DNA from: Acidobacteriota bacterium
Lineage (GTDB): Bacteria; Acidobacteriota; UBA6911
Direction: 5' to 3'
Assembly: GCA_963664705.1 (NCBI GenBank)
Contig: OY761556.1
Span: 5,760,001-5,824,000 of the forward strand
DNA: 64,000 nt
Shown here: one piece after another, positions 1 through 64,000 of the stretch
Layout of the letters: every line of letters begins with the position of its first letter
Numbering within the stretch: the stretch's first letter is position 1
The notes under the pieces: generated by a model
Seen by the model: the letters and a program-made list of their open reading frames with translations, nothing else
What the model was told of the DNA's origin: nothing
Database searches by the model: none
Made by a program: the position numbers and the translations under genes

Positions 1-458
1 GGCAAGGTATCCCCATTCCCCAGTCGACCCTCGCATCGAACTTCGCATCAATCGATGCACTCGTTGGCGACTGCAAAGCGGCCCGCAAAGGGTGGCCAAA
101 CTTGGGTCCGTGTCCGGATGCGATGGCTTTGCGGATTGCTCAGGAAAAGGCGGCAAAGAATCCACCCCAGAATCCAGAAACGTCGGAATTGCTCTACGAT
201 CGAGGCTTCGCAGCCCTGACGACAGGCAATGCAACGGCGGCGGCGGTCGAGTTCCAGAAGATTGTTGATCATAAGGGCCGGAACTGGGGACCGTACTACT
301 CGCCTGCCTATCTGGGCTTGGCTCGTGCCCAAACAATGGCGGGCGACACCGTCAAAGCCAAGCGCGCCTACGAGGACTTCCTCGTCCTGTGGAAAGACGC
401 CGACAAAGATCTTCCATTTTACATCCAGGCCACCACGGAATTAGCGGAGCTGCACTAG
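1..458 (+). CDS. C-terminal TPR region of a Ser/Thr kinase-type or TPR protein (5' partial)
   Basis: Frame open from position 3 to TAG at 458; AAVEFQKIVDHKG...AYLGLARA...AYEDFLVLWKDADKDLP is the typical C-terminus of acidobacterial kinase-TPR proteins. Confidence 0.8.
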   Translation, partial: QGIPIPQSTLASNFASIDALVGDCKAARKGWPNLGPCPDAMALRIAQEKAAKNPPQNPETSELLYDRGFAALTTGNATAAAVEFQKIVDHKGRNWGPYYSPAYLGLARAQTMAGDTVKAKRAYEDFLVLWKDADKDLPFYIQATTELAELH

Positions 459-801
459 GTTTCCGATTGTTCTTTACTGAGCCGCTAAGCGCAGAGACCC
501 ATATCCCGCAGAGATGAACTGTGTATTCCGCGATCGAATCCGGCATTACTAATCCCTGCATTGTCGATCTGGATGATTGGATTAGGCACGGCACGCTCCC
601 GCCAGTCAACCTTGTACCTCCTCGCGGCTGACGACACCCTTGTCGCTTCAAGAACGCTATCTAGACCATGCTGCCTACGTTTCCCTTGATACCTAGGCCG
701 CGCATGAACTCCAAGCCGAGCGACTGCTGCTGGAAATGGACGTACAGGCATATATCGCGGCAGCCATGCTGGCTAGCGTTCCGTAATGCGGAATTTGCTT
801 T

Positions 802-1140
802 GTTACCCCTTAGATGGTTCTCTATGGCCACTTCATTCAGGGCGGCATAAGCTTTATGCCCGCACCGAGAACAGGAAATTTGTGGTTTTGCGCAGATACC
901 AGCAACCCATTCGTTAAGGCATACGGGAGTGTATCCAGATATAGCTTTCTTTCTGTTCTCCCACCGTTTTGCATATACATCGTCCCGACCTTTGAAAAGA
1001 GTCACGTACAATCTGATTTTTTCAGACGCGTCCGAAGTATTGACAGTATTTGAATCGGAAAGCTTGCCGGTTCTTTCATCGGCAGTAATAATGTTGTGTT
1101 GCTCCGGTTCTGATTCCGGTGACTTGGAAATTACCTCCAG
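802..1140 (-). pseudogene. Truncated N-terminal primase-like (TOTE conflict system/AEP) domain of a primase-helicase
   Basis: EKIRLYVTLFKGRDDVYAKRWEN...SGYTPVCLNEW..GICAKP..SCSRC...IENHLRG; recognisable similarity stops after HLRG and no helicase follows. Confidence 0.65.
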
Positions 1141-1260
1141 GACGAAAACATAACCGTGCAAAACATAGCTCAGTATCAAGAAAAACAGAAACCTGCTTTG
1201 TCCTGCAATCCTAACAGTTCCGATGGCGACTCTGGATTCAGACGAACTCTCTGCTTTAGA

Positions 1261-1282
1261 AAAGGTAACACAAAGGTAACAA
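1261..1282. repeat. 11-bp tandem direct repeat AAAGGTAACA(C/A) x2
   Basis: aaaggtaacac aaaggtaacaa seen directly. Confidence 0.6.
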
Positions 1283-1840
1283 CCGCAATAAAAACTCCGG
1301 CAAATGTGGTCGCAGCTCAACGCTATTTTTTTGAAAACTCAGGCACGCGTTAAGCAGCCTTGTTGTATTCACCTCTAAGGCTGATGTTCTTTCCTCAAAC
1401 ACTGCCGGCATCCTCAAACAGTCAGACAGTTAGGATGATGGCCTGTTTCTCAGGTTTGCGTGAGAGCTTCTTCGCGGCTTATCCATACTGCTTAATAGTT
1501 GCGGCCGCCTAAGGGTGGAGAGGGATCCCAACATGCGACTTTTGTTTGGACTGACGCCCCCTGTCCAAACGGAATTGCGTGTCTCTTCATCCCGATACCC
1601 TGTACATGGTGACATGTATTGGGGCAAAATGGGTGTCTGCTTTCGGGATGGAAGGAACTACCTGTACATTGGTTTGGAGATGGGAGATAGGAATTCTGAA
1701 TACCCCTATAGTGCAACGCAGATTAGCTGCCTGCGGAAAATTCGAGCGGCGAGGTAAACGGCTCAATGCAGTCTGATCTGCGGCAGTATAGGGACAGCGG
1801 CGCAGCAACTTGCGCCTTGAATAAATATAAAGGGGGATAG

Positions 1841-3085
1841 ATGACGCGCAATTGCACACTAAGGTTGGCGACGCTGGCGGCGATTGTTATGCTGGGGGCC
1901 AGCATGACGGCCAGTGCCGAATGGGTCGCGACTTGGACCGCTTCACCGCATGCACCGCTGAGCACCGAGGGTGCCTTCGGGGCAGCTTCCTACGACAACG
2001 TCACGCTCAGCCAGATCCTGCGCGTCAGCGAAGGTGGCGAACGATTGCGTGTGCGCTTTACGAACCGCTACGGTCCTGCGCCGCTGATCATCGGCGCGGC
2101 ACGCGTGGTGCGCATCGACGATGCGGGCGAGGAAATCCCCCGCACTTCGCGCGGGCTGACCTTCGGCGGCGATGCCGCCGCCGTGATCCCGCGTGGTGCG
2201 CCGTTTGCCAGCGACACCGTGCAGCTTGCGGTGCCGGACCTGTCGCGCCTGAAGGTGGAGTTCTATCTGCCCAAGCCCACCGGCCCGTGTACCTGCCATC
2301 TCACGGGCGTCGATGAACTCGCGGTTTCGCCGCCGGGCAACTATGTCGGCAAGGCATTCACGCCTGCTTCGAAGGCGCAGTTCCGCGCATTCCTCAGTGT
2401 GGTTGAGATCGATTCGCCCCGGGCGCTGGGCACTATCGTGGCCTTCGGCGATTCGATTACCGATGGGGTGGGATCTACGGCTGGCGCCAACCGCCGCTGG
2501 CCGGACATCCTCGCCAACCGTCTGCAGGCCGCCGGCCGGCACTGGGCGGTGGCCAATGCGGCGATTAGCGGCAACCGGATACTCAGTCCCGGCATGGGCG
2601 AATCCGCGCTGGCTCGCTTCGACGAAGACGTGCTGAGCCTTCCCAACGTGAAGTACATCATCGTCTTCGAAGGCGTCAATGATATAGGCAACCGCTTCGG
2701 ACAGCGCGGTCCCAATCAGCCCAACATCCCCGGACTCGACCAGCCCGAGATCACCGTTGAGCAAATGATCGCTGGGTACCGGCAACTCATCGCCCGTGCG
2801 CATGACAAGGGCATTAAGGTGATCGGCTCGCCTATCGGGCCATACAAGGGCGCGTCCTACTGGTCCGAGGAAGGCGAGGCTGCGCGCCAGAAGATCAACG
2901 ACTGGATCCTGAAGGGCGGGGCATTCGACGGCACGGTGCGGCTCGACACGGCTTTCGCCGATCCATCCAATCCACTGCAGATGCGCGAGGGCTATCACAT
3001 GGGTGACCATCTGCACGGCAGCGATGCCGGGCTAAAGGCGGTCGGCGATTTCATCGACCTGTCGTTGTTCGGTGGCAGGAAATAG
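1841..3085 (+). CDS. Secreted SGNH/GDSL hydrolase
   Basis: Signal peptide, WVATW N-terminus, block I FGDSITDG, block III EGVNDIG, block V GDHLH; visibly more GC-rich than its flanks. Confidence 0.9.
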   Translation: MTRNCTLRLATLAAIVMLGASMTASAEWVATWTASPHAPLSTEGAFGAASYDNVTLSQILRVSEGGERLRVRFTNRYGPAPLIIGAARVVRIDDAGEEIPRTSRGLTFGGDAAAVIPRGAPFASDTVQLAVPDLSRLKVEFYLPKPTGPCTCHLTGVDELAVSPPGNYVGKAFTPASKAQFRAFLSVVEIDSPRALGTIVAFGDSITDGVGSTAGANRRWPDILANRLQAAGRHWAVANAAISGNRILSPGMGESALARFDEDVLSLPNVKYIIVFEGVNDIGNRFGQRGPNQPNIPGLDQPEITVEQMIAGYRQLIARAHDKGIKVIGSPIGPYKGASYWSEEGEAARQKINDWILKGGAFDGTVRLDTAFADPSNPLQMREGYHMGDHLHGSDAGLKAVGDFIDLSLFGGRK

Positions 3086-3180
3086 CACGAGAGCTGTCCC
3101 GGCCACGGGTTGTGTGTAGCCAAAACTCCGTGAGACAGCAAAATCAGACAGTTAACGAGGGTTCCTGAATTGCCCGTTGT

Positions 3181-3300
3181 AAACTCTGGGCTACCTTTTT
3201 TCAAAATCACCGGGAAGTCATCGCGGCCATGGACTTCTTCACCGTGCCAACCCTCGCGTTCCGAGTCTTGTACTGGTTCTTTGTTATCGAACATGCGCCG
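3181..3300 (+). mobile_element. Fragment of an rve/integrase-core transposase
   Basis: Translates KLWATFFQNHREVIAAMDFFTVPTLAFRVLYWFFVIEH, the start of the DDE core; no start codon or continuation. Confidence 0.75.
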
Positions 3301-3678
3301 CCTCCGCTGACTGATTATTGCCCTGTTCGCACTAATCAGTCTTACTTCTAATGAACAATCAACGCCTTACCCGAGGAGGCAGTATCGGGAACTCTTCCGA
3401 AGCGAAGGTCCTGTGTGAGCGACTGCCGAACGGAATTTTCATGGTGTGCCAGTTTTTTGAACTCATTCCGGCTTTGGTTAGTGGCGAAGGCATTTTATCT
3501 TTTTTGTTGTGGGGTTGGTTCAAGACGTGTAAAAACCGAGGAGGCGGGTGCCCGTTAAACGAATCGCTTCAACAGGTAAGAGGTCTTAGCCCGGATCACT
3601 ATCGGGAACAGCCCTTGGCGCAAGCAATCGGTTATGGGGATAACCGTGGTAGTGTATAAAATCTTTGGAAAATTTCTT

Positions 3679-4395
3679 ATGAGGTACTTTTCAATGTTAA
3701 AAATCTCCATGTTCACATTTTTGATCCCCGCAATATTCCTCATGGCTGTAGCGACCACGCTTCGGGCCGCGGATTCATCTCCACTCAGGGTCCTGTTTAT
3801 CGGCAACAGTCACACTATGGTCAACGATGTGCCCGAACTGTTTGCCCGGCTTGCAAAGCAGTCCGGCATTCAGGTCGAGAAACAAATGATAGCTGAAGGA
3901 GGTAAAACACTCGAATATCATGCCGGAACCGAGGTCGTAAAGGAGCACATTCTGCAGGGCAAGTATGACTGGATTGTGCTTCAGCACTGGGCTCATCCGT
4001 TCACCGAGGCTTATGCCAAGAGTATGGAAAATGGCAGCAGACAGCTCTTCGAAATGATAAAGCAGACAAGATCCAAGGTGGTCTTTTACAAGCCGTGGCC
4101 CAGGAAATCAACCGCGCCCGGCGAGTACCCGCTTATGTCTGCAACATATGCGCAACTGGCAAAGCAATACAATGCGGTTGTTGCCAATGTCGGGGACGTG
4201 TTCGAAAAGTACAGGGCATTGTATCCGGGCGAGATGATGTATGCCAATGACGGTGAGCACGCTTCCATGCTTACCTCAAATATCGCGGCCTATGTGATCC
4301 TGCGGACCATCACGGGAAACAAACCCATCTGCGTCACAGCAGAAGAAAAGAAGATTGAGGCCGCCTGTGATGCCTTCCTTTCCGATACAAAATAG
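3679..4395 (+). CDS. Secreted SGNH-like hydrolase (DUF4886-like)
   Basis: Signal peptide, RVLFIGNSHT, YDWIVLQ, DGEH; start codon uncertain (3634/3679/3694). Confidence 0.8.
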   Translation: MRYFSMLKISMFTFLIPAIFLMAVATTLRAADSSPLRVLFIGNSHTMVNDVPELFARLAKQSGIQVEKQMIAEGGKTLEYHAGTEVVKEHILQGKYDWIVLQHWAHPFTEAYAKSMENGSRQLFEMIKQTRSKVVFYKPWPRKSTAPGEYPLMSATYAQLAKQYNAVVANVGDVFEKYRALYPGEMMYANDGEHASMLTSNIAAYVILRTITGNKPICVTAEEKKIEAACDAFLSDTK

Positions 4396-4481
4396 GAAAG
4401 AGACGCAGGGGAAGTAGTGGCCAACCGGGTCAACTGTCGGAAACAGCCCTTCCCAAAAGTAATCTGTTTTACAAACCCCAT

Positions 4482-4706
4482 TTGACGGTTAACCCGCTTG
4501 GTATTTATGTCACGGGGAATGGCGTGAGAGTCCCTGGCGTGAAAGCCCCCGTGACACTTTGCATAGGGCCGATTATGGCAACGGACGGGACCGCGAAGTG
4601 TTTGTATCAGGCACTCCCCGCTTCGGGGAAGCTGAAGATTGAGATGCAGGATGGATCTATTCAAGAGATAGACTTGAAAAACGTGAAGCAGATGACGGTT
4701 GAGTGA
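4482..4706 (+). CDS. Hypothetical protein or C-terminal gene fragment
   Basis: 74-aa ORF with protein-like composition, TTG start, no family recognised. Confidence 0.3.
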   Translation: MTVNPLGIYVTGNGVRVPGVKAPVTLCIGPIMATDGTAKCLYQALPASGKLKIEMQDGSIQEIDLKNVKQMTVE

Positions 4707-4798
4707 TGGAGGTGGGACTCCCATGGATACTGCTTGCATTTCAGTGAAGCCATTCTGCACAATGGAAGAAATAGAGGGCTAAGTTAATCACAACCAAG

Positions 4799-5152
4799 GT
4801 GCAGCTAATGGGTTCACTGAATAGTCCCCCGATCTTATTTGCTACAGTCCTTTCGTCTTGCTTATTAATCCATTTCACCCTGAAGTGGCTGAGATTTCTG
4901 CGGGAAATACGGTTTAGGGCTACTCATGATGTTCCAGCTTTGATTACGGGGCTTTGGAAGCTGGTTGCCAGTTTCTTCGCGATTGGATTGTTGGACGGTT
5001 GGCTTGCATCGTATTTCTACAAGACCTACTACGGAATCCGGGGTGCATATCGTTTGGAAGTGCCGATTCCATGGGTTTGGCTGGTGGGGATATTGACCAT
5101 AGTAATTTTTTACGGGAGAGGGTTGTTAGATACGAAAAGGCTTCAATCCTGA
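4799..5152 (+). CDS. Hypothetical membrane protein (about 3 TM)
   Basis: Three hydrophobic segments in 117 aa. Confidence 0.5.
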   Translation: MQLMGSLNSPPILFATVLSSCLLIHFTLKWLRFLREIRFRATHDVPALITGLWKLVASFFAIGLLDGWLASYFYKTYYGIRGAYRLEVPIPWVWLVGILTIVIFYGRGLLDTKRLQS

Positions 5153-5382
5153 CTAAGTCCAATAAAGATACTCAAAGTCCCCTCTACGCATAATTACCAG
5201 ATTCTCCGCCCGCCTGTCCGCCCTTAGACGCATAGCTAATATCGGGATCTTCCCCGGAACTGCATTCCGCTGAGCTTGAGCAAGCCACTGCTTCAGGGTC
5301 TTGGGGTAGTTGGCTTCAGACCTTTGCTTGCACTCGACACTGCCACCGATAGACCGAACCTCCTGTAAAGAACTGTGAGTGC

Positions 5383-5477
5383 CTAATGGTTAGTACTACT
5401 AATACTTGTCTACCGGAGTTTTCACGATACTCAATGCTTGACAGATTCCAAATGCCTGATATATTTAGCCCTTCTAA
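5383..5477 (+). promoter_or_regulatory. marR promoter with TTAG-N5-CTAA operator boxes
   Basis: TTGACA 5438-5443, TG-n-TATATT 5457-5465; palindromes TTAGtactaCTAA 5390-5402 and TTAGcccttCTAA 5465-5477. Confidence 0.6.
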
Positions 5478-5496
5478 CTATTGTGGAGTTCTCCCA

Positions 5497-5994
5497 ATGT
5501 CATCTTCAGCTCGTGCAATTGCAAGCCAGTTCTGCGATCTCATGCCCGTGATCGAACGTACGGTTTCATCCGAGCTGCGGCGCGGCAGCCAATATGTAAC
5601 GCCGTCTCACCTTCAGTTGTTGACGGCACTGGTTCAAGGGCCCTCCTCTCTGAGCGGACTTTCTGAGGTCATGGCAGTAAGTCTGCCAACAATGTCTAAT
5701 TCGGTGACCACGTTTGTTGAGCGTGGCTGGGTCAAGCGCACACAGTCTGCGGATGACCGCCGCTATATCAAAGTTGAATTAACGGATAAGGGCTTGAAGG
5801 CGCTGGTAGATATTCGTAAGCGAGTCGAACTGCTCTTCACTACCCAGTTCGAACATCTGCCGCCAGCAAAACGAGACGAACTCAAGGTCGCGTTTAAGAT
5901 ACTCCAGGAAACTTTTCAGCCCAAGGTTGGCGAAGCTAACAATGGAAATATCATAAAAAAGAGAGGTTCCCAAAAGCGACCCGGTCTGCGCTAA
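5497..5994 (+). CDS. MarR-family transcriptional regulator
   Basis: SLSGLSEVMAVSLPTMSNSVTTFVERGWVKRTQSADDRRYIKVELTDKG winged helix; GGAG RBS before ATG 5497. Confidence 0.9.
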   Translation: MSSSARAIASQFCDLMPVIERTVSSELRRGSQYVTPSHLQLLTALVQGPSSLSGLSEVMAVSLPTMSNSVTTFVERGWVKRTQSADDRRYIKVELTDKGLKALVDIRKRVELLFTTQFEHLPPAKRDELKVAFKILQETFQPKVGEANNGNIIKKRGSQKRPGLR

Positions 5995-6207
5995 AGTTTA
6001 CCGGCCTGTCTCACCACGTAGAGAGCCTCAGCTGATCAGCAAAACGGTTCCCGCCCATTCGGAGTTCTTGCATAAGATGTCTCAAGGGACATTCTTCTCC
6101 CAGGTGCAACTCATCATTAAATCTTTCGCGCTCGCTGGAGCGCGTCTTGGCTTCATGCTGAATACGATGGATCTTGAGCAGAGGATTCACACAGAGGATT
6201 CATACGG

Positions 6208-6265
6208 TTGACACATTTAACATATTTTTGTTACAGTTGGCATACCTAATACTTAGCAGATATAA
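6208..6265 (+). promoter_or_regulatory. Promoter of the glycyl radical enzyme gene with tandem MarR-type boxes
   Basis: TTGACA 6208-6213, TG-t-TACAGT 6229-6237; TTGGcatacCTAA 6237-6249 and TTAGcagatATAA 6253-6265. Confidence 0.5.
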
Positions 6266-6475
6266 GTGTGTGCGAGATGCCTGTCGGCATTTTGTTCAGA
6301 AAGGAAAGTGCAGGCGTTCTGGCACTTCTTATGGTCTTTTCAAAACAAGTGCCCATTGAATCCTCAAACGTGGTAATTTGGGAAACAGCATGCCTCTTTT
6401 GTGGGCGATATGAATAATTCGCACAACTATGTGCATACTCGAAAAAGACAATCCGCAAGAAAATGAGGTTTTGTC

Positions 6476-8881
6476 ATGTTTGAACTAAAGCCAATCTCGC
6501 CGCGAGTGCAGAAGCTTCGAAACATTTATCGAGACACCATTCCAACTCTGGACGCAGAACGGGTCAAGATACTCACCGAATGTCTCCCCACAATTCGGAA
6601 TGAAGTGCCGATTATTGGACGTGCTAAAGCGCTCTACGAAATACTGTCCAAAATGACCATAAGGGTTGAACCCGGTGAGCTGCTCATCGGCAACATGGCA
6701 AAAACTTTTCGTGGTTGCTGCCTTTGGCCGGAATATGGCGGATTGGGTTGGCTTATAGAAGAGCTGGATAGTGGGGTATTTGACAAAAAGGGAACCAGAG
6801 ACGGGAAGATGTACCTGGAGGAGGAAGACAGGGAATATGTGCATTCCGTTCAGGATTTCTGGAGAGAGAATTGCCTTGCGACAAAGCTGTCTTCGGTACT
6901 ACCCCAGGAACTGGTCACCCTTGGAAATGCCGGTGTGGGTCTCGATGCTTTTTCAAACGGTGCCATTCCCAGCGGACATTTCAATGCAAATTACCGAAAA
7001 GCCATTGAAAAGGGCTTTGGAGCTATAAAGCGGGAAGCGGTTGAAAAACTCGATGGAATGCGTGGAAAAATTGGCGGTCAGGATGCTGAACAATATTTCT
7101 TTTATAAAGCGATAGTAATCAGCTGCGATTCCGCCATTCTTTATGCAAAGCGCTATGCAGAAAAGTGCCGTGCCTTAGCAGAAGGCATCATGGGCGCGTC
7201 GCGGCGAGCGGAGCTGCTCAAGATGACGGATTCTCTGGATTGGATCATGGAGAATCCCGCTCGAACATACCATGAAGCATTACAGGTGTGCCTGCTGTAT
7301 CAATACATATTATTAATCGAGGGCAACTTTCTAGGCATAACAATAGGCCGGCTTGATCAGCATGTGGGGGATTACTTACGGGCCGACCTTCAGGCAAACC
7401 GCATCAGCACGGATTATGCCCAGGAGCTGATGGACTGCTTTTTTATTAAAACGGCTGATCTTTTTTTCAGCGGCCCGTTAATGATTTCCCGTATTGCCGG
7501 CGCCTATTCCAATAACCTCAGAATAACAATCGGAGGGCGAAAACCTGACGGTAGCGATGCAACGAATGAAGCGACGTTTCTATGCCTGCAATCAGCGGCT
7601 CGTCTGAAGCTTCATGACCCAAACCTCTCATTGGGATTCCACAAGGATTCACCCAATGAGCTCCTGGAGGCAGGGATTGAAACATCCAAGATTGTGTATG
7701 GAATCCCCTGCATTGAAAACACGGATTTGATCATTGACATGCTCCACAAACGAGGACTCGCCATTGAGGATGCCCGCAATTACTGTGTTGTGGGCTGCAT
7801 CGAGTTGTCGGGATCAGGCTGTGAATGGTCCAATGTGAGTTCTCCCTTTTCCAAAGGGTTTCTGAATATCGTTAATGTTCTGATGCAGGCCATCAATAAC
7901 GGGATCAATCCCCAGAATGGGCAACGCGGGGGATTGCAGACCGGCTATCTGTATGCAATGGACAGTTTTGAACAGGTGCAACAAGCCTTTAAAACCCAAC
8001 TGGAATATTTCATGGATTGGCAGTTTTCCCTAAACAACCTAATGGAACATGTCGGGTTTAGGATGATGCCCGTTCCCATCGCTTCGGCCACAATGGATGG
8101 TTGCATGCAAAATGGACGGGATATGTTGCTCGGGGGAGCAAAATACAATTCAACAGGCGTTGCCATCCTTGGAATCGGCACCATTGTTGACTCCCTTGCT
8201 GCTATCAAATACATGATTTATGACAAAAAGCTGTGCACCGCAAGGGAACTCTACGACGCGGTGATGGCAAACTGGGAAGGTCATGAACATCTTCGTTCCC
8301 GCATAATCAATGAAGCTCCCCATTACGGAAACGGAGACGAGTATGCAGACGAACTTGCGACCTGGATGGCTGATCTATACACACACCGCGTAGATTCCTA
8401 TAAAGGTCCCAGAGGCGGGTACCGAGCTGGTATTTATTCTGCAGGAGCCCACCTGTTATATGGCTATCAGACATGGGCAACTCCGGACGGCCGCCGCAAC
8501 GGGCAGCCCATTTCGGATTCTGCGTCGCCTTCACAGGGAGTCGTTAGAAACGGGCCAACGGGCGTTGCGAGGTCGATATTGGCTCTGCATCCTTCTAATT
8601 TCAGCAATGGTCTGCAATTCAATATGAAATTCCACCCATCATCTTTCCAGAGTCAGGAAGGTACTGAAAAGATGAAACAGTTTATCTGGAGCTTTTTTCA
8701 GCAGGGTGGTATGCAGCTGCAATACAACATTGTTGATGCGGATACATTGAGACATGCCAAGGAAAATCCGGATGAGCATCGGGATTTAGTAGTCAGGGTC
8801 GCGGGTTTTTCAGCATATTTTGTTGAGCTGTACGAAGATCTGCAAAATGAAATCATAACCAGAAGTGAAGTGAGCCTATAG
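6476..8881 (+). CDS. Glycyl radical enzyme (PFL2/dehydratase-lyase-like), substrate unknown
   Basis: 801 aa; Cys loop VVGCIELSG (single Cys, GCxE type, not the CC of PFL); Gly-radical loop LVVRVAGFSAYF; ATPDGRRNG. Confidence 0.93.
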   Translation: MFELKPISPRVQKLRNIYRDTIPTLDAERVKILTECLPTIRNEVPIIGRAKALYEILSKMTIRVEPGELLIGNMAKTFRGCCLWPEYGGLGWLIEELDSGVFDKKGTRDGKMYLEEEDREYVHSVQDFWRENCLATKLSSVLPQELVTLGNAGVGLDAFSNGAIPSGHFNANYRKAIEKGFGAIKREAVEKLDGMRGKIGGQDAEQYFFYKAIVISCDSAILYAKRYAEKCRALAEGIMGASRRAELLKMTDSLDWIMENPARTYHEALQVCLLYQYILLIEGNFLGITIGRLDQHVGDYLRADLQANRISTDYAQELMDCFFIKTADLFFSGPLMISRIAGAYSNNLRITIGGRKPDGSDATNEATFLCLQSAARLKLHDPNLSLGFHKDSPNELLEAGIETSKIVYGIPCIENTDLIIDMLHKRGLAIEDARNYCVVGCIELSGSGCEWSNVSSPFSKGFLNIVNVLMQAINNGINPQNGQRGGLQTGYLYAMDSFEQVQQAFKTQLEYFMDWQFSLNNLMEHVGFRMMPVPIASATMDGCMQNGRDMLLGGAKYNSTGVAILGIGTIVDSLAAIKYMIYDKKLCTARELYDAVMANWEGHEHLRSRIINEAPHYGNGDEYADELATWMADLYTHRVDSYKGPRGGYRAGIYSAGAHLLYGYQTWATPDGRRNGQPISDSASPSQGVVRNGPTGVARSILALHPSNFSNGLQFNMKFHPSSFQSQEGTEKMKQFIWSFFQQGGMQLQYNIVDADTLRHAKENPDEHRDLVVRVAGFSAYFVELYEDLQNEIITRSEVSL

Positions 8882-9078
8882 TTGGACGCTTAACAAATAA
8901 ACTTCGAAAAAGGGAATGCGCGTTTTCGGCGCTGAACCTGCTGGCGAGACCTCCCAAAGTCGCTGCGGAGTTTTCGGCTGACGGTCAGGTTGGATGAACG
9001 CTGCCCAATCCGTTCCTTCCCATTATGGTGATATGAGAGCTTTTGTAATTACTCAGAAATACATCGAAAGAGGTGCCC

Positions 9079-9852
9079 ATGGCTGGAGAGAGGAGTACTC
9101 CAAAAGACAATAACGAGAAGAAGAAATTTTCACGACGTCATTTCGTGGTAGGCGGCGGCACGGCCATTGCCGGCGGAGCCATTGCAGTTCTGGCAACCGC
9201 AACTCCGGCTGCTGCGGCTACGGAAGACAAGGGAACCGTCGCGCTTTCAACCAAATATCTGGTTTATGATTCGAAACACTGTGCCGGCTGTTACGGCTGC
9301 ATGATCGCCTGCTCTATGTCCCATGATGGAGAAGTCAGTTTATCGCTGGCCCGACTTCAGATGCACCGGGCAGTTCTGAATGAATATCCTACGGACATTA
9401 CCATGCACGTGTGCAAGCAATGTCCCGATCCATCCTGCGTGAAATATTGCCCGACAGGCGCCTGTCACGTCAGCGCCGAAAACGGCGACATCCGAATGAT
9501 CGATGCCGAAAAATGCGTTGGCTGCCAGACTTGCATCAGAATGTGCCCGCAGACTCCTCATCGCACCGTTTGGAATCCCAAGACAAACAAATCGACGAAG
9601 TGCGATCTATGCACCAATACACCATATTTCAACAAGAAGGGTGGTGTTACGGGAACTCAGGCTTGCATCGAGGCCTGCCCCAAACAAGTTCTAAAAGTAG
9701 TAGACAAGCTTCCGTTGGAAACTGGTGGCTACGAAGTGAATCTGGCGCCCGCTCCCAAACCTAAGATGGGCGGCTTCGGTGCTCCTCGAGCCGGTGGCCC
9801 TGGAGCTAAATCTGCAACCCCACAACAGGTACCGACAGAGCCCAAACATTAG
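9079..9852 (+). CDS. Tat-signal 4Fe-4S dicluster protein (YdhY/DmsB-like)
   Basis: SRRHFV twin-arginine motif plus hydrophobic stretch; CAGCYGCMIAC, CKQCPDPSCVKYCP, CVGCQTCIRMCP, KCDLC...CIEACP. Confidence 0.9.
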   Translation: MAGERSTPKDNNEKKKFSRRHFVVGGGTAIAGGAIAVLATATPAAAATEDKGTVALSTKYLVYDSKHCAGCYGCMIACSMSHDGEVSLSLARLQMHRAVLNEYPTDITMHVCKQCPDPSCVKYCPTGACHVSAENGDIRMIDAEKCVGCQTCIRMCPQTPHRTVWNPKTNKSTKCDLCTNTPYFNKKGGVTGTQACIEACPKQVLKVVDKLPLETGGYEVNLAPAPKPKMGGFGAPRAGGPGAKSATPQQVPTEPKH

Positions 9853-9866
9853 AGGAGGAGGAGAGT

Positions 9867-11915
9867 ATGGCGACACCAGGATTCGGTGGAAAGATTTTAT
9901 TAGTCGATCTTACAACCAAAGAAATCAAAAGGCTGGAAACGGATCAATATGCAATGTACGGAGGTGGGCACGGCACCTCCACCGCCCTGTTCTGGGAATA
10001 CAGCGTAGTTCCGGGGAAATGGAACCTTGATGACGCATTCAATCCCCTGAATATGGTTTTTTTGATGACCGGCGCCGTATCGGGAACTGGAATTCCTTTT
10101 GCCTCCAGGACAAGCGTCTCGGGCATGTCTCCGCAGTGCTATCCAATCCAGTGGTGGTGTCACAGCAACTTTGGCGGCACATTTGCCATGATGCTTAAAT
10201 TAGCGGGCTGGGATGGCGTGGCAGTCATCGGAAGAGCAGAGTCTCCGGTATATATCAATATTGTTGATGACAAAGTCACGCTCGAAGACGCCAGAGATTT
10301 GTGGGGCATGACGACCTGGAAGTGCCAGGAGGAGATCTGGAAGAGATCCGGCGTGCGCTACGGAATGGACTGGCAGCTGTTGGATGGAGGCTATACGCTG
10401 CAACGGCCCGCAATTGTCACCATCGGAGCCGCCGGTGAGAACATGACGCGAGTTGCGTCGCTCGTACATGGCGGCGGGAGCGGCGCGGGGCAAGGCGGAT
10501 TTGGCGGTGTTTTTGGATCTAAGAACCTGAAAGCAGTGTCGGTCGTGGGCTCCGGCAGCATCAAAATAGCCAATCCCAAAGCGTTGGTCGATGCCAAGGA
10601 AAAATATCATAAGGGCGGTGGCGGTTTTAGCGTCAATCTTTTCGGCGGCGCGAATGATGTTGCCTCATGTTGCGCGGGATGCGGCATGGGTAGCAGAATG
10701 TGCCACAACCGAAACCGGTCTTTCAGCGCGGATTCCGACGATTGCGCGGAATCGACCTGGTTCACCATCTCCAAAGAACAGTCCAAGGGAGTAGAGCTCC
10801 CGAAAGATATCAATCAGAAAGGGACAGATATCATTCAGCAGTTCGGAATCAACGGAATGGAAACCTGTTTCCAGGGTCACACGTCATTTCCGACTTCTCA
10901 CAACAAGGACTTCCCTATCCAGCCGAGTATCCCTGCCTATTCAGCACTGGGCTGGTACATGATGAAGATGTATGAAATGAAAGTCATTGGTCCCGGCACC
11001 AAGTTCGATACCGCGCCTCTCCCAATGGATAAGTTCCCAAGTCAGGAATTCATGGAAATGTATGGACGCGCGATCGCAAACCGCGAAGGTTTTGGCAAGC
11101 TCCTGGGGGAAGGAACCGCCCGCCTTGTTGAAGCACTAGGTAGAAAGGAAGACTTTAGTACACTGGCCCGGCAAACGATGTGGGGATTTATGGATCACTG
11201 GTCCATGCCTAATGTCGAATGGGCTTACGGCAATCTGTTCGATTCCAGGGATATCAACAGCCATGATATTTCCTGGGGGCGGGGCGATGCGGAACAGGCG
11301 GTCAAAAGCTATGCGGCCGGAACTCTCAGGAACGAACCGCTTTGGTTCGATTACACCTGGCAGGGGGATCAGGCTTATAAAACCGGAGTCTATTCCAGAT
11401 ACAAAGCCGAATGGGTTGCCTGGCACATGCATTACTGGAATTATTACAAAGAATCGGTCGGCTTCTGCGACTGGGGTTATTGCAACCTTAGTGCCAACGG
11501 GCGCACTCCTACCGCCGAACCAACCTATCTCAATGCAATCACCGGAAGAAATCACTCTTTCAATGACGGTTTGGAAATCGGCCGGCGCGCCTGGAATGTA
11601 AAACGGGCGATTTTTGTAATGCAGGGCAGGCACAAGAAAATGGAGAATTTCACTCCATATTATTACATGCCCGGCGCCTCCTATTGCGGCTATTACACGG
11701 ATCAGCCCCTACTCAAAGGCGACAAATGGGAAATTCAAAGCTGCAGGGAACTATACTTCACAAGAGAAGGAGTCGATCAGTTCAAGACCCATTTCTATAA
11801 TGTCGAGGGCTGGGATCCGGATTCAGGCTATCCCAAACGCAAAACTCTCGAGGATCTCGACATCAAACAAGTCGCCGATTTCCTGCAGTCCAAAAACAAA
11901 CTCGGTAAGGCATAA
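9867..11915 (+). CDS. Aldehyde:ferredoxin oxidoreductase (AOR/WOR, YdhV-like), copy 1
   Basis: GFGGKILLVDLT, SNFGGTFAMMLKLAGWDG, GGVFGSKNLKAVSV, FYNVEGWDPDSGYPKRKTLEDL; AGGAGG RBS. Confidence 0.92.
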   Translation: MATPGFGGKILLVDLTTKEIKRLETDQYAMYGGGHGTSTALFWEYSVVPGKWNLDDAFNPLNMVFLMTGAVSGTGIPFASRTSVSGMSPQCYPIQWWCHSNFGGTFAMMLKLAGWDGVAVIGRAESPVYINIVDDKVTLEDARDLWGMTTWKCQEEIWKRSGVRYGMDWQLLDGGYTLQRPAIVTIGAAGENMTRVASLVHGGGSGAGQGGFGGVFGSKNLKAVSVVGSGSIKIANPKALVDAKEKYHKGGGGFSVNLFGGANDVASCCAGCGMGSRMCHNRNRSFSADSDDCAESTWFTISKEQSKGVELPKDINQKGTDIIQQFGINGMETCFQGHTSFPTSHNKDFPIQPSIPAYSALGWYMMKMYEMKVIGPGTKFDTAPLPMDKFPSQEFMEMYGRAIANREGFGKLLGEGTARLVEALGRKEDFSTLARQTMWGFMDHWSMPNVEWAYGNLFDSRDINSHDISWGRGDAEQAVKSYAAGTLRNEPLWFDYTWQGDQAYKTGVYSRYKAEWVAWHMHYWNYYKESVGFCDWGYCNLSANGRTPTAEPTYLNAITGRNHSFNDGLEIGRRAWNVKRAIFVMQGRHKKMENFTPYYYMPGASYCGYYTDQPLLKGDKWEIQSCRELYFTREGVDQFKTHFYNVEGWDPDSGYPKRKTLEDLDIKQVADFLQSKNKLGKA

Positions 11916-11963
11916 GTACTGCCTGGGGTTTAATCGGGAGCCCCTGCTCACTTGCGCCAAAAT

Positions 11964-11987
11964 AGCCCAGCCTATCAAGGCTGGGCT
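11964..11987. terminator. Perfect 10-bp hairpin between convergent genes
   Basis: AGCCCAGCCT-atca-AGGCTGGGCT; no strong U-tract. Confidence 0.5.
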
Positions 11988-12148
11988 CGCAGCTTCCAGG
12001 TAGACGTGCGCATTTCTATTGACCGATGGAGGCCTAAGCGCGGAGTCTGTGAGGATGAACAGGAGGTTCCTGGGCGCCATGCCCGTCAAAAAAGATACGC
12101 TACTATCCGGTTATGGAAAGAATTAGAGCCTGGCAAGCTTGGTGCGGG

Positions 12149-12724
12149 TTACTCCGCCCCGATTATCAAATCCTGCAGTTTCCGCTTAGGCACGTGATGT
12201 ATGGACTGCGCATCCCTGTAGTACTTGATGTCTCCGGAAGGGCCTATGTCCTCCAGCACCACTTTTTCCGCAGGCACGCCCAGAGCAATCACCAAAAGGA
12301 TGTCCATGGTTTCCGGGATTTTCAGTTCAGTGCGTAACCTGTCCCGCTGCACATTGCCTATGAAACATCCTCCCAGTCCCCTTTCGGCAGCACCCAGCAG
12401 AATACTCTGACCGGCTATGCCATGGTCGCAGAAGAAATTATCGGCGATGCTCTTGTCGCCCAGTATGATTATGTAGGCGGCAGGCCGCTCCCCCTCGCTG
12501 GGTCCGCCCCAATCTTTAAGGTATCCGGCCCAGCCCAGACAAGGGAAGATCGCACTGTTTTTCTCCGCCGCAGTAGACAGGAAGTATTTTAGTGACTGGC
12601 GGTTGGCCGCGGAGGCGGAAAGCCGGGCCAGGTTCACCAGATCTTTCAAGATTTCCAACGAAACCGGCACTTCTTGTTTGAACCTCCTGTAACTACGGTT
12701 TTTCGTAACAAGATCCAACAGCAT
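12149..12724 (-). CDS. Nitroreductase family protein
   Basis: NRSYRRF, ARLSASAANRQSLKY, DHGIAGQSILLGAAERGLGGCFIG, VPKRKL. Confidence 0.92.
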   Translation of the reverse strand: MLLDLVTKNRSYRRFKQEVPVSLEILKDLVNLARLSASAANRQSLKYFLSTAAEKNSAIFPCLGWAGYLKDWGGPSEGERPAAYIIILGDKSIADNFFCDHGIAGQSILLGAAERGLGGCFIGNVQRDRLRTELKIPETMDILLVIALGVPAEKVVLEDIGPSGDIKYYRDAQSIHHVPKRKLQDLIIGAE

Positions 12725-13111
12725 GTATTGCTCCTTAAGAAGGCTATATGTTTTTTAAGACCCTCCGCCGATTGTGAGTGGGAAGGGCTCATTTCAATAG
12801 GTATTTTGATACCAATGATGCTGGAACAACAGAACATAATCTCCAGAAGCGATCTGGAACATTTGGTCCCTCGGTTCCTCACGGACGTTCCAGGGTAAGA
12901 TAGCCTATTTTACAGCCTTCTGTTCGGCTCCCCGGCAACGGGTTCCATTATTCGGTGGTTGCGTGCGCCAAATAGCTGGCTCCTTCGCCGCGCATACAGT
13001 AAAATCCGCCATCGATGCCAGCCGGTTCGAACAGTCGGCAGATGCTAGTCTGCAGGAGACGACTGTTGTCATTGCCGGAGCTGTGTCGAAAGCTTGAGAT
13101 TGGAAAAAGTC

Positions 13112-14461
13112 ATGCTGCCTGGGAACCGGGAGTCCGCCGCGGCGAGCCGGGATGCAGGATCATCCCCGCTGTCGGGTAAAATGAAACATAACGCCTTCGA
13201 AGCCTTCCGATATCGCGATTACCGGTTGCTCTGGATAGGGAATCTTTGCCAGACCATTGCCATCTGGATTCAAATGACCACCATGAGTTGGCTTGCCTAT
13301 GATCTGACGGGCTCGGGCGGCACCCTCGGTTTGGTGAACGGGATTCGCATAATCCCCAATCTTTTCGTCACGCCGATCGCTGGGGTTACCGTAGACCGCT
13401 TCAATAGAAACAGAATCATTGCGGTCAGCCAATTCTCCCTATTTTTATTTACGTTTCTCATGGCCGTCGACATTTACCTCGGCCATCTTCATGTCTCCCA
13501 TTTGTTTGTCTTTGCTCTGATCTCCGGTATTGCCAATTCTTTCAACATGCCGGCACGGCAGACTTTCGTGTTCGACCTCGTCCCGGCGCATATCGTTCCG
13601 AACGCAATTGCTTTGGACAATATCGCGATGAGCTCGTCACGGACAATAGCTTCGCTTGGAGCAGGCGCGCTGATTGTTGCTTTTGGGCCCGGCAACAACT
13701 TCCTCATCCAGGCTTGTATGTATCTGGCAATTATGACTACTGTCTTATCGATAAGGACCAAGCGACGCCCGCAGGCCACGCATCGCCGTCACTTCTTTAA
13801 GGAAATGGCCGAGGGTTTCCGGTACGGGATCCGGAATCCGAATGCACGGTTGCTCATGCTCATGATGATTATCAACCCCATGCTTCTGGTCCCTCTGCAT
13901 ATGGCGCTGCTGCCCATTTTTGCAACCAAGGTGTTGGCCGGCAATGCCGGGACGCTGGGCTGGTTGATGGGTTCACTCGGAGCGGGAGGACTTATCGGCG
14001 GCATATTGACGGCATCGCTGGGCAGCGTCGACCGGCGTGGCCTCGTCCAAATAATTTCACTGCTCGTGCATAGCCTGGCTCATGCACTATTTTGCGTGGT
14101 GGCATATTGGACGCATCAGCTTTGGCTCGCGCTCCCCTTCCTCGTCCTGGCCGGCACCATGGAAAGCCTTCACCTCACAACGAATCAAACCGTACTTCAG
14201 CTCCTCGCCCCCGATCACCTCCGTGGACGGCTGACGAGCGTCTTGCAATTAGTTCTGTTGATCAATCCGATTGGAATTTTCGCTGCCGGGGCACTTGCGG
14301 ATCATTTCGGGGCACTCGCCGTGGGCATAGCGTTCAGCATCTCCGCTCTTTTCATGACAATAGGCATTTTCCTCTTCTCCTCGCGGATGCGGGATCTTCG
14401 CCTCAGCGAACTCAGCGAACTCGGCCGGCAAGGCCTCGACCTAGCTCAGCCAGGACGATGA
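13112..14461 (+). CDS. MFS transporter (EntS/DHA3-like)
   Basis: About 12 TM; FRYRDYRLLW, motif A GVTVDRFNRNR, PDHLRGR; start could be 13181. Confidence 0.9.
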   Translation: MLPGNRESAAASRDAGSSPLSGKMKHNAFEAFRYRDYRLLWIGNLCQTIAIWIQMTTMSWLAYDLTGSGGTLGLVNGIRIIPNLFVTPIAGVTVDRFNRNRIIAVSQFSLFLFTFLMAVDIYLGHLHVSHLFVFALISGIANSFNMPARQTFVFDLVPAHIVPNAIALDNIAMSSSRTIASLGAGALIVAFGPGNNFLIQACMYLAIMTTVLSIRTKRRPQATHRRHFFKEMAEGFRYGIRNPNARLLMLMMIINPMLLVPLHMALLPIFATKVLAGNAGTLGWLMGSLGAGGLIGGILTASLGSVDRRGLVQIISLLVHSLAHALFCVVAYWTHQLWLALPFLVLAGTMESLHLTTNQTVLQLLAPDHLRGRLTSVLQLVLLINPIGIFAAGALADHFGALAVGIAFSISALFMTIGIFLFSSRMRDLRLSELSELGRQGLDLAQPGR

Positions 14462-14711
14462 AAAGAGCTGCTTTGCCCCGATTCACGAAAAGTGTTTCCA
14501 GAAAAAAGTTAAATGTTCTTAGTGATTCTGGCCCCTGATCCGAGATGAATCTGAGTATGCACAGCATTGCTTGCGAGCTGTCGATTTTCAGGCTGAGGGA
14601 AGCGGTAATCTTCGCAAGCATGGTGGAGAAATTCATGCCCTCATATGGCAAAATTTCTATCTTAAATTACTGACAAAATGATGAAGAGGAGCCCTTCGCA
14701 AAAGGAGGCAT

Positions 14712-16151
14712 ATGGAATACCGTAAGAATCGCCGCACAAAGAATCCGTTTTATTCGCTTCTTTTTCTGCTTTTGCTGATCATCCTTCTGAATCCGATGAA
14801 ATCGCAAGGCCAAACCGGCAGGAATCCGGATGTTCTCCATCAACTCAGTAGTTCCCTTGAAACTGTTACACGAAAAATTTCTCCGGCAGTTGTTCAGGTA
14901 AATGTAACACGCTATGCGGTGGTTGAAAATGAAGGGCGGAGTGCCTCGGCAGTATTAGGTCGGCAGCAGGTTACCGGATCGGGAGTTGTCATAGATTCGG
15001 AAGGGTACATCATTACGAATGCGCATGTGGTAGCGAATGCACAGAGAATCCAAGTCCGGTTGCCTGCGAAGGATGATAGCGGATCTCCTGCCTCAGTAAT
15101 GAAATCCAGAGCCCAAGCCATAAATGCGACTATTATCGGCATGGATAAACAAATCGACATTGCTCTTCTCAAAGCCGAAGCTACCGGCCTCTCGACGCTA
15201 TCATTTGCAAAATATGATCAGATCCGGCAAGGCCAGCTGGTTCTTGCGCTGGGCAGTCCTCAAGGACTGGAAAACACAATTACAATGGGAGTCATCAGTT
15301 CTGTCGCCCGGCAACCCCTCGGCAGCAATCCCCTTGTCTACATCCAGACGGATGCCCCGATCAATCCCGGCAACAGTGGCGGACCGCTGGTCGATGTCGA
15401 CGGCAACGTTGTGGGATTGAACACCTTCATTTTCAGCCAGAGTGGCGGGAGTGAAGGCATCGGATTCGCAATCCCGAGTTCAATCGTCGATCATGCGTAT
15501 CAACAAATCAGAAAATTTGGTCACGTCAATCGGAAGGTAGCGGGAGTTTCCGTCCAGCCGATTACTCCCACGTTGGCCATGGCCCTGAACTTACAGCAGG
15601 ACCATGGAATCATGGTCGCTGATGTCCTGCCCGATGGGCCTGCCGAGACTGCGGGACTGAAAATCCAGGACATTATCGTATCGGCGGATGACAAGCCCAT
15701 GGAGTCGATGGCAGAGTTTGAGACATTTCTCCTGCTGTATGATTCGCCAAAAATGAAAATGAAGGTCCTTCGGGAGGGCAAACAGGTTTTATTCGAGATC
15801 CCCGTCATTGAAAGGCGGAACGAAGAAGATCAGTTGAAAGATCTTGTTAATCAGAAGAACCTGGTTCCGCAACTCGGGATAGTGGGCGTAACGATAGATG
15901 AGAAAATCGCCAAGGTTAAGGAAGATCTTCGCATTGAAAGCGGCGTCCTTATTGCAGCTTTGGCTGAGTCTGCCGAGGCGCACGAAATTGAACTTGAGGC
16001 CGGCGATGTTATTCACTCGATCAATGGTTCTCCAATCCAAAATGTTACCGGGTTGCGTGATGCACTGAACCGTATCAAAACAGGCTCCCCAGTTGCCTTA
16101 CAGATAGAAAGAGACGGACAGCTTCAGTTCCTGGATTTCGAGATGTGGTAA
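14712..16151 (+). CDS. HtrA/DegP-type serine protease with two PDZ domains
   Basis: Signal/TM segment; ITNAHVV, DIALLK, QTDAPINPGNSGGPL; two PDZ-like segments. Confidence 0.93.
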   Translation: MEYRKNRRTKNPFYSLLFLLLLIILLNPMKSQGQTGRNPDVLHQLSSSLETVTRKISPAVVQVNVTRYAVVENEGRSASAVLGRQQVTGSGVVIDSEGYIITNAHVVANAQRIQVRLPAKDDSGSPASVMKSRAQAINATIIGMDKQIDIALLKAEATGLSTLSFAKYDQIRQGQLVLALGSPQGLENTITMGVISSVARQPLGSNPLVYIQTDAPINPGNSGGPLVDVDGNVVGLNTFIFSQSGGSEGIGFAIPSSIVDHAYQQIRKFGHVNRKVAGVSVQPITPTLAMALNLQQDHGIMVADVLPDGPAETAGLKIQDIIVSADDKPMESMAEFETFLLLYDSPKMKMKVLREGKQVLFEIPVIERRNEEDQLKDLVNQKNLVPQLGIVGVTIDEKIAKVKEDLRIESGVLIAALAESAEAHEIELEAGDVIHSINGSPIQNVTGLRDALNRIKTGSPVALQIERDGQLQFLDFEMW

Positions 16152-16174
16152 GGGATGCAGACCCAGACTGCGTC

Positions 16175-16500
16175 TTCATGACTCGTAAAACCAGGTACCA
16201 TTGTCGGTTGGTACCGAGCTGGTTTTCGCTTGTTCTGGCGATTGCGGTCTCCGAAAAAAAATCCGGGTAGGTCAAAAATTACGACGGAGATTCGAAATCC
16301 GATCGGAAAATGGCCGAGGAAGGCGCGAGTTGAGGTGCTCCAGGAATTCACGCGGAGCTTCTCAAGTGGGGCTTTGATCTACCGGAGCGTAGTCCCGCTA
16401 TCTTCGCCGCACATCTCCTTCCGGCCAGGCTCGCAGACTTTGTGCCACTTTTCTTCGCAACTATCGAGAGGTTATAGCGGCCATGGAGTTTCTCAACAGT
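16175..16500 (+). mobile_element. Degenerate rve/integrase-core transposase remnant
   Basis: Across frameshifts and a stop: KPGTIVGWYRAGFRLFWRLRS...GRSKITTEIR..., *GAPGIHAELLKWGFDLPERS, ATFLRNYREVIAAMEF; same family as 3181-3300. Confidence 0.75.
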
Positions 16501-16618
16501 GGGATCCCGCCTGGCCTGCATGTCAACAATTCTACTTTGCAATTCCTCACATGTTCACATCAATTACGACTCAAATTTCACTGCGCGGAATATTGGCGAC
16601 GGACAAAGCTATCAAATA

Positions 16619-18640
16619 TCATATTCCCAGCTTGCCTCTGGCAGCCATGGTATCTGCCATCTTTTTCATGCCGAAATCTTCCAAGGTCTTTCTGGTCGGC
16701 CAACCGTGGACAGTATCCCAGCCCTCCAATTTGTAGAAGTGGGTCTTAAATTCCTCTACGCCACCCTTGTCCAGATATATATCCGGCAGGTTGTCCCAAT
16801 GCCATTTGCCATCTTCGTACACCGGGACTCCACCAAAAGCGGCCATCCCAGCGGCTCCGGGCCTGTACATGTACGGGAAGAACACTTCTTGCTCCCGGCT
16901 TAGGCCCGCCATAGTTCGAATTGCCCGCTCCAGGGTCCAGATCTTCCTGCCAGTTTCCATGGTATCCGCAAAAGAAATTTTGCTGCCGGTAACAGCCCGA
17001 TAATAGCGCATCTCCATGTCGGGAGTGACCGTGTTCAGTCGCGGCAGGAAAAATTCACAGAAAGCCATGGATTCGTTCCAGAAACTTGCATAATGCCTGG
17101 TCCAAGCCACCTCCTTGGCTTTATGCTCGGAATAGATGCCCGTTTTTCTGGCTTCGTCTCCTTTCCAGGCGTAGTTGAACATGAAGATATCATTATAAGG
17201 AATGACCCTTGCGGAAAGCCGTTCCAAAACCTTCTCAATGGGAGTGCCATCCCGGGAAGTCCCGACGGCCGAGCTGAACCCATGCCAACTGGGATCTCCT
17301 GCTCCGAGCAGGTAGTTATAAGCCCATTCAACGTACGGCATGGTCCAATGCCCTGTGGCTCCCCAGGCCGGGAACCGCAAGGCGCCGGACTCCATGTCCT
17401 GTTCCAGCCGCCCCCATTTCTTGGCCGCTTCGCAGACGCCTTCGGCTATGGCGTCGCCGATTCCTTCTCGCCGGGCTATGGCATCAAGGAACGCTTCGCG
17501 GAAGACCAATTCTCCCCATTGGTCCATGGGCAGCGGAGCCGATTCGATCTGCTTTCCCGGACCCAGCACGCCCTGCTCATAGAGGTAACGCAGATACCAG
17601 CCGATTCCTGTTTCCATCGGCACTTTTTTGTGGAAGAACTCCGGCGCATTGGGAACGTCCGACACGAACGCTCCTAAAAAATGAGCCGCCCAGGAACTGG
17701 CTCCGTATTTCATCAATGCTCCTGCAGCACGGTCTGCAGCCTCCGTTCCACGATCGCCCAGCCACAACTGACTGGTGCACATGGTTTCGCCGCCATATAA
17801 GGTGTTGCGTCGACGGTCGGCACGGAGGCAGGAATTACAGGAACCATCCCCGGGTACTGCGGCACCAAATTGTCCTGTCGTTATCGGAGTCTGCATATCG
17901 GCCAATCTGGCGTCCAGGACGCCCTTGGGATCCGCCATCTTCACATTGCCGGTCCCCGTCACGCTGATGGCCTTCAAATTCTTCGCCCCAAAGATCGCGC
18001 CGTAGCCGCTAACGAGGCTGCTGCAGCCGCTGCCGTGAATCAAGGCTGCCAAACTGGACTTGGTCTCTCCAATTGGGCCGATGCAAACGATCTGAGGTCT
18101 GGCCGTTGTATAGGCGTTCCCAATCTGCTGCCATTCATCACCGAAGCGAGTCCTTCCGGCAACCATGGATTCAATCCGGTTCTGAGTTGTCCAGGTATCC
18201 AAGCCCCAGAGCTCCTTCGCTTCCTCGATTTTGACTTGGTCGTTGATGATATTGATCCATACCGGCCTTTCCGCCCGGCCTTCCACTACCACGCCATCCC
18301 ACCCCGCCAACTTCAACATGGTGGCAAAACGGCCGCCAAAATTGCCGCGGTGGAATTCCCGAGTTGGAAAGGTTTCCGGACAGATGCCGCAGACACTGGT
18401 TCTGCCGGCTCCGGGAACGCCCGTAGCCGCCAATCGACCCGCCATGATAGGAAGGACATGGCGCGGATCGTAGGGATCCTTCAAATCCCATTCGCCCGGG
18501 GCGACCGCGAGATCCCAGAAGATGGCTGCGCCCATACCATAGCCGCCGCCGTATTCCTCGTATTTTGCGGTGTCGATTGTGCTGATTTCTTTTGTTGTCA
18601 GATTGACTCGTGCAATTTTACCTGTGAATCCATTGGCCAT
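16619..18640 (-). CDS. Aldehyde:ferredoxin oxidoreductase (AOR/WOR, YdhV-like), copy 2
   Basis: MANGFTGKIARVNLTT, GNFGGRFATMLKLAGWDG, GAIFGAKNLKAISV, FYKLEGWD..GWPTRKTLE. Confidence 0.92.
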   Translation of the reverse strand: MANGFTGKIARVNLTTKEISTIDTAKYEEYGGGYGMGAAIFWDLAVAPGEWDLKDPYDPRHVLPIMAGRLAATGVPGAGRTSVCGICPETFPTREFHRGNFGGRFATMLKLAGWDGVVVEGRAERPVWINIINDQVKIEEAKELWGLDTWTTQNRIESMVAGRTRFGDEWQQIGNAYTTARPQIVCIGPIGETKSSLAALIHGSGCSSLVSGYGAIFGAKNLKAISVTGTGNVKMADPKGVLDARLADMQTPITTGQFGAAVPGDGSCNSCLRADRRRNTLYGGETMCTSQLWLGDRGTEAADRAAGALMKYGASSWAAHFLGAFVSDVPNAPEFFHKKVPMETGIGWYLRYLYEQGVLGPGKQIESAPLPMDQWGELVFREAFLDAIARREGIGDAIAEGVCEAAKKWGRLEQDMESGALRFPAWGATGHWTMPYVEWAYNYLLGAGDPSWHGFSSAVGTSRDGTPIEKVLERLSARVIPYNDIFMFNYAWKGDEARKTGIYSEHKAKEVAWTRHYASFWNESMAFCEFFLPRLNTVTPDMEMRYYRAVTGSKISFADTMETGRKIWTLERAIRTMAGLSREQEVFFPYMYRPGAAGMAAFGGVPVYEDGKWHWDNLPDIYLDKGGVEEFKTHFYKLEGWDTVHGWPTRKTLEDFGMKKMADTMAARGKLGI

Positions 18641-18655
18641 ATCTATTCTCCTTCC

Positions 18656-19405
18656 TTAGGACTTTGACGCCGGTGGTTCTTTGGCGGTTGGGGTTCCCGG
18701 CTTACGAGACGGCGTCTTCGGCATCGGAGGAGCCAGATTGACGTCGTACCCGGATACATCCTCCTGCGGAGGAGCTTCATGGACAATTTTGAGCGCCTTG
18801 GCTGGACAGCACGTAACACATGCGGGTTCCCCATCGGGGCCCCCCTTTTTGCTCCAGAAAGGCGCGTCGATGCATAGGTCGCACTTGGAAGATTTGTTCT
18901 TGTAGGGATTCCAGACCGTCCGATGAGGCCGTTGAGGGCAGAACTGGATGCACCGCTTGCAGCCGATGCACTTGGCCTGATCGATGACCCGGACATTACC
19001 GTGTTCGGTATCAACATGAGCGGCGCCGGTCGGACAATTCTGGACGCAGAGCGGTGATATGCATTGACGGCAGGCTGCCATAACGACGTCGAGTGGGTAC
19101 TTGGTGAACGATGGAGCATCCCGGACAATCTGAATTCGGGACAGGGCAGGATTCGCTTCTCCTTGATGCGTCATGGAACATGCAAACATACAGCTTTGGC
19201 AACCCCAGCATAGACGACTGTCATAAACGATGTAGCCGGTGGATGCAGGATACGTTGCTTTCGTATCAGCAGGGAATGCCGTCGTTGCTGAAACTCCCGG
19301 AACGCCAACTGCAAGCGCTCCTCCAGCCAGAGCTGCGCCACTACCGACTAGAAACTCACGCCTGTGCACTCTCTTTTTGCTGTCGGCCTTTTCTGATTCA
19401 GCCAT
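18656..19405 (-). CDS. Tat-signal 4Fe-4S dicluster protein (YdhY-like)
   Basis: HRREFL twin-arginine signal; four Cys clusters; paralog of 9079-9852. Confidence 0.9.
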   Translation of the reverse strand: MAESEKADSKKRVHRREFLVGSGAALAGGALAVGVPGVSATTAFPADTKATYPASTGYIVYDSRLCWGCQSCMFACSMTHQGEANPALSRIQIVRDAPSFTKYPLDVVMAACRQCISPLCVQNCPTGAAHVDTEHGNVRVIDQAKCIGCKRCIQFCPQRPHRTVWNPYKNKSSKCDLCIDAPFWSKKGGPDGEPACVTCCPAKALKIVHEAPPQEDVSGYDVNLAPPMPKTPSRKPGTPTAKEPPASKS

Positions 19406-19717
19406 TGGGCATTCTCCTCATCAGTGTGATTTTATCTTGGTTATTAAGCCCACATCTTCTCGCTACTGTGTGCAGATCATTGGGCTCGCAACTGCTTTAA
19501 TGCTCCATTTTGCCATTTATTGGAAACACCAGGCTCGATCCCGGCCATTACATGAGTCGCATCTTTCGCAACTTTGCCCCATGGATACGCTTCATCCAAT
19601 GTGCTTGAAGCAAGCCCGCCATCGTGGATCAAGGCCGTTCGCAATCGTGCTCCAGATTCAAGCCGAAGGTGTAGCTCATGACCACTGAGTCGTTGATTAA
19701 ATCCTTTGGAATTCCTC

Positions 19718-19738
19718 CGGCAATATTATATATTGCCG
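19718..19738. promoter_or_regulatory. Perfect palindrome, possible operator or hairpin
   Basis: CGGCAATAT-tat-ATATTGCCG, about 310 bp upstream of the Fe-S/AOR2 operon. Confidence 0.35.
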
Positions 19739-19789
19739 CTGTTCCCAGCCTTTTTACCACAATCTGAGTGATCCTCTACCGATAAATTC

Positions 19790-20167
19790 TCAGAGAAGAA
19801 TTCTTACTTTCCTGCGATGATGCAGTAAAACCCGGGCTCGCGGATCTCCGCTATCATCCGCGTACAAATGGGGAAGCGACAGATTTTCAAATACCCGGTT
19901 GATTTTAAGGAACAGAATGGCGCACGCCAGAACGACTCGTTTGTTTCCATCAATAAATGCACGGTTGCGGACAAGGTGAAACAGGTAGGCGGCTGCTATT
20001 TCAGGAGGGAATTCGTGGAAATATTGGCTGCCGAAACCCGCTTGCGGCATTGCCAGCGCTGCTTCCAACAGACCCGCATCTCATAACCCCCGCGTACCTC
20101 CATATCGTTGAATTAGTTCCTTGTGCAGTGCCAGAACGTCCTCCAGGGTGAGAAAGGCAATTTCCAT
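19790..20167 (-). pseudogene. doc: Doc/Fic toxin pseudogene
   Basis: MEIAFLTLEDVLALHKELIQRYGGTRGL*DAGLLEAALAMPQ with in-frame TGA at 20083-20081; Fic motif reads RAFIDGNKR (catalytic His lost); 3' end diverges. Confidence 0.8.
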
Positions 20168-20169
20168 AA

Positions 20170-20400
20170 GGCCTCACTCTGCGGTTTTTTTTCAGAGCAT
20201 TTCCGAACTCATGGTGAATCTCGTCAATATCAGAACGAACCATTTTCCGACGGCGGTTGCTGGAAACTCGGGCGATGATCAGGCAGCGTCCGTCGAATGC
20301 AATCGTCAGCGGCGTGGTCTCAACGCCCATTGTTCTAGGATAGGTTTATTAACTCCAAAAAGGCGGTATTTGTGGGTCGCAGCTTTCTATTGGATACCGT
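20170..20400 (-). pseudogene. AbrB/MazE-type antitoxin pseudogene
   Basis: Frameshifted NKPILEQ / GVETTPLTIAFDGRCLIIARV...EFGNALKK directly upstream of doc. Confidence 0.6.
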
Positions 20401-20589
20401 GCCGGCAATGCCTTTACGATGCCATTTGAAACGATTGATCAATCTTACCTGATTGACCATGCTCTATCTGCGCCCATCCAAATGGTAGCCGCGTTCTTGG
20501 ATCTATGACGGAAAGTCCAGTTTGGATGAGGCTTTGGCCAACGAGTCCATGCCGTTGTTCGTCTTTCAAAGTTTGTCTCTGTCATTGTG

Positions 20590-22320
20590 TTATGCCGGCA
20601 GGCCAATGCGGCGACAGAAATGGGCAACGCGTGGGTCTGAGCGCATGGGATCGAACGGCGGAAATGCCTGCAAACCGATCATTAACCAATCGCGCTGTTC
20701 GTAGCCTTGCTCCAGGTATCGAAACGCTTCATCTCTTTCTCCGAGGAGATAATAAACAAGCGACAAAATGAGCGGACTCACACCAGGTCCTTCTTTGACC
20801 TCGAGAGCTTCACGCAAAGTTTTCCGCGCCTGTTCATTCCTTCCGGCAAGCGCGTGGATCCAGGCCACGAGCTCCGGCCTCATGCCAACTTGAGCAAACT
20901 CTGCGAGAGCTTCTTCGTATCTCGACTGAAGAGCGTATATGTGAGCGAGACCAACATGAGCCGGAAAGCAATTCGGATCAAGCTCGAGCACCTTATGCAA
21001 TTGCCTAATGGCTTCATCGTATTGGCGTGCATTAAACATGGCGAAAGCCAGGTCATAATTGGCATTGCCCGAAAACGGGTCCAACTCCCGTGCATGCCGA
21101 GCCTCCACAAGGGCTTGCTCGCATCGCCCCATGAGCGATAGGAATTCTGAATATGCGCGGTGCACATTGCTCGATCCGGGCTCCAAATTGATGGCGCGGA
21201 GGAAGCCCGCGTCGGCGCCTGCCCAGTCCCAATCGTTTAAGGCTTTAATGATTGCCAGGGAAGTGTGAGCGTTGGCGAGGTCGGGGTCCAGTTCAATAGC
21301 GCGATGTGCAGCTTCTCTTGCCTGGAGGGCTAACTTCCTCGGTAAACCCTGGTAGAAAGCTTGAAAAACAAAAGTGTCGGCAATGCCGGCGTAAGCTGGT
21401 GCGTAAAGCGGGTCCTCTTCCGCGGCTTGTTGGAAATGCGCAAGGGCCTTCTCATGATCGTACGGGTTTGCCCGATTCAGGTAGTAGCGACCCTTGAGAT
21501 AAAGCTCGTAAGCTTGCGGCGCAACCGTGCGTGTTGCGGCTGCCCGCGCAGGGGTGAGTTGGACGTGAACGCGCATAGCGATCATCTGTGCCACCTCGCG
21601 CTGGAGGGCGAGGATGCTGCTCATTTCACGTTCATAGCTTTGTGCCCAGATATGGGTTTGATCGCTGGCCTGGATGAGTTGGGCGGTGATCCGTACCCTA
21701 CCGTCGGCGCGCCGCATGCTCCCCTCAACAATATATTCGACGCCCAGATCTCGCCCGATTTCCTTAATGCTCTTGCTTGTCGCCTTGTATCTCATCATGG
21801 AGGTGCGGGCAATAACGCCCAGGCGCGCCGGATTCAAGCCGGCGAGCTGAGTTATCAGCTCTTCCGTCATGCCATCCACGAAGAATTCTTCTTCGGCAAT
21901 GCCAGTCAGATTTATCAGGGGCAGGACTGCCAGCATCAGCTTTCTCATGGCCGGAGCGGCATCGACAGAAGGTACGCTGCGAAGCTGCTGTACCGGCGCA
22001 ATGAAGCGGTATCCGCGGCGTGGAACCGTTTGAATATATTTTGGATTTTCCGCAGAGTCGCCGATCGCCTCACGAAGTTTGTTGATCGCGGTGTTGAGGC
22101 CGTGATCGAAATCTACAAACGTGTCCGCCTGCCAGAGGTTCTGCCGCAACACATCACGCGTGACCATGTCGCCGGGTCTTTCCAGAAGGAGAACCAAAAT
22201 TTGTAAAGGTTTATCCTGGATCCTGACCAGTGTCCCGCGCTTTCTCAACTCGCCGGTGCGAGCATCAAACTCGAACACTCCGAAGCGGGATACCAGCGAT
22301 GGCCCGTCAACATTGCGCAC
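20590..22320 (-). CDS. Winged-HTH (OmpR/CadC-type)-TolB-like-TPR transcriptional regulator
   Basis: RFGVFEFDARTGELRK...IQTVPRRGYRF, LAVLPLINL...FFVDGMTEELIT, TPRs, RSDPR C-terminus; GTG 22320 has an AAGGAG RBS. Confidence 0.9.
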   Translation of the reverse strand: MRNVDGPSLVSRFGVFEFDARTGELRKRGTLVRIQDKPLQILVLLLERPGDMVTRDVLRQNLWQADTFVDFDHGLNTAINKLREAIGDSAENPKYIQTVPRRGYRFIAPVQQLRSVPSVDAAPAMRKLMLAVLPLINLTGIAEEEFFVDGMTEELITQLAGLNPARLGVIARTSMMRYKATSKSIKEIGRDLGVEYIVEGSMRRADGRVRITAQLIQASDQTHIWAQSYEREMSSILALQREVAQMIAMRVHVQLTPARAAATRTVAPQAYELYLKGRYYLNRANPYDHEKALAHFQQAAEEDPLYAPAYAGIADTFVFQAFYQGLPRKLALQAREAAHRAIELDPDLANAHTSLAIIKALNDWDWAGADAGFLRAINLEPGSSNVHRAYSEFLSLMGRCEQALVEARHARELDPFSGNANYDLAFAMFNARQYDEAIRQLHKVLELDPNCFPAHVGLAHIYALQSRYEEALAEFAQVGMRPELVAWIHALAGRNEQARKTLREALEVKEGPGVSPLILSLVYYLLGERDEAFRYLEQGYEQRDWLMIGLQAFPPFDPMRSDPRVAHFCRRIGLPA

Positions 22321-22560
22321 AGGCGTCTCCTTGATTTTGCGGAGTTTACCATCATCCCGAAGACAAGCCAAGCACTGCGCAAACATCCTATGCGCCACAA
22401 ACTGACAAAATGCAAATAGTTAGCGGGTGACAAAAAGTTGAGCGACAGGTGATAAGCGGTGTATTGAAAATTTGAATAGAATGAGCAAGATTGAAGCTGA
22501 ATCGGAGCCGCCCAACTTAGGGGGCGCATATACATCATCAAACATACGAGAAGGAGGCAT

Positions 22561-23403
22561 GTGGTGAAATTGAGCAAATCAATGAATGGCATGTGGGTGT
22601 GCTTTCTGATTGCGGTTGTCTTTAATGGCCTCCTGTCGGCCGCGACTGTCGATGGCATCCAAATACATTCGTCGGTCAGCGGCAAAGGACCGAAAACAAT
22701 CATTCTGGTACACGGCTGGACATGCGATGAAACCACCTGGCAATCACAGGTTTCCGCACTTGCGGGGGATTTCCAAGTCATCACCCTGGATTTGCCCGGG
22801 CACGGACGCAGCGGCTCGCCCAAAGACGGCAAGTTTTCTGTGGATTTATTTGCTCGCGCTATCGAGGCCGTCCGGAGCGAAGCAAAGGCCGATCGGGTTG
22901 CGCTGGCAGGGCACAGCATGGGCACTCCGGTGGTCATTCAATACGCGCGGCTGTACCCACAGCACACGGTTGCCCTGGTTCTTGTAGACGGGCTGGTTTC
23001 GGCGCCCCCCCAATCTCTCGTTACCTCTATGGCGGATCAATTCACGGGGCCGGACGGGTTGAAGGCGCGCGAAGGTATGATTCGAAGCATGTTTTCAGCC
23101 ACCACCTCTCCGGACATACAGAAGCATATTTTATCAATGATGTTGAGAGCGCCAGTGGCAACAGCGGTAGGTGCGCTGAAAGCAGCGCTGGATCCCGCCA
23201 TTTGGAAGGAGGATGTGTTCAATATTCCTGTTCTTGGAGTTTTTGCGGATTCGCCCTCGGCTGATGCCGGCGCGTCGATGAAATCCCGTTTCCCACAGCT
23301 GGAATACCACATGATTCCAGGCGCGGGTCATTTCCTGATGCTGGAAAAGGCGGAGGAGTTCAATCGCCTGCTTAAAGCTTTCCTCGTAAAACAAGCATTC
23401 TGA
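22561..23403 (+). CDS. Secreted alpha/beta hydrolase
   Basis: Signal peptide, LVHGW, DLPGHGRS, GHSMG nucleophile, GAGHFLMLE. Confidence 0.9.
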   Translation: MVKLSKSMNGMWVCFLIAVVFNGLLSAATVDGIQIHSSVSGKGPKTIILVHGWTCDETTWQSQVSALAGDFQVITLDLPGHGRSGSPKDGKFSVDLFARAIEAVRSEAKADRVALAGHSMGTPVVIQYARLYPQHTVALVLVDGLVSAPPQSLVTSMADQFTGPDGLKAREGMIRSMFSATTSPDIQKHILSMMLRAPVATAVGALKAALDPAIWKEDVFNIPVLGVFADSPSADAGASMKSRFPQLEYHMIPGAGHFLMLEKAEEFNRLLKAFLVKQAF

Positions 23404-23471
23404 TTTCAACTCCATGGCACAGAATGTATCACCTGTTTTTCGCACGAATTGGCATGAAAGGCAGAAAAGTC

Positions 23472-24131
23472 ATGAAACTGCAGCGACTGGGAGGATACTC
23501 GGCAATCGCATCCGTAATTGGGGTGGCGGTTTATATTGCACTTGTCATCTCGGGAATCAATATAGATCTGAGCGAGCCGGCTAAGTTCATTGCTGCCGTA
23601 TCGGCCACGCCCGTCAGTTTTTATGCACTTTGCGTGTTACAGATTGTTCGCTTCACTCTTTGGCAGATCATGTTTATTGCACTTTACGAACGCGTGCAAA
23701 ACAAATCGACTCCACTTGCCCGAGCGTCTCTGATGGCTGCATCAACCAGCATCGCAGTTTTGATTACGGTTGCTATCCTGTATTTCAACACCATCCGAAT
23801 TGTTCTTCAGCAAAGGATTCCAATGCAGGATTTTGCAGCTTATGGGGCTATTGATGCAATCGCCGGCGGATTGATTCTTGCGACCGCTCACTTTTTGGGC
23901 TGGGCTTTTCTGCTGATGGGATGTGCAATCATAAGAGCGTGCGCTTTTTCAGCCATTCTAGGCTGGTTGTTTGCCATAACGGGTCTCTTTGGAATAATGG
24001 CTTTCATTTATCTGCCATTGGCGTCCGTTTTCCTTCTGATGGTTTGTGTGGTTTCTTCCTGGGTTGGAGCCGCAATGCTTCGGAAGAAGAAGCCCCAATC
24101 CGTCTTGGAGGAAGTTGCGGTTTCGAAATGA
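23472..24131 (+). CDS. Membrane protein (DUF4386-like, about 6 TM)
   Basis: MKLQRLGGYSAIAS start followed by multiple hydrophobic helices. Confidence 0.7.
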   Translation: MKLQRLGGYSAIASVIGVAVYIALVISGINIDLSEPAKFIAAVSATPVSFYALCVLQIVRFTLWQIMFIALYERVQNKSTPLARASLMAASTSIAVLITVAILYFNTIRIVLQQRIPMQDFAAYGAIDAIAGGLILATAHFLGWAFLLMGCAIIRACAFSAILGWLFAITGLFGIMAFIYLPLASVFLLMVCVVSSWVGAAMLRKKKPQSVLEEVAVSK

Positions 24132-24155
24132 GCCGACTTCTGTTCGCCACGTTTG

Positions 24156-24222
24156 AACCCGCAAAGACCGCAAAGGCTGCGAAGAAAGAATTTCTTAGCG
24201 GTCTCCGGGGGCCTTCGTGGTT
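24156..24222. repeat. REP-like imperfect palindrome with 9-bp internal repeats
   Basis: AACCCGCAAAGACCGCAAAGGCTGCGAAG...CTTAGCGGTCTCCGGGGGCCTTCGTGGTT. Confidence 0.5.
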
Positions 24223-24224
24223 AG

Positions 24225-24420
24225 TCAGGCAGATTTCGGAAAATGCATGCGTCGCACAAACTTTCCTACCCCGGGGATAAACCTCACAAAATCAAACGAA
24301 GGCAGCGCTTTTAGGATGACGAGACCGCTGTCCCGCTCATTAAAGGCTCTTTCGAACCATGCAAAAGCCTGAATCAGGCGCCCCAGCTGAGGGCCAGGAT
24401 GGCCATGGCGTAGTTTGATT
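24225..24420 (-). pseudogene. 3' remnant of a TolB-TPR regulator or kinase
   Basis: LGRLIQAFAWFERAFNERDSGLVILKALPSFDFVR...KFVRRMHFP resembles the C-termini of 20590-22320 and 28492-30249. Confidence 0.65.
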
Positions 24421-24546
24421 TGCCATCCCGTTACTTGCCTTATTAAGGATGGTTCTGTGGATGACTTTGCCACGCCTAAGCCAAGGCCACTGGACAATTC
24501 AAACGGGTTCGAAACAAAACAGGCCTTTTACAGACAGGGGGGATCT

Positions 24547-24755
24547 ATGAAGCTTCAGAGACTCGGAGGATATGCTGCTTTTGCTTCTATTTGTGCCTGT
24601 CTGGCGGCTGTTCCTATATACATCTCATACTGGACCATTTTGGACTGTTTCGAAATAACTGATTGGTTTACTTTGCACTTCATAAACACATCCAGAACAG
24701 AGTGTCTTGGCTTACCCGCATACCGGTGATTATGGCATCGACCGGCACCATTGCT
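24547..24755 (+). pseudogene. Degenerate paralog of the membrane protein 23472-24131
   Basis: MKLQRLGGYAAFAS start, then in another frame YFALHKHIQNRVSWLTRIPVIMASTGTIA, matching FIALYERVQNKSTPLARASLMAASTSIA. Confidence 0.7.
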
Positions 24756-24762
24756 TGTTGAT

Positions 24763-24791
24763 CATCATCGAATCATCATCGAAACGTCATG
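24763..24791 (+). promoter_or_regulatory. 11-bp-period direct-repeat operator, copy 1
   Basis: CATCATCGAAT CATCATCGAAA CGTCATG; 28 of 29 nt identical to 30308-30336. Confidence 0.65.
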
Positions 24792-24856
24792 CAGCGGCGG
24801 GACAATTGCCGCATCATATCTCGGCAAAGGGATAAGAAATCGCTTTGGAGGGGCAT

Positions 24857-26413
24857 ATGAGGGTATTGGAAATTGTCTTTCTCGCTTTAACCGTGGCTGC
24901 GCTCATCGGGTTGCTGAAGGACAACGCGGGTAAGTCGCGCGTCTTTTCCGTGATTTTGGGGTGCACCTTCCTGGCGCTCATGCTGCATCTAATAATTGAA
25001 GGTTGGCGCTGGCAGGTGGTTCCTGGATACGGTGCGGGCGCAGCAATCCTGATCATTTCGGCGAAGAGGATGTTTCGGAAGCACGATGCCGACGACCAGC
25101 GGCGAAAATGGTTCCGAACAGCGCTGAAGTTTCTACTCTCGGGCACAGCAATGATCCTGGTGCTGATTTCTGGGATTCTTTCCTGGGCCTTCCCGGTTTT
25201 TAAATTGCCGGATCCGACGGGACCCTATCGGGTCGGCCAATCGCAGTGGTTTCTGTTGGACAAATCACGCGAAGAAACACAGACAGTTGAACCTGGCGAT
25301 TGCCGCGAACTTTCGGTCCTGAGCTGGTATCCAGCCGAAGCTACGGGTATGACCAAGATGGCAGAATATTTTCCCAAAGGCATAGCCAAAGCTATCCTCG
25401 CCGACTCACATGCATCGAGCCTGCTTGGATTAGCACGCCTTCGGGAAACCGGTGTGGGATTCTTTTTTGACTATATGCGTCTTGTTCACACCCATGCATA
25501 TCCAAATGCGGCCGTCTCACCAAAGCACCCCCCATATCCGGTGCTTGTTTTTTCGCATGGTTACGGTGCTCTCCCTGCACAAAATACCGTATTGATGGAA
25601 GAACTGGCCAGCCATGGTTACGCCGTTTTCAGTATCGGACACACTTATGAATCCCTGGTAGAAATTTTTCCTGATGGGCGAAAAATCCGATACTCACCCA
25701 GGTTTAGTGTTGATTCAGTGATTTCCAAGCTGGGAAACGAGATAGAAAAAAGCAAAGTGGATGATTTGGCGGCATTGATCGCGATCTTCAAGAGATACAA
25801 CACAACGAAAGCTTTCGAGAGTATCCCCATTTGGTTGGCGGATACCCGGTTTGTTATCGATTGGCTGGAAGAGAAGAATGCCAAAGACCCCGAGAGCCCT
25901 TTTTACGGGCGGCTCGATTTAACCAAGCTGGGTGTTTTGGGAATGTCATACGGGGGATCCACCGCCTGCCAGATTGCCTTTGAGGACCAGCGTGTAAAAG
26001 CCGTCATCAATATGGACGGCGGCACGCCGCTTGGAGATTCGATCGACTATTCGTTCGACATCCCCGTCATGTTTATGAAATCCGAACCACCACTAACGGT
26101 ACTTGCAGGAACTCATCGAAAGATGATCGAGTACATGATGGGGAGAACCCACAATGCTTTCTATAGCATTTTCGTCAGCGGAGCGCGGCATCTCAATTTT
26201 ACCGATATTTCCATATTCTCACCCGTTTTGAAATATACAAGCGAGAAAATTGGCAACATTGATGGCGATAAGATGTTGAATATTATGAACTGCTACATTG
26301 TTGCATTCTTTGACAAACATCTAAAGGGAATCGATTCACCGCTTCTCAACGGTCCTTCAGCGGACTTCCCGGAAGTAATATTTAAGGCACGGATTCCACA
26401 TACCTCCGACTAA
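24857..26413 (+). CDS. Membrane-anchored PAF-acetylhydrolase-like carboxylic ester hydrolase
   Basis: N-terminal TMs, PDPTGPYRVG, PVLVFSHGYG, GMSYGG nucleophile, NMDG, GARHLNFTD. Confidence 0.88.
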   Translation: MRVLEIVFLALTVAALIGLLKDNAGKSRVFSVILGCTFLALMLHLIIEGWRWQVVPGYGAGAAILIISAKRMFRKHDADDQRRKWFRTALKFLLSGTAMILVLISGILSWAFPVFKLPDPTGPYRVGQSQWFLLDKSREETQTVEPGDCRELSVLSWYPAEATGMTKMAEYFPKGIAKAILADSHASSLLGLARLRETGVGFFFDYMRLVHTHAYPNAAVSPKHPPYPVLVFSHGYGALPAQNTVLMEELASHGYAVFSIGHTYESLVEIFPDGRKIRYSPRFSVDSVISKLGNEIEKSKVDDLAALIAIFKRYNTTKAFESIPIWLADTRFVIDWLEEKNAKDPESPFYGRLDLTKLGVLGMSYGGSTACQIAFEDQRVKAVINMDGGTPLGDSIDYSFDIPVMFMKSEPPLTVLAGTHRKMIEYMMGRTHNAFYSIFVSGARHLNFTDISIFSPVLKYTSEKIGNIDGDKMLNIMNCYIVAFFDKHLKGIDSPLLNGPSADFPEVIFKARIPHTSD

Positions 26414-26435
26414 CTCCCAGAGGAGAGACGCGATC

Positions 26436-27368
26436 ATGAAGTATTTGAAATGGATCATGGCGGTTTTGGCAGTCCTAATAATTGCTATAGCGGTGTATCC
26501 ATTCTTCGTGCGCGACACCGAGACCATCGTGTTGGACGATGCTGCAAGGGCATCGATGCCGAACGAATCCTTCGTGAAACTGTCGGACGGGTACACCCAT
26601 TACCAATGGGGCGGCCCTAAGGACGGCCCGACTGTGGTGTTGGTACATGGCGCCGGAGCTCCCTATTTTATGTGGGAATATCAGTTCGGCGCGCTGGTGC
26701 AGGCCGGCTTTCACGTCCTCCGCTATGACCTCTTCGGACGAGGCTTGTCGGATCGGCCGAGCGTGTACACGGCAGACCTTTACGATCGGCAATTGCTTGA
26801 ACTACTCGATTCGCAGGGCATTAAAGCGCCCGTAGATTTGGCCGGCATATCGATGGGCGGCGCTATCACGGTTCGGTTCATCGATCGTCATCCCGAGCGT
26901 GTGAGGAAATTCGCCCTCTTTGGAGTGGGATCCTCCGGGCATCTTCCGCTGTATATGCGAATTCTCAGTTTGCCGCTCGTTGGCGAGTGGGTTATGAAAG
27001 GCTTTCTTGAAAAGGCGATTAAATCAAATAGTCAGAGCGTTATGCGCGATCCCGACAAATCTCGGGAATATATGCAGAAAATACTACAGCAAATGCAGTA
27101 CAAAGGAACCAGGCGTGCGCTCCTGGAAACACTGCGGGACGGCTTTGGCGGATTGATGCCGCTCTACGAGCGTGTTGGCAAGAGCGGCAAGCCAGGCATC
27201 CTGTTCTCGGGAACCGAGGATCTCCTGGTGCCATTTGCGGAGCACGCTCAGGTGCAGGCGGCCATTCCGTCTATCGAGTTTCACGCCGTCCAAGGTGCAG
27301 GCCATGACAGCATTTTTGAGGCGCCCGACGCTGTAAATCCGCTGCTGATCGAATTTTTGAAACGGTAA
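26436..27368 (+). CDS. Membrane-anchored alpha/beta hydrolase (paralog A)
   Basis: VLVHG, YDLFGRGLSDRP, GISMGG, GAGHD. Confidence 0.9.
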   Translation: MKYLKWIMAVLAVLIIAIAVYPFFVRDTETIVLDDAARASMPNESFVKLSDGYTHYQWGGPKDGPTVVLVHGAGAPYFMWEYQFGALVQAGFHVLRYDLFGRGLSDRPSVYTADLYDRQLLELLDSQGIKAPVDLAGISMGGAITVRFIDRHPERVRKFALFGVGSSGHLPLYMRILSLPLVGEWVMKGFLEKAIKSNSQSVMRDPDKSREYMQKILQQMQYKGTRRALLETLRDGFGGLMPLYERVGKSGKPGILFSGTEDLLVPFAEHAQVQAAIPSIEFHAVQGAGHDSIFEAPDAVNPLLIEFLKR

Positions 27369-27484
27369 TCATATTTTGTTGCATACCTGGCCTCGTGCTG
27401 CTGCATCAATCATGAGTGGTATCATGTTCATTCCGGATACCGATTGTTAACAAAAAGCGCTTTTGGCCGAAACAGGGGACCGTC

Positions 27485-28210
27485 ATGTCTGATTTCAGCA
27501 AGTCGCGGTGGTCGGATAACAGTTACTCCCAAGAGTATCGCGAGCACGCAGACGGTTACATTCCGGAGCGACGAAATCTGATCGGTATCACGAAATCTCT
27601 TTATAGACACTTTGTCAGGGGAAATCAGCCACGTCGGATACTTGATCTTGGCTGCGGCGATGGCCTAATGGTGGAAGAGCTGCTCAAGATGGACGATAGC
27701 GTGGATGCCACGTTGGTGGATGGCTCGCACGAAATGCTCCAGGCTGCAGGCATTCGGCTGGCTCGATTTGAAAATGTGCATCGGATCCAAGCAAGCTTCC
27801 AGGATTTACTGGTGCAGGATCCATTGCCAAAAGCTTTCAGCTTTGTTTTGTCCTCTTTAGCAATTCATCACCTTGCTATGACGGAAAAGGAGGCGATGTT
27901 TGAATACATATATCGCCATCTTGATTCCGGAGGCTTTTTTCTAATCATTGATGTGGTCCTTGCGCCGACTGACGATTTGGAACAATGGAACATGGTGCTC
28001 TGGCGGGAGTGGATTGACACGTATATCGCCGGTTCACAAAAGGAAGCTCTTCTCAGCGTGCCGCGGAAGTATAAAGAAAACCTGGATAATACGCCAGACT
28101 CATTGATGATGCAGTTGCAGGCATTGGAGAAAATTGGTTTTAGGAACGTGGATTGCTATTACAAGTACGGTGTTTTTGCGATGTTTGGCGGAAGCAAAGC
28201 AGAAGAGTGA
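27485..28210 (+). CDS. Class I SAM-dependent methyltransferase
   Basis: ILDLGCGDG, VDGSHEML, VLSSLAIHHL, GFRNVDCYYK. Confidence 0.9.
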   Translation: MSDFSKSRWSDNSYSQEYREHADGYIPERRNLIGITKSLYRHFVRGNQPRRILDLGCGDGLMVEELLKMDDSVDATLVDGSHEMLQAAGIRLARFENVHRIQASFQDLLVQDPLPKAFSFVLSSLAIHHLAMTEKEAMFEYIYRHLDSGGFFLIIDVVLAPTDDLEQWNMVLWREWIDTYIAGSQKEALLSVPRKYKENLDNTPDSLMMQLQALEKIGFRNVDCYYKYGVFAMFGGSKAEE

Positions 28211-28229
28211 AGCTCTTTCATATTGTTGA

Positions 28230-28403
28230 ATCTCACACTGCCAACAGGTGGCGGCCGAATTAGTATCCGGGGCGATGCACTCCGGTGAAGCTCCAAAAAT
28301 ATTCGCCAATTATAAGATTCTGAAATATGAAGAGCCGGTGGAACGTGGAGACTGGGCGAACCGGAAAACGCAGCCGTTGATCCGGCTGGTGGCGACGCAC
28401 TGA
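28230..28403 (+). pseudogene. Possible 3' remnant of a TehB-like methyltransferase
   Basis: GEAPKIFANYKILKYEEPVERGDWANRKTQPLIRLVATH* resembles the C-terminus of such methyltransferases. Confidence 0.35.
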
Positions 28404-28491
28404 AAAGCCCGGATAATCACTTCAGGGCGCGTCCGGTTGCTTGGAATGAACTGGCCGATTTCTCATCATTTGTTCGCTACATCTGGATGGC

Positions 28492-30249
28492 CTATGGAAT
28501 TCCGATGCGCTGCACCAGATCTTGGAATCGCGGATCCGACCTTAACGGATCAAACCATTCCCATGTCTTCAACAAGACCATGCGACCGTCGTGTTCTTTA
28601 TAAGATTTCTCAAGACATTTGATCGCGTTGTCGACATCGCCGAGTCGTGCGTAATTCCTGGCGCGGAAGAATTGCTGCTCGCCTTCGCGGCGTCCTCTTT
28701 TTGTTCCATCTACCGGGAGATCTCCCATGGCTCCGAGGTGCATATCCAAAGCCCAACGATAATAGCCGGCAACCCCTCCTTCCCGAAATTCACGCCGGGC
28801 TGCGGTCGCCCCACTGTTTGTGAATAGACCGGCCTTCTCATACTCCGCGATCATCTCTTCGATCCTGCCTTGCGCTTCATGTATACGAGCGAGAATGTAA
28901 TGCGTCCGCGGAAAGGCTGGGAAAAGATCGAGCGCTCGCGAGGCATAATCCATTGCCTGGGAATAATCTCTGATCCAATAACAAATCTCTTCTGCCACAC
29001 TAAGGTAAGCTAGATTGACTGGATCAAGTTCGATTGCACATCGCAACGCCTCCCGTGCTTTTTCGGTGTCCAGTTCCGTAGCAGCCAGGCATGCACGATA
29101 TAGCTGGATCAGAGCAGAGTTGGGTTGAAGACGCAGGGCCCGATCCAAAGCTTGCTCGGTTCCACGCCAATTCCAATCATGGAAGAGAAGTACCATTGCC
29201 GCCGCGCCATGCGCTTCGGCGAGTGTCTGGTCCAGAAGTAAAGCCCGTTCCGCCGCCTTCCCGGCCATGACGAGAAACTGTCGTTGCGTATCGACGCTGT
29301 AGTTATTGCCGGCCGGTATCCCGCGTACCCCATATGCCCAGGCAAGGGCAGAATGAACCTCGGCGAACAGGGGATCTCCGGCGATAGCCTGTTCGAAACA
29401 GCTGATCGCCCTGTCAACATCCGGCGGGGTGAATTTATTCAGAAAATACGTGCCCTTCAAGTAAGCTTCGAGGACTGGTGGTGCGACGCGATAATTCTTA
29501 TCGAGTCTCTTCGTTTCCTCCGGCGTGACGACGGCGTGAATCTCGCGGGCAATCCCTTGGGCGAGTTCGGAATGCAGCGCAAGAACATCTCCAAGGTCAC
29601 GATCGTAGATTTCAGCCCAAAGATGCTCGTCTGTGGCCGCATAAACCAGCTGCGCGCTGACGCGTACGCGCTCATTCGCCACTAGCACTGTCCCTTCAAC
29701 AACTGCGTCCACTCTCAACTCTCGGGCAATCTGAGGCGCCTTTTTCGCCGAATGCTTGTAGGTCATCGCCGATGTTCTCGAGATCACCTTGAGGGCGCCA
29801 ATCTTGGCAAGAGCGGAAATCAGCGATTCCGTCATCCCATCGGCAAAATATTCTAGCTGGGGATCCCCCGTAATGTTGGTGAGCGGAAGAACCGCCAGGG
29901 AGCGAATCGCCCGCGAAGAGGCCGCTGAAGCTTCTACGCGCTCGACCGGTGCAACCAGCCGATACCCCCATCCCCGGAGTGCGGCGACATACCGGGGATT
30001 CTCGCTCGGGTCGCCAAGCGCTTCCCTCAGAACGCGGACGCGCTGTGATAAAGCTTCATCATTGACGAATTCATCCGGCCAGACGGTCTCGAGGAGTTCC
30101 TGACGGCTTACAAAATTGGGAGCGCGCTGCGCCAGTGCCGACAGCAGACGAAAAGTACGCGGCGACAGGTTTAGAGTTTTGTCGTCGCGGGCGACACTCC
30201 CATTATTAGTATCGACGGTCAAGTCGCCAATTTGATATCGTTCGCCCAT
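28492..30249 (-). CDS. Winged-HTH-TolB-like-TPR transcriptional regulator
   Basis: YQIGDLTVD...LRGWGYRL, SLAVLPLTN...YFADGMTESLIS, TPRs, FDPLRSDPRF. Confidence 0.9.
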   Translation of the reverse strand: MGERYQIGDLTVDTNNGSVARDDKTLNLSPRTFRLLSALAQRAPNFVSRQELLETVWPDEFVNDEALSQRVRVLREALGDPSENPRYVAALRGWGYRLVAPVERVEASAASSRAIRSLAVLPLTNITGDPQLEYFADGMTESLISALAKIGALKVISRTSAMTYKHSAKKAPQIARELRVDAVVEGTVLVANERVRVSAQLVYAATDEHLWAEIYDRDLGDVLALHSELAQGIAREIHAVVTPEETKRLDKNYRVAPPVLEAYLKGTYFLNKFTPPDVDRAISCFEQAIAGDPLFAEVHSALAWAYGVRGIPAGNNYSVDTQRQFLVMAGKAAERALLLDQTLAEAHGAAAMVLLFHDWNWRGTEQALDRALRLQPNSALIQLYRACLAATELDTEKAREALRCAIELDPVNLAYLSVAEEICYWIRDYSQAMDYASRALDLFPAFPRTHYILARIHEAQGRIEEMIAEYEKAGLFTNSGATAARREFREGGVAGYYRWALDMHLGAMGDLPVDGTKRGRREGEQQFFRARNYARLGDVDNAIKCLEKSYKEHDGRMVLLKTWEWFDPLRSDPRFQDLVQRIGIP

Positions 30250-30307
30250 AGCCGGCCTTTTCAAAACTTGAACAAGCGGTATTGGGGAATTCCTGCTCTC
30301 AATAAAG

Positions 30308-30336
30308 CATCATTGAATCATCATCGAAACGTCATG
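30308..30336 (+). promoter_or_regulatory. 11-bp-period direct-repeat operator, copy 2
   Basis: CATCATTGAAT CATCATCGAAA CGTCATG in the divergent region between the regulator and hydrolase B. Confidence 0.65.
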
Positions 30337-30428
30337 TATCTCCGAGCAAAATATCGCATTGTTGATTGGTAAAGGAAGAGAAAAAAAGAGATTGCAAAAA
30401 GGTCAATCAAATCCATAGGAGAGACATC

Positions 30429-31367
30429 ATGCAGGAGTATCTGAAATGGATCCTGGCGTCTTTGGCAGTCCTGATAGCGGCTGTGGCCGTGTATCCGTTC
30501 CTCGTTCGCGATAGCGAGACCCTCGTATTGGATGATGTGGCGCGCGCATCGATGCCAAATGAATCCTTCGCGAAGCTGTCGGACGGGTACACCCATTACC
30601 AATGTGGTGGCCCCAAGGACGGCCCTACCGTCGTACTGATCCATGGCGCTGCAACACCCCTATTTATTTGGGATTATCAGTTCGGCGCGCTGGCGCAGGC
30701 TGGCTTTCATGTCCTCCGTTATGACCTCTTCGGACGAGGTTTATCGGATCGTCCAAGCGCGTACACGGCGGACCTTTACGATCGGCAATTACTGGAATTG
30801 CTCGATTCGCAGGGCATCACAACGCCCGTGGATTTGGCTGGATTATCGTTGGGTGGCGTGGTCACGATACAGTTCATCGATCGTCATCCTGAGCGCGTAA
30901 GGAAATTCGCGCTCTTTGGCGTAGGCTTCTTTAAGGGATATCCGCTGTCCATGCGAATTCTCAGTTTGCCCGTCATAGGCGAGTGGCTGATAAAGGGCTT
31001 TGGGGAGAGAGCGATGAAATCAAATGTTTCAAGCCTGATGAGCAATCCCGAAAAAGCACGGGAATATATGCAGAAAATGTCACAGCAAATGAGATATAAA
31101 GGATTCAAAAAAGCGCTCCTGGCAATATTACGGGACAACTCGCTGGGAGATTTGAGGCCGGCCTACGAACGCGTTGGCAAGAGCGGCAAGCCGGGCATAC
31201 TGTTCATGGGTACTGAGGATCACCTGGCGTCATTTGCACAGCACACTCAGTTGCAGGCGGTCATTCCGTCTCTTGAATTTCACGCCGTTGAAGGTGCCGG
31301 CCATGACGCGGTTTTTGAGGCGCCCGAGGCGGTGAATCCGCCGCTAATCGAATTTCTGAAACGCTGA
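30429..31367 (+). CDS. Membrane-anchored alpha/beta hydrolase (paralog B)
   Basis: Close paralog of 26436-27368 at DNA and protein level; GLSLGG nucleophile. Confidence 0.9.
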   Translation: MQEYLKWILASLAVLIAAVAVYPFLVRDSETLVLDDVARASMPNESFAKLSDGYTHYQCGGPKDGPTVVLIHGAATPLFIWDYQFGALAQAGFHVLRYDLFGRGLSDRPSAYTADLYDRQLLELLDSQGITTPVDLAGLSLGGVVTIQFIDRHPERVRKFALFGVGFFKGYPLSMRILSLPVIGEWLIKGFGERAMKSNVSSLMSNPEKAREYMQKMSQQMRYKGFKKALLAILRDNSLGDLRPAYERVGKSGKPGILFMGTEDHLASFAQHTQLQAVIPSLEFHAVEGAGHDAVFEAPEAVNPPLIEFLKR

Positions 31368-31481
31368 TCTTGATCCTTATCCTATTGATTGCGCGAGCCC
31401 GCGGGAAAATCCCTAAAGAAAACGCAAAAAGCCGACGTAATAGCTCTCATAAACCAATCGATTCGGAAGGGGAGATCAGCT

Positions 31482-31880
31482 ATGTGGATTGAGGCAGCTT
31501 GTTTCGGGTCTTATGTTCTTGCTGCGACGGTAGGACTCATTAGATTTTCGCGTCTCAGGAATTTTCTGGCACAAACTCCGTGCATTTTGAACGAGTCTCG
31601 TATCGCGCAATATAGAAAACTTACTCGAAATCAGATCGGCCTTCTATATACCGGGACTGCATTTCTGCTGGCTGGAATATTGACAGGCGCCGTTACAATG
31701 ATACGACATGGCGTCAGCGGACTTATCGCCATGGTCCTGGTAAACGGGATGGTACTGGGAATAGGATTTCGGCTGCGGAGCCTCGAAAAGAAGGTGCGCG
31801 GCATACCGTCCGGATCAGATAGCCTAAGCGTGGAATACCAGCGTGTTACTGAGACTTGGGCAAAAAATATGCTCTCCTAA
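31482..31880 (+). CDS. Hypothetical membrane protein
   Basis: GGAG RBS, three hydrophobic segments. Confidence 0.6.
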   Translation: MWIEAACFGSYVLAATVGLIRFSRLRNFLAQTPCILNESRIAQYRKLTRNQIGLLYTGTAFLLAGILTGAVTMIRHGVSGLIAMVLVNGMVLGIGFRLRSLEKKVRGIPSGSDSLSVEYQRVTETWAKNMLS

Positions 31881-31946
31881 CATTTCGAAAAGATCACTGC
31901 TTGCCGGCTATTGCTTTTAAAAAAAGGCAACAAAATATCTGTGGCT

Positions 31947-32072
31947 GTAGTGAACAGCAGTGAACAGTAGTGAAACAACAAAATGCGTCAATAGCCAGTT
32001 ACTATGAGGCTTTAATCCAGGACAGTTTGTTTCACTGTTGTTCAGGACAGTTGATAGATCATAGTTCTATCA
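31947..32072. repeat. Cluster of tandem and inverted repeats
   Basis: GTAGTGAACA/GCAGTGAACA/GTAGTGAAAC tandem; inverted copy TTGTTTCACTGTTGTTCA 32027-32044; CAGGACAGTT x2; TGATAGA-N7-TCTATCA. Confidence 0.6.
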
Positions 32073-32355
32073 GGGTTACCGGCCCATTCGCCAAATTATA
32101 AAATATCCCAAGCCTCAGACCCTTGTTGGCGATCAACTTTCGGAAGAATCAGCATCTCCAAATCTGTTAGTGGAGCAGGCGCACTCACAATAATGTTCCT
32201 TTTCGGCTGGATGCCTTACTGCAAAATTGCCGGTCGATCATATCAATTTGCAGGTACATTGTGGTATTCCGCTCCAAATGTGGGACCAAACGAAAAGCAA
32301 AACGCTGTGTTCCAAAGCACTGTTTAAGAGTTTTCCCGGCAGGAAGCATTTGCAT

Positions 32356-33642
32356 TCACTTGGTTTGTTTAGGCTTCCATTCCCTGGCTTGCTTCCGGGC
32401 TTCTTCTACTTGCCACGGTGTCATCTTCTTGGCAATGGAATCGCATAGATCTGTGGCTTCCTTTTGCCATCGTGCGATTTGGCTTGCTAACAACTCACGA
32501 GCATTTGACGGTGCCTTTTCGACTTGGTCACCCGAATTGATGGCAGCCAGTGTCAGCCACATATATGCCTGAATATAGTCCTGTGCGACAACTTTCCCTT
32601 CGGCGTATGCCGATCCTAAAGCTAATTGCGAACCGACATTGCCTTCTTCCGCAGTCTTACGCATAAAACGGAATTTTTCGACCGGATCCCAAAGCTGGTC
32701 ATAGTCTTTGACCGAGAGAAACCGCAGGGGCATGTTGCGATCAATATCATTTCCGAAGTATGCCGATGGATCAACGCTTGGATCCGAGGAAAATCCAACC
32801 TTGTAAATGCTATTGCCTTTTCCGTCCGTCCATTCTTTTAAATTGATAAAGTAGTCGGCTTTTCTGAGCTTGGCCATTTCATATAGACACCTGACTACAA
32901 ACATTGTCCTTGGAACGGAAGCGCCAGAAGTAAAACTCACTCTTATGATCGAGAACCTGTCAAATCGTTCGATTTCATCAAGGGCCATGACCAATGCTTT
33001 ACCGTTAATCGTATTGACCTTGTCATTGACTGCATTGTGATACAGGTCTGATGGATTGTTGGATTTTATGGCGCCAGGCTCTTGCAAGGATCTATTTGAA
33101 GGAGAGGATAGGCTGGGATTTTCCTGCCCCAAAGCACCATCCGGCTTCTCGTCAGTCTTGTGAAAATAGAGAATCCTTGGAGGTGAATTTTCTGAAGACG
33201 AGCTGCAACGTATCGAGCTTAAGGTCAGGGTTTTGCCATCATCGGAAAGAGACCATTCCCTTTCTATACAATTCCGCACCTGACCATTTTCCATCCTGAT
33301 TTCCTGGATTACTTTTACGCTTCTTTGCTGCAGCGTGGCCTTGGTTATTTGCAGATCGTTTTTTATGGGGGGCGGTGCTGAAGCGGGCATAGGTTCAACC
33401 TTCTCTTTTCCATCCAGATTAAAGGTTTCGAGTACCCGAGAGGTGCGGATTTGGAATTCACTGCTTTTGTGCAAGATGACATAAGGTGCTGGTTTTTCAC
33501 TCAAAACCGCTCCCTGCATGCCGGATTCCTGAGCGTCGAGCTCCCAGTGGCCGCTGAAGTTGACCGGCTGATCTTCTGCAGAACCCAAACGGGCAAATGC
33601 AAATAAGCTTAGCAATAGAATTGTGCTTTTAACCATCGACAT
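32356..33642 (-). CDS. Secreted multidomain protein with a C-terminal Sel1-like repeat
   Basis: Signal peptide, NFSGHWELD...EWSLSDDGKTLT barrel, AEEGNVGSQLALGSAYAEGKVVAQDYIQAYMWLTLAA, KKMTPWQVEEARKQAREWKP. Confidence 0.8.
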   Translation of the reverse strand: MSMVKSTILLLSLFAFARLGSAEDQPVNFSGHWELDAQESGMQGAVLSEKPAPYVILHKSSEFQIRTSRVLETFNLDGKEKVEPMPASAPPPIKNDLQITKATLQQRSVKVIQEIRMENGQVRNCIEREWSLSDDGKTLTLSSIRCSSSSENSPPRILYFHKTDEKPDGALGQENPSLSSPSNRSLQEPGAIKSNNPSDLYHNAVNDKVNTINGKALVMALDEIERFDRFSIIRVSFTSGASVPRTMFVVRCLYEMAKLRKADYFINLKEWTDGKGNSIYKVGFSSDPSVDPSAYFGNDIDRNMPLRFLSVKDYDQLWDPVEKFRFMRKTAEEGNVGSQLALGSAYAEGKVVAQDYIQAYMWLTLAAINSGDQVEKAPSNARELLASQIARWQKEATDLCDSIAKKMTPWQVEEARKQAREWKPKQTK

Positions 33643-33950
33643 CCTCCAGTCAAGGCCAGGAATGGCCCACTATCGCATTGATAGGAACCTGCACGATCCA
33701 AAGCTGCGGTCGCTCAGTTTAGGTGATCAGCTTCCATCTGATCATCAGGCAGATGCAATCATTTTTCAAATCGCTGTTTGCCACAATTCCAACACGGTTC
33801 AATGAAGAGGAATTTCTTGCATCCCCGCAATGCGCTAAATCGCAAGCTCAACAGATATGATGTTGGTGTCCAGGATAGCACTGTCAAAGGGCGGGACTGT
33901 TGAATTTGGATGACCAAGTCGGCTCTCCTTATTTGGTATGGCAGCGCTAC

Positions 33951-36170
33951 CTAAAAGGATGGACCAAACGAGAGATAAAACCTGAGCTTTCTGGCCTGAC
34001 CAATACCCGCCGCTATTCGGATAGGGCCTAGCATGGTGTCAAAAGCAAAGCCGATTGCTCCCCCGTGCACTGTTTCATAATGCATGCTGATTCCGGGCTT
34101 GACTCCTATTTCCGCCAGATTGTATTCCACAGACAAGTAGCCTTTTCTTACAAATCCCAAGGGGTCCAGCGAGAATAGTTGGGGACGATACGTTAGGCTG
34201 GCTATTGCCATATTTGGACTGACAAGTTCATCCCGCTCAAAGCCGACAAGGCGGTACGTGGAATCATCATAGCTTCCATATCCTCCTATATAGGCGTTTT
34301 CGAAAATGGGAAGGTTTGAGCCGGAATGGAATGTTGCCAGACGCAAGGTAAATGTATTCCGGCAATTTGGAGAGAAGTGCTTTTGCACTTCGCCCTGGAG
34401 GATGCTGTGTTGCAGATCCGCCCCAAGCTTCGGTATACGGCTATCAATTTGGAAGTTCATGCGCATTCCAGAACGAGCGAACTCCTGAGCATCGAGCGTA
34501 TCGCGCCGAATATTCAATCGCAGTCCGCTCAAATTGGTGTTTTTGGTTGAAGAATTGGAGGCCGCTTCCGGAACAAACTTCTCGGCCTCAAACCGATAAC
34601 CTGCTGAAATTTCAAGAGACCGGGACAATCGCGTCCCGAACATCAGCTGTGCACTGTGACGCTTGTCAAGATAGGTTTCTTTGCCTTCCAAAGTCCTGAC
34701 AAAACGCTCTCGCCTAGACGTTTGTACCTGTGGTTCGATAAAGAGAAAGGGAAGCTTGGGATGAATTAATCTAAGCGCAGCCATCTGATAGCCTGTTTCT
34801 CCGAACTTAGCCGATAGTGTGCCATAGGAAGTAGTCCCGAAAAGGTTGTGGCCCGTGAATTCGATTAATCCCTGAACGTTATATTCTTGGTCGTATCGCA
34901 AGCTTGCGCCAAGGGTATTCAGGGACGACTCGGCTAATAGAAATACAAGTTTACAGTGATGGGTTTCTATAGGCCGGCATTCATAATCCACATTATCGAA
35001 CATACCGGTGGCATATAGATTCTGGGTATCAACGCTGAGTTTTCGTGGATCAATAGTGTCGCCGGGCCTGGATTTGACCTGACGAAGATAATAGGAATGG
35101 AGGGATTTATTGAAATGCCTTGACGAGGAGGCAGTCTCGAAAGCAATCGAATCAATAACAGGATCATTTGTGGCAGAAGGTGTTCTTTCGCGAACCGAAA
35201 CACTCTCCCCGATCAATGCCCGGATTTCACTAATCCGAGCTTCCGCAGCTGCCTCCCCGCGAGCGATGATGGCGCGTATTTGTGAATAGCTTGTGTGCTT
35301 ATATCCATCCAGTCGGGGCTGCACGACTATCTGAGCATATTGGTAATGCGGTTTCACAGTCTGCTTGGTGATCAGGCCGAGAGACTGATCAACCACGTTA
35401 TAGAAATTGCTAACTTCTTCATAGGCCAAATCAGGGGATGTGACATCAACGCCGATCACGATGTCGGCGCCCATTTGCGCCGGAATATCTGTCGGGAGCT
35501 GGTTGGAAAGACCGCCGTCCACCAAATGCAAGCCGTTCTTGGCAACCGTTGTAAAAAATATGGGCTGTGAAATGGATGCACGGATTGCCTCACTCAGCCG
35601 ACCGTTTCTGAAAATATAGGGTGCGCCCGTTGACAGATCGGTTGCTATGGCACGAAACGGTATCGGTAGGCGATCGAAATCATAGTGGGCTGAATAGATG
35701 GCTTTGAATGTCCACTCATTCAGCAATTCAGTCAGTTTCTGCCCGCGCAGAAGACCCGTTGGCAGATTGGGGCTAAGCCCTTTCAGATCGAGCCGGACCA
35801 GTTGGCGCAAGTTGCGGTCCTGAACAAGCGGCGCTCGCGTCCGCTCAGGCTGATTTCTGAAAATATCTTGCCAGTGACCTAGTATAAGAGTCTCAATCTC
35901 ATCGGCCGAGTACCCGGCCGAGTACAATCCTCCCACAATTGCCCCAAAGCTGGTGCCCGCGATGCAATCAACCCTGATCCCTTCCCGCTCGAGCACCTTG
36001 AGAACACCGATTTCCGCAGCTCCTCTCGCACCGCCTCCACTAAGCGCAAGACCGATGCGCGGCCTGTTTTGGTCCGCTTTCTCCGCACAAAGCACTGGGG
36101 TCAAAAATATCTGCATGACCATAAGCACTGCCAGAACCAAAAATGCCCCGCATTGAGAAAAAGCCAGCAT
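33951..36170 (-). CDS. Patatin-POTRA-Omp85 barrel protein (type Vd/PlpD-like phospholipase)
   Basis: LALSGGGARG, GTSFG, LVDGG, POTRA-like segment, C-terminal beta-barrel ending YLSFGPSF. Confidence 0.9.
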   Translation of the reverse strand: MLAFSQCGAFLVLAVLMVMQIFLTPVLCAEKADQNRPRIGLALSGGGARGAAEIGVLKVLEREGIRVDCIAGTSFGAIVGGLYSAGYSADEIETLILGHWQDIFRNQPERTRAPLVQDRNLRQLVRLDLKGLSPNLPTGLLRGQKLTELLNEWTFKAIYSAHYDFDRLPIPFRAIATDLSTGAPYIFRNGRLSEAIRASISQPIFFTTVAKNGLHLVDGGLSNQLPTDIPAQMGADIVIGVDVTSPDLAYEEVSNFYNVVDQSLGLITKQTVKPHYQYAQIVVQPRLDGYKHTSYSQIRAIIARGEAAAEARISEIRALIGESVSVRERTPSATNDPVIDSIAFETASSSRHFNKSLHSYYLRQVKSRPGDTIDPRKLSVDTQNLYATGMFDNVDYECRPIETHHCKLVFLLAESSLNTLGASLRYDQEYNVQGLIEFTGHNLFGTTSYGTLSAKFGETGYQMAALRLIHPKLPFLFIEPQVQTSRRERFVRTLEGKETYLDKRHSAQLMFGTRLSRSLEISAGYRFEAEKFVPEAASNSSTKNTNLSGLRLNIRRDTLDAQEFARSGMRMNFQIDSRIPKLGADLQHSILQGEVQKHFSPNCRNTFTLRLATFHSGSNLPIFENAYIGGYGSYDDSTYRLVGFERDELVSPNMAIASLTYRPQLFSLDPLGFVRKGYLSVEYNLAEIGVKPGISMHYETVHGGAIGFAFDTMLGPIRIAAGIGQARKLRFYLSFGPSF

Positions 36171-36421
36171 GATGTCTCCCAAATCCCCGAATTTGTTTTC
36201 TATAACAAGAGACTGCGAAAAGTTAGGAAATTAGACAATCAACCCACTAGTCCCGTAGGGAAAACGATAGAGAGATTGAATAATTCCATACCGTCTGCAT
36301 TGGGTTTTGCCTAATATGGAATGCAATTCGAACCCAAAGCACCTAACCGAAGGGAGCCCTTTCTTTATTTTGTTGTCCACCGGGGCTTTCATTTGCAGTC
36401 TGATTATTGTGAGGCAAAGCT

Positions 36422-37045
36422 ATGAGTCAGGATCCGGCTGAAACTCAGGGTCTTCTGGAACAAGCCAAGACAGGCGATCATTCTGCTTTTGAGGAACTTT
36501 TTAATCGGCACCGGGGGCGGCTGCAAAAGGCTATAGCCATTCGGATGGACCGACGCATTGCGGCGCGTGTGGATGCATCGGATATTCTACAGGAAACCTA
36601 CCTCGAGGCATTCAAGAGACTCCCAAGATATCTTCAACAGGAGGGGATGCCTTTTTACCTTTGGCTCCACTGGATTGCCCGGGAAAAGGTGCTGGGGTTG
36701 CACCGTCGACACCTGGGCGCGGATAAGCGCGCAGTTCAGCGCGAGGTGCCGCTAATGCCGGCGGACAGTTCCGTGGAATTCGTGAGCGGCATGATCGGCC
36801 GCGGACCATCGCCAAGTCAGGAGTTGGCTAAAGCCGAGCTCGCGGAACAACTGAGCAAGGCATTGGGACAACTCGATGATGATGAACGCGACCTGATCCT
36901 CTGGCGGCATTTCGAACAACTAAGTGCGCGCGACACGGCACAGCTTCTCCAGATATCCGAAGCCGCTGCCGCCAAGCGATACATTCGGGCTGTCGAGAGG
37001 CTACGCACGCTTTTGATCGGACTTGGAGTCTCCGGCCCTCGGTAG
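36422..37045 (+). CDS. ECF sigma factor (planctomycete-like, kinase-associated)
   Basis: RVDASDILQETYLEAF, LHRRHLGADKRAVQRE, PSPSQ, LILWRHFEQLS...AAAKRYIRAVERLR. Confidence 0.9.
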   Translation: MSQDPAETQGLLEQAKTGDHSAFEELFNRHRGRLQKAIAIRMDRRIAARVDASDILQETYLEAFKRLPRYLQQEGMPFYLWLHWIAREKVLGLHRRHLGADKRAVQREVPLMPADSSVEFVSGMIGRGPSPSQELAKAELAEQLSKALGQLDDDERDLILWRHFEQLSARDTAQLLQISEAAAAKRYIRAVERLRTLLIGLGVSGPR

Positions 37046-37181
37046 CTTTAGATTCATTTTTACTGCGTATGGAAGTTGAAAGCCTTTGAATCTCGAAGGA
37101 TCAAGGAGTAACTAGAGGCGAACGCTCTACTTCTACTCTTTCATTCCCCTAGGGTTCATTACGGAAAGGCGGGATGGCGGT

Positions 37182-40100
37182 ATGAATGAAGACTCCTTGC
37201 TTGGGCAATTAGTTGATGAATTCACAAGTAGAGTCCGGGAAGGGAAGCCGCCGGACGTTGAGGAATATGTCAATCGCTATCCCCAATTGGCCGGCCGCAT
37301 ACGGGAGCTGTTCCCAACGTTGATGCTTCTTGAGGGTATAGGCGTTACCCGCTGTGGCACTGCAACCCAAGCTATGGCGTCTCCGCTCTCTGAAAACTCG
37401 GTTTTTGGCAGCTACCATATAAAGCGGGAGATTGGCCGGGGAGGTATGGGGATCGTCTATGAAGCGGTCCATGCGCTTCTTGAAAAGAAAGTTGCTTTGA
37501 AGGTTCTGCCGGTCGGGACTCTCGCGGGCGCGGATCAACTTGAGCGTTTTTTCCGCGAAGCAAGGATGGCTGCCGGGTTGCACCATACAAATATCGTATC
37601 GGTGTTCGATGTGGGACAGGTTGCCGGAACACCCTATTATGCAATGCAGTACATCGAAGGCAGCAGCCTCGATCAGATTTTGCACATAATGCAATCGGCT
37701 TCAGGGCAGGACGCTGTAGATCCATCCGCACGCATTCAAGCCGGGTTGCCAGGCAGCGCCGAAGATTATTTCAGCTGGGTTTCAGGAATAGGAATGCAGG
37801 CCGCAGAAGGTTTGGCATATGCGCATGAGCGCAAAATCATCCACCGCGACATCAAACCCTCAAATCTATTGCTCGACAATCAAGGGGTGCTCTGGATCGC
37901 CGACTTCGGACTTGCCAGGAAGATCGAAGACCCGGCAATGACACAGAGCGGCGTAATGCTGGGGACTCCTCGCTACATGAGCCCCGAACAGGCCGAATCC
38001 ACCAGGCGCACCGTCGACCAACGCAGCGACATTTATAGTCTAGGAGCAACCCTCTATGAGCTTCTGACCTGCCGACCGGTATTTGAAGGAAAGACTCCGC
38101 AGGAAGTGTTGTCGCAAATCGTCACTCGCGAACCGGTTGCGCCGAGGCGGCTGAACCCGGATATCCCCGCTGATTTAGCGATCATTGTTATGAAAGCCAT
38201 GGCCAAGCGTCCGGACGATCGATACCAATCGGCTCGTGATTTGGCAGATGATCTCGAGCACTGGCGGAAAATGGAGCCGATCAACGCCCGGCCGATCGGA
38301 CCCTTCGGACGCACAATCCGCTGGTGCCGTCGCAATCCACGGGTGTCGGCGATAACGGCTGCTGCCATTGCTGTCATTGTTCTTCTCACCGGCATTTATA
38401 TTGCAGGCATGACAAAGAAAAACCGGGAGATTCAAGCGGCTCTCTCCCGCGCCGAACTGGGCACAGCCGCGGTACAGGCAGCGCTCCGGGATGACTCCCA
38501 AGCGTACATTAGACGAGCTACCGAGATTGCCAGACTCGACCAGGTAATGCATGGATCCGAAAATATCGAATTATTGCCGCAGGCCGTCAACGATTTATTA
38601 ATCATTCAGTTCTCTCAAAAAAAGGAATCACCTGAAATTAGACAGGTTTTGGCCGAATCGGAAAAGCGGGCGCTTGAGATGGCAAGACGCGCTGTGGACG
38701 TGCATGATGCCAGGTTCGTGGAATCGATCGGTCTTCTGGGTGAGTACTTCGAAGGCAAAAATGATTTACATCAGGCAGAGTGGCTATACCGCCAAGCGCT
38801 CGCGCTCGCAAGGCCGCTCCCAGAAAATCGGGGAGTCATCGAGAGATTAACCAATAAGATGAAATCGTTGTCGGAGAAACGGGTGGAGCTTTTGCAGAAA
38901 GAGGCTGAATCTGCCCTAAATTCTGGAGAGATTGCAAAGGCTGGAACCATATATCGCGAGGCACTCAAAATCCGTCGCGAGATCTCGGGTGGAGAGGATA
39001 TCCGAGATGTGATACTGGAACGGAATCTCGGTTCGGCTCTTGTGGAGTCAGGTCAACTCGAAGAAGGCGAGAAGGTTCTACGCAACAACTATCGATTATG
39101 CCTGACCAAGCTGGGCAAAGATAATCCCTCGACTCAAATGGTCGTGCGGAGCCTGATCTCGCTCTATGCCACCTGGAAAAAACAGCCTGAGAAGATTGCC
39201 GAATATTGCGCTGCCCTGCCTCATCCTGAAATAGTCAGCATAAAGGAATTGGGTGCGCAATCCTTTACTGAATCCGGAGAGGGACCATTCAGTGCTGCGT
39301 GGAATGGAAAGCAGGTCTGGGCTCTTGGGAATACGGCCGGACCGGGGACGACATCCAGCAGTTGGCTATGGAATGATGCCGGCCAAAAAGGAGATAAGCT
39401 AGGACCCTGGCGCCAGCGCAAGGACGAGCATGGACGGAGCCTATCACTGTTGCCTCTCACGGCAGACGAGGATGAATTCAACCGTGCCCGCGCCGATACT
39501 CGCTGCCGCGAAAACTGCCAGGAGTACTGGAACATAACGCCTGGTCCGATAATTCCTCTTCCTGGAAATAAGGGCGCACTGCTTTTTTACGGCAAAAACT
39601 TTATTCGTCCAGGCGATATCTTCAAGAATAGATCCACCGTGGGGACCTCAATTGCGATTTGGAAGGATCCCACTGCTCCGGCCGCCCGCAAGGATCTCAG
39701 ACCTGGGGCACCTGAGCCAACGCTTTTGTTTCAGCAGCCGGAGCCTTCAATCGGCATCCAGGCGTTTGCCTGGGCAAACTACCTGTATGCCTACGGCCGG
39801 ACTCCTGATCAGGGCGATCAGCTGATCGTCGCTCGCGCTCCCCTGGACGAAGCTCTTCAGCGAGGCGCCTGGCGTTTCTATTCCGGATACGGCCGATGGT
39901 CGGAGGCATGGCAGGAGGCAGTGCCCGTAATGAAGGGTTATCGTGGATCAATAGACTGGAACTGGTATTTAGGAAAATTGGTCCGGGTGTCGAACCATTT
40001 CCCATCTGATAACATGCTTTCCATCAGTACTTCAGATCGGCCCGAAGGACCTTGGTCCCAGTCTCAGGATATTCCATTAGGCCATAGACCAGACTCAAGG

Positions 40101-40226
40101 ATCAATTATCCATTGGCACATTCTGAATTGTCAGAAGAACGCGGACGAGTGCAGTATGTGACATATCAGCTCGAAACCGGCCTTTTCAAAACCGAAACCC
40201 GCTTTGTCGAGATCGTTTTCAAGTGA
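37182..40226 (+). CDS. Ser/Thr kinase with TM, TPR and C-terminal DUF4185-like domain
   Basis: IGRGGMGIVY, VALK, HRDIKPSN, DFG, GTPRYMSPEQ; TM; TPRs; YLYAYG...LIVARAP...WRFYSG...WNWYLGK...RPEGPWS. Confidence 0.88.
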   Translation: MNEDSLLGQLVDEFTSRVREGKPPDVEEYVNRYPQLAGRIRELFPTLMLLEGIGVTRCGTATQAMASPLSENSVFGSYHIKREIGRGGMGIVYEAVHALLEKKVALKVLPVGTLAGADQLERFFREARMAAGLHHTNIVSVFDVGQVAGTPYYAMQYIEGSSLDQILHIMQSASGQDAVDPSARIQAGLPGSAEDYFSWVSGIGMQAAEGLAYAHERKIIHRDIKPSNLLLDNQGVLWIADFGLARKIEDPAMTQSGVMLGTPRYMSPEQAESTRRTVDQRSDIYSLGATLYELLTCRPVFEGKTPQEVLSQIVTREPVAPRRLNPDIPADLAIIVMKAMAKRPDDRYQSARDLADDLEHWRKMEPINARPIGPFGRTIRWCRRNPRVSAITAAAIAVIVLLTGIYIAGMTKKNREIQAALSRAELGTAAVQAALRDDSQAYIRRATEIARLDQVMHGSENIELLPQAVNDLLIIQFSQKKESPEIRQVLAESEKRALEMARRAVDVHDARFVESIGLLGEYFEGKNDLHQAEWLYRQALALARPLPENRGVIERLTNKMKSLSEKRVELLQKEAESALNSGEIAKAGTIYREALKIRREISGGEDIRDVILERNLGSALVESGQLEEGEKVLRNNYRLCLTKLGKDNPSTQMVVRSLISLYATWKKQPEKIAEYCAALPHPEIVSIKELGAQSFTESGEGPFSAAWNGKQVWALGNTAGPGTTSSSWLWNDAGQKGDKLGPWRQRKDEHGRSLSLLPLTADEDEFNRARADTRCRENCQEYWNITPGPIIPLPGNKGALLFYGKNFIRPGDIFKNRSTVGTSIAIWKDPTAPAARKDLRPGAPEPTLLFQQPEPSIGIQAFAWANYLYAYGRTPDQGDQLIVARAPLDEALQRGAWRFYSGYGRWSEAWQEAVPVMKGYRGSIDWNWYLGKLVRVSNHFPSDNMLSISTSDRPEGPWSQSQDIPLGHRPDSRINYPLAHSELSEERGRVQYVTYQLETGLFKTETRFVEIVFK

Positions 40227-40384
40227 ATTTTTATATTCCTCAGTTCATCTTTGCAAAAAGAGCTGGAATTCAAGTTTGCCGGACAATGTCCAATTTACGC
40301 CGGGACTGCAGTTACGTGGGCAGGTACGCCAAAGCCCAAGGATTTACGATTACACATGATGGGCGGTCCGCGGTTCTCGATATG

Positions 40385-40576
40385 TCCGAGAGACATCAGA
40401 TCGAATTTCGAGCCGAGGCCTTCAACGTCACAAATAGCTTGCGCCTGGGCAATCCGGATACAAACTTGAGCAGTGGGACCTTCGGCAAGATTACCTCAAG
40501 TGCAAATCCTCAGGGCCTTCAGACTGGTAACAATGGCGGCAGGGTCATGCAGTTTGCTTTGAAGTATATTTTTTAG
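40385..40576 (+). pseudogene. 3' remnant of an Oar-like TonB-dependent receptor
   Basis: ERHQIEFRAEAFNVTNSLRLGNPDTNLSSGTFGKITS...RVMQFALKYIF; the rest of the gene is absent. Confidence 0.8.
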
Positions 40577-40594
40577 GGGAAAACTTCAGCTTGA

Positions 40595-40685
40595 AAAAAC
40601 GTCACTAATTTCGCGGATGGTAACGAATGGCTTCCAGACCAGCCCCGCAACATTTGTGTCAATTCGTGGAATTAGTGGCGTTTTT
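40595..40685. repeat. REP-like palindrome overlapping the LysR stop codon
   Basis: AAAAACGTCACTAATT...CGAATG / CATTTG...AATTAGTGGCGTTTTT. Confidence 0.55.
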
Positions 40686-41610
40686 CGCAGCCGGGTTTTC
40701 GCAGTGGTTGGAGTTTGTTCGCCGTTTCCTTCAACAAATCCCTTAGCCAAATATGCCCTGGGTCCTGGTCCTGATAACGATGCCACTGAAGGCACTGGGT
40801 AACTTTTGGAATGTCAAAAGGAGGGGGAATTAGCCTCAGAGGCAGGTGTTGTGCGCAAAGCCGGGCTATTCGGCTCACAACCGTTGTTATTCTGTTGGTT
40901 CCCACAACCAGCCGGCACGCAGATTCGAAATCCTGTGTAATGACTTCTATTTTTCTTGTCTCTCCGTAATGTGTTGCATACCACTCTTCAAAAATTGCCT
41001 GAGCCGTCCCGAAATGAACCGCGATGTGGCCCATGTTGACGAACTGGCTTGAGGAAATTCTGTTTCCAACTATCGGGTTGTCGCGCCACACCACACAGGT
41101 GTGGGTATCTTCGAAGAGCGGTTCCTTCGGATGCGCCCTCAAGGCATGAATGGATGGACGGACAAAGAAATCGATGCCGCCCTTCTCCAGTTTCTGTTCG
41201 ATGTGCTCATCAAGCCGCACAAGTTCAAATCTGATTCCGGGCGCCTTCCGCGCAGCTTCCTGCATGGCCTGAGGCATCAAAACAGCGGTCACATAGTCGG
41301 ATACGGCAAGGCAGAATTTCCGGTCGGAAGCAGCCGGATCGAATGCCGCTTTCGAAGCGACGGTGTGCTGGATCTGCATCAGGCAACTTCTTACCGGCTG
41401 CACAAGGCTTTCCGCCAGCGGCGTCAGGACCATTCTGCGCCCCGCGGGAGCCAACAATTCATTTCCGAAGTACTTTCGAAGGCGCGAGAGGATTATGCTG
41501 GTCGCCGGCTGACTTAAATGGAGCCGCTCGCCGGCGCGCGTGACACTCTTTTCCGTCAACAAGGCATCCAGTGCTACAAGCAACCCGATATCGAAATTGT
41601 CCAGATCCAT
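40672..41610 (-). CDS. LysR-family regulator, NodD-like
   Basis: DIGLLVALDALLTEKSVTRAGERLHLSQPA...RLRKYF..ELL...GRRMVLTPLAESL, FDPAASDRKF...SDY, QWHRYQDQDPGHIWLR. Confidence 0.9.
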   Translation of the reverse strand: MDLDNFDIGLLVALDALLTEKSVTRAGERLHLSQPATSIILSRLRKYFGNELLAPAGRRMVLTPLAESLVQPVRSCLMQIQHTVASKAAFDPAASDRKFCLAVSDYVTAVLMPQAMQEAARKAPGIRFELVRLDEHIEQKLEKGGIDFFVRPSIHALRAHPKEPLFEDTHTCVVWRDNPIVGNRISSSQFVNMGHIAVHFGTAQAIFEEWYATHYGETRKIEVITQDFESACRLVVGTNRITTVVSRIARLCAQHLPLRLIPPPFDIPKVTQCLQWHRYQDQDPGHIWLRDLLKETANKLQPLRKPGCEKRH

Positions 41611-41622
41611 AAGGCCTCAGGT

Positions 41623-41637
41623 ATTTAAGGTTTTAAT
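41623..41637. promoter_or_regulatory. LysR box (T-N11-A; ATT-N9-AAT)
   Basis: ATTTAAGGTTTTAAT in the AT-rich divergent region 12 bp from the lysR start. Confidence 0.5.
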
Positions 41638-41765
41638 TACAATACATATGAAATATCTATTCCACAAATGGAAAAAATTCATGTACATTCGCATTGTGGG
41701 CAATTCCAGTTTCAGCCAGGAAGAATGGAATACTGCCCGTCAATCAGCAAATCGGGAGTTATCCA

Positions 41766-42596
41766 ATGGCATCTTCAGAATTACCTCCGCTCAGTCCAGA
41801 AGAACAGCGAAGATCCTACGCCAAATACTATAAAAGGCCGGTTTCGCCGGATCCCGCGCATCTGGCTTTGATGGACATGCCCTGCGACCCCTCAAAAGCC
41901 GTATATCCGGAGCAGATGAATGACCTTCTCAATCCCGGCGATCTGTCGGTGGAGATTGGGTGGTGCAATCTGCCCAACGGCGCGGGCTTTATCGCCAACA
42001 GGAACTTCTACAAAAATGTGACGGCAGAGATGATCGACTGGTGGTTCGCCTGGCATCCGCTTGACGGCTTGCGGTACCGCATTTGGTATCCGCCGCAACA
42101 CGCGGGAATTGATCTGAAGCCCGAAGGCCGGGCGCGAATTCTGGATCCAGGCATCCCCGTTTCTGAGAAGAATTGGGGGGTAACCCATTTTGTTACCGAA
42201 GACTGCGATTGTGGAATGGAAAACATCGAAATCACATTTCTGTCGCCTCGAGATTTCGGATTTGATATGACGCGGTGGCAGGAACCGTACGTTTCCACTT
42301 TCGCAGGCGGCTTCGGCTGGTCCACACCGGCTGGGCATACGGAGCATCCCATAAAGGCACCTTCTTTAATGTGTCATATTTTTCGAAATATCCCGGGCGG
42401 TCTCGAACACCGAACGCGCTTCTGGATCGGTTATCGGATGTCCAGCGGCAAGCCTGAACTGGTCCTGCCTCCGGGCATCGCAGTTCCGGCAATAGCGGTT
42501 CAGGGGTTGGCAAGGCACAATGTACGGGAATTCAGTAATCTTGGCGTGCTGCTGCCGGAGATCCACGCGGAATACGGCGGGCAGCTGATCGGGTAA
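41766..42596 (+). CDS. PhlG/phloretin hydrolase family C-C hydrolase
   Basis: VTAEMIDWWFAWH...RYRIWYPPQH, THFVTED, EHRTRFWIG, ARHNVREFSNL; the H/E/H/E Zn-ligand pattern is present. Confidence 0.88.
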   Translation: MASSELPPLSPEEQRRSYAKYYKRPVSPDPAHLALMDMPCDPSKAVYPEQMNDLLNPGDLSVEIGWCNLPNGAGFIANRNFYKNVTAEMIDWWFAWHPLDGLRYRIWYPPQHAGIDLKPEGRARILDPGIPVSEKNWGVTHFVTEDCDCGMENIEITFLSPRDFGFDMTRWQEPYVSTFAGGFGWSTPAGHTEHPIKAPSLMCHIFRNIPGGLEHRTRFWIGYRMSSGKPELVLPPGIAVPAIAVQGLARHNVREFSNLGVLLPEIHAEYGGQLIG

Positions 42597-42630
42597 GCAT
42601 AAATACGTTCGAATCAGTTTTGGAGGGGGC

Positions 42631-42852
42631 ATGAGTGCCACTATTGAGATCAATCTGGATGAATGCACTGGCTGCAAAAATTGTGTTGAGGCTTGCTTTG
42701 TAGATGTGATGCGATGGGACGATGACGAAGAAAAGCCGGTTGTCGCATATGAACCGGATTGCGTCTGGTGTTTTACTTGCGAAATCAACTGCCCCGCTCA
42801 ATGCATCAACGTCGTACCTCAAATGCCGGGACAACTCGTAAATCCGTACTGA
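42631..42852 (+). CDS. 2x[4Fe-4S] ferredoxin (AprB-like small subunit)
   Basis: CTGCKNCVEAC and CVWCFTCEINCP. Confidence 0.9.
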   Translation: MSATIEINLDECTGCKNCVEACFVDVMRWDDDEEKPVVAYEPDCVWCFTCEINCPAQCINVVPQMPGQLVNPY

Positions 42853-42881
42853 GCGTCGTCCGCAAACAAAGGGAGTCATAC

Positions 42882-45128
42882 ATGGTAGAGAAAGCCAAGA
42901 ACTCAACAGCATACGATACAGACGTTCTTATCATCGGCGGCGGCTTCGGAGGCCTTTCGGCAGCGATCCGGATTAAAGAACTGTCCCCGGAATCCAGTGT
43001 GCTGCTCGTCGATAAACAGACAATTGGCTGGGGAGGAAAAGCGAACAAAGGGGCCGGCGTTTTATGGGTCCTTGCCCCCGGAGATGACATCGATGCCTTT
43101 GCGGATTTCCACGTAAAGAACATAGGGATGTACCTGAACGACCAGGATCTGCTGTATGCCATGGCCCGGGAGTCATACGGAGCGGCGCAGAAGCTCGCGG
43201 ATTGGGGCGTTAAGGTGATGAAGACTCCGAATGGAGATCTTGATGTCAGCCGGCTTCCTTTCGGATGGTCCCTGGCGGCCGCCGACTTGGATATGATGCA
43301 GCCGCTTAGGGCAAAGGCGGTGAAACTCGGAGTCAAGCTGTTGGACAAGACTCATGTGGTCGATTTGCTGAAACAGGAAGGACGCGTAACCGGCGCAGTC
43401 GGCTTCAATCTCCTGGATGGGGGATTCGCGGTCTTCAACGCAAAGGCCACGATATTGGCCAACGGAGATTGCGATTTCGGCGTTATGCGAATGTGGGCTA
43501 ATGCCACCGGAGACGGCATTGCAGCCGCCTTTAATGCCGGAGCGGAGATGCGGAATGCCGAATTCGGCAACTTTTACGATGTCACCAACAAAGGCACAGG
43601 CATTCCGATCGTTTTCGGTTTTAACTCTCTCTGGAACGCGCAGGGGGAGAATATAAGCGCCAAATACATCCATGGACCGCAGCCGGATATCCCGATTTCC
43701 ATCATTCTCGGTATGGAGAAAGAGGTCATGGAGGGAAGAGGACCTATCTATTTTGACCCGGCTGAGTTTGCGAAAAGCATGGGTGGCGGCGGCGGGGGAA
43801 TATTTCAATGGGACCGGCCTCATACCAAAGCGCTTTTTGCCTGTGATGCAAAGAAGGCACAGCAGTATGGCCCGCCACCGGCAGAGAAAATAGAAGTTTC
43901 TCTTGGATTCACAGGCGAGTTTTCCGCAATCAGAGTAGACAGCGAAATGCAAACAACCCTCCCGGGTCTGTGGGCAATCGGAGATACCAGCTATGCGGGA
44001 TCTGCATGGGCCGGCGCTGCAGAGGCGCCGCCGGGCAGATTGAGAGGCTCCGGCCTGATGAACGCTTTGATATCCGCTCTGATGTCTGCCCGGTCCGTGG
44101 TTGAGCACGCAAAAGAGGCCTCCCCTACCATTGCGGATGACAACCAGGTCGCCGCTCTAAGGGAGAAAATTTTTGCGCCTCTGAACCGTGACGGCGGATA
44201 CGCGGCTTCGGAAGCCATACGAAGCATTCAGGAAGTAGTTGTACCGGTGAAATACAGCATGCGCAGGAACAAGGAAAGACTGGAAGAAGCCTTGTCCAAG
44301 GTGGCAGCGGTCAAGGAGAGGCTGCCCGAATTATCCGCCAAGGATCCGCACGGTCTCGTCCGCTGTCATGAGGCTTCCTGCATTGCACTGTGTGCCGAAA
44401 TCGGCTTTAAGTCAGCGCTGGCGCGCACTGAAAGCAGGGGTTGGCATTACAGAGAGGATTATCCCCAGCAGGACGACAAAAACTGGCTCAAGTGGGTCAT
44501 TGTAAAAAAAGTGCAGGACAGCATGGTCGTTACCACCGAGCCCATTCCCAGCGAGCTCTATAAACTAAAGCCAGGACAGGTTACCGCTGTGCCTGACGCG
44601 GTTGTCGAACACGATGAGCTTATCGGGGTGACCCCCGAAATGATCGATTGGTGGTGGGTCAATATGGAAAAGGGATACCCATTGTGGGAACCAACCGATC
44701 ACAAATCCTTTGTTTGGGAAGTGCCGCCGCCGGTTGGAGGATATCTGGGAGCAATCCAGATCGCAGAGGAAAAAATGGGGCCAATGCCGCCGATGAAAAT
44801 TCGCATCCGGTGGGACGACCCCGCCACCTGCTCCATCCCTTGTATCTACGAGCATGCGATCGTTGCAGCTGGGGTTAGTCCCGATGGGAAGGTGGGCGCT
44901 ATGATTCTCCATGAGTGGGAAAAGAGTCCCCGGGGAACCAGGATGCGCTCCACGATGCGTTTCCCGGGTCCCGTTCCACCCGGCTTCGCCGAGATCTGGA
45001 AAGCTCACGACAGGGCGGAAGTATCGACCTTCCCCGGATTCCTGCCCGATCTCTACAGACTATGGCAGTCTGTGAAGGATCCGGCAATCAACAGGCAATG
45101 CTCATTGAAGGTGAAGAAAACTTCGTAG
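42882..45128 (+). CDS. AprA/SdhA-like FAD oxidoreductase fused to a C-terminal PhlG-like domain
   Basis: DVLIIGGGFGG, AKATILANG, TGDG, PGLWAIGD, ARTESRGWHYREDYP; then GVTPEMIDWWW...LWEPTDH...IAEE...AHDRAE from about 44600. Confidence 0.88.
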   Translation: MVEKAKNSTAYDTDVLIIGGGFGGLSAAIRIKELSPESSVLLVDKQTIGWGGKANKGAGVLWVLAPGDDIDAFADFHVKNIGMYLNDQDLLYAMARESYGAAQKLADWGVKVMKTPNGDLDVSRLPFGWSLAAADLDMMQPLRAKAVKLGVKLLDKTHVVDLLKQEGRVTGAVGFNLLDGGFAVFNAKATILANGDCDFGVMRMWANATGDGIAAAFNAGAEMRNAEFGNFYDVTNKGTGIPIVFGFNSLWNAQGENISAKYIHGPQPDIPISIILGMEKEVMEGRGPIYFDPAEFAKSMGGGGGGIFQWDRPHTKALFACDAKKAQQYGPPPAEKIEVSLGFTGEFSAIRVDSEMQTTLPGLWAIGDTSYAGSAWAGAAEAPPGRLRGSGLMNALISALMSARSVVEHAKEASPTIADDNQVAALREKIFAPLNRDGGYAASEAIRSIQEVVVPVKYSMRRNKERLEEALSKVAAVKERLPELSAKDPHGLVRCHEASCIALCAEIGFKSALARTESRGWHYREDYPQQDDKNWLKWVIVKKVQDSMVVTTEPIPSELYKLKPGQVTAVPDAVVEHDELIGVTPEMIDWWWVNMEKGYPLWEPTDHKSFVWEVPPPVGGYLGAIQIAEEKMGPMPPMKIRIRWDDPATCSIPCIYEHAIVAAGVSPDGKVGAMILHEWEKSPRGTRMRSTMRFPGPVPPGFAEIWKAHDRAEVSTFPGFLPDLYRLWQSVKDPAINRQCSLKVKKTS

Positions 45129-45242
45129 GTACTGAAAGCCTCAAGTGGCGATCGTTCCATCGCCACTTGGGGCCCATTTGATCCCGCCATTCCGTAATCC
45201 TATTATTGGAGTTCCCGCACGACGACAGACTTCGATGGAATA

Positions 45243-47396
45243 CTATTTATAGTAATTGAAAAATACCACCAGCTTGCCGCTTTCTTTTCCGGGGATAATT
45301 TTCAGTTCTATCTGTCCGCTGACTGTTGTGCCAACACCCAATTTTTCCAATGTTGCAGTTACTGTTGGTTTATCTCCTGAGCCGATTAGTTCGGTATTTG
45401 TCAACTGGCCTTTCCACAATACCGGGCCAAAGGAATGCCTCAGTACATATTCGCCAGGAATAATGTTTTCAAATACATACTCATTGGTTCCTTCTTTAAC
45501 CATTTTTCGGTCAACAGGACCTTGTCCAAACATTCCTTCCATGGGCGCAGCGCCACCTTTCGCAAGTTCAATCTCCGCGCCACGTCCGAGAGTCCTTTGT
45601 GTTCTTTCCCTGTAGTAATCGGTTCCATTGTCAAATGCTTCAACTTCGAAATAGTATTCGGGATTTTTATTCAAACTGTGAATGGTTAATGTGTTGGCAT
45701 CGTAAACCATGTAGCTGTTGTAAAGCTTTTTGGGCTCGATGCCGTAGCGAACAACATAGCCAGCGGCTCCTTTTACCGGTTCCCACAAGAGGGTTGCGTC
45801 GCGACGATCTTCCTGGCTGCGAACTGCTTTCACATTTATTGATTTCGTAAATTTGGCAACTTCAGGATTACCGAAGATCCGCAAATCTTTCACTGCGAAT
45901 TTCCCGCTCTCCGGAGTAAATACGTTTGTTAATTTGACATACCTTGCTTTTACAGGTTCTGCAAGTTCGGCGTAATCATGTTGGATCGCTTCCTTGTTGT
46001 TGCTTTTGTCAATTACGATTGTCCAGGTCTTGTTGTCGTTCGAAACCTGGAGCGTATAAGACTGTTGCTGCGCGTTTTTGTCGGTATTGACATTCATGCC
46101 CATTCCAAAGCCGCGCCCCATGCCGGTTGTTTTGGCATCTTTCTGGTCGAAATTGATCTGCAATGCATAAATTTTGCATTCTTTGCCCAGGTCAACAGTC
46201 ATGTATTCACCGGGCTTACCTGTTTGAGCGCTCCAGAAAGTCATGAAGTTTTCATCTACGGCCTTCTGCGGTTCAAAGCCTTCCAGGGTAGAAGACGTCT
46301 CCACATATTTTTTGTTGGATAAAAGCATCCAGCCCGAAAAGTTGTTGTCAGCCGGGCTTTTTGCGATTCCGGGATAAAATTGTGGGTAGTCGCCGAAAGC
46401 TGTGTTCGAGTGCATTACCCCCTGGGCATCTACCGCCGTTGGGTACAGGGCCAAGTCGCTGCCGCCTCTTCCCCCAAAGTAAGACGGGATCATGCAGATG
46501 GTCCACAGGTTTCCGTTCTTGTCATGAAAAGTGCTGCCATGTCCACCGCCTGGAGCAAACCCGGTAGTTTTGAATGTAAGCGGGTTGTGTTCAGAATATT
46601 TGAACGGGCCCATTGGGCTGTCCGATATATAAACGCCATGAGAGTAGGATAAAAATTCGAGACCGATGGCTGCATATTGCAGGTAATATTTTCTGTTGTA
46701 TTTTACCATCCACGGACCTTCAATCCATGGGATTTCTTCGGGGAAGTACGGGCGGTGGTTGAAGAACGGGAAGATAACGTCTTCCTTTCTTCTTCTCTCA
46801 AATCCGTGGTTCTCAGGATCGCCAAAGAAGCAAACGACTGGTTTGCCTTTTTCCTTGAATCCCTTTTGGGGATCCAGTTCAACAACCTGGATCGGAAGAA
46901 GCTGGGACCATCCGTAGTACATATAAACGCGGCCATCATCGTCGATAAAAATGTCGGCATCACCGTACCGGTCACTGTCGAGTGTGGCGGCCTTGGTCCA
47001 AACACCGCTCTTGGGATCGGTCGATGAAAACAGATCCTTTGAATTCATTGCGCAGGCATAGAGGATCTTCCCGTCGGTAGCAACCCCGGGAACCCCGCCC
47101 GGAAAAGTGGGAGCATCGATATAGGTCCAATCCCTCATGTTTGGAGAGCTCCAATATCCACGGCTTCCGGTGATGAAAAGATAGTAGTCATTATTAAAAA
47201 TAAGCACGATCGGCTCGCCGGCTCGCCTGGCGCCTGGAATGGTCAGCGGGTTGCAGTAAGTCATCGGCTTATCCTTTATCAGGACAGCGGCGGCTTTCGA
47301 GACGGCATTTTCATCTGATTTTTCGGGGCCAGCTGCGCTGGCGATACTGGCAATAAAAACAATTCCGACAAGCAGTATTTCATTTATTGTTTTCAT
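45243..47396 (-). CDS. Secreted GH43 glycoside hydrolase with F5/8C (CBM32-like) and FN3 domains
   Basis: TYCNP, DADIFIDDDGRVYMYYG, PWIEGPWM, GHGSTF, AVDE..TFWSA...ARYVKL, GYVVRYGI. Confidence 0.87.
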   Translation of the reverse strand: MKTINEILLVGIVFIASIASAAGPEKSDENAVSKAAAVLIKDKPMTYCNPLTIPGARRAGEPIVLIFNNDYYLFITGSRGYWSSPNMRDWTYIDAPTFPGGVPGVATDGKILYACAMNSKDLFSSTDPKSGVWTKAATLDSDRYGDADIFIDDDGRVYMYYGWSQLLPIQVVELDPQKGFKEKGKPVVCFFGDPENHGFERRRKEDVIFPFFNHRPYFPEEIPWIEGPWMVKYNRKYYLQYAAIGLEFLSYSHGVYISDSPMGPFKYSEHNPLTFKTTGFAPGGGHGSTFHDKNGNLWTICMIPSYFGGRGGSDLALYPTAVDAQGVMHSNTAFGDYPQFYPGIAKSPADNNFSGWMLLSNKKYVETSSTLEGFEPQKAVDENFMTFWSAQTGKPGEYMTVDLGKECKIYALQINFDQKDAKTTGMGRGFGMGMNVNTDKNAQQQSYTLQVSNDNKTWTIVIDKSNNKEAIQHDYAELAEPVKARYVKLTNVFTPESGKFAVKDLRIFGNPEVAKFTKSINVKAVRSQEDRRDATLLWEPVKGAAGYVVRYGIEPKKLYNSYMVYDANTLTIHSLNKNPEYYFEVEAFDNGTDYYRERTQRTLGRGAEIELAKGGAAPMEGMFGQGPVDRKMVKEGTNEYVFENIIPGEYVLRHSFGPVLWKGQLTNTELIGSGDKPTVTATLEKLGVGTTVSGQIELKIIPGKESGKLVVFFNYYK

Positions 47397-47846
47397 TTGC
47401 GTGCATAGGAAGCATCAGCAGGCTTTTCAAATCAGTTCCGCGCCAAATGGCTTCCCGGCTCCCCTTTCAAATTTTGACATGGGATTAGGCAATGCAACTG
47501 GAGTAATTTTCGGCGCTATTTTACTGAGAAAGGATGTTTTTGCACACCTTTTCTCCTTCTGCTGGATAGAAGGGGGTTGTATGCAGCTTGAAAGCCGGAG
47601 GCGCTCATTTGCGCTGCAGGAACGGGCATCACAAACGGAAACGGGCCCGGAGATTATTTCGACCGCGCACCACACGGGATGAAATACGCTACAGTTGTGG
47701 CAATGAGTCTACTTGTGTTGGCGAAAACGGCTTGACGAGCGGTTTGGATTCTTGGATATTGCGTTGATATTGAGCACCCAATGGAAAAGATCGTCGTTTC
47801 GGAGACACTTGAAAGCATAGTTGCCTAGAAGAGAGGGGATAATAGC

Positions 47847-49865
47847 TTGGCAGACGGATATGCAGGAAAAATATTGAGAATCAACCTGACGTCCAAGTCA
47901 ATCTCTACGATCGATACCTCCAAGTATGAAGAGTTCGGCGGGGGGTATGGGATGGGGACCGCCATCTTCTGGGATCTGGCGGTCGCGCCGGGCGAATGGG
48001 ACCTGAAGGATCCATACGATCCACGGAACGTAATTCCCCTTATGGTTGGCCCTTTTGCTGCTACTGGAGTTCCTGGCGCAGGCAGAACGAGCATTTGTGG
48101 CCTGTCTCCCGAGACATTTCCAACCTCCGAATTCTGGCGGGGTAATTTAGGCGGTCAATTCGGGACCATGACAAAACTTGCAGGTTGGGATGGAATAGTA
48201 ATTGAAGGCAAGGCCGATAAGCCGGCTTGGATCAATATCATCAACGACCAAGTCAGGATCGAGGATGCCAAGGAACTCTGGGGCCTGGATACTTGGGAGA
48301 CACAGAACCGAATCACTTCAATGGTGTGCGGAAGAGTTCGATTTGGTGAAGAATGGCAACAGATCGGGGATGCCTATACCACTGCACGACCGCAGATCGT
48401 CTGCATCGGGCCAATAGGCGAAACCAAGTCAAGACTCGCCGCTCTGATTTCCGGCAGTGGAATCAGCGTACGAGTGGGTGGCTATGGGGCGGTTTTCGGG
48501 GCCAAGAACTTAAAGGCTGTGAGCGTAATCGGGACCGGCGGGGTGCAGGTCTCAAATCCGGCGCATGTACTGGAAACCAGACTCCAGCATCTGCAATCAG
48601 GGAGTGTTTTCCCGCCCCGCCCCGGGTCGGCATCCTGCTCACCTTGCTTAAGCGGAGACCGGCGTCGGAGCAACTATTACGGCGGTGAGACCATGTGCGC
48701 CTGTCAGGGATGGCTTGGTGGCGACAAAAGCCAGACGGATCAAGACAAGGCTTCCGAAGCATTGATAAAATATGGCCTCAGCAGCTGGTCTGCCCATTGG
48801 CACCGGGACTCCTTTGAGCTTTCCGAGGCGCCGGAATTTTTTCATGGGAAAGTGCCATCGGACTTTGGCCTGGGCTCATATCTCCAGTATCTGTATGAGC
48901 AGGGAGTGTTGGGTCCGGGGAAGCAGATCGATTCGTATCCGCTGCCCATGGATCAGAGAGGAGAGTTCAGTTTCCGCCTTGCCTTTTTGGAGGCAGTTGC
49001 CCACCGTACCGGGATTGGCGATGCCCTGGCCGAAGGTTGCTGCCGGGCCGCTCAGAAATGGGGACGGCTGGAAACGGACAAGGACAACGGAGCCCTGCGC
49101 CTTCCAGCCTGGGGAGCAACAAGCCACTGGACGATGCCCTATGTTGAATGGGCTTATGCCTACATGCTCGGAGCAGGGGATCCTGCCTGGCATACATTCA
49201 TGCTTCGCACCAGCGCTCCCCGCGACGGCACATCCCTGGAAATATCTCTGGCGAATCTGGCAAAGAAGACTATCCCCTATACCGACGACATTTTCATGTT
49301 CAACTATGCGTGGAAGGGAGAGGAGGCTTGGAAAACCGGCATCTATTCGCCGCATAAAGCCAAGCAGGTGGCGTGGGGTCGGCACTATTCTTCATTTTGG
49401 AACGAATCCATGGCTTTTTGCGAGATGTTCCATCACGCGCTGGGCAGCAATAGTCCGGAATTGGAAATGGACTACTACAGAGCTGTCACCGGGAAAAAGG
49501 ACTCCTTTGCCGATACGATGCGAATCGGTCAAAAAATCTGGACCTTGGAGCGCGCCATCCGTGTCATGCACGGAAGAAGTCGGCAAACGGAAGACTTATT
49601 TCCATATATGTATAAGCCCGGAGCGTCAGGCAAGACAAAGTACGGCGGAGTGCCGATCTATGAAAACGGCAAATGGCATTCCGATTTGGCGCCGGACATG
49701 TACCTGGACCGAAAGGGCGTGGACGACTTCAAAACCCACTTCTATACGCTCGAAGGATGGGATAAGGAACATGGCTGGCCTACTCGCGGGACACTGGAAG
49801 AGTTGGGATTGGGAAGAATAGTGAAGGTACTCGGTGACCATGGGAAACTGGGAATCGGCCAATAA
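47847..49865 (+). CDS. Aldehyde:ferredoxin oxidoreductase (AOR/WOR, YdhV-like), copy 3
   Basis: TTG start with GAGGGG RBS; close paralog of copy 2; no adjacent Fe-S gene. Confidence 0.92.
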   Translation: MADGYAGKILRINLTSKSISTIDTSKYEEFGGGYGMGTAIFWDLAVAPGEWDLKDPYDPRNVIPLMVGPFAATGVPGAGRTSICGLSPETFPTSEFWRGNLGGQFGTMTKLAGWDGIVIEGKADKPAWINIINDQVRIEDAKELWGLDTWETQNRITSMVCGRVRFGEEWQQIGDAYTTARPQIVCIGPIGETKSRLAALISGSGISVRVGGYGAVFGAKNLKAVSVIGTGGVQVSNPAHVLETRLQHLQSGSVFPPRPGSASCSPCLSGDRRRSNYYGGETMCACQGWLGGDKSQTDQDKASEALIKYGLSSWSAHWHRDSFELSEAPEFFHGKVPSDFGLGSYLQYLYEQGVLGPGKQIDSYPLPMDQRGEFSFRLAFLEAVAHRTGIGDALAEGCCRAAQKWGRLETDKDNGALRLPAWGATSHWTMPYVEWAYAYMLGAGDPAWHTFMLRTSAPRDGTSLEISLANLAKKTIPYTDDIFMFNYAWKGEEAWKTGIYSPHKAKQVAWGRHYSSFWNESMAFCEMFHHALGSNSPELEMDYYRAVTGKKDSFADTMRIGQKIWTLERAIRVMHGRSRQTEDLFPYMYKPGASGKTKYGGVPIYENGKWHSDLAPDMYLDRKGVDDFKTHFYTLEGWDKEHGWPTRGTLEELGLGRIVKVLGDHGKLGIGQ

Positions 49866-49988
49866 GGAATTGCCTCTCAACTTAGAATGGAATCATTCCG
49901 TCATTGGTTGAATTATGCGAAAGAGTTTGCCTGATGACGACTTGTTCTCATAAAATACATTCCACTAATTCATTCCGAGGAGCTTAGG

Positions 49989-51545
49989 ATGCGCAATAAT
50001 GAAAATGAAGGGACTCGCGTCGACAGACGAAGCTTTTTAAAACAAACCACAATTGCGGGAATGGCGGCAGCGCTTCCAAACGCGCTACCGGCATCGAACC
50101 TGCTTGCCCAGACGGCTGCAAGTGCGGTTAAGATAAGCGCGAAACCGAGCGGCGGGACAAGGAAAATGCTTTTCCTCAATAATGTCCCACAGCAGTTCGG
50201 GAAATTGATCGAATCCGTACAGGCAATACCCAACCTGGATCTCATTCCCGTCACTGCATCAAAATTTAAAACCACTCAGGAAATCGTCAGCGCCATTCAA
50301 AGCCAGAGTCCGGATATCGTCCTGATGCGCATTCCGCGAATTGGGATGGCGCCTTCCGTGATGGCTGATGCGCTGGAAGGCCTGGAAATGCCCGTCGTTG
50401 TGCTGCCGGAAAATCTCGGTTTGATCATGGGTGAAGCGGACATGGTGGCGCAAATGCGAACAAAGGGCGTCAATGCCATGCTTGCGACGGACGAAGCAAA
50501 GGCGATAGAACTCTCAAGGATTCTGGCTGCGCCCGGCGTTCTCGCAGGTAAAAAGGCAATTATTTACGGCCGGCCTTTCGACTCAACCAGCGTAACCGCG
50601 CATAATCTCAATTCAGACATCATCTATAAGCGCACCGGCATCAGGATTGAATATCGGCCGATTGAAGATCTGAAAACGCAATTGGAAGGCGTATCTGTTG
50701 CAAGCGCGCAAAAGGAACTCGAGCGTTGGAAGAAGGAAGCCTATCGAGTTGATGACGTCACCGATAAAGCGCTCCTCGACACCTGCCGCGTCTATGTTCT
50801 GCTGCGTTCCATTATCGAAAAGGAAGCGTTGTCGGGCATCTCTATTGATTGCCTGAACTTCTCCTTTAACGCTCGATGGAAGGACGGGGCTCTCAGCGAT
50901 AACCGCATGATTCCGCTTCCCTGTCTAGCATTCACCCGGTTGCGCGATGAAGGCTATGCCGCACCGTGCGAAGCCGACGTGGTTGGGATGCTTTCGTCGA
51001 TGGTTTTGCAGGAAATTAGCCAAAAACCCTCCTACTTCTGCAACGTGTCTGAAATCAATTCGCAGAAGTCTCATGTTATTCTCCGCCACTGCGTCGCTCC
51101 CTTGAAACTGCTCGGCCGAGATAAGCCCGCCCTGAAATATAGAATCCGCGATTATCACGGAATGGGAGGCGCCACGCCGGAAGTGCAGTTCCCCGTCGGC
51201 CTTGAAATCACCATGGGCGGATTCACCAAAGATTTGAAAAACTTCGTGGTATGGCCGGGAAGGATTCAGCCGACAGTAATGGACACCAAAACTCCATCCT
51301 TCGCCAATGCCACTGGCGATGCGGCAAAAATGCTCAAATACTGCTCAAACAGAGCTGAAGTCAAAATCAAGGAAGTTGACCGCTTCATGCAGAACATTGC
51401 GGAAATCCACCACACAATGGTCGCCGGCAACTATGCGAGTGCGCTTCGAGATGAAATGATCCGGGCGAATGCAAACATCGTTGGACCAATGGATGCATCG
51501 GCCCCGGCGGTAAATGCCGCGGCTCCGGCCAAGAGCAAAACATAA
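49989..51545 (+). CDS. Tat-signal protein with an L-fucose/L-arabinose isomerase-like fold
   Basis: DRRSFLK signal; ISIDCL, PCLAFTRLRDEG..APCEADV, LRHC, DYHG, CSNRAEV...HHTMVAGNY. Confidence 0.7.
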   Translation: MRNNENEGTRVDRRSFLKQTTIAGMAAALPNALPASNLLAQTAASAVKISAKPSGGTRKMLFLNNVPQQFGKLIESVQAIPNLDLIPVTASKFKTTQEIVSAIQSQSPDIVLMRIPRIGMAPSVMADALEGLEMPVVVLPENLGLIMGEADMVAQMRTKGVNAMLATDEAKAIELSRILAAPGVLAGKKAIIYGRPFDSTSVTAHNLNSDIIYKRTGIRIEYRPIEDLKTQLEGVSVASAQKELERWKKEAYRVDDVTDKALLDTCRVYVLLRSIIEKEALSGISIDCLNFSFNARWKDGALSDNRMIPLPCLAFTRLRDEGYAAPCEADVVGMLSSMVLQEISQKPSYFCNVSEINSQKSHVILRHCVAPLKLLGRDKPALKYRIRDYHGMGGATPEVQFPVGLEITMGGFTKDLKNFVVWPGRIQPTVMDTKTPSFANATGDAAKMLKYCSNRAEVKIKEVDRFMQNIAEIHHTMVAGNYASALRDEMIRANANIVGPMDASAPAVNAAAPAKSKT

Positions 51546-51554
51546 CAGTTAACC

Positions 51555-51604
51555 CATGCGAAGCCGCGAAGCCATTAAGACAAAATACTTCGCGGCTTCG
51601 CATG
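51555..51604. repeat. Perfect 17-bp inverted repeat (REP-like or terminator)
   Basis: CATGCGAAGCCGCGAAG-N16-CTTCGCGGCTTCGCATG. Confidence 0.7.
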
Positions 51605-51808
51605 CTTGCATGAATTGATTGTCAAATCTCTCCTAAGCGCGCCACCCTGAAAGGGGATCTGCCGGACTCATTGCCATTCCAGGGACTCCTCCGATTTCCT
51701 TGACATGCTTTTGGATGGAGTACTATATCTATCTCCCGCCAAACCCGACTGCACGTGGTTTGACTCCAACGATCTAATTCACAAAGCTGGCAACAGGGAG
51801 ATGCATCC

Positions 51809-53101
51809 ATGACACTTCATAATAGAACAAAGACCACAATAGCCATCGTGGCATTGTGTTTGGCTGTTGGCCTTATCCTGGCTCAATTTGTGATTGCCCA
51901 GGCCCCGGCGCCGCAAAGCGGCCGTGGAGCCATGCCCGGTCAACAAAGAGGCGGCGGCATGTTCGGCGCCGATCCTCGCGTCAAAACGCTGACCTATCAC
52001 TTCGCGGAAGCGGATGAGGACATGCAATATTGCCTGTTTGTTTCCTCGAAGGTCAGCAAAGATAAAAAAAGCCCACTCATCGTTACTCTGCACGGGATGG
52101 GGGCCGGTCCGACCATTATGGTTACGAAAGCGGCGGTGGATCTGGCTGAGGAGGGCGGCTATATTCTGGTCAGCCCGATGGGATACAACACGAACGGCTG
52201 GTATGGAAGCATGCCCGGCGGCATGAGCGGTATGAGGGGAGCTCCCGGCGGTCGAGGGGGCGATGGGCGCGGTGGTGCTCCCGCGCCGGGCGGCGGCTTC
52301 AATGCCGAATTGACCGCCAAAAGAGAGAAAACTGACAGACCGTCGACTGGGGCGGCGGGAAAGTGGCTCATAAAGGACAACAACAATGAAATGAAGTTGG
52401 ATCTCAAAGCCGAGGGCCCCAAATTAACGGGAACGTTCGAAAATTCCCAAACGCCTGGAGCCGTCGAACTTAAAGACGGGAAAATCGAAGGAGATAAAAT
52501 CTCCTTCAACTATGTGCGCCAGATAAATGGCCAGGATATGAAGGTGTCGTGGACCGGCACACTGTCCGGCGATGAAATGAAGCTCAAACGCGAAATTGCC
52601 GGCGGCATGAGAAGCGGCGATGGACGCAGCGGCCCCGGTATGATGGGTGGGATGCCGGGTGGAGGGAACTCTTCCGGCAAAGACACCAACGCGCTGAGCG
52701 AAAAAGATGTCATGAACGTTCTGGACATCGTGCTCAAGGAATACAAGATTGATGAAAAACGGATGTATCTGATGGGCCATTCGATGGGCGGCGCAGGCAC
52801 GCTGCACCTGGGAACCAAATATTCGGATAAGTGGGCCGCTCTGGCTGCCGCCGCACCTGCTGCGTTCACCAGTCCCGACGTTTTAAAATCGCTGGTCGGC
52901 AAAGGCGTTCCCGTGATGATCATGCGCGGCGATCAGGATACTCTTATTGGCGCGAGCGTAACGCAGCCGTGGGTTGACAAGTTGAAAGAACTCAAGATTT
53001 CTTACGAATATAAGGAAATACCGGGCGTGGAACATGGCGGCATCATTACCGCGTGCTTGCCGGCTTTTTACGAATTCTTCGCGAAACACTCAAAAAATTA
53101 G
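51809..53101 (+). CDS. Secreted alpha/beta hydrolase (esterase/PHB-depolymerase-like) with an inserted beta-barrel domain
   Basis: PLIVTLHG, IDEKRMYLMGHSMGG, GDQD, PGVEHG; Gly/Met-rich linkers flank an insert of about 90 aa. Confidence 0.85.
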   Translation: MTLHNRTKTTIAIVALCLAVGLILAQFVIAQAPAPQSGRGAMPGQQRGGGMFGADPRVKTLTYHFAEADEDMQYCLFVSSKVSKDKKSPLIVTLHGMGAGPTIMVTKAAVDLAEEGGYILVSPMGYNTNGWYGSMPGGMSGMRGAPGGRGGDGRGGAPAPGGGFNAELTAKREKTDRPSTGAAGKWLIKDNNNEMKLDLKAEGPKLTGTFENSQTPGAVELKDGKIEGDKISFNYVRQINGQDMKVSWTGTLSGDEMKLKREIAGGMRSGDGRSGPGMMGGMPGGGNSSGKDTNALSEKDVMNVLDIVLKEYKIDEKRMYLMGHSMGGAGTLHLGTKYSDKWAALAAAAPAAFTSPDVLKSLVGKGVPVMIMRGDQDTLIGASVTQPWVDKLKELKISYEYKEIPGVEHGGIITACLPAFYEFFAKHSKN

Positions 53102-53150
53102 CCTCGCCGGCCGATTGATGCAACGCTTCTGATCGGCTGAGCTTGATACG

Positions 53151-53225
53151 AAAACGGGGCCGCATTTCCGCTCTCCACTTTTGTTTCAGGTGCACCAGTG
53201 GAGAGTGGCGATTCGGCCCCGTTTT
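53151..53225. terminator. Long GC-rich hairpin followed by a T-tract
   Basis: AAAACGGGGCCG..CTCTCCACT...AGTGGAGAG..CGGCCCCGTTTT. Confidence 0.6.
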
Positions 53226-53418
53226 TCAAGCAAATTGCTCGAAGTTTCCTCACTGATCTGCACTAAAATATCTTCGAAAATTGAAAAGAATGCGTGAAGT
53301 TGAGATGGCATCCTGGGAAAGGACCTTGGTGCTATCTGCACAGCTGGCGGCCATGCCGAAGGCGCTGATTAATGTCGCATGGAACCCGCATACGTGACAT
53401 AAAGATTGGAAATCTAAA

Positions 53419-55326
53419 ATGAAAGCTAGCATTACACCTCTATTTTTCGGTCTCTTTCTACTTTTTGGTGTCAGCGCATCTGCGTTGAACTATCAACAGC
53501 ATTTCAGCAATGAAGCAAGTTTTGAGACCCTTGAGGAGGCTCGCCTCAATGGCCCTGCCTTGCTTACAAAATTGACCGGCCGCATTTATGTGCCTGATCC
53601 CGCCCTTGATACCTATCCAGCCGGCACCACGTTTGTATACCGCTCCGCCAGGATGTTTACCAACTCGAGTGCCGCCACACGTATGAATACAAACATCCTT
53701 GTCTATACGGACAAGTCCTTCGGAAGCAAGGATGAAGCGCTTGCCTTCCTAAAGGGTCTTGGCTTGAGCAGCATCATCGGGAAGGCTTTTGGCAGCGTGA
53801 TACTGATTACTCCTATCGATAAGGAAAAGGGATTCGGTATTGCAGACCAAACTGCCTATTACCAGCTACAGTCCGCCATGTTCAATGTCGGTTACTCCAA
53901 GAGAACCAAGAATGCAATGACCTATTATTCCGATAATGCCTATTACGGTGGCGTTACGTATCGCTACCTGATCGGCCTGGGCGGCGGGGCCACCTTCATC
54001 AATAACTACATATCCAGCACCTTCGACTATATCACCCGTGTTGCCGGAGTCCTTCTTGTTGGCGGAGATATGGAGCGTGTCCGTAAAGTAGCCTCTTTTG
54101 TGCCTTCGTATCTTGTCAACGCGCCCGATGCCGTCATTGGGAAATACCGAGCCGCGAATGCAACGGATGCCTGGGGCACGCAGGGCAGCCTGAAGTACTA
54201 CTTCAATCAGGCGCAGCCGCTTCAGAAGGTGATCGTAGCTTCCGGGAACAATCCGGACATCGCGTCCATCGTCCACGACGCCTACGATCGGCTGTTTACT
54301 AAGGCACTTCGCGTTCCTGTTATCAAATCCAATCTCCATACGGCGTCTACCCCATATGCAGACTATAACTTTAACGCAGCGCCCTACTCCCTGGGTGAGC
54401 GCAATGCCATCACAGATGGGGTGACGGTGGACAAGGTCTATGTGGTCGAGCATCAGGAGGACCGCTTCAAGAGTATAGTTTCGGAAACCGGCGAATACCT
54501 GGATACGTGGTATGAACTGCTCCCGGAGGAAGTAAAGAACAACACGGCGCCAAAACATTCAGTGCCGCTTGTCCTGGCAAATCATGGCGGCGGTGACGAT
54601 CCTCTGCAGTATTTGGACGAGATTGGCATGCTTAATCTTGCCGGCAAAAAACGGATTGCCGTTGTAGCCCCCTTCCATTCGAATGTGACAAACCTCCTGA
54701 GTGATGCCTTGCCAAAACTGGTCCGGTATATGCTGGACACGTTTCCTGCGCTGGACCCCTCGCGTGTGTATTGTACCGGTTACTCCATGGGTGGCAGGGC
54801 CACCATGGCGGCGCTCAGCGGGAACGCCAGCCTCTTTGCTGCTGCGGTGCCCCAGGGCGCTGTAACCTATCTTGCAACGGAGGACCAGGCAAAACAGTAT
54901 GCTCACACGGATATTCCGATTCTCTTCACAACCTCCACCTACGATTTCCATATGGACGAGGCCACCCTCGCACTACGCTTAAACTACTATTTCGGCATGA
55001 AGACGATCACTTTCGACTATACGACGTTGATCAACCAGTACCTTGGCTACAACGGGATGGATCCGGTTCAGTTTAACTTCGCTGCATATCCCATGAGCGG
55101 ATTCAAGGGTGATGCGTATGAGAGGGTGATGCTGAACAACGAGTATGCAAGCCATACCTGGACAATAAACAATAGCGCTGGAGTTCCCATGGTGGGGTTG
55201 AACGTCACTGAATTTCTGCCACACGGCCTCTATCAGGAATACGCAGGCATCTTCTGGAACTTTGCGAAGCACTACTCCAGAAACCCTAAAACCGGTGAAA
55301 TTGTATACAACCCATTTGTTGATTAA
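53419..55326 (+). CDS. Secreted two-module esterase (PHB depolymerase-like), paralog 1
   Basis: Signal peptide; PLVLANHGGG, LDPSRVYCTGYSMGG, LPHG, WNFAKHYSR. Confidence 0.8.
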   Translation: MKASITPLFFGLFLLFGVSASALNYQQHFSNEASFETLEEARLNGPALLTKLTGRIYVPDPALDTYPAGTTFVYRSARMFTNSSAATRMNTNILVYTDKSFGSKDEALAFLKGLGLSSIIGKAFGSVILITPIDKEKGFGIADQTAYYQLQSAMFNVGYSKRTKNAMTYYSDNAYYGGVTYRYLIGLGGGATFINNYISSTFDYITRVAGVLLVGGDMERVRKVASFVPSYLVNAPDAVIGKYRAANATDAWGTQGSLKYYFNQAQPLQKVIVASGNNPDIASIVHDAYDRLFTKALRVPVIKSNLHTASTPYADYNFNAAPYSLGERNAITDGVTVDKVYVVEHQEDRFKSIVSETGEYLDTWYELLPEEVKNNTAPKHSVPLVLANHGGGDDPLQYLDEIGMLNLAGKKRIAVVAPFHSNVTNLLSDALPKLVRYMLDTFPALDPSRVYCTGYSMGGRATMAALSGNASLFAAAVPQGAVTYLATEDQAKQYAHTDIPILFTTSTYDFHMDEATLALRLNYYFGMKTITFDYTTLINQYLGYNGMDPVQFNFAAYPMSGFKGDAYERVMLNNEYASHTWTINNSAGVPMVGLNVTEFLPHGLYQEYAGIFWNFAKHYSRNPKTGEIVYNPFVD

Positions 55327-55339
55327 AGAGAGAGTTATT

Positions 55340-57328
55340 GTGAGAAAATCTGTTACTGGATTCACCGCATTATTCACCATAATTTTCCTGACGATGGGTA
55401 TGTTCAGCCTAATGCGGGCTGAGGCAACATACTCCTACATGAACTACTTCAACCGGCAAAAAAACTCGGCGACGTTCGAGCTTCTTGAAGAGGCACGCCA
55501 GAGTGGGCCTAAAGCCGTTGCATCCTTGTATGGAAACGGGGAAAAGCAATTTAAACCTCATCCCGCTTTGGAAACGTTTCCTTCGAAAAGCGTATTTGTA
55601 TATCGTTCAGCAAATCTCTACGGAGGGCAAACGGCCGCTCGAAATAATACGGCAGTGGTGGTTTTTGCTGAACGCTCTTTCAGGGGAAAAGACGAGGCGC
55701 TTGGCTTCCTGACAAAGCTGGGATTGATCAAGCAAATCGATTCAGTGACAGGAAGCGTCATTCTCATTACGCCGGCTGATCCCAGCGGCGGCTTTACCAA
55801 GACAGATCTAAAGAACTATTACACGCTGCACAACGTTCTGTTTACGCAGAAAGCTTCTGAACGAACAAATAAAGGAATACTTTACTATTCTGACGCAGAA
55901 TATTGCGGCGCCAGCGGCAAAGTGTATTTTATTGGAATCGAAGGCGGGGCAACTTTCATCAACAATTATATCGCGCCGGGCCGACATGACTGCATCGGTC
56001 TGTGTGCCGGCCTGATGCTGATTGGCGGTGAAATGGAAGCGTCAGCGAAGGTCAGCAAATATGTACCCGCTTATGTTCTCAATGGCTCTCAGGGTGCCGT
56101 TGAGCAGTACCGCAAGGTCAACGGGACAGATGCGTATCGTGTTGAGAATGGTATTGAAGTGTTCTACAACCGACTCGTTCCGCTGCGGCGGGTGATGGTT
56201 GCCAGAGATAAACAGCCGGAACTCTCTTCCTATATTGCAGATGCTTTCCACCGACTTTTCCTTGAGGCCCAGCGTGTATCTGTTATCCGCTCAGTGACGC
56301 AGGAAACGGTGAACACTCCCCCCTATCTGAACTACGTCCCGGCGCCCGAAATCAGCCGGTATGCGTTGTGCAACCGCAATGCAATCGTCAATGGCGTCAC
56401 AGCAAAGGGCGGGCTTCACGTCTCCTTCCATCAGGAAGAGATTTTCAACGACTTGAAGACCAAATACGATCAGTATCTGCAATCCTGGTATGACTTTCTT
56501 CCACCGGACGTTTTGGATGGGACCGCGGCTAAAGGAAGCGTTCCCGTCATTCTGGCGCTGCATGGAACTGGGGATGATCCCCTGATGTTCGTTGATGAAA
56601 TCGGCCTTTTGGAGGTTGCCGGACGGGAAAGAGTGGCTGTGATCGCACCTTTCGAAGAAGAACTGGTCATCGTACATGAGGGTTCACGCGTCGTAATGGG
56701 AGTACCGGTCTCCGAGGGGATTCTGGTTAAGGCATTGCCACGACTGATAGACCGCATGCTTAAGAAATATCCGGCGCTGGATGCTTCCCGCGTGTATGCA
56801 ACAGGATATTCTCTTGGAGGTGGCTCCACCCTCCGGGCTGTTTATGGCGGCATGGGAAAAATTGCTGCGGCTGTTCCCATGGCCGGTATGCACGATGACC
56901 TGGTCTATTCCAGTACGCCGGAAGAAGATGGCCGACTGCGGGAAATTGGAATGCCTGTCATGATTCTGACCTCTACCTTCGATCTGGGCTTCAACCAGGA
57001 GGAAGGCCGGTTGACAGACAATACGCTCAAGCAGTTGCGTGACTTTGCCAGGGTGAACCGGATCCAACTGGCTGATGTTCGCGACTTTTCAGCCAATCCT
57101 ATGATCGGCTATTCGGTTGACCGGATGGATGTGACAACTTTAGCAGGAGAATGGCGCAACTTTTTGTGGTCCTTTAAAAATGATAAAGGGATACCGGTTC
57201 TGAGCGTGTCATGCACGGAGAATTTGACGCATGCGCTATATCCCAATTATGGCGAGATCGCCTGGGACTTCATGCGGCATTTTGCCCGTGAATCCAGGAC
57301 CGGTAAATTGCTGTATACATCGCGCTGA
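55340..57328 (+). CDS. Secreted two-module esterase, paralog 2
   Basis: GTG start; PVILALHGTG, LDASRVYATGYSLGG, LTHA, WDFMRHFAR; collinear with paralog 1. Confidence 0.8.
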   Translation: MRKSVTGFTALFTIIFLTMGMFSLMRAEATYSYMNYFNRQKNSATFELLEEARQSGPKAVASLYGNGEKQFKPHPALETFPSKSVFVYRSANLYGGQTAARNNTAVVVFAERSFRGKDEALGFLTKLGLIKQIDSVTGSVILITPADPSGGFTKTDLKNYYTLHNVLFTQKASERTNKGILYYSDAEYCGASGKVYFIGIEGGATFINNYIAPGRHDCIGLCAGLMLIGGEMEASAKVSKYVPAYVLNGSQGAVEQYRKVNGTDAYRVENGIEVFYNRLVPLRRVMVARDKQPELSSYIADAFHRLFLEAQRVSVIRSVTQETVNTPPYLNYVPAPEISRYALCNRNAIVNGVTAKGGLHVSFHQEEIFNDLKTKYDQYLQSWYDFLPPDVLDGTAAKGSVPVILALHGTGDDPLMFVDEIGLLEVAGRERVAVIAPFEEELVIVHEGSRVVMGVPVSEGILVKALPRLIDRMLKKYPALDASRVYATGYSLGGGSTLRAVYGGMGKIAAAVPMAGMHDDLVYSSTPEEDGRLREIGMPVMILTSTFDLGFNQEEGRLTDNTLKQLRDFARVNRIQLADVRDFSANPMIGYSVDRMDVTTLAGEWRNFLWSFKNDKGIPVLSVSCTENLTHALYPNYGEIAWDFMRHFARESRTGKLLYTSR

Positions 57329-57579
57329 CCAGAAGGCTTTGTGTGTATAAAGAGGATCAGGCCGAAGATAGAATTAGATTAGAGCCGTAATCTCCTGTCG
57401 CTTCATCACGCGCATATTCAGTTCAGACAGCCCGCCATACGCTGAACTACGCAGTCTGTTCACTCGATGGGACTGCGGTTGGAAAAATTGTTCGCCAACA
57501 GTTTGACAAAACCCATTTCAAAACTTATCAAAAAGACCGAAAAACTGATTGAAACGATACTCTGAAGGGAGGGTCAATC

Positions 57580-58050
57580 ATGAGCCTTATGTCATTCGAC
57601 ATTTTGGAGGAAATGGGGAGAATGCGAAGGGAAATCGACCGGATCCTGGGTGAAGGAGGGCCTTCCTCGTGGACCTTTCCATTCTCAAGAATCTCATTTC
57701 TTCCGGGCAGATCTTCACAAATTTATCCTCTGATAAACATAAGCGAAGACAACAACAACTTTTATGTGGATGCGCTGGCGCCGGGTCTCGATCCGGACAC
57801 CTTGAATGTCTCGGTAACCGGTGATCAGCTTGTCGTTTCGGGAGAGAAAAGGCCTCTGCCCAAGAATGTCAAATCCGAGTACATCCATCGAAGTGAACGG
57901 GCGGCAGGGCAATTTACCCGAAGCCTATCCCTTTCTGCCGGCGTAGAAAGCGACCATGTGCAGGCTAATTACACCAACGGAGTGCTGAAGATAGTCCTGC
58001 CCAAGGTTGAAGCGGCCAAACCCAAGCAAATTTCCGTAAAAGTGAGCTGA
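57580..58050 (+). CDS. Hsp20/alpha-crystallin small heat-shock protein
   Basis: YPLINI, PGLDP, HRSERAAGQFTRS, ANYTNGVLKIVLPK, KPKQISV. Confidence 0.93.
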   Translation: MSLMSFDILEEMGRMRREIDRILGEGGPSSWTFPFSRISFLPGRSSQIYPLINISEDNNNFYVDALAPGLDPDTLNVSVTGDQLVVSGEKRPLPKNVKSEYIHRSERAAGQFTRSLSLSAGVESDHVQANYTNGVLKIVLPKVEAAKPKQISVKVS

Positions 58051-58083
58051 AATCAAAAGCCATTGAAAGGAGGTAAAAAGACC

Positions 58084-58497
58084 ATGGCCGAACAAACCGC
58101 TGCTCTCACCACTGAAAAGCCGGGAAGCCCCGACAAAGCGGGAGCAAAATCTCTGGGAACCAGGGATGACGCTATCTACATTGCTCCGCCGGTGGATATA
58201 TTCGAAAACGGAGAATCTCTGATTGTTGTCGCGGATCTGCCGGGTGTGGACAAGGATGGAGTCGAGATCAGTGTCGAGGACGATATCTTAACCATCAAGG
58301 GTAAAGCAAAGTACGCTCAAACGCCGACGGTTCTTCGTCAGGAATTCACTCTGAAAAACTATTATCGGCAGTTCCAGCTCAGCGATGAAGTGGATCAAAG
58401 CAAAATTACAGCGGAGTCCAAGAACGGAGTTTTGACTGTCATGCTGCCCAAAGCGGAGAAATCAAAACCTAAGCAGATCAAGGTGAATGTAGGTTAA
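58084..58497 (+). CDS. Hsp20 small heat-shock protein
   Basis: PPVDIFE, ADLPGVDK, YYRQFQLSDEVDQSKI..KNGVLTVMLPK. Confidence 0.93.
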   Translation: MAEQTAALTTEKPGSPDKAGAKSLGTRDDAIYIAPPVDIFENGESLIVVADLPGVDKDGVEISVEDDILTIKGKAKYAQTPTVLRQEFTLKNYYRQFQLSDEVDQSKITAESKNGVLTVMLPKAEKSKPKQIKVNVG

Positions 58498-58704
58498 ATT
58501 GCCAAATTCCGATAGGGGACGGTGTAATTCTGGGTTCTCGGTCGGAATCCCGAAAGCGGATTCGTAAAGATCTAATGCGCAACGAAGATTACATTTCCCG
58601 GATTGCTCCGTCCTCTCTTCGGAAAACCATTTTCCTGCTGGTACCGGTCCGAACCGGATAATGGCCCTTTGCGGAGGAAAAGACATAAAAGAGAGGGTAC
58701 GGCA

Positions 58705-59439
58705 ATGGCGAAAAACTACTACGCAATTCTGGGCGTTTCGCCGACTGCAACTTTTGACGAGATAAGATCTGCCTATCGGCAACGGGCGAAACAATACCAC
58801 CCTGACTACTTTGGCAAAAACAGCACACCATTCCTGGGTGTCCAGGAAGCCTATGATGTATTGGGTGATCCGTCAAACCGAAGTTCGTATGATCGAGGCT
58901 TACGTGAATCCCGCATCAAAATAAGGTCAGGCGGGCATGCCGAGCCGGTTATTATTCGATCACGCACTGCCACGGTTGAACCACTCATACCATTCCGCAG
59001 GCCAATAGACCTGGGGCGCATATTCCCACAAACATCTTTCCGGAGCTATAGCCCCTCTTTCGACGAGATCTTTGAGGATGTGTGGGATTTCCTCGGTCAG
59101 CCTCCTGAAAAAAAGTCGGAACAATTCAGATCGCTTACTATGGAGATCCGCTTGACGCGCGACCAGGCGAATCGCGGCGGGCGCTTTCAGATCCGCATGC
59201 CCCTCCAGCATCCCTGTGCAATATGCGATGGTTCCGGCGAGGTTGGGCCTTTCCACTGCTGGAACTGCAGCGGCAGCGGATCCGCATTGAACGAATTTGT
59301 CCTTGAGGCTGAGTATCCGCCGGGCATTCAGGACTTATATCGCATAGCTGTTCCTTTGCATCGATACGGCATCCTCGATCTATGTCCAGTTCTTGTATTC
59401 CGCATCAGCGGCGAAGGGGATTTTGAGGATCTTTTCTAA
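58705..59439 (+). CDS. DnaJ-domain protein with one Zn finger
   Basis: NYYAILGV...YHPD; CAICDGSG and CWNCSGSG. Confidence 0.88.
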   Translation: MAKNYYAILGVSPTATFDEIRSAYRQRAKQYHPDYFGKNSTPFLGVQEAYDVLGDPSNRSSYDRGLRESRIKIRSGGHAEPVIIRSRTATVEPLIPFRRPIDLGRIFPQTSFRSYSPSFDEIFEDVWDFLGQPPEKKSEQFRSLTMEIRLTRDQANRGGRFQIRMPLQHPCAICDGSGEVGPFHCWNCSGSGSALNEFVLEAEYPPGIQDLYRIAVPLHRYGILDLCPVLVFRISGEGDFEDLF

Positions 59440-59594
59440 AAATCGAGATAGTGGATTCTGATGGATTGGACTGCAGAGCAGCCGCATGCCAAGGCAATGG
59501 AAGAGGCAGTAAATAAGTCGACAAAAGAAGGGAAGCCTTAATCAGGAAATAATCCATGGCAGTTGTTAAAAATCGGCTGCAAAGGAGAGGCTAT

Positions 59595-60140
59595 ATGCGC
59601 AAATTAGTGATAGTTCTGACTATTCTGTTTTTTGGGATAAATGTCGGCGCCCAGACAAGAAAGCAGGACTTGGGGAATATTCATGAACGCTTGATTCGGG
59701 AGGCTCGGCATCAACTCCTGCTTTTGCCAAATTACAGTGTATTCGACAATATTGAATTCAAGGTGACTGGAATTGATGCGGTAGTCCTGCTTGGCCAGGT
59801 TCCCCGTCCCATCCTGAAAAGCGATGCGGAGAGTGCGGTCCGCAGACTTGAAGGCGTGGGAAAGGTAGAAAACCAAATTGAAGTGCTGCCGCTTTCTCCG
59901 AATGACGATCGGATTCGTATGGCAGCGTTTCGGGCCGTTTTTTCGAAACCTGGGCTCGACAGGTATGCTGTTATGGCGATGCCTTCTATTCACATCATCG
60001 TTAAAAATGGCAATATCACCCTCGTCGGCGTTGTGGCGAATGAGGCGGACAAGAATATCGCCGGCATCGCCGCCAAAGGCGTAACAGGAGTCTTTGAAGT
60101 AGTCACCAACCTGCAAGTAGAAGCAAAAAAGGAGCTCTAA
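59595..60140 (+). CDS. BON-domain periplasmic protein
   Basis: Signal peptide; VFDNIEF...VENQIEVLPLSPNDDRIR, IHIIVKNGNITLVGVV. Confidence 0.88.
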   Translation: MRKLVIVLTILFFGINVGAQTRKQDLGNIHERLIREARHQLLLLPNYSVFDNIEFKVTGIDAVVLLGQVPRPILKSDAESAVRRLEGVGKVENQIEVLPLSPNDDRIRMAAFRAVFSKPGLDRYAVMAMPSIHIIVKNGNITLVGVVANEADKNIAGIAAKGVTGVFEVVTNLQVEAKKEL

Positions 60141-60373
60141 AATTAGGGCAAGAAGCCGACTGAAATAAATGGGTGCAGTCAATTGGACATGGTTATCGTT
60201 TTTCCGTATTTTGAAACGGTAGTCCGGTAAGCCCCTACTTTTTTTCCGGCCTTTTTAGCTGCAACGGTTGCGGTGTTAGAATCAACCCTTTTCCGCCGTT
60301 CTTCGGTGTGCGGAAATTGCCGGAAACCCGCTTGGATTCGTTGTAGCAGTCGACGGTTGCTTCCTCGATCCAT

Positions 60374-61300
60374 TTATTGGAGCGTCTTCGCAATGCGAAC
60401 CGTAAGATAGTTGCGGCCGCGCGTCGTCGGCACGTAACCGCGTACGCGATTGCCCGATCGCTGCATCACAGGATTGCTCATATAGGATCCCGAGCGGAAC
60501 ATGCGCGTATTACAGGAGCCTTGCTTGTTGGCCGAACCGTCGGCAGGGGAATTGGTAAGATCCGCGAGATAACAGTCTTCCACCCACTCGTAACAATTGC
60601 CGTGCATATCATATAGACCGAACGGATTCGGCGGAAATGAAGCAACGGGCGATGTTTCGTCAAGCCAGACATCGCGCCCTTCCACTTTGCCGCCCAGCCC
60701 CGGGCCGGGAATGCCGAAGTTGCCGTAATTGTGGTCTATTTTATCACCCCAAGGAAACGCTGCGGTAGTACCGCCCCGCGCGGCGTATTCCCATTCGGCT
60801 TCGGACAGCAATCTATAGGCATCGTCACTGCCGGTTTTTTTATTGAGCCATCCGGCATACGCCTTTGCATCATACCAACTTACTCCGATGACAGGCCGCG
60901 TGCCTCGTCCCCAGTCCTTGAAATTTGCGTCGGGCTTACCATCACGATCGAGCCGCAAAGCGTTCTCAACAGCTATGCCGTCACACGCGCCGTCTTGCAC
61001 GCAAGCTTCCCATTGATCCCAGGTTACCTCCGTTTTGCTCACGGCAAATTTATGCGCAATGGTGACCTTGTGTTGGACTTCATGATCGCGTCGAAATTCT
61101 TCGTCTTTGGGTGTTCCCATGATAAAGGAACCGGATGGAATCACCACCATTTCCGGGCACGAGCGACAATCGCGAAATGTCTGTCCGGCCTTCAATGATG
61201 CGCCGTTTCTCTTGCCCGATGACGCTTCGCTTTGACCCAATGCGGTGTAACCTGTAAACAAAATTGCAGCCCAGAAAGCAATGACCCTGTATTTGTTCAT
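60374..61300 (-). CDS. Formylglycine-generating enzyme (SUMF1)-family secreted protein
   Basis: FRDCRSCPEMVVIPSGSFIMG, YRLLSEAEWEYAARGG, PNPFGLYDMHGN. Confidence 0.9.
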   Translation of the reverse strand: MNKYRVIAFWAAILFTGYTALGQSEASSGKRNGASLKAGQTFRDCRSCPEMVVIPSGSFIMGTPKDEEFRRDHEVQHKVTIAHKFAVSKTEVTWDQWEACVQDGACDGIAVENALRLDRDGKPDANFKDWGRGTRPVIGVSWYDAKAYAGWLNKKTGSDDAYRLLSEAEWEYAARGGTTAAFPWGDKIDHNYGNFGIPGPGLGGKVEGRDVWLDETSPVASFPPNPFGLYDMHGNCYEWVEDCYLADLTNSPADGSANKQGSCNTRMFRSGSYMSNPVMQRSGNRVRGYVPTTRGRNYLTVRIAKTLQ

Positions 61301-61579
61301 TGTCCCACCTCTCGTGTCTGTTATTTGCCAATGTGGCGTAGGCCGATACTCGATGCCATTGCCCGCGCGAGTCATGCAAAAATATATTGCGCTATACGGA
61401 TGGCAACTATTCTAAACCCGATTCCGAAGTTGAGGAGCAGAAGTTTTTAAATGGACCGCGGGTTGATCTGTGCACGCTGACTAAAGCTGCGCGTCCCTCC
61501 GCGGTTTCGTCCGACTTTTGAAATTCCCACCTTGGAATGCAAAGCAAAAAGACATAGGACCCGCCCATTCCGATACGTA

Positions 61580-61636
61580 GGCCAAGAACTTAAAGGCTGT
61601 GAGCGTAATCGGGACCGGCGGGGTGCAGGTCTCAAA
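61580..61636 (+). repeat. Exact 57-bp copy of AOR3 internal sequence 48500-48556
   Basis: GGCCAAGAACTTAAAGGCTGTGAGCGTAATCGGGACCGGCGGGGTGCAGGTCTCAAA at both sites in the same orientation. Confidence 0.95.
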
Positions 61637-61766
61637 CATAGTTATTGTCAATTTCCATGCCACCCTTAAGAGGGGACCCTTCGGGGCCATATGTCACAAT
61701 GTGGTACGGTTGTGAAAGCAAAGTGGTATACTCCGGAAAACAACGAGTGTCTGTATAGAGGGGTCA

Positions 61767-62351
61767 ATGCCGAAGCAATCGTCACAGGACCTGACGCGTC
61801 TTTTGCTGGCCTGGAGCGAAGGAGAACAGGCGGCGCTGGAGAAACTGGCTCCAGTAGTACACCAGGAACTCCGGCGACTGGCGCATGCCTATATGCGCGG
61901 AGAGCGCAAAGATCATACGCTGCAAACCACTGCATTGATCAACGAGGCCTATCTGCGGCTACTGGACTGTAGAAAAATGGGATGGCAGAACCGGGCGCAC
62001 TTTTTTGCAATCTCCGCCCAGATGATGCGGCGCATTCTGGTTGATTATGCCCGCTCGCGGCGCTATCTGAAGCGCGGAGGGGGAGCGGAGAAGATCTCAC
62101 TGGACGAAAATCGCCTTACGGCGGACACGCGTGATCCCGATCTGATTGAACTGGACGAAGCGCTCAAAGCTCTCGGCAGGGTGGATGAGCGGAAAGGGAA
62201 GGTTGTGGAACTGCGGTACTTTGGCGGGCTGAGCGTGGAGGAGACGGCCGAGGTGCTCGGAGTTTCGCCGGACACGGTGATGCGTGACTGGAAGTTGGCC
62301 AAAGCCTGGCTGGCTCGTCAAATGAGCAACACTTCGCAGGTGAACCAATAA
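61767..62351 (+). CDS. ECF sigma factor (TIGR02999-like)
   Basis: ELRRLAHAYMRGERKDHTLQTTALINEAYLRL, WQNRAHFFA, VELRYFGGLS, RDWKLAKAWL. Confidence 0.93.
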   Translation: MPKQSSQDLTRLLLAWSEGEQAALEKLAPVVHQELRRLAHAYMRGERKDHTLQTTALINEAYLRLLDCRKMGWQNRAHFFAISAQMMRRILVDYARSRRYLKRGGGAEKISLDENRLTADTRDPDLIELDEALKALGRVDERKGKVVELRYFGGLSVEETAEVLGVSPDTVMRDWKLAKAWLARQMSNTSQVNQ

Positions 62352-64000
62352 TGGATCGCTGGAAGGAAATATCTGAGCTCTATCATGCTGCGCTGGGACG
62401 ACCGGAGCCGGAGCGTGTCGCTTTTCTGGATGGGTGTGGGAAAGATGAAGAGGTGCGGCGGGAAGTTGTTTCTCTGCTGGCCCATGAAAGCAAGGGGGAA
62501 AGCCTGCTGGAAAGGCCGCCACTGCAGGTGGCGGCTAGGATTATGGCAAAGGACGGCCTTGCTCTTCCTCAGCCGTCTGAACTCACCGGGGCTGCAATCA
62601 CACTTCCGGCGCAGGTGGTACCTGGGGGGATGCTGGGGCCGTACAAGATAGAAGAGCGGATTGGTCAGGGTGGGATGGGGGAAGTATGGAAAGCCAGCGA
62701 TACACGTTTGAGGCGCAGCGTGGCAATCAAGACATCGCAGGGGCGCTTTTCGGATCGTTTCGAACGGGAAGCGCACGCTATCGCAGCACTGAATCATCCG
62801 CACATTTGTGCTCTCTATGATGTTGGACCCAATTACCTGGTGATGGAGCTGCTGGAAGGGGACACGCTGAGAGAGCGGCTGAAGAAGGGTAAGCTGTCGG
62901 TTGAGGAGACGCTGAAATACGGTTTGCAGATTGCGGAGGCGCTGGCGGAGGCGCATGAGAAGGGAGTGATCCACAGAGACCTGAAGCCTGGGAATGTGGT
63001 GCTGACGAAGAATGGGGCAAAGGTTTTGGATTTTGGTCTTGCGAAATCGACTTCGGATGAGTCGCTGACCACATCCAACATTGTGATGGGGACGCCGGCC
63101 TATATGTCGCCGGAGCAGCGCGATGGCAGGGCATGCAGCGAGCGCACGGATCTGTTTGCGCTTGGGTTACTGCTTTATGAGATGGCCACGGGCAGGCAAA
63201 TAGCGCCGGGAGTGCTGTTGAAGAAGGAACGACTGCCGGACAGGCTGATGCGGGTAATCGAGCGGTGCCTGGCAACCGAGCCGGATGAGCGATGGCAATC
63301 GGCAAAGGAGGTGGCCGATGAGCTTGCCAAGGCAAGAGAGGATGCCATCCGCTTTAAGTCGGGCTCAAAACCGCGGTTTGGAATTTCAGGAGGCTATGCG
63401 GTGGGAAGCGCGGCTGTATTGCTGATGCTCATCGCAGGAGGGGTGTTCTGGTGGAAATGGGCGCAGCCGAGTCCGCTTACCGATCAGGACGTGCTGGTGA
63501 TGGCCGATTTCACGAACAACACGGGAGACGCAGCGTTCGATGGAGCGCTGCACCAGGCTCTGGCATTCGAGCTGGAACAATCGCCGTTTCTGAAGATCAT
63601 GGACGACCAGCAAGTGAACCAGACGATCCAGCTGATGGGCCGTCCCGCCGGTCAGCGGATCACCAACGATATCGCGCATGAGGTGTGTGTGCGGGAGGGG
63701 GAGAAAGCCACAATCGGAGGGTCGATCACCGTCCTGGGCAAGAGCTATCAGATTGCGCTGCAGGCGACTAATTGTCAGACGGGTGCGACCCTGGCCCGAG
63801 AACAGGCGGAAGCGGAAGACAAGGATCACGTACTCAAAGCAGTGGCGCTGGCGGCCAGGGGGATGCGAGCGAAGCTTGGGGAATCTCTACCCTCCATTCA
63901 GAAGACCGAGCGTCCCTGGTACGATAGTAATAATCATGATAGCGGAGTCACTACAAATTCCCTGGAAGCGCTCAAAGAATTTCATTTCGGAATGGATTTG
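62351..64000 (+). CDS. Ser/Thr protein kinase with TM and TolB-like region (3' partial)
   Basis: Coupled TAATG start; MDRWKEISELYHAAL, IGQGGMGEVW, HRDLKPGN, DFG, GTPAYMSPEQ, ADFTNNTGDAAFDG; no stop before the window end, so it is absent from the ORF track. Confidence 0.9.
   Translation, partial: MDRWKEISELYHAALGRPEPERVAFLDGCGKDEEVRREVVSLLAHESKGESLLERPPLQVAARIMAKDGLALPQPSELTGAAITLPAQVVPGGMLGPYKIEERIGQGGMGEVWKASDTRLRRSVAIKTSQGRFSDRFEREAHAIAALNHPHICALYDVGPNYLVMELLEGDTLRERLKKGKLSVEETLKYGLQIAEALAEAHEKGVIHRDLKPGNVVLTKNGAKVLDFGLAKSTSDESLTTSNIVMGTPAYMSPEQRDGRACSERTDLFALGLLLYEMATGRQIAPGVLLKKERLPDRLMRVIERCLATEPDERWQSAKEVADELAKAREDAIRFKSGSKPRFGISGGYAVGSAAVLLMLIAGGVFWWKWAQPSPLTDQDVLVMADFTNNTGDAAFDGALHQALAFELEQSPFLKIMDDQQVNQTIQLMGRPAGQRITNDIAHEVCVREGEKATIGGSITVLGKSYQIALQATNCQTGATLAREQAEAEDKDHVLKAVALAARGMRAKLGESLPSIQKTERPWYDSNNHDSGVTTNSLEALKEFHFGMDL

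Follow-up and report, generated by a model that had tools for sequence, protein, structure and literature searches.

Gene layout and predicted regulatory sites of the locus

The window, a stretch of 64,000 nucleotides, contains four genes on the forward strand in the order marR, a glycyl radical enzyme (GRE) gene, a Tat-signal Fe-S protein gene, and a gene of the aldehyde ferredoxin oxidoreductase (AOR) family (Table 1). The original prediction had described these genes as co-oriented and the GRE as intact, and the coordinates and domains confirm all four. Of the 2 genes that it listed next, both are present and the MFS transporter gene is on the same strand, but the nitroreductase-family gene is on the minus strand and convergent with the AOR gene, and thus lies outside the gene run. 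Both were rejected as pathway members: neither adjoins an ortholog of the GRE or the AOR. A public contig from run X2, possibly the source sample, covers positions 5308–9618 with 0 differences; because it spans the GRE/Fe-S junction, this junction is not an assembly join, which rules out an assembly artefact. Near-identical DNA was also present in run X5, in short pieces only.

Table 1. Features of the locus and of the remaining window
Feature	Positions	Strand	Remarks
Two exact TTAG-N5-CTAA boxes, predicted MarR operators	5390–5402, 5465–5477	+	At marR promoter
marR promoter, sigma-70-like site	5438–5465	+	Predicted
MarR-family repressor, 165 aa	5497–5994	+	PF12802/PF01047
GRE promoter, sigma-70-like site	6208–6237	+	Predicted
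Two one-mismatch TTAG-N5-CTAA boxes	6237–6249, 6253–6265	+	Overlap or follow GRE sigma-70-like site
GRE, 801 aa	6476–8881	+	PF02901 + PF01228
GRE/Fe-S intergenic gap, 197 bp	8882–9078	+	No predicted plus-strand terminator, no MarR box
Tat-signal multi-[4Fe-4S] small subunit (WorS/YdhY-like), 257 aa	9079–9852	+	17 Cys
Divergent AOR/WOR-family large subunit, 682 aa	9867–11915	+	PF02730 + PF01314 (AFOR_N + AFOR_C)
Nitroreductase-family gene	12149–12724	−	Convergent with AOR gene
MFS transporter gene	13094–14461	+	
Two further AOR genes, same clade	16619–18640; 47847–49865	−; +	

The TTAG-N5-CTAA motif was taken from the same DNA, so the operator prediction is post hoc. The marR/GRE region is the only region of the genome with 4 such boxes inside 1 kb, and 4 boxes were reached in 2 of 3000 shuffles. 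Both the marR promoter and the GRE promoter carry MarR-type boxes, and none precedes the Fe-S gene. The MarR repressor likely controls itself and the GRE. No close marR paralog was found in the genome at E<1e-15, and a PDB search with MarR returned weak generic matches that gave no ligand clue.

The GRE and its subfamily

The GRE, an oxygen-sensitive radical enzyme, has the 2 loops that define the superfamily within a GRE barrel, that is to say, a C-terminal glycyl loop (RVAGFS; Gly777, codon 8804–8806) and an active-site cysteine loop (GCIE; Cys441, codon 7796–7798, and Glu443). The Cys441/Glu443 pair is the residue signature of 1,2-eliminases and isomerases (PMC13450708 sections 5.6–5.7). 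The AlphaFold model (pLDDT 94) superposes on glycerol dehydratase (GD; 1r8w) with a TM-score of 0.95 at 31% identity, and its top structural matches are GD and propanediol dehydratase (PD). His168 (codon 6977–6979) aligns to GD His164, the general acid of C–O elimination. Among 84 homologs with at least 50% identity, His168, Cys441, and Glu443 are invariant, and Asn347, Arg349, and Ser459 are kept in 82. Mapping from the alignment gives the subfamily a pocket of its own, lined by Leu286, Asn347, and Arg349.

These residues could also serve a GRE that is active in trans without being a C–O eliminase. Examples would be a ring-opening isomerase of the YbiW/PflD/HplG kind and a decarboxylase in which Arg349 binds the carboxylate. 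Isomerases keep the CxE loop as well (PMC13450708 section 5.7), YbiW keeps the His, and the conservation of Arg349 points to an anionic group. We regard such a reaction as quite unlikely: the top structural matches are dehydratases, and the lowest family scores of the GRE are those of the decarboxylases HPAD (NF033715; 314 against a cut-off of 1150 bits) and IAD (NF033718; 350 against 1100 bits).

The GRE belongs to a subfamily of approximately 82 proteins (SH-aLRT support 100). A wider clade, which includes the paralogs C1:1833211 and C1:6260435, also has an SH-aLRT support of 100 and no reference enzyme inside it. In this tree, calculated from 42 rows selected from an 87-row alignment, the GRE falls outside the GD, PD, YbiW, HypD, and CutC branches. 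It scores under every NCBIfam cut-off, missing the curated ones by more than 500 bits, and is at most about 33% identical to any solved or annotated GRE. By these sequence comparisons the subfamily is distinct and well supported and matches no characterised class, in agreement with the original prediction of an uncharacterised GRE. Members occur in metagenome-assembled genomes (MAGs) of three phyla, Desulfobacterota, Bacillota, and Actinomycetota, and an ESM Atlas search with the GRE returned generic GRE clusters only. A literature search that mostly excluded subscription papers found, in titles and abstracts, no sign of the subfamily; nor did it find a glycyl radical report on phenoxyethanol/ether, beta-O-4, or lignin ether cleavage, or a GRE sequence-similarity-network paper with aldehyde ferredoxin oxidoreductase. 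The portions of PMC3543383 and PMC4207490 that were available hold nothing on it.

The GRE gene and its repressor gene likely arrived by lateral transfer. Within its own class, the GRE ortholog is present in 1 of 137 genomes, namely the source genome, and the closest GREs of congeners are only 41%–47% identical. The nearest relatives with genome context (69%–81%) are in Desulfatiglandales-type MAGs, and the GC content of the GRE gene is 48% compared with 53% for the genome. A family search around genome G056 matched 6 of 61 genomes, all previously found. Immediately upstream is a fragment that matches an element with an integrase gene.

Probable activation in trans and the Fe-S/AOR pair

The window contains no CxxxCxxC motif in any stop-to-stop frame of at least 100 aa, and no radical-SAM family match among the 41 ORFs scanned. 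The reported lack of an activase thus stands for the window but not for the genome, in which four activases were found. One of them, ACT2 (G000:C1:1832224–1833180), adjoins the 45%-identical GRE paralog C1:1833211, approximately 3–4 Mb from the GRE. The glycyl loops of GRE and paralog are one residue apart (RVAGFSA versus RIAGFSA). Among the 14 subfamily loci that have at least 1.2 kb on each side, a single one has a cis activase, compared with 63 of 90 more distant relatives; this sole example (L030) is 56% identical to ACT2 and 36%–41% to the other three activases. ACT2-like activases at 57% identity or more are present in 10 of the 14 ortholog-bearing genomes, and in 4 Desulfatiglandales-type genomes the ACT2-like gene adjoins a GRE gene orthologous (80%) to C1:1833211; in the other 4 of the 14, genomes of unstated completeness, no intact ACT2-like gene was seen, one of them having frameshifted pieces (L089). 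These comparisons make ACT2 the best candidate by sequence and the likely remote partner of the GRE.

Cross-activation between GREs with like glycyl loops has been published, as for PFL-AE acting on TdcE and for HPAD-AE/IBSS-AE, where one activase serves more than one GRE (PMC13450708 section 2.5). The published pairs are close homologs, whereas here one activase would serve GREs 41%–45% identical, and a single activase for GREs 45% identical is beyond the published cases. With this GRE one could ask directly whether a single activase can serve such distant enzymes, a question described as little studied in a 2026 review (PMC13450708 section 2.5). If no resident activase acted on it, the cassette would be a recent passenger, intact and silent. 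The single occurrence in the class, the integrase-element-like fragment, the usual specificity of activases (PMC13450708 section 2.5), and the mere 45% identity to the nearest activase-paired paralog would fit this explanation, which we nevertheless hold to be very improbable: subfamily members in three phyla typically have no activase beside them and yet keep invariant catalytic residues, and the promoter and operator-like boxes are intact.

The Fe-S protein has, as read by eye, a twin-arginine motif (SRRHFV), a hydrophobic stretch, and an AxA site; the AOR large subunit has no signal of its own, and the genome has two TatC genes. The caveat that a Tat signal conflicts with a cytoplasmic GRE was borne out. 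The domains of the large subunit place it in the WOR/AOR family, as do its structural matches to four WOR structures (Z 27.8–31.7, rmsd 3.2–3.9 over 539–559 residues). In a comparison with the aldehyde-oxidising WORs, marked by PfAOR Thr243/Glu313/Tyr427/His448, its domains 2–3 gave no sequence alignment, and the model has pLDDT <50 at 250–297 and 437–446. By analogy, the layout is that of the periplasmic Class V W/Mo oxidoreductases (E. coli YdhVY; CsWOR41LS), in which a Tat-signal Fe-S small subunit precedes the WOR large subunit; a WorS with a Tat signal defines this class (PMC13328260), and the window Fe-S protein conforms. The window copy differs from Class V in that (i) the further subunit gene is absent, the next gene being the convergent nitroreductase gene; (ii) the best NCBIfam match of the AOR, the YdhV model, reaches 181 bits against a cut-off of 868; and (iii) the AOR is one of 15 members of its clade in this genome. 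An 86%–88% twin of the pair (AOR at G000:C1:446225–448267) has no GRE beside it, and has co-oriented downstream genes that the window copy lacks. The similarity to the twin starts only at position 9045.

The GRE–AOR operon is not conserved. No AOR is near the GRE in any of 26 subfamily loci, 15 of them with at least 3 kb downstream, in a count made without the contigs of the closest homologs (81%–84%, P0002–P0008), nor in 146 more distant loci. Conversely, an AOR ortholog is present in 29 of 29 congeners, none of which has the GRE; no GRE was found at these 29 AOR loci or in 14 longer stretches, with the window locus as positive control. The distance between the GRE and its closest AOR is 0.6 Mb in G056 and 1.9 Mb in G057. 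The original prediction had an aldehyde product oxidised by the adjacent AOR and had named missing synteny elsewhere as evidence to the contrary, and the latter is what these counts gave. Because the exported oxidoreductase is a duplicated module and relatives never keep an AOR beside the GRE, the two-step pathway is probably not real.

A young, lineage-specific operon, in which the Fe-S/AOR duplicate was kept after the GRE arrived and an aldehyde diffuses to the periplasm to be oxidised there, is an unlikely explanation. It draws on the co-oriented 197-bp gap with no predicted plus-strand terminator, which counts against our separation of the GRE from the AOR, and on the recent duplication with loss of the twin's downstream partners. 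Each of the 6 GRE-bearing Desulfatiglandales-type genomes also has a close AOR (66%–71%), so that the two genes share hosts, and one GRE copy in G055 has an AOR paralog (39%) at a distance of 23 kb, which likewise counts against the separation. The chance of adjacency under uniform placement is 0.1%–0.9%, but this stretch is dense in AOR genes, with 3 of them in 64 kb. Such an operon is opposed by the missing synteny, by the absence of the AOR clade from 8 of 14 ortholog genomes (best E approximately 1e-31 or none), and by Tat export, which would put the AOR in another compartment. In addition, WORs of the Tat-WorS type are unassigned, and CsWOR41L, the one Class V member screened, oxidised 0 of 46 aldehydes, in a partially purified form without the small subunit (PMC13328260 sections 13–14), and the ortholog neighbours described below suggest a ketone. 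The AOR neighbour should thus not guide a substrate guess, but the neighbours of GRE orthologs can.

Proposed reaction and comparison with known enzymes

Upstream of GRE orthologs, genes for a carboxylase, HMGS-OB, and a thiolase occur in 3 loci; other neighbours of such orthologs are a LigO/L/D-like SDR in 4 loci, a 3-oxoacid CoA-transferase in 2, and an acetoacetate-decarboxylase-like gene in 1. The source genome encodes homologs of both the carboxylase (58%) and the CoA-transferase (83%) no more than 25 kb from ACT2. By analogy, these neighbours suggest a ketone product, from few related Desulfobacterota loci, many subfamily members being without pathway neighbours. Against this, an aldehyde dehydrogenase is encoded downstream in two loci of the sister group (45% and 49%). 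Aldehydes, which the original prediction named as the products of GCxE-type eliminases, are not the sole outcome, since ketones and imines are also products of CxE-type GREs (PMC13450708 sections 5.6–5.7).

We consider it about two-thirds probable that a single-gene cassette under MarR control was acquired laterally at this locus, that it encodes an uncharacterised GRE of the eliminase type with a remote activase, and that the Fe-S/AOR pair is an independent duplicated module. ACT2 would install the Gly777 radical; Cys441 would take a hydrogen from the carbinol carbon while Glu443 deprotonates the hydroxyl; and His168 would protonate the neighbouring O-linked leaving group, resulting in a C–O 1,2-elimination like that of GD. 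The substrate may be a larger diol or hydroxy-ether, probably anionic or aryl-bearing, because GD His281, Ser282, Tyr339, and Asp447 are lost and the conserved Arg349 is gained. The product would more likely be a ketone, which a carboxylase, a 3-oxoacid CoA-transferase, and a thiolase encoded elsewhere could process, than an aldehyde passed to the periplasmic AOR.

A bolder and very doubtful proposal is that the subfamily is an anaerobic aryl-ether/aryl-diol lyase for lignin-type compounds. If so, a hydrogen would be abstracted at a benzylic carbinol and the aryloxy or hydroxyl group next to it would leave, so that an aryl ketone would form with no need for glutathione or oxygen. One common activase would serve a lyase family (three paralogs in this genome) in anaerobes that have many LigD-type dehydrogenases, O-demethylase-like and pyrogallol-transhydroxylase-like genes, and expanded WORs. 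For the SDR encoded next to four GRE orthologs, 3 of the 4 best matches in the PDB (E 9e-51 to 4e-34) are the Sphingobium Cα-dehydrogenases LigO, LigL, and LigD (4YA6, 4YAE, and 4Y98), which are also among the best matches of an SDR in the source genome (E 2e-77); this likeness relates to genes beside the orthologs rather than to the window, and such similarity does not fix the SDR substrate.

Each new GRE class has meant new anaerobic chemistry, and the GRE described here has a sharply conserved, unusual pocket. The other CxE-type GREs CutC, HypD, HpfG/HpsG, and YbiW/PflD share its barrel at 25%–31% identity. Its scores fall short of the cut-offs for CutC (TIGR04394; 445 versus 1050 bits), HypD (NF043068; 496 versus 1100 bits), and HpfG and HpsG (NF048009 and NF048011; 486 and 455 versus 1000 bits), and CutC has an Asp at the column of His168. 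GD (C. butyricum 1R8W/1R9D) and PD (5I2A, 9RCO) have the same fold (TM 0.93–0.95) and share the CxE loop, the general acid (His164 to His168), and a tyrosine (Tyr640 to Tyr654). By contrast, their pocket residues His281, Ser282, Tyr/Phe339, and Asp447 are replaced by Leu286, Gly287, Asn347, and Ser459, Arg349 is additional relative to GD, and no activase, alcohol dehydrogenase, or microcompartment genes lie beside the GRE, which at approximately 31% identity forms a separate clade.

Glycyl radical enzyme and its pocket

The marR, glycyl radical enzyme (GRE), Tat Fe-S and AOR-family genes are co-oriented, as the original prediction described; the nitroreductase gene that it placed after them is present, but is convergent with the AOR gene rather than co-oriented. 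A contig from run X2, possibly the source sample, spans positions 5308–9618 without differences. The 6.9-Mb genome, assembled as a single contig (C1), encodes 8 GREs and 24 AOR N-domains above the Pfam cut-off.

Features of the locus and the candidate activase (C1, contig coordinates; others, window coordinates)
Feature	Position	Strand	Remarks
marR	5497–5994	+	
GRE	6476–8881	+	Intact; GCIE, Cys441 and Glu443; RVAGFS, Gly777
Tat Fe-S gene	9079–9852	+	
AOR-family gene	9867–11915	+	
Nitroreductase	12149–12724	-	Converges on AOR
ACT2 (activase)	C1:1832224–1833180		Adjoins 45% GRE paralog

The GRE scored below every NCBIfam cut-off (for example, 548 against 678 for PFL2-3, 496 against 1100 for HypD, and 445 against 1050 for CutC), and its model (pLDDT 94) superposed on glycerol dehydratase (GD) with a TM-score of 0.95 at 31% identity. 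Among the best 120 matches listed, 84 were full-length homologs at least 50% identical to it, 2 of which fall in the sister group. The subfamily was recovered with SH-aLRT 100 in a tree of 42 rows and lies within a wider clade (SH-aLRT 100) that includes two paralogs from the same genome (45% and 41%) and none of the GD, propanediol dehydratase, YbiW, HypD, and CutC references. The claim that the GRE is uncharacterised is thus upheld, and it represents a real eliminase-type subfamily whose members as a rule have no activase of their own.

In the alignment, His164, Cys433, Glu435, and Tyr640 of GD are retained, whereas GD His281, Ser282, Tyr339, and Asp447 are replaced by Leu286, Gly287, Asn347, and Ser459. 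Asn347, Arg349, Asn453, Ser455, and Ser459 are each conserved in 82 of the 84 homologs. From this alignment and the GD mechanism (PMC13450708 section 5.6), we infer that the GRE would catalyze C–O elimination on a larger substrate, probably anionic or aryl-bearing. A bolder reading, in which the subfamily comprises anaerobic aryl-ether or aryl-diol lyases, is unlikely.

Four other GREs of the genome (C1:4683002–4685446, 2693193–2695682, 1562570–1564990, and 2613922–2616324) are of further, unassigned types, with CxE replaced by Cys-x-Tyr, Cys-x-Gln, and, in two, Cys-x-Asp; the GRE at 2693193 has no adjoining activase and is 57% identical to that at 4683002, which has one. Elsewhere in the window (40672–45128), LysR and PhlG/DAPG-hydrolase-domain genes accompany an unusual fusion, a 789-aa flavoprotein (FAD_binding_2 and Succ_DH_flav_C) with a weak DAPG-hydrolase match at its C-terminus.

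Candidate activase elsewhere in the genome

The predicted lack of an activase held within the window, where no frame of 100 aa or more contains CxxxCxxC, but not genome-wide, where 4 GRE activases exceed the TIGR02494 cut-off. At loci with both flanks of at least 1.2 kb, an activase was found at 1 of 14 subfamily loci versus 63 of 90 more distant loci, counts that are not independent because some loci come from close kin. The lone cis activase shares 56% identity with ACT2, which lies 3.9 Mb (linear distance) from the window GRE, and 36–41% with the other three activases. The pair of ACT2 and the 45% paralog was found repeatedly across the genus. An ACT2-like gene (at least 57% identity) occurs in 10 of 14 ortholog-bearing genomes, and no intact copy was found in the other 4. 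In four Desulfatiglandales-type genomes, it adjoins an 80% ortholog of the 45% paralog. The Gly loops of the window GRE and the 45% paralog differ at one residue, and cross-activation among GREs with like Gly loops has been published for closer homologs than these (PMC13450708 section 2.5). Taken together, the ACT2-like cis activase, the distribution of ACT2-like genes, the near-identical loops, and the published precedent make it likely that ACT2 would activate the window GRE in trans.

Another genome (G054, 3.3 Mb) has 7 activase matches and the tandem orders activase-GRE-activase-GRE and activase-activase-GRE (L278 and L279).

Ortholog neighborhoods and origin of the marR-GRE cassette

In Desulfobacterota, GRE orthologs lie near (i) an upstream biotin carboxylase pair, HMG-CoA-synthase-like/OB fusion, and thiolase (L021, L022, and L028); (ii) a dehydrogenase gene (SDR) best matched in the PDB by LigO, LigL, and LigD, which are lignin Cα-dehydrogenases (L021, L022, L025, and L027); (iii) a 3-oxoacid CoA-transferase (L021 and L022); and (iv) corrinoid methyltransferase genes and an acetoacetate-decarboxylase-like gene (L025). 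In the window genome itself, homologs of the carboxylase and of the CoA-transferase lie no more than 25 kb from ACT2, and an SDR with strong similarity to LigO is encoded elsewhere. Carboxylase, CoA-transferase, and thiolase constitute a ketone route, and a ketone product is therefore favored; an aldehyde dehydrogenase at two sister-group loci points away from it. In Actinomycetota, an esterase and a pyrogallol-transhydroxylase-like pair accompany the ortholog at L030, and other loci have no partner.

At six Actinomycetota-type loci (L029, L034, L087, L124, L128, and L129), the GRE ortholog stands alone in or beside a putative nusG-rplJ-rpoB cluster, with no pathway gene or activase nearby; in L034, Pfam identified rplJ, and the remaining gene names were assigned from ORF starts. 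An unassigned UGSC-type gene pair (for example, C1:4207187–4208980, C1:1801660–1803384, and L021:10803–12527), whose small subunit weakly matches PF24696 UGSC and whose large subunit has 33 matches in the window genome, recurs near GRE orthologs (L021, L022, L026, L027, and L037, Desulfobacterota) and AOR paralogs alike. L037, labelled Anaerovoracaceae, nearly matches L026 (Desulfatiglandales) in gene layout and coordinates, and its contig is possibly mis-binned.

Within its class, the window genome is the only one of 137 with a GRE ortholog; the best identity in congeners is 41–47%, and no long DNA match to marR-GRE was found in 29 of them. Among relatives whose genomic context is known, Desulfatiglandales-type MAGs (69–81%), one Oscillospiraceae (73%), and Actinomycetota (60–69%) come nearest. 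The GRE gene has 48% GC against 53% for the genome. These features suggest that the cassette was acquired laterally. Sigma-70-like promoters are predicted ahead of marR and of GRE, each with two TTAG-N5-CTAA-type boxes, and no box lies in the GRE/Fe-S gap. Four boxes within 1 kb are unique to this region genome-wide and were reached by 2 of 3000 shuffles; the boxes are a prediction, because the motif was derived from the same DNA. Window 5157–5337 matches C1:5746418–5746598 (83%), ~19 kb upstream in an apparent integrase-bearing mobile element, and is possibly a scar at the insertion edge.

The Fe-S/AOR pair

The proposal that the adjoining AOR oxidizes an aldehyde product of the GRE is not supported by synteny. 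No AOR was found at 26 subfamily loci (15 with at least 3 kb downstream) or at 146 more distant GRE loci, counts that leave out the contigs of the closest homologs (81–84%). Conversely, AOR orthologs occur in 29/29 congeners, with a GRE at none of the 29 loci or 14 longer stretches, a check in which the window's own locus was positive; the downstream partners recurring at these loci are those of a twin copy of the pair. The neighborhood is probably due to chance. A young, lineage-specific coupling would fit the GRE/Fe-S gap of only 197 bp, in which no plus-strand terminator is predicted, an adjacency with a 0.1–0.9% chance under uniform placement, and the presence of both genes in 6 Desulfatiglandales-type genomes, but is unlikely. 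In these hosts, the closest AOR is 0.6 Mb (G056) or 1.9 Mb (G057) from the GRE, and G055 has a 39% AOR paralog 23 kb away; the AOR clade is missing from 8 other GRE-ortholog genomes.

The pair is likely a duplicated module independent of the GRE. The clade of its AOR has 15 members in the genome, 8 of them encoded behind an Fe-S protein that carries a twin-arginine motif. The twin (C1:446225–449032; 86–88% protein and 81% DNA identity) has no GRE nearby, and the DNA similarity begins 34 bp ahead of the Fe-S ATG. The window also holds members of this divergent AOR/WOR clade at 16619–19405 (-) and 47847–49865 (+); at E<=1e-150, the clade has 1–8 matches in each of the 29 congeners and none in 21 other genomes of the family.

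The modeled AOR protein has the WOR fold (Z 28–32). According to PMC13328260, a Tat-signal WorS, the Fe-S small subunit, defines periplasmic Class V WORs, described there as lacking a known activity, and a partially purified CsWOR41L preparation that lacked the small subunit oxidized none of 46 aldehydes. Like these Class V WORs, the window AOR is encoded behind a Tat-signal Fe-S protein.

Follow-up and report, generated by a model that had tools for sequence, protein, structure and literature searches.

The question raised by this locus is whether three AOR-family paralogs, in which a preliminary description had noted a cysteine in place of the EYE motif, bind their metal through that cysteine, and what chemistry they would then perform. 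The window (the whole stretch of 64,000 nucleotides of an Acidobacteriota genome that was analysed) contains all three as intact open reading frames, and both Pfam domains, AFOR_N and AFOR_C, score above the cut-off in each. Copy 1 (9867..11915, plus strand) codes for a WorL of 682 aa with C269-x2-C272-x6-C279, followed by DDC293AES and FC534D; copy 2 (16619..18640, minus strand) for one of 673 aa with C268NSC271LRAD275, ETMC288TSQ and FC528E; and copy 3 (47847..49865, plus strand, TTG start) for one of 672 aa with C264SPC267LSGD271, ETMC284ACQ and FC525E. The genes and motifs first noticed are thus real and belong to AOR/WOR large subunits, but their twin-arginine WorS partners and the genus-wide expansion described below were absent from that account. 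The copies are not clustered, being three of 15 dispersed loci of the same clade in the genome. Our preferred reading, to which we give a probability of about 0.55, is that they are catalytic subunits of an uncharacterised AOR/WOR clade, with a Cys-ligated W(Mo) bis-pterin centre, functioning as periplasmic two-subunit oxidoreductases on paralog-specific substrates that are probably not simple aldehydes.

Copy 2, the only one modelled, has the full AOR/WOR fold according to AlphaFold2 (pLDDT 93.5, pTM 0.95) and aligns over its whole length with WOR structures that have been solved (Z 30.0-36.5, rmsd 2.6-3.1, 538-574 residues aligned), including P. furiosus AOR (1AOR; Z 36.2, rmsd 2.6, 544 aligned). 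Because single-sequence searches against the solved structures aligned the N-terminal domain only, profiles were used. In two profile alignments, A1 (131 rows) and A4 (44 clade rows), the Cys of the DDC/ETMC motifs falls into the column of BamB Cys322 and P. furiosus Glu311, and YdhV Cys336 shares this column with all three copies. The residues concerned are Cys293 of copy 1 (codon 10743..10745, plus strand), Cys288 of copy 2 (17777..17779, minus strand) and Cys284 of copy 3 (48696..48698, plus strand), each a predicted W/Mo ligand. The column is occupied by Cys in 98 of 100 full-length representatives at 50% identity, and the Cys is present in all 120 listed close homologs of copy 2, a set that includes three proteins of the source genome and one 496-aa fragment. 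Since every one of these homologs combines it with an Asp or Cys at the third position of the upstream cluster motif, the motifs are not due to chance.

That the ETMC Cys is itself the third cluster ligand can be rejected, as the four listed homologs with a Cys at the third position still keep ETMC (five-Cys variants). The profile comparison with P. furiosus AOR, BamB and YdhV assigns it to the metal-ligand column, and the suggestion of a Cys near the tungsten-ligand position of BamB was correct in both profiles. The claim that Cys replaces the EYE motif needs to be narrowed: the first Glu (Glu311 in P. furiosus) is replaced, but the Glu313 position is a separate one, and copy 1 retains Glu there. 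Both BamB Cys322 and YdhV Cys336 are metal ligands, so Cys ligation has a published precedent (PMC12096430), and a 2025 review describes such a ligand in BamB and YdhV and in no other AOR/WOR members. Judged from the sequence alignments, the metal (W/Mo) of the three copies is very likely bound through the protein Cys as in these two enzymes.

The proximal [4Fe-4S] cluster has four ligand positions, which are predicted to be filled by four Cys in copy 1 (C269, C272, C279 and C534) and by three Cys and one Asp in copies 2 (C268, C271, D275 and C528) and 3 (C264, C267, D271 and C525). Asp275 (codon 17816..17818, minus strand) and Asp271 (48657..48659, plus strand) lie in the third cluster column, where an Asp-ligated or 3Fe cluster had been anticipated, while for copy 1 this column is method-dependent, the HMM alignment placing Ser276 there and MAFFT placing Cys279 with a 3-residue insertion. 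Of the 120 listed homologs, 116 have Asp at the third position and four have Cys, whereas the preceding residue varies (G49, A45, S21, C4, N1). A Cys directly before the Asp (CxxCxxCD) was considered as a ligand and rejected, because it occurs in four of the listed homologs and always alongside the Asp. In the tree the Cys-form proteins are nested inside the Asp subclade, and the restriction of this position to Asp or Cys together with this nesting indicates that the site accepts ligand-type residues only.

Alternatively, copies 2 and 3 could carry a [3Fe-4S] or labile 4Fe/3Fe cluster with the Asp not bound to iron, given that Asp-ligated clusters, such as that of P. furiosus ferredoxin, readily turn into 3Fe forms. 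A 3Fe cluster is indeed found in WOR4 after the loss of one cluster Cys (PMC12096430); however, the residue there is Gly, a replacement found in none of the 120 listed homologs, all of which have Asp or Cys, and a [4Fe-4S] cluster with three Cys and one Asp has been solved in ASOR (PMC12096430). Such a 3Fe or labile cluster is rather improbable, and an Asp-ligated 4Fe cluster is the probable state of copies 2 and 3. No description of a Cys metal ligand combined with a cluster of three Cys and Asp was found in the literature.

Two of the copies have a small subunit encoded beside them. The WorS of copy 1 (9073..9852, plus strand; likely ATG start at 9079) is a polyferredoxin with 16 cluster-type Cys (four predicted [4Fe-4S] clusters), an SRRHF twin-arginine-type leader and a Pro/Gly-rich tail, and that of copy 2 (18656..19405, minus strand) is a polyferredoxin with an HRREFL leader and no membrane anchor downstream of it; the twin-arginine leaders of these two four-cluster partners were assigned by motif and hydropathy. 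Copy 3 has no adjacent WorS. Over the whole genome a WorS lies beside eight of the 15 clade loci and none adjoins the other seven, and all 19 aligned WorS carry the RR-x-F motif unchanged. The genome also encodes two TatC, three NrfD and four MoeA proteins. Export of copies 1 and 2 by the Tat system is likely from the leader motifs. No co-encoded membrane or third subunit is conserved in the window, at 12 other loci of the genome or at 22 related loci.

In the proposed mechanism, WorL would fold with its cofactor and one [4Fe-4S] cluster, held by three Cys and Asp in copies 2 and 3, bind the four-cluster WorS and cross the Tat pore by means of the WorS leader; copy 3, with no neighbouring WorS, may borrow one or stay in the cytoplasm. 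With Cys on the metal, the substrate would react at the single remaining water or sulfido ligand, assisted by two conserved His and one conserved Asp (His444, Asp462 and His466 in copy 1), and the variable Glu, Asp, Cys or Ser at the Glu313 position may tune specificity among the paralogs. From W, electrons would be handed on via the proximal cluster and WorS, and a quinone-linked membrane module encoded at some other locus would take them up; the favoured direction is substrate oxidation feeding respiration.

In the WOR-family phylogeny the copies fall into a clade of their own, outside any characterised AOR clade with standard ligands, with 26-31% identity to YdhV and a BamB-like protein. 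They could nevertheless be remote relatives within the YdhV group (clade 41, Class V) and share its respiratory function, a reading compatible with the preferred one and less new. The metal Cys, the twin-arginine WorS and the His/Asp/His motifs are common to both, and the AU test does not reject a group of the clade plus YdhV (p 0.314). On the other hand, identity to YdhV is 26-28%, the scores against the YdhV model NF007354 of NCBIfam (181, 197 and 209 bits) are far below its cut-off of 868, both best trees part the clade from YdhV (branch 0.97 or 98*), and no third subunit is co-encoded, unlike in all Class V enzymes, which have a further subunit. We consider membership of the YdhV group unlikely. 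According to a 2026 classification, twin-arginine small subunits occur in clade 41 only and always with extra subunits; the clade therefore fits neither this scheme nor the 2025 review limiting the Cys to BamB and YdhV, unless it represents far-diverged clade 41.

Matches to the clade were found in all 30 genomes of the genus, at 5-19 per genome, and in none of 21 other genomes of the family, so that the expansion is a mark of one uncultured genus of Acidobacteria in its family, and the niche of that genus (anoxic soils, wetlands, digesters) may be defined by it. The clade recurs in Desulfobacterota and is co-expanded in genomes of Desulfatiglandales, which are degraders of aromatics. No full-length relative was present in a plasmid collection, where 0 of 48 records cover 80%. 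With copy 2 and its WorS divided into 30 bins, RNA-library contigs of near relatives from three studies fill 27-30 of them; this coverage was not taken as evidence of expression because it came without a silent-stretch control.

The co-expansion in Desulfatiglandales, the Cys322 equivalent and the Foldseek TM-score of the copy 2 model, which is highest for BamB (0.72-0.73 vs 0.64-0.68), would all suit enzymes that, like BamB, reduce the rings of aromatic substrates at low potential. This function is very improbable, since the segment carrying the BamB proton channel (Glu251, His255, Glu257 and His260) lies in an insertion that the clade profile lacks, no bamC-I genes accompany the copies in the window annotation or at the genome's own loci, and the BamB-like gene of the genome (C299/C322) is a different one, followed by a ferredoxin and Hdr-like genes. 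Furthermore, a CoA-ester substrate fits export poorly, and the VIA Z score is lower for BamB (34.5) than for AOR (36.2). The loop before the cluster is also shorter (44-50 aa in the copies vs 103 in BamB), but as a clade-unique trait it was rejected, lengths being 44-92 aa inside the clade and 53-113 outside.

The surroundings of the active site bear on the substrate. Arg81, Asn101, KxLK and ExxxxC, which we take to be pterin- and Mg-binding motifs, are retained, and the first DxxGxD, presumably a pterin motif, is lost; BamB likewise lacks the first Asp of DxxGxD. Of the AOR sensu stricto second shell, the segment with Thr243 is absent from the clade in the profile alignment, His or Trp stands at Tyr427, and His448 is kept. 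Copy 1 retains His444, Asp462 and His466, with His444/Trp445 and His466 at second-shell positions, and at the Glu313 position stand Glu295 (copy 1), Ser290 (copy 2) and an extra Cys, Cys286 (copy 3). Where ASOR has Tyr199 instead of a conserved Arg, these proteins have Gln or Val.

No conserved neighbour hinting at a substrate or membrane partner was found at own or related loci, and the gene for a glycyl-radical enzyme that lies upstream of copy 1 did not turn up when the ORFs listed for 22 related loci were inspected by eye. One Asp-type paralog lies directly upstream of a gene for p-hydroxycinnamoyl-CoA hydratase/lyase, an enzyme that releases aromatic aldehydes. This gene would suit Cys-ligated enzymes that are aldehyde oxidoreductases all the same, with paralogs tuned to different aliphatic or aromatic periplasmic aldehydes, but the link holds at only one of six loci and was rejected as a substrate clue. 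Aldehyde oxidation would also agree with the Glu and His second-shell equivalents of copy 1, with Glu or Asp at the Glu313 position in 28 of 44 clade rows, and with the aldehyde oxidation performed by most characterised WORs (PMC13328260). Against it stand the missing Thr243 segment, the Ser and Cys of copies 2 and 3, and the lack of any report, in the literature found, of aldehyde oxidation by a Cys-type WOR; the Cys-type relative CsWOR41L oxidised 0 of 46 aldehydes when tested as a partly purified L subunit alone (PMC13328260). The aldehyde reading is therefore a minority one, and a main substrate other than a simple aldehyde is marginally favoured. The earlier suggestion that the chemistry may not be simple aldehyde oxidation gains from the loss of the Thr243 segment, and is weakened for copy 1 by its Glu295 and His.

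As to the metal, the genome encodes ModA and two TupA-like proteins, the latter lying some 3-7 kb away from one of the WorSL paralogs and scoring 230 and 157 bits, below the curated cut-off of 400. In the genus, 24 of 30 genomes have TupA-like genes, vs 2 of 21 others in the family. Tungsten is somewhat more plausible than molybdenum.

Benzoyl-CoA reduction is the only reaction known for a Cys-type WOR, while YdhV has defied attempts at an assay. The natural Asp/Cys and Glu/Asp/Cys/Ser variants of this two-subunit family offer direct tests of the function of a Cys-ligated tungsten centre. A bolder and doubtful proposal is that they form a third class of Cys-ligated tungstoenzymes, Tat-exported and two-subunit, whose active site would be open and whose cluster ligand could switch between Asp and Cys. 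In the genus they would have been amplified as a periplasmic substrate-scavenging library; they would be shared with Desulfatiglandales and perform a reaction new to tungsten biochemistry.

Among known systems, YdhV/YdhY of E. coli and CsWOR41 of Cetobacterium (clade 41, Class V) share with the copies the equivalent of Cys336, an upstream-encoded four-cluster small subunit with a twin-arginine leader and the His/Asp/His near the active site. They differ in having a co-encoded membrane or third subunit and a pre-cluster loop of 112-113 aa; the Asp third ligand of copies 2 and 3 and the up to 15 loci per genome also set the clade apart. BamB of Geobacter metallireducens (PDB 4Z3W) resembles the copies in the Cys at position 322, the fold and the absence of the EYE motif, but not in its Glu251-His260 segment, its BamC-I genes, a partner lacking an export leader or its branch in both trees. 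ASOR/WOR5 of Pyrococcus furiosus (6X6U, 6X1O) is an L+S heterodimer of the same type, and its [4Fe-4S] cluster of three Cys and one Asp (PMC12096430) has the composition predicted for copies 2 and 3; unlike the copies, ASOR leaves W free of protein ligands, keeps Glu328 and has Tyr199. Finally, AOR sensu stricto of P. furiosus (1AOR) has the same fold, Arg76, Asn93, KxLK, the distal cluster Cys494 and His448, but it is defined by the EYE motif and a W free of protein ligands, whereas copies 1-3 have Cys at Glu311, lack the Thr243 segment, replace Arg186 and keep Glu313 in copy 1 only.

The window contains three intact ORFs, encoding proteins of 682, 673 and 672 aa, that match both AFOR_N and AFOR_C. 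The proteins are large subunits (WorL) of the AOR/WOR family, referred to here as copy 1 (9867-11915, +), copy 2 (16619-18640, -) and copy 3 (47847-49865, +). Copies 2 and 3 share 68% identity, and copy 1 is 38-40% identical to either. The motifs noted in the preliminary description are present in all three: C269/C272/C279/C293/C534 in copy 1, C268/C271/D275/C288/C528 in copy 2 and C264/C267/D271/C284/C525 in copy 3. A gene for a polyferredoxin small subunit (WorS) lies 14-15 bases upstream of copy 1 and of copy 2; none lies directly upstream of copy 3.

The preliminary description proposed that all three proteins may have a Cys-ligated W/Mo centre. A profile built from the copies, 28 of the 120 close homologs and 100 representatives aligns end to end with solved structures, and its conserved Cys column coincides with BamB Cys322 and with Glu311 of P. 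furiosus AOR, the first Glu of EYE (residue numbers counted off the printed profile-structure alignments; copies placed on the profile by a local run). The column was placed identically by a profile of 44 rows from the clade alone, the clade being the branch that holds the copies, and Cys336 of E. coli YdhV shares it. In the accessible part of PMC12096430, BamB Cys322 and YdhV Cys336 are described as metal ligands, and such a Cys as missing in every other AOR/WOR member. Cys occupies the column in 98 of 100 full-length 50%-identity representatives, a sample biased towards the query and drawn from 150 listed by leaving out 50 shorter rows. Aligned with BamB Cys322 in two profiles, the proposed Cys ligand holds as a prediction from sequence. 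Eight of the representatives (P0174, P0197, P0211, P0216, P0222, P0226, P0232 and P0233) form a separate Cys-type group with a three-residue spacer between the first and second cluster Cys.

At the third cluster-ligand position, Asp275 of copy 2 and Asp271 of copy 3 share a column with AOR Cys295, and the 120 listed close homologs carry Asp (116) or Cys (4). The Cys of ETMC might itself have been the third cluster ligand; this is ruled out by the four Cys-bearing homologs, which retain both ETMC and the distal FC and thus have five Cys each. Since the Cys forms nest in the tree inside the subclade of Asp forms, the third position appears to have remained a ligand site through the Asp/Cys change. 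The metal Cys and the Asp at the cluster, for which an Asp-ligated or 3Fe cluster had been proposed in copies 2 and 3, both stand as sequence-based assignments. In copy 1, MAFFT places Cys279 in the column with a 3-residue insertion, while the HMM places Ser276 there ungapped. Cys279 is favoured, because the cluster spacers of relatives vary (3, 5 or 6 residues) while the distance to the metal Cys is constant at 14, although the assignment is less certain than in copies 2 and 3.

The segment containing AOR Thr243 and BamB Glu251-His260 is an insertion relative to the clade profile. Between KxLK and the first cluster Cys there are 44-50 aa in the copies, compared with 92 aa in two AORs, 103 in the BamB-like protein of this genome and 112 in YdhV; in other Cys-type representatives this interval is as short as 53 aa. 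In copy 1 numbering, Asp462 is invariant across the 44 clade rows, and His444, His466, Cys293 and Cys534 are each retained in 43. The Glu that copy 1 retains at the position of AOR Glu313 counts in favour of the rival reading, aldehyde oxidation; across the clade rows this position holds Glu (17), Asp (11), Ser (4) or Ala (4), and in the Asp subclade Asp (60/120) or Cys (56/120). The predicted structure of copy 2 is of high confidence (pLDDT 93.5, pTM 0.95) and matches solved WOR entries, with the highest TM-score to BamB but Z scores of 35.7-36.5 for AORs versus 34.5 for BamB.

By FastTree (133 rows, 537 columns; the frameshifted row L049 read with X), the copies fall inside a 49-row clade with support 1.0, separate from YdhV, CsWOR41 and the BamB-like protein of this genome. 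A quick IQ-TREE search without bootstrap on 33 of these rows supported the clade at 99* and united it on a 98* branch with ten other Cys-type representatives, leaving YdhV and BamB outside; grouping of the clade with YdhV was not rejected by the AU test (p 0.314). The copies score 181-209 with the YdhV family model, against a cut-off of 868. The trees exclude G. metallireducens BamB, ASOR, WOR4, FOR and GAPOR, with own-genome and plasmid-borne proteins standing in for BamB and AOR. The BamB-like gene, at locus G000:C1:3824658-3828248, encodes 653 aa with C299 and C322, is preceded by enoyl-CoA hydratase-like genes and followed by a ferredoxin and Hdr-like genes; this content points to benzoyl-CoA reduction of the class II type in an acidobacterium. 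At locus G000:C1:4411802-4415401, next to ferredoxins and membrane hydrogenase-like genes, an AOR-like protein is shortened to ~430 aa and has just two Cys in its cluster motif.

WorS contains 16 cluster-type Cys. A hydrophobic stretch comes after its RR-x-F motif, which all 19/19 aligned sequences share (two from the window and 17 of 22 related loci), and no second hydrophobic segment was found. A WorS partner occurs at 8 of the 15 clade loci of this genome. At L044, L046, L047 and G000:C1:179003-181793 the pair has another large subunit behind it in tandem (WorS-WorL-WorL), so that large subunits without partners may share one WorS. The available part of PMC13328260 confines Tat-bearing WorS to clade 41, in each case alongside a further subunit; no conserved further subunit was found in the window or at own or related loci in a scan of 87 neighbouring proteins (77/99 from own loci, 10/109 from related loci). 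The genome encodes two TatC, three NrfD, four MoeA and one ModA, and two TupA-like genes, beneath the curated cut-off, adjoin one WorSL paralog.

The genome has 25 AFOR_N matches, 15 of them in the clade. One clade locus carries an in-frame TAG (G000:C1:6584256-6584258) where relatives have Ala; as no pyrrolysyl-tRNA synthetase above cut-off was found in this genome, the locus is probably either a broken copy or the result of a sequence error. In a search with copy 2 (E 1e-60; matches are not copy numbers), all 30 genomes of the genus, which includes the Acidobacteria bacterium UBA6911 genome, gave 5-19 matches versus none in 21 genomes from ten other genera of the family. In the phylum sample only two of 251 genomes matched, both of the genus (four candidates scored per genome). 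Genomes of the genus have 8-25 AFOR_N matches versus 0-8 elsewhere in the family, and TupA-like genes occur in 24/30 versus 2/21 genomes, kin not being independent. Four Desulfobacterota genomes (two titled Desulfatiglandales) gave 8-13 matches, the best 68-73% identical to copy 2, and the sequences suggest transfer of the clade between Acidobacteriota and Desulfobacterota, in one direction or the other.

Upstream of copy 1, at 5386-8881, a MarR regulator is encoded together with a glycyl radical enzyme of 801 aa that falls under every NCBIfam cut-off (best PFL2-3, 548 versus 678); no activase was found among the window's annotated ORFs. At 41694-45128, adjoined by a LysR regulator, a gene for a PhlG-like protein (DAPG hydrolase) is followed by one for an SdhA/AprA-like flavoprotein with a fused C-terminal PhlG-like domain. 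A short TOTE-type archaeo-eukaryotic primase domain fragment, probably truncated, lies at 661-1320.

The terms 'tungst' and 'molybd' are absent from the accessible text of the UBA6911 genomics preprint (10.1101/2021.04.09.439258), and the portion of PMC9424855 available held nothing further bearing on the clade. No title or abstract describing the clade or its expansion was found; subscription papers lay mostly outside the search, and a published clade table may already number it. The individual features have precedents, while no description was found of their combination, of a WorLS pair with predicted export and no third subunit, or of the amplification across the genus. In the part of PMC9103625 available, YdhV is described as having no known substrate. 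A 3Fe cluster after a Cys-to-Gly change is described for WOR4 in the accessible part of PMC12096430. From gene order and the parallels of BamBC, ASOR and YdhVY, we infer that WorL would bind WorS. ASOR, according to PMC12096430, has a cluster with three Cys and one Asp, the composition predicted for copies 2 and 3, though its Asp may differ in position.

What the first reader, a model, noticed from the sequence alone, without database searches (positions are those of the whole stretch)
40672..45128. Candidate anaerobic flavonoid/acylphloroglucinol cleavage system: NodD-like LysR, PhlG, ferredoxin and flavoprotein::PhlG
Seen: a NodD-like LysR with an ATT-N9-AAT box is divergent from a tight three-gene operon (PhlG-family hydrolase, 2x[4Fe-4S] ferredoxin, AprA-like flavoprotein carrying a second PhlG domain). 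Known: NodD proteins sense flavonoids, and PhlG and phloretin hydrolase are Zn-dependent C-C hydrolases that cleave acyl groups from phloroglucinol rings. In gut anaerobes phloretin hydrolase acts after reduction of a chalcone or flavanone by other reductase families. Inference: an AprAB-like pair supplies the redox step and two hydrolase domains supply cleavage. I know of no described pathway with this organisation.
Basis: partly seen in the sequence, partly recalled or inferred. Interest (0 to 1): 0.85.

Follow-up and report, generated by a model that had tools for sequence, protein, structure and literature searches.

The report
Ferredoxin-flavoenzyme fused to polyphenol hydrolase
This acidobacterial gene cluster encodes an uncharacterised iron-sulfur flavoenzyme fused to a hydrolase domain predicted to bind zinc and cut carbon-carbon bonds, with a second such hydrolase beside it, and it likely reduces plant flavonoids without oxygen so that the hydrolases would release phloroglucinol, a step now credited to unrelated enzymes.

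Summary
Observation confirmed. A LysR faces phlG1–ferredoxin–flavoprotein::phlG2. Both PhlG domains hit PF18089 and keep four putative Zn ligands; PhlG2 folds like phloretin hydrolase. The fusion is one clade (25 of 76 GTDB loci). Unfused trios occur in Dehalococcoidia, Desulfatiglandales and Holophaga, and the flavoprotein fused separately to a long hydrolase (888 aa). It is neither AprA nor SdhA: cut-offs fail and their catalytic residues are replaced.

The polyphenol link rests on two things. First, 22 of 76 loci carry phloroglucinol-pathway, chalcone isomerase or flavone reductase genes. Second, in a published tannin-fed soil metaproteome, three Holophaga paralogs (7–13 peptides) were 4–13 times more abundant than the reductase FCR credited with ring opening (one replicate, no induction control).

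This genome has a phloroglucinol-type cluster about 27 kb away but no CHI, FLR or Fcr ortholog. Best reading (0.5): ferredoxin-fed reduction of flavanone- or chalcone-type substrates to dihydrochalcones, then hydrolysis. Against: 17 of 26 same-genus carriers lack the ring-cleavage genes, and substrate and direction are untested. My ten literature searches found no description. The scan noted this module before on other genomes.

The parts
40672..41610 (-). LysR regulator of the NodD/NahR/DntR-related group; likely controls the operon
   Evidence: PF00126+PF03466; 39-43% to NodD2 and unnamed LysRs; divergent LysR in 17 of 25 fused loci at a strict threshold
41623..41637 (.). ATT-N9-AAT (T-N11-A) box 1, predicted LysR site
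   Evidence: ATT invariant in the 20 aligned intergenic regions; AAT in 18, GAT in 2
41655..41669 (.). ATC-N9-AAT box 2 (ATT-N9-AAT in most relatives), predicted second LysR site 32 bp from box 1
   Evidence: ATT-N9-AAT found in 15 of 20 within 90 bp, visible further on in two more
41766..42596 (+). PhlG1, long phloretin-hydrolase/PhlG-family C-C hydrolase; putative Zn ligands H112, E145, H251, E255
   Evidence: PF18089 230 bits; Phy 5xe5 E 8e-30; ligands in 36, 36, 35, 35 of 36; 65% to two H. foetida PhlG proteins; below NCBIfam PhlG cut-off, 96 of 600
42631..42852 (+). 2x[4Fe-4S] ferredoxin, predicted beta subunit of the flavoprotein
   Evidence: Fer4 families; present in 25 of 25 fused and 32 of 32 type-B loci
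42882..44567 (+). SdhA/AprA-superfamily flavoprotein domain (residues 1-562) of an uncharacterised clade
   Evidence: best fold match PAPS reductase 8a8o, TMt 0.81, 24% identity; K53 65/66, K56 64/66, W205 66/66, E346 66/66
44568..45128 (+). PhlG2, short PhlG-fold domain fused in frame (residues 563-748); putative Zn ligands H607, E630, H709, E713
   Evidence: (67, 64, 67, 67 of 67)

Best explanation
The flavoprotein and its ferredoxin likely form a soluble two-subunit reductase that would convert a flavanone- or chalcone-type plant polyphenol into an acyl-phloroglucinol (dihydrochalcone), which the fused short and the neighbouring long PhlG-family domains are predicted to hydrolyse to phloroglucinol and an aryl acid. 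Shown: gene order, fusion, family assignments, conserved putative metal ligands, replaced Sdh/Apr catalytic residues, linkage to polyphenol genes elsewhere, and protein-level expression of Holophaga paralogs in tannin-fed soil. Inferred: electrons pass ferredoxin -> FAD -> substrate by hydride transfer, as in fumarate reductase, into a pocket rebuilt for a phenolic substrate (Lys53/Lys56, Tyr232, Trp205, Glu346); fusion channels the product to PhlG2; two hydrolases cover different acyl groups; the LysR senses a substrate; in this genome phloroglucinol would enter the SDR-cyclase-3HCDH-BKACE-CoA-transferase cluster about 27-32 kb downstream. It would work like Fcr + Phy of gut bacteria but with an unrelated redox enzyme.
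For: Rosetta stone twice: flavoprotein::short PhlG is one clade (SH-aLRT 99, 26 rows; quick tree) and flavoprotein::long Phy is a separate fusion (three 888-aa proteins). 67 of 70 loci with the flavoprotein have a PhlG-like domain fused or in the locus. 18 of 76 loci hold the cyclase or BKACE genes, 5 of 76 CHI or FLR homologs, 22 either. Neighbours were tested: FLR-like gene vs PDB 7d38 E 6e-141 (that 7d38 is FLR is recalled); SDR vs 5g4k E 2e-75 (5g4k = phloroglucinol reductase per PMC8084988 suppl.); Chalcone_N; cyclases keep the W-x-Y of DPGC. In L001, 90% identical, the module abuts the cyclase-BKACE-CoA-transferase genes. This genome has that cluster at C1:5831760-5837509 but no CHI, no FLR ortholog (37% over 105 aa) and at best 33% to the Holophaga FCR-like enzyme, so PhlG1 has no known supplier of dihydrochalcones. 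H. foetida has 5 paralogs and 7 PF18089 genes. In PMC8084988 suppl. file 6, proteins whose best UniRef hits are three of these paralogs (identifiers matched) had 7, 7 and 13 peptides and NSAF 4.3e-4 to 1.3e-3 on days 10, 14, 20; FCR had 1 peptide, 1.0e-4, day 14 only; PGR 1.1-1.6e-3. The paper's expressed PHY is, by eye, identical to the gene beside one paralog.
Against: No enzyme of this clade has been assayed. 17 of 26 same-genus carriers lack the cyclase and BKACE genes with the queries used. Only 2 of 25 fused loci have them nearby. Four loci (L030, L034, L035, L068) already carry an OYE 42-44% identical to the Holophaga FCR-like enzyme next to the module, which argues that the flavoprotein does something other than Fcr, or handles another stereoisomer or class. 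Four of five H. foetida paralogs have no adjacent PhlG gene. The proteome signal is from replicate B only, housekeeping proteins of that genome show the same pattern, and the feed was a catechin polymer, which Fcr-type chemistry does not accept (PMC13515148). The expressed paralogs are only about 39-44% identical to family members, not orthologs of the fused protein. The SDR in this genome's cluster is not a clear PGR (best hit 1vl8; 5g4k E 7e-47).
Confidence: 0.5

Rival explanations
1. The same unit is a polyphenol redox enzyme running oxidatively: it would abstract hydride from the benzylic carbon next to a phloroglucinol ring (C4 of catechin or epicatechin, or of a ring-opened diarylpropanol), the short zinc domain would add water to the quinone methide, and the acyl product would then be cleaved. 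This would be the missing catechin-to-taxifolin entry step.
For: PMC12203004 states that catechin is converted to taxifolin by unknown enzymes. The Holophaga paralogs were abundant on an (epi)catechin polymer together with CHI, PHY and PGR. The module sits inside clusters that already have FLR, CHI, an FCR-like OYE and Phy (L034, L035).
Against: This genome has no CHI, FLR or Fcr ortholog to carry taxifolin further. Low-potential 2x[4Fe-4S] ferredoxins suit reduction better (general knowledge). Type-B loci have only the short domain, which would then have to be both hydratase and hydrolase.
Confidence: 0.15
2. The unit acts on acyl-phloroglucinol or related phenolic compounds mainly as a detoxifying or electron-sink system (for example antimicrobial acyl-phloroglucinols or aglycones freed during sugar scavenging); the ring is released and left for other microbes.
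For: Module in 26 of 29 same-genus genomes but ring-cleavage genes in only 9. Two hydrolases would suit removal of two acyl groups; PhlG removes only one acetyl from DAPG (PMC8003664). A GH43-family gene follows the operon.
Against: All 9 genomes with the ring-cleavage genes also have the module, and 10 of 32 type-B loci carry them next door. MAG incompleteness may hide genes. DAPG hydrolysis needs no redox partner. This reading overlaps the best one in chemistry and differs in purpose and substrate.
Confidence: 0.2
3. The substrate is not a polyphenol: the PhlG-fold domains cleave some other aryl or 1,3-diketone and the flavoprotein serves that unknown pathway.
For: 54 of 76 loci show none of the polyphenol markers within the fetched flanks. 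PhlG2 is only about 22% identical to PhlG1 and lacks the N-terminal ~55 residues. Pocket residues differ between clades.
Against: Many of those loci are short contigs. Where recurrent catabolic neighbours are seen they are phloroglucinol and flavonoid genes. The family is expanded in H. foetida.
Confidence: 0.12
4. The pair is a divergent APS/PAPS reductase or succinate dehydrogenase/fumarate reductase and the hydrolases are passengers.
For: Best structural and sequence match is the PAPS reductase alpha subunit 8a8o; databases name these proteins succinate dehydrogenase/fumarate reductase.
Against: All curated cut-offs fail (aprA 98/642, sdhA 118/727, PRK08275 202/587). The RSH flavinylation motif is replaced by WGGKANK; the FrdA substrate His positions read Tyr232 and Thr344; the AprA SAIN motif reads GVLW (roles of those residues recalled). 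No membrane anchor, sat or qmo family appeared among the 53 recurrent neighbour families annotated. Two independent fusions to hydrolases.
Confidence: 0.03

Closest known systems
Fcr (flavanone/flavanonol-cleaving reductase) + phloretin hydrolase Phy of Eubacterium ramulus / Flavonifractor plautii, feeding the PGR-DPGC-TfD-TAL pathway (PMC10470551, PMC13515148)
   Same: Redox enzyme paired with a PF18089 hydrolase; linkage to CHI, FLR and phloroglucinol genes in relatives.
   Different: Fcr is an NADH-dependent old-yellow-enzyme-type protein; here the redox part is an SdhA/AprA-superfamily flavoprotein with its own ferredoxin, fused to a short second hydrolase; no Fcr, CHI or FLR ortholog in this genome.
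APS/PAPS reductase AprAB (PDB 1jnr, 8a8o)
   Same: Soluble alpha (FAD + capping + helical domain) and beta (2x[4Fe-4S]) layout; TMt 0.81 to 8a8o; no covalent-FAD histidine.
   Different: 23-24% identity; catalytic motifs replaced; beta subunit 73 aa without the long AprB tail (tail recalled); fused Zn-hydrolase domain; no sulfur-pathway neighbours seen.
PhlG (Pseudomonas DAPG hydrolase, 3hwp) and M. abscessus phloretin hydrolase (5xe5/5xey)
   Same: Bet v1-like fold and the His/Glu/His/Glu metal set in both domains.
   Different: PhlG1 is only a distant homolog (NCBIfam PhlG 96/600). PhlG2 is a 186-residue form of a separate subfamily with no solved or assayed member found.
Cber/Ber benzyl-ether reductases and tetrahydrodaidzein reductase of Eggerthellaceae (named in PMC13515148; their fumarate-reductase-like family is recalled)
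   Same: Flavoproteins that reductively break a benzylic C-O bond of polyphenols; a functional precedent.
   Different: Sequence relationship not tested here; they are not known to me to have a dedicated ferredoxin gene or a fused hydrolase.
NodD / FdeR / DntR LysR regulators (PMC11495319)
   Same: 39-43% identity to NodD1/D2; divergent layout with tandem T-N11-A boxes.
   Different: Equal identity to unnamed LysRs; boxes are ATT/ATC-N9-AAT, not the nod-box ATC-N9-GAT (motif recalled; none found); ligand unknown.

Membership tests
PhlG/Phy C-C hydrolases (PF18089): PhlG1 | Pfam hit over cut-off | tested here: met
   230 bits vs 22.7
PhlG/Phy C-C hydrolases (PF18089): PhlG1 | His/Glu/His/Glu metal ligands (positions in PhlG recalled; paper not held) | tested here: met
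   H112, E145, H251, E255 align with 3hwp/5xe5 residues; 35-36 of 36
PhlG/Phy C-C hydrolases (PF18089): PhlG2 | Pfam hit, Bet v1-like fold | tested here: met
   26.1 bits; AF2 pLDDT 88.8, Foldseek top six Phy/PhlG
PhlG/Phy C-C hydrolases (PF18089): PhlG2 | Four metal ligands plus conserved Tyr and His | tested here: met
   H607, E630, H709, E713, Y599, H677 align with PhlG1 H112, E145, H251, E255, Y104, H204; 64-67 of 67
PhlG/Phy C-C hydrolases | Hydrolysis of an acyl-phloroglucinol, Zn bound | not testable with these tools
   needs assay
2,4-diacetylphloroglucinol hydrolase PhlG (NF047887 equivalog) | Curated score cut-off 600 | tested here: not met
   95.9 bits
APS reductase AprAB | TIGR02061/TIGR02060 cut-offs | tested here: not met
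   98/642 and 23/136
APS reductase AprAB | Active-site SAIN Asn and His (recalled) | tested here: not met
   GVLW and FTGE at those places
APS reductase AprAB | Soluble FAD subunit + 2x[4Fe-4S] subunit, same fold | tested here: met
   physical complex not shown
Succinate dehydrogenase / fumarate reductase | Covalent-FAD His motif, dicarboxylate His residues, curated cut-offs | tested here: not met
Fcr-type flavanone reductase | Old-yellow-enzyme (Oxidored_FMN) domain | tested here: not met
   no such domain in P0004
Fcr-type flavanone reductase (works like) | Reductive C-ring opening to a dihydrochalcone | not testable with these tools
   needs assay
NodD | Closest to NodD by sequence | tested here: inconclusive
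   39-43% to NodD and to unnamed LysRs alike; PDB best hits 9x6w/9iib carry only the name LysR (that they are NodD is recalled and was not confirmed)
NodD | nod box ATC-N9-GAT repeats (recalled) | tested here: not met
   none in 41611-41765
NodD | Flavonoid-dependent activation | not testable with these tools
   needs reporter or EMSA

The most novel reading that the evidence does not exclude
An APS-reductase-like flavoenzyme family, not the known old-yellow-enzyme reductases, is the main redox gateway for tannin monomers and flavonoids in anoxic soils and sediments. One or more paralogs carry out the still unassigned (epi)catechin entry step, with the fused zinc domain taking the reactive quinone-methide or acyl intermediate straight from the flavin site.
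Probability: 0.2. Interest if true: 0.85.

Novelty: new variant of a known kind. Interest (0 to 1): 0.63.

Why it matters
Anaerobic polyphenol breakdown bears on carbon storage in peat and wetlands, and several steps have no enzyme assigned (catechin entry and alphitonin cleavage, PMC12203004; A-ring loss, PMC13515148). This family has at least 759 clusters at E<=1e-100. Databases call it succinate dehydrogenase. It occurs in a cultured type strain (H. foetida DSM 6591) and already shows up unrecognised in a published tannin metaproteome. It gives a concrete, clonable candidate for one of those steps and would add new chemistry to the SdhA/AprA superfamily.

Tried and rejected
Complex prediction of an unfused flavoprotein with its short PhlG was not available; nothing was folded. 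Promoter/terminator scan gave no more sites than shuffles. PMC13416013 (benzene flavoprotein) is a different family (abstract). The PhlG structure paper is not held. PMC12203004 suppl. file 7 lists only pre-selected catechin genes, had no UBA6911 rows in the held (cut) text, and could not test the flavoprotein; its other supplements were not read. One supplement of PMC8084988 was too large to read. The UBA6911 genome paper has no mention of phloroglucinol, flavonoid or polyphenol. The tree is the quick IQ-TREE run, not the finished search; partial rows and one paralog with an internal stop were left out. Literature searches that found no description of this module: (open-access library only).
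Full report
Observation. The four genes are real and lie as described: LysR 41610-40672 on the minus strand, then PhlG1 (41766-42596), a 73-aa ferredoxin (42631-42852) and a 748-aa flavoprotein::PhlG2 (42882-45128), with gaps of 155, 34 and 29 bp. Pfam gives PF18089 at 230 bits for PhlG1 and 26.1 bits (cut-off 22.7) for residues 577-690 of the fusion. Each gene is single-copy in the genome at high identity. The weak second domain passed three more tests. HHalign of the long and short profiles gave 98.5%. A profile of the short type found phloretin hydrolase at E 3.6e-7. An AF2 model (pLDDT 88.8) had Phy and PhlG as its top six Foldseek hits. Both domains keep the four residues that align with the PhlG metal ligands (ligand identities recalled; paper not held): H112/E145/H251/E255 in 35-36 of 36 long sequences, H607/E630/H709/E713 in 64-67 of 67 short ones.

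The regulator. It is 39-43% identical to NodD1/D2 and equally to unnamed LysRs. DntR structures also score E about 1e-38 (5ae5 is DntR per PMC11495319, passages). So 'NodD-like' places it in a subfamily that senses aromatics and no more. The ATT-N9-AAT box is at 41623-41637 and a second ATC-N9-AAT at 41655-41669. At least one ATT-N9-AAT is present in 20 of 20 aligned upstream regions, against 11.8% of shuffles. No ATC-N9-GAT nod-box repeat is present.

The flavoprotein. Its closest solved relative by sequence and fold is the PAPS reductase alpha subunit 8a8o (24% identity, TMt 0.81). It fails every curated cut-off (aprA 98/642, sdhA 118/727, PRK08275 202/587). The RSH flavinylation motif is replaced by WGGKANK, the two FrdA substrate histidines align with Tyr232 and Thr344, and the AprA SAIN motif reads GVLW (the roles of these residues are recalled). 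Across 66 family members K53, K56, D137, W205 and E346 are present in 64-66. This is a separate clade with its own pocket. A profile search found 759 clusters at E<=1e-100 among 7999 candidates scored; none of the 120 listed has a specific name.

Conservation. 93 of 554 candidates matched the C-terminal region, nearly all as 742-789 aa fusions. The GTDB scan gave 76 loci (118 stretches matched, 98 confirmed, best 80 kept). Of these, 25 are fusions, 32 are short PhlG-ferredoxin-flavoprotein (mostly Dehalococcoidia and Desulfatiglandales), 10 have a long Phy beside the flavoprotein (including Holophaga foetida and one truncated acidobacterial contig), 6 have a short PhlG without a flavoprotein in the locus and 3 a flavoprotein without PhlG. 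All fused loci have the ferredoxin, 23 the long PhlG, 17 the LysR. The patterns came from both domains, so type-B loci were pulled by the short domain and type-A by the flavoprotein. The fusions form one clade (SH-aLRT 99; quick tree). A second, independent fusion joins a type-A flavoprotein to a long Phy in three 888-aa proteins. Among 60 relatives the flavoprotein is in 26 of 29 same-genus genomes, 0 of 7 from other genera of the family, and 1 (weak) of 24 others; PF18089 shows 26 of 29 and 0 of 31. The nearest named records are Acidobacteriota, one titled UBA6911 at 81% identity. Freshwater members of that family encode both oxygen and anaerobic respiration (bioRxiv 2021.04.09.439258, abstract), so the host need not be a strict anaerobe.

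Link to polyphenols. Recurrent neighbours are an SDR, a PF04199 cyclase, a BKACE enzyme, 3-hydroxyacyl-CoA dehydrogenase, CoA transferases, acetoacetate-CoA ligase, Chalcone_N, an FMN reductase and an OYE. The first four match the PGR-DPGC-TfD-TAL cluster of PMC10470551 (passages). The cyclases keep the W-x-Y noted there for DPGC, one SDR hits phloroglucinol reductase 5g4k at E 2e-75, and the FMN reductase hits 7d38 at E 6e-141 (recalled as FLR). 18 of 76 loci have cyclase or BKACE, 5 have CHI or FLR, 22 either. In L001 the module abuts these genes. In this genome they lie at C1:5831760-5837509, about 27-32 kb downstream, though the SDR there is a different subtype. The genome has no CHI, no FLR ortholog and only 33% to the Holophaga FCR-like enzyme.

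Published expression data. Locus L037 is the Holophaga MAG of PMC8084988 (passages; supplementary files 6 and 9 in part). The PHY that the authors found expressed is, by eye, identical to L037:9747-10580. The next gene, an 'FAD-binding protein', has as best hit UniRef UPI0002473F0A, which is the H. foetida flavoprotein of L038. H. foetida has five paralogs and seven PF18089 genes. Two more paralogs match the identifiers of two further expressed proteins. The three had 7, 7 and 13 peptides and NSAF 4.3e-4 to 1.3e-3 on days 10, 14 and 20. FCR had one peptide (1.0e-4, day 14 only), PGR 1.1-1.6e-3 and CHI 1.8-2.6e-3. All were zero without tannin. The paper does not discuss these flavoproteins in the passages I read. 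Limits: the signal is from replicate B only, housekeeping proteins of this genome follow the same pattern (EF-Ts 1.4-1.9e-3), the ferredoxin of the PHY-linked copy was not listed, and these paralogs are not orthologs of the fused protein. This shows abundance on tannin, not induction.

Evidence against a simple catabolic reading. The cyclase and BKACE were found in only 9 of 29 same-genus genomes, all nine module carriers, leaving 17 of 26 carriers without them by these queries. Only 2 of 25 fused loci have them nearby. Four loci carry an FCR-like OYE beside the module. Four of five H. foetida paralogs have no adjacent PhlG.

Mechanism. Phy-type hydrolases need an acyl group on a phloroglucinol ring (PMC8003664 and PMC13515148, passages). 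This genome has two such domains and none of the known enzymes that make their substrates. The shortest route from a common plant flavonoid is one two-electron reduction of a flavanone, flavanonol or chalcone. That fits fumarate-reductase-style hydride transfer and a low-potential ferredoxin, so I put it at 0.5. A detoxifying or electron-sink role on related compounds (0.2), an oxidative catechin-entry step (0.15; that step is unassigned per PMC12203004, passages), a non-polyphenol substrate (0.12) and sulfur or succinate chemistry (0.03) are the rivals. Substrate, direction, complex formation and ligand are all inferred.

Novelty. Ten searches of the open library gave no description; for most listed papers I saw only the listing, and subscription journals are not covered. 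The pathway logic is known, the redox enzyme family and the fusion are not, so I class it as a new variant of a known kind. The scan's own notes report the same module on other genomes; these are unchecked AI notes and were not counted as support. Interest 0.63.

Noticed in passing
L034:5015-5659, L035:1228-1875, L068:2055-2699: A third, ~214-aa PhlG-like type (30-32% to PhlG2, metal ligands kept) lies directly upstream of chalcone isomerase and the FLR homolog; a candidate for the unassigned alphitonin-cleaving enzyme. No Pfam hit at 1e-4.
   Followed up: partly
G000:C1:5831760-5837509 (L077): Phloroglucinol-type cluster whose SDR is a different subtype from PGR 5g4k (43% to the PGR-like L065 protein) and is shared with Dehalococcoidia loci that pair the cyclase with a family III CoA transferase instead of BKACE; possibly a variant lower pathway.
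   Followed up: partly
L001:2930-3310, L038:10575-10931 and 12 more loci: A 118-137 aa protein, most with an apparent signal peptide and no Pfam hit, recurs beside the module; the gene at this place was also detected in the Holophaga metaproteome.
   Followed up: partly
L036:4475-10535: Two different ferredoxin-flavoprotein pairs in tandem between two long PhlG genes.
   Followed up: no
L102:7628-9592; L027:8001-10248: One H. foetida paralog has an internal TAG stop; the fusion gene in MAG locus L027 is in several pieces.
   Followed up: no
G000:C1:4069107, 2755738, 1171675, 4171666: Four paralogs of another unnamed SdhA-superfamily clade with a GPGCDHWC motif at the flavin loop; one has a ferredoxin gene next to it.
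   Followed up: no
window 40223-40576 (+): A 117-codon ORF whose C-terminal half has six weak matches elsewhere in the genome and ends like an acidobacterial TonB-dependent receptor (recalled); possibly a gene remnant.
   Followed up: partly
window 47847-51545 (+): An aldehyde:ferredoxin oxidoreductase-family gene and a 518-aa protein weakly similar to sulfoquinovose isomerase SftI lie downstream; not among the conserved neighbours.
   Followed up: no

Follow-up and report, generated by a model that had tools for sequence, protein, structure and literature searches.

A widespread module of ferredoxin, flavoprotein and hydrolase, here with its AprA/SdhA-superfamily flavoprotein fused to a short PhlG-type domain

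The window, a stretch of 64,000 nucleotides from an Acidobacteriota bacterium, carries an operon-like group of genes in which a flavoprotein and a hydrolase domain share one reading frame (Table 1). A Shine-Dalgarno-like AAGGGAG ends 6 nt 5' of the ATG of the fusion gene. The start of the upstream long hydrolase is placed at ATG 41766, where the ORF list has TTG 41694. Its DAPG_hydrolase match is strong (E 3e-68), as are those to PDB 5xe5 (E 2e-30) and 3hwp (E 2.5e-28), and its score against the NCBIfam PhlG model is under the cut-off (95.6 vs 600 bits). The ferredoxin has the AprB-like core and lacks the AprB tail, matching the aprB model TIGR02060 weakly (23 vs a cut-off of 136); it was all that a search of the operon for an SdhB-type Fe-S subunit and membrane anchors returned. 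Members of the LysR cluster adjoin the module at 14 of the 78 loci, every one of which belongs to the Acidobacteriota group. The hairpin downstream of the fusion gene, which has no T run, is a possible terminator; it was not called in the terminator scan, the promoter/terminator scan performing at chance level. An intergenic alignment recovered 3 sequences only and yielded no operator.

Table 1. Genes, domains and elements at the fusion locus (positions in the window).
Feature	Position	Strand	Basis
LysR-family regulator, divergent, likely operon control	40672..41610	-	Pfam HTH_1 + LysR_substrate
"Long" full-length PhlG/phloretin-hydrolase-family C-C hydrolase, 276 aa	41766..42596	+	Pfam, PDB profile
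73-aa 2x[4Fe-4S] ferredoxin, predicted electron-transfer subunit	42631..42852	+	two CxxCxxCxxxC motifs, Pfam Fer4
Fusion gene	42882..45128	+	748 aa, one stop-free frame
Flavoprotein domain (aa 1-564), AprA/SdhA superfamily	42882..44573	+	profile, fold, conservation, tree
"Short" PhlG-type domain (about aa 572-748), Bet v1/START fold	44595..45125	+	model, fold, profile, conservation
15-bp hairpin in the gap between the fusion gene and the convergent GH43 gene	45138..45172		-28 kcal/mol, z -5.3

The flavoprotein-hydrolase fusion is a genuine single protein. The initial annotation had described one uninterrupted ORF, to be checked with reads across the junction, and short-read (Logan) contigs from two runs of a single sample, which may be the source of the window, span 41500-45400 with zero differences, while 44550-44700 is covered, also with zero differences, by a 151-nt Logan contig from another sample; neither a stop nor a frameshift is present at the junction. 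Nor are the homologues always two genes, at least 89 full-length fused homologues of >700 aa being found among the matches listed, 87 of these 89 with all four hydrolase motifs. The fusion is intact in 24 of 30 genomes of the window's genus; one 100%-complete genome of that genus (G009) keeps the flavoprotein without the short PhlG domain. Frameshift and misassembly are ruled out by the contigs, the fused homologues and the genus-wide fusion. Pfam divides the protein into FAD_binding_2 (14-227), Succ_DH_flav_C (457-565) and DAPG_hydrolase (577-690; E 7.4e-6, above the cut-off). A full-length AlphaFold model built on a 36-row alignment left most of residues 567-748 at pLDDT <50 and gave no domain interface. 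A search for plasmid-borne homologues at E 1e-40 returned none.

That the N-terminal part is an AprA/SdhA-superfamily flavoprotein is borne out by fold, profile and tree. Its closest PDB entries by both profile and fold are PAPS reductase 8a8o and APS reductase 1jnr. With AprBA (1jnr, 2fja) and the archaeal AprA-like PAPS reductase (8a8o) it shares the features of the AprA-like branch, namely the fold (TM-score 0.78 to 8a8o), the lack of the covalent-FAD His and a small 2x[4Fe-4S] partner encoded just upstream. Unlike these enzymes, to which identity is ~25%, it forms a separate clade, has GEFS and PPGRLRGSG in place of the AprA active-site motifs GSHS and HKFSSGS, is encoded with a tail-less 73-aa ferredoxin and a C-C hydrolase partner, and no sulfate-reduction context was seen. 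No NCBIfam cut-off was reached; the top models were PRK08275 (NF006131; 201.9 bits vs 587) and PRK06854 (149 vs 557), the second AprA model, TIGR02061, giving 98 vs 642 bits. In the tree, which has long branches and used LG+G4 only, the clade is separate with support 100/99 and groups with AprA against FrdA, again at 100/99; the first tree left out the fragments L060, L067, L073 and L075 and two partial sequences, L117 and a paralogue from the window's own genome. Identity as Sdh, Frd, NadB or AprA is ruled out by the separate clade and the scores under cut-offs, although relatives bear the database names succinate dehydrogenase or fumarate reductase.

Comparison with E. coli FrdA sharpens this picture. 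As the position of the covalent-FAD His H44 is occupied by G52 (Gly in 71/75 members of the clade), the FAD is predicted to be non-covalent; H232 is replaced by Y232, R287 is unmatched and H355 is replaced by T344. The motifs quoted in the initial annotation are all present, and its statement that the succinate/fumarate residues are replaced holds for H44, H232, R287 and H355, but not throughout, since an Arg persists at the position of R390 (R386 in 62/75; R388 in 65/75) and the equivalent of His355 is kept in 9/75. Most dicarboxylate-binding residues being lost, we agree that this is not a C4-dicarboxylate enzyme. The clade carries a signature of its own (K53/K56, N230, E346, R386/R388). What it has in common with FrdA, SdhA and NadB is the superfamily, the Arg near R390 and the proposed hydride-to-enone chemistry, whereas the four residues above are not kept and scores fall 2.9- to 11-fold under the cut-offs. 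Its fold, FAD_binding_2 with Succ_DH_flav_C, is also not the FMN_red or OYE (Oxidored_FMN) fold of FLR and Fcr/enoate reductase, so the analogy to these is functional only.

The C-terminal domain was assigned correctly to the PhlG family, as it passes the Pfam cut-off (PF18089, 26.1 vs 22.7 bits) and has a Bet v1-like fold. Its profile matches 5xe5 at E 4e-10, and its model (pLDDT 95) has 5xe5, 5xey and 3hwp as top fold matches, other START/PR-10 proteins lying within 1 Z unit. The alignment to 3hwp (VIA Z 14.4, rmsd 2.6, 162 residues) begins at PhlG residue 87, the first ~85 residues being absent. With PhlG (3hwp) and phloretin hydrolase Phy (5xe5/5xey) the domain shares the fold, the His/Glu/His/Glu metal site, the first Tyr and a further His, keeping Y599, H607, E630, H677, H709 and E713. 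The ligand positions H607 (93/94), E630 (86/94), H709 (94/94) and E713 (94/94) align with what we take to be the PhlG ligands H129, E160, H270 and E274. Unlike these hydrolases, it is truncated, 22-24% identical, has T691 in place of the second catalytic Tyr (presumably Y229 of PhlG) and an additional, invariant H658, and is fused to a flavoprotein; the PhlG-proper model NF047887 was not in the best 25 of 50 models listed for the fusion. Its putative function, judged from these residues, would be metal-dependent C-C hydrolysis of an acyl-phloroglucinol. The initial annotation had read the C-terminus as the pattern of the neighbouring PhlG; the metal-ligand pattern is indeed common to both, but the domain is not derived from this neighbour, and duplication is ruled out by BLASTP (30% over 47 aa) and separate clades.

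Ferredoxin, flavoprotein and PhlG-type hydrolase make up a widespread module, of which the fusion represents one arrangement. At 74 of 78 loci the gene immediately upstream of the flavoprotein encodes the ferredoxin, and the remaining 4 begin at a contig edge; a PhlG-family gene or domain accompanies the flavoprotein in 64 of 78: 25 fused short, 5 fused long, and 34 of the 48 scored as unfused, with the gene within 3 kb. In the control, the neighbourhoods of paralogous flavoproteins, such linkage was found in 0 of 15. Two different hydrolases occur at 23 of the 25 short-fused loci, the short hydrolase is a separate gene at, for example, L069, Bacillota carriers mostly have a long hydrolase only, and five fully flanked loci (L058, L064, L066, L068, L081) have no PhlG-family neighbour. 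The flavoprotein was fused to PhlG-type hydrolases at least twice independently (AU test against one origin, p 1e-9). Channelling of an unstable intermediate, which the initial annotation took the fusion to suggest, is at most a possibility, given the 48 unfused loci, the G009 flavoprotein that does without the short domain and the model that gave no interface. OYE genes flank the module at L081, L096 and L106. The literature search, in the text accessible to it, returned no description of the module and no AprA-like ferredoxin-linked flavoprotein named in papers on flavonoids or phloroglucinol.

Gene context links the module to phloroglucinol. At two loci (L144, L161) a LysR-PhlG-ferredoxin-flavoprotein-SDR-3HCDH-cyclase-BKACE-MFS series lies on one strand and contains no other ring-opening enzyme; its enzyme families are those assigned to PGR, TfD, DPGC and TAL in the available portion of PMC10470551. 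Among 301 genomes of one family (that of G186), the flavoprotein occurs in 23, and these carry PF18089 (22/23 vs 40/278 others) and a DPGC-like cyclase (21/23 vs 21/278) far more often, CHI being found in 2/23 vs 9/278 (p 0.2). The window's genome has a phloroglucinol-degradation cluster 27 kb further on, and a search of it for CHI, FLR and a close FCR-like enzyme returned none. FLR and CHI are absent from most carriers, and in PhlG-bearing genomes, whose kin are not independent, FLR-like genes are rarer with the module (3/22) than without it (18/40); this depletion fits an FLR-free substrate (catechin, flavanone) equally well as replacement of FLR. An FCR-like search of the window's genus at E 1e-110 gave 0/30 in a set with no positive control and not all candidates scored. 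A phloroglucinol-pathway gene lies within 8 kb at only 11 of 78 loci, and PGR-like and DPGC-like genes are absent from 17 of 27 carriers in the window's genus; this last figure counts against a simple carbon-source story.

In tannin-amended anoxic soil, peptides of Holophaga orthologues were detected for the flavoprotein (7 and 3, two entries), the ferredoxin (3) and the hydrolase (5). The detections fell on days 10-20 (days 14 and 20 for the hydrolase) of a single amended replicate, against 0 of 18 unamended samples. The flavoprotein was ~7-fold above the protein that the authors called FCR. Since other proteins of this genome are likewise confined to the same replicate, the signal reflects expression during a bloom, not induction. 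In Holophaga, whose genome has FLR, CHI and an FCR-like enzyme of its own, the module would be redundant in part.

Based on these data the module likely performs a redox step in the oxygen-free breakdown of flavonoids to phloroglucinol; we infer the substrate, the direction, the electron donor and any channelling. Our preferred reading, to which we give a probability of roughly 45%, is that the fusion and its ferredoxin form a reductase of the flavonoid C-ring (enone) whose acyl-phloroglucinol product is then hydrolysed to phloroglucinol. Reduced ferredoxin would feed the 2x[4Fe-4S] subunit and then the non-covalent FAD along an AprBA-like path, and FADH- would pass a hydride to the beta-carbon of an alpha,beta-unsaturated aryl ketone, either C2=C3 of a flavone or flavonol or the chalcone form of a flavanone. 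Hydride transfer to such an enone is the usual chemistry of this fold, and by this analogy an ene-reductase step may be ascribed to the flavoprotein; K53, K56, R386 and R388 could hold the phenolate or enolate and E346 might donate the proton. That the proton-donor Arg of fumarate reductase and both His are missing counts against this reading. So do the partial redundancy in Holophaga, the OYE genes beside the module at three loci, the small share of loci with a phloroglucinol-pathway gene close by, the carriers without PGR-like and DPGC-like genes and the five fully flanked loci that have no PhlG-family gene nearby. The ring-opened dihydrochalcone, or from flavonols an alpha-diketone/auronol-type ketone, would be the product and would be cut by the Zn-type hydrolase domain(s) to phloroglucinol and an aryl acid. 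Phloroglucinol would be fermented where PGR, DPGC, TfD and TAL are present and elsewhere released, the reduction serving as electron sink.

In the main rival reading, which we consider unlikely, the flavoprotein would instead oxidise flavan-3-ols, taking a hydride off C4 of (epi)catechin as the missing entry step to taxifolin/eriodictyol, with electrons perhaps recycled for C-ring opening; the route would lead through a quinone methide, addition of water and a second oxidation or dehydration. Catechin is converted to taxifolin by unknown enzymes according to the consulted part of PMC12203004, and is not accepted by Fcr according to that of PMC13515148; the scarcity of FLR and CHI in carriers, and detection in condensed-tannin-fed soil of orthologues from a genome already equipped with FLR, CHI and an FCR-like enzyme, point the same way. 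Yet benzylic electrons, by known chemistry, are of high potential and hardly usable by fermenters, and the FAD is predicted non-covalent; taxifolin would still need ring opening, for which the L144 and L161 operons hold no second enzyme, and carriers unable to degrade phloroglucinol would gain little. By our own stoichiometry, catechin + H2O -> phloroglucinol + 3,4-dihydroxyphenylpropionate is redox-neutral overall.

Still less likely is a flavoprotein whose reaction follows that of the hydrolase or is unconnected with it. It would reduce the side chain of a hydroxycinnamate set free by cleavage, or else a polyhydroxybenzene ring itself (resorcinol/phloroglucinol-type, with low-potential ferredoxin), the short domain opening the resulting cyclic beta-diketone. 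This would account for the ferredoxin donor, the two hydrolases at 23/25 fused loci and the carriers without PGR/DPGC, and a ferredoxin-level resorcinol reductase activity reportedly exists in a Clostridium. However, carboxylate-binding residues are lost, and in Bacillota the module shares its orientation with PGR and DPGC themselves and would be redundant; most carriers in that group possess a long hydrolase alone.

Less likely again is a single coupled catalytic unit acting on an auronol/alpha-diketone, an isoflavanone (6'-hydroxy-O-DMA route) or another acyl-phloroglucinol, with redox not at the C-ring enone but at the carbonyl or alpha-carbon of the side chain, and the fusion channelling an unstable ketone. 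Fusion arose repeatedly, and short PhlG homologues also adjoin FLR and CHI genes (L119, L137), at L137 with indolepyruvate-oxidoreductase-like genes, the setting expected for cleavage of alphitonin, whose cleaving enzyme is given as unknown in the portion of PMC12203004 at hand. Those hydrolases are, however, only 33-35% identical to the fused domain, most loci are unfused, and CHI for auronol formation is missing from the window's genome and found in only 2/23 carriers. Retention of AprA-type sulfur chemistry (a sulfite adduct; APS/PAPS or sulfonate) with an incidental hydrolase is very improbable, for although the nearest structures and top NCBIfam models point to it, scores lie far under all cut-offs, the clade is separate without GSHS and HKFSSGS, no sulfur-metabolism family was among the recurring neighbour clusters scanned, and PhlG linkage holds in 64/78 loci.

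Much plant carbon is stored as flavonoids and condensed tannins, whose anoxic decay matters for the carbon in peat and for methane release from wetlands and the rumen. The reductase reading resembles the gut pathway FLR - CHI - Fcr/enoate reductase - Phy plus PGR/DPGC/TfD/TAL in its hydrolase family and downstream phloroglucinol genes; in the excerpts consulted, the known flavonoid reductases comprise FLR, which is an FMN ene-reductase, and NADH enzymes of the OYE type (PMC7862272, PMC10470551, PMC11572103). Published schemes, as far as the consulted part of PMC12203004 goes, assign no enzyme to the entry of catechin or to the cleavage of auronols; the module is a concrete candidate, and the succinate dehydrogenase/fumarate reductase mislabel also misleads metabolic reconstructions. 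The module can be tested in the harmless cultured anaerobes Holophaga foetida DSM 6591, which has the set as separate genes (WP_005035700.1, WP_005035702.1 and a ferredoxin), and Alkalibacter mobilis. On the boldest reading, which we think improbable, the protein would be the first representative of a new ferredoxin-linked flavoenzyme class. Together with a single hydrolase, and needing no further enzyme, it would convert flavan-3-ols (catechin, tannin monomers) or flavonoids to phloroglucinol by shuttling electrons inside one complex, and so supply the missing entry step of tannin breakdown in anoxic wetlands and the rumen. With the module, the chemistry of AprA-like flavoproteins would reach beyond sulfur to polyphenols.

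The initial annotation read one uninterrupted frame running from a flavoprotein into a short PhlG-type domain, and this stands. The 748-aa product carries FAD_binding_2, Succ_DH_flav_C and DAPG_hydrolase domains, contigs from one sample span the region without a difference and a contig from a second sample covers the junction (44550-44700); no stop or frameshift interrupts it, nor are homologues always separate genes, 89 full-length fused ones being present among the matches listed. The fusion and the module (ferredoxin, flavoprotein and PhlG-type hydrolase) are real. The whole fusion occurs in 24 of the 30 genomes of the window's genus; among those remaining, a contig end truncates it in one and it is fragmented in another, G009 is without the short domain, and the last three gave no match. 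The closest relatives, among the best 80 of 160 related stretches, are Acidobacteriota. At two loci the gene is split over several frames, through either pseudogene formation or sequencing error.

Positions of the features discussed (window coordinates unless a locus, L, or genome, G, is named; G000 is the window's genome)
Feature	Position	Remark
Fusion gene	42882-45128 (+)	
Dicluster ferredoxin, 73 aa	42631-42852	precedes fusion
Full-length PhlG-family gene	41766-42596	ahead of fusion
LysR gene		same locus, divergent to operon
Aldehyde:ferredoxin oxidoreductase-like gene (672 aa), then Tat-signal protein weakly like sulfoquinovose isomerase SftI	47847-51545	not kept beside module in relatives
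ECF sigma factor, then Ser/Thr kinase with TPR and DUF4185 domains	36422-40226	
Split fusion genes	L075; G491:C12:71411-73270	
Short PhlG-type genes without flavoprotein	L137:7750-11488; L119:4852-7248; G185:C1:1936111-1938251	Alkalibacter mobilis; G024; Holophaga foetida
118-128-aa protein	L080:10575-10928; L120:8765-9145 (G000:C1:5834764-5835144)	after module; inside phloroglucinol cluster
Six AprA-like paralogues	G000:C1 near 4.068, 2.755, 1.172, 4.172, 2.747, 3.347 Mb	own clade

Fusion is the minority state among the 78 loci drawn from the best 80 of 160 related stretches (L060 and L067 are two pieces of one genome): the flavoprotein is fused to the short domain in 25, one of them frameshifted, and to a long hydrolase in five, in Bacillota. 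In 34 of the 48 unfused loci a PhlG-family gene lies no more than 3 kb away; among the remaining 14, two break off at a contig end within the gene, seven have one flank below 2 kb and five lack such a neighbour despite full flanks. The ferredoxin directly precedes the flavoprotein gene in 74 of the 78 loci, and 23 of the 25 short-fused loci also hold a long hydrolase. No PhlG-family match was found in 15 neighbourhoods of paralogous flavoproteins. Carriers within the same set include Holophaga foetida, Sporobacter, Parasporobacterium, Alkalibacter, Dehalococcoidia, Thermoleophilia, Desulfobacterota and a Bathyarchaeon. A common origin of the two fusion types is rejected (AU test, p 1e-9). In L160 (G254:C24) a complete phloroglucinol cluster is followed by a tandem pair of ferredoxin and flavoprotein::long-PhlG fusions. 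Channelling of an unstable intermediate, which the initial annotation suggested, gains no direct support.

Modelled alone from 94 sequences, the C-terminal domain is predicted with a pLDDT of 95 to adopt a fold whose top matches are Phy and PhlG. It lacks their first ~85 residues but keeps, aligned with theirs and conserved across its relatives, all four metal ligands, the first Tyr and another His. The short subfamily to which it belongs, also found as free genes, is separate from the long hydrolase, which excludes the domain being a copy of its long neighbour. The free short genes tabulated above adjoin FLR-like genes, with chalcone-isomerase genes too in L137 and L119, and are candidate alphitonin (auronol) hydrolases; neighbours in L137 include indolepyruvate-oxidoreductase-like, PTA/PTB and kinase genes. 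H. foetida has an unusually large hydrolase set: seven PF18089 genes besides three short-type genes that are intact and a fourth that is split in two.

Although every domain falls within a known superfamily, the flavoprotein fails all named-family tests, and it stands in a new context with a new partner. It reaches no NCBIfam cut-off (best PRK08275, 202 of 587), and its nearest structures are PAPS and APS reductases, followed by Frd/Sdh. The proposed loss of succinate/fumarate catalytic residues holds in part: relative to E. coli FrdA, H44 is G, H232 is Y, H355 is T and R287 is unmatched, but an Arg is kept at the R390 position. Module-linked flavoproteins share K53/K56, N230, E346, S348 and PPGRxRGSG, and in trees (LG+G4 model only, with a long-branch warning near AprA) they form one clade, in a first tree of 75 rows and at 100/99 in the careful tree, apart from AprA, the AprA-like paralogues of the window's genome and FrdA. 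Sister groups at a greater distance also exist, some of them carrying other fused domains, and the module accounts for only part of the wider branch. In one sister clade (proteins P0288, P0295, P0300, P0309, P0315) the fused ~170-aa C-terminal domain has no Pfam match and by eye looks redoxin-like, without cysteines. At least three of the six paralogues have an adjacent ferredoxin; all lack the RTESRG motif.

Phloroglucinol degradation, according to the accessible part of PMC10470551, proceeds by an SDR, a cyclase-family hydrolase, a 3-hydroxyacyl-CoA-dehydrogenase-like enzyme and a BKACE enzyme. These families, putatively assigned by family and gene order, turn up in 11 of the 78 loci (best 80 of 160); in L144 and L161 they come after the module on one strand, in L160 they come before it, and the window's genome has such a cluster 27 kb past the fusion. 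The best PDB matches of the SDR include PGR (5g4k), though not at the top. In the family of G186, a hand count over tables for 301 genomes gives 23 with the flavoprotein, centre genome included (kin are not independent, and p-values therefore exaggerate the significance); PF18089 is found in 22 of these versus 40 of 278 others, the DPGC-like cyclase in 21 versus 21, and CHI in two versus nine. Among PhlG carriers, again non-independent kin, FLR-like genes occur in 3/22 with the module versus 18/40 without. Neither known reductases nor CHI were found in the window's genome; Holophaga, besides the module, encodes FLR, CHI and an FCR-like enzyme. Two module-bearing Bacillota, G460 and G188, have 30 and 19 old-yellow-enzyme matches. 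In the window's genus PGR-like and DPGC-like genes coincide, being found in 10 of the 30 genomes and in no others, which leaves 17 of 27 module carriers, many of them >90% complete, with no detected route for using phloroglucinol.

The hydrolase called PHY in the supplement of PMC8084988, as far as that source was available, is the reciprocal best match of the H. foetida gene adjoining the flavoprotein. Its neighbours, the flavoprotein, the ferredoxin and a small protein encoded downstream, were found there as well, in a single tannin-amended replicate (days 10, 14 and 20) and in 0/18 unamended samples; the available text does not discuss these three. The flavoprotein (NSAF 7-8e-4, 7 peptides) exceeded the authors' FCR (1e-4, 1 peptide, one sample). 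Since other proteins of that genome follow the same sample pattern, this is expression during a bloom and no proof of induction. The soil orthologue carries no fusion and shares 44% identity with the flavoprotein domain of the window. The 118-128-aa protein, which matches nothing in Pfam or NCBIfam, is encoded after the module in Holophaga and several Acidobacteria; within this group of proteins, its likely counterpart reached the highest abundance in the soil proteome.

Both the family of the hydrolase and the genes for phloroglucinol breakdown suggest that phloroglucinol is released from an acyl-phloroglucinol. Compact operons are limited to importer, module and lower pathway, and therefore the flavoprotein should make the hydrolase substrate from the imported compound. 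Enone hydride transfer is the usual chemistry of its fold, and a ferredoxin donor would suit a hard-to-reduce flavone ring. For these reasons, together with the lack of known reductases and CHI in the window's genome and a possible electron-sink role, we favour, at a probability of 0.45, a ferredoxin-fed C-ring reductase. Against this weigh the 17 carriers with no detected phloroglucinol route, the FLR, CHI and FCR-like enzyme of Holophaga, the minority state of fusion and the missing short domain of G009. That the flavoprotein instead oxidises catechin is unlikely. In favour of this reading, the part of PMC12203004 available calls the step unknown and Fcr does not take catechin (PMC13515148, likewise partial), but it would be thermodynamically harder for fermenters and requires one more ring-opening step. 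Reduction of the released product or ring appears somewhat less probable still, an auronol or side-chain redox unit slightly less again, and sulfur chemistry highly improbable. A search of literature outside subscription papers, in the portions available, found no description of the flavoprotein; related papers included PMC11170127, PMC7862272 and PMC11572103. Acting as an electron sink, the favoured C-ring reductase would explain carriers unable to ferment phloroglucinol.
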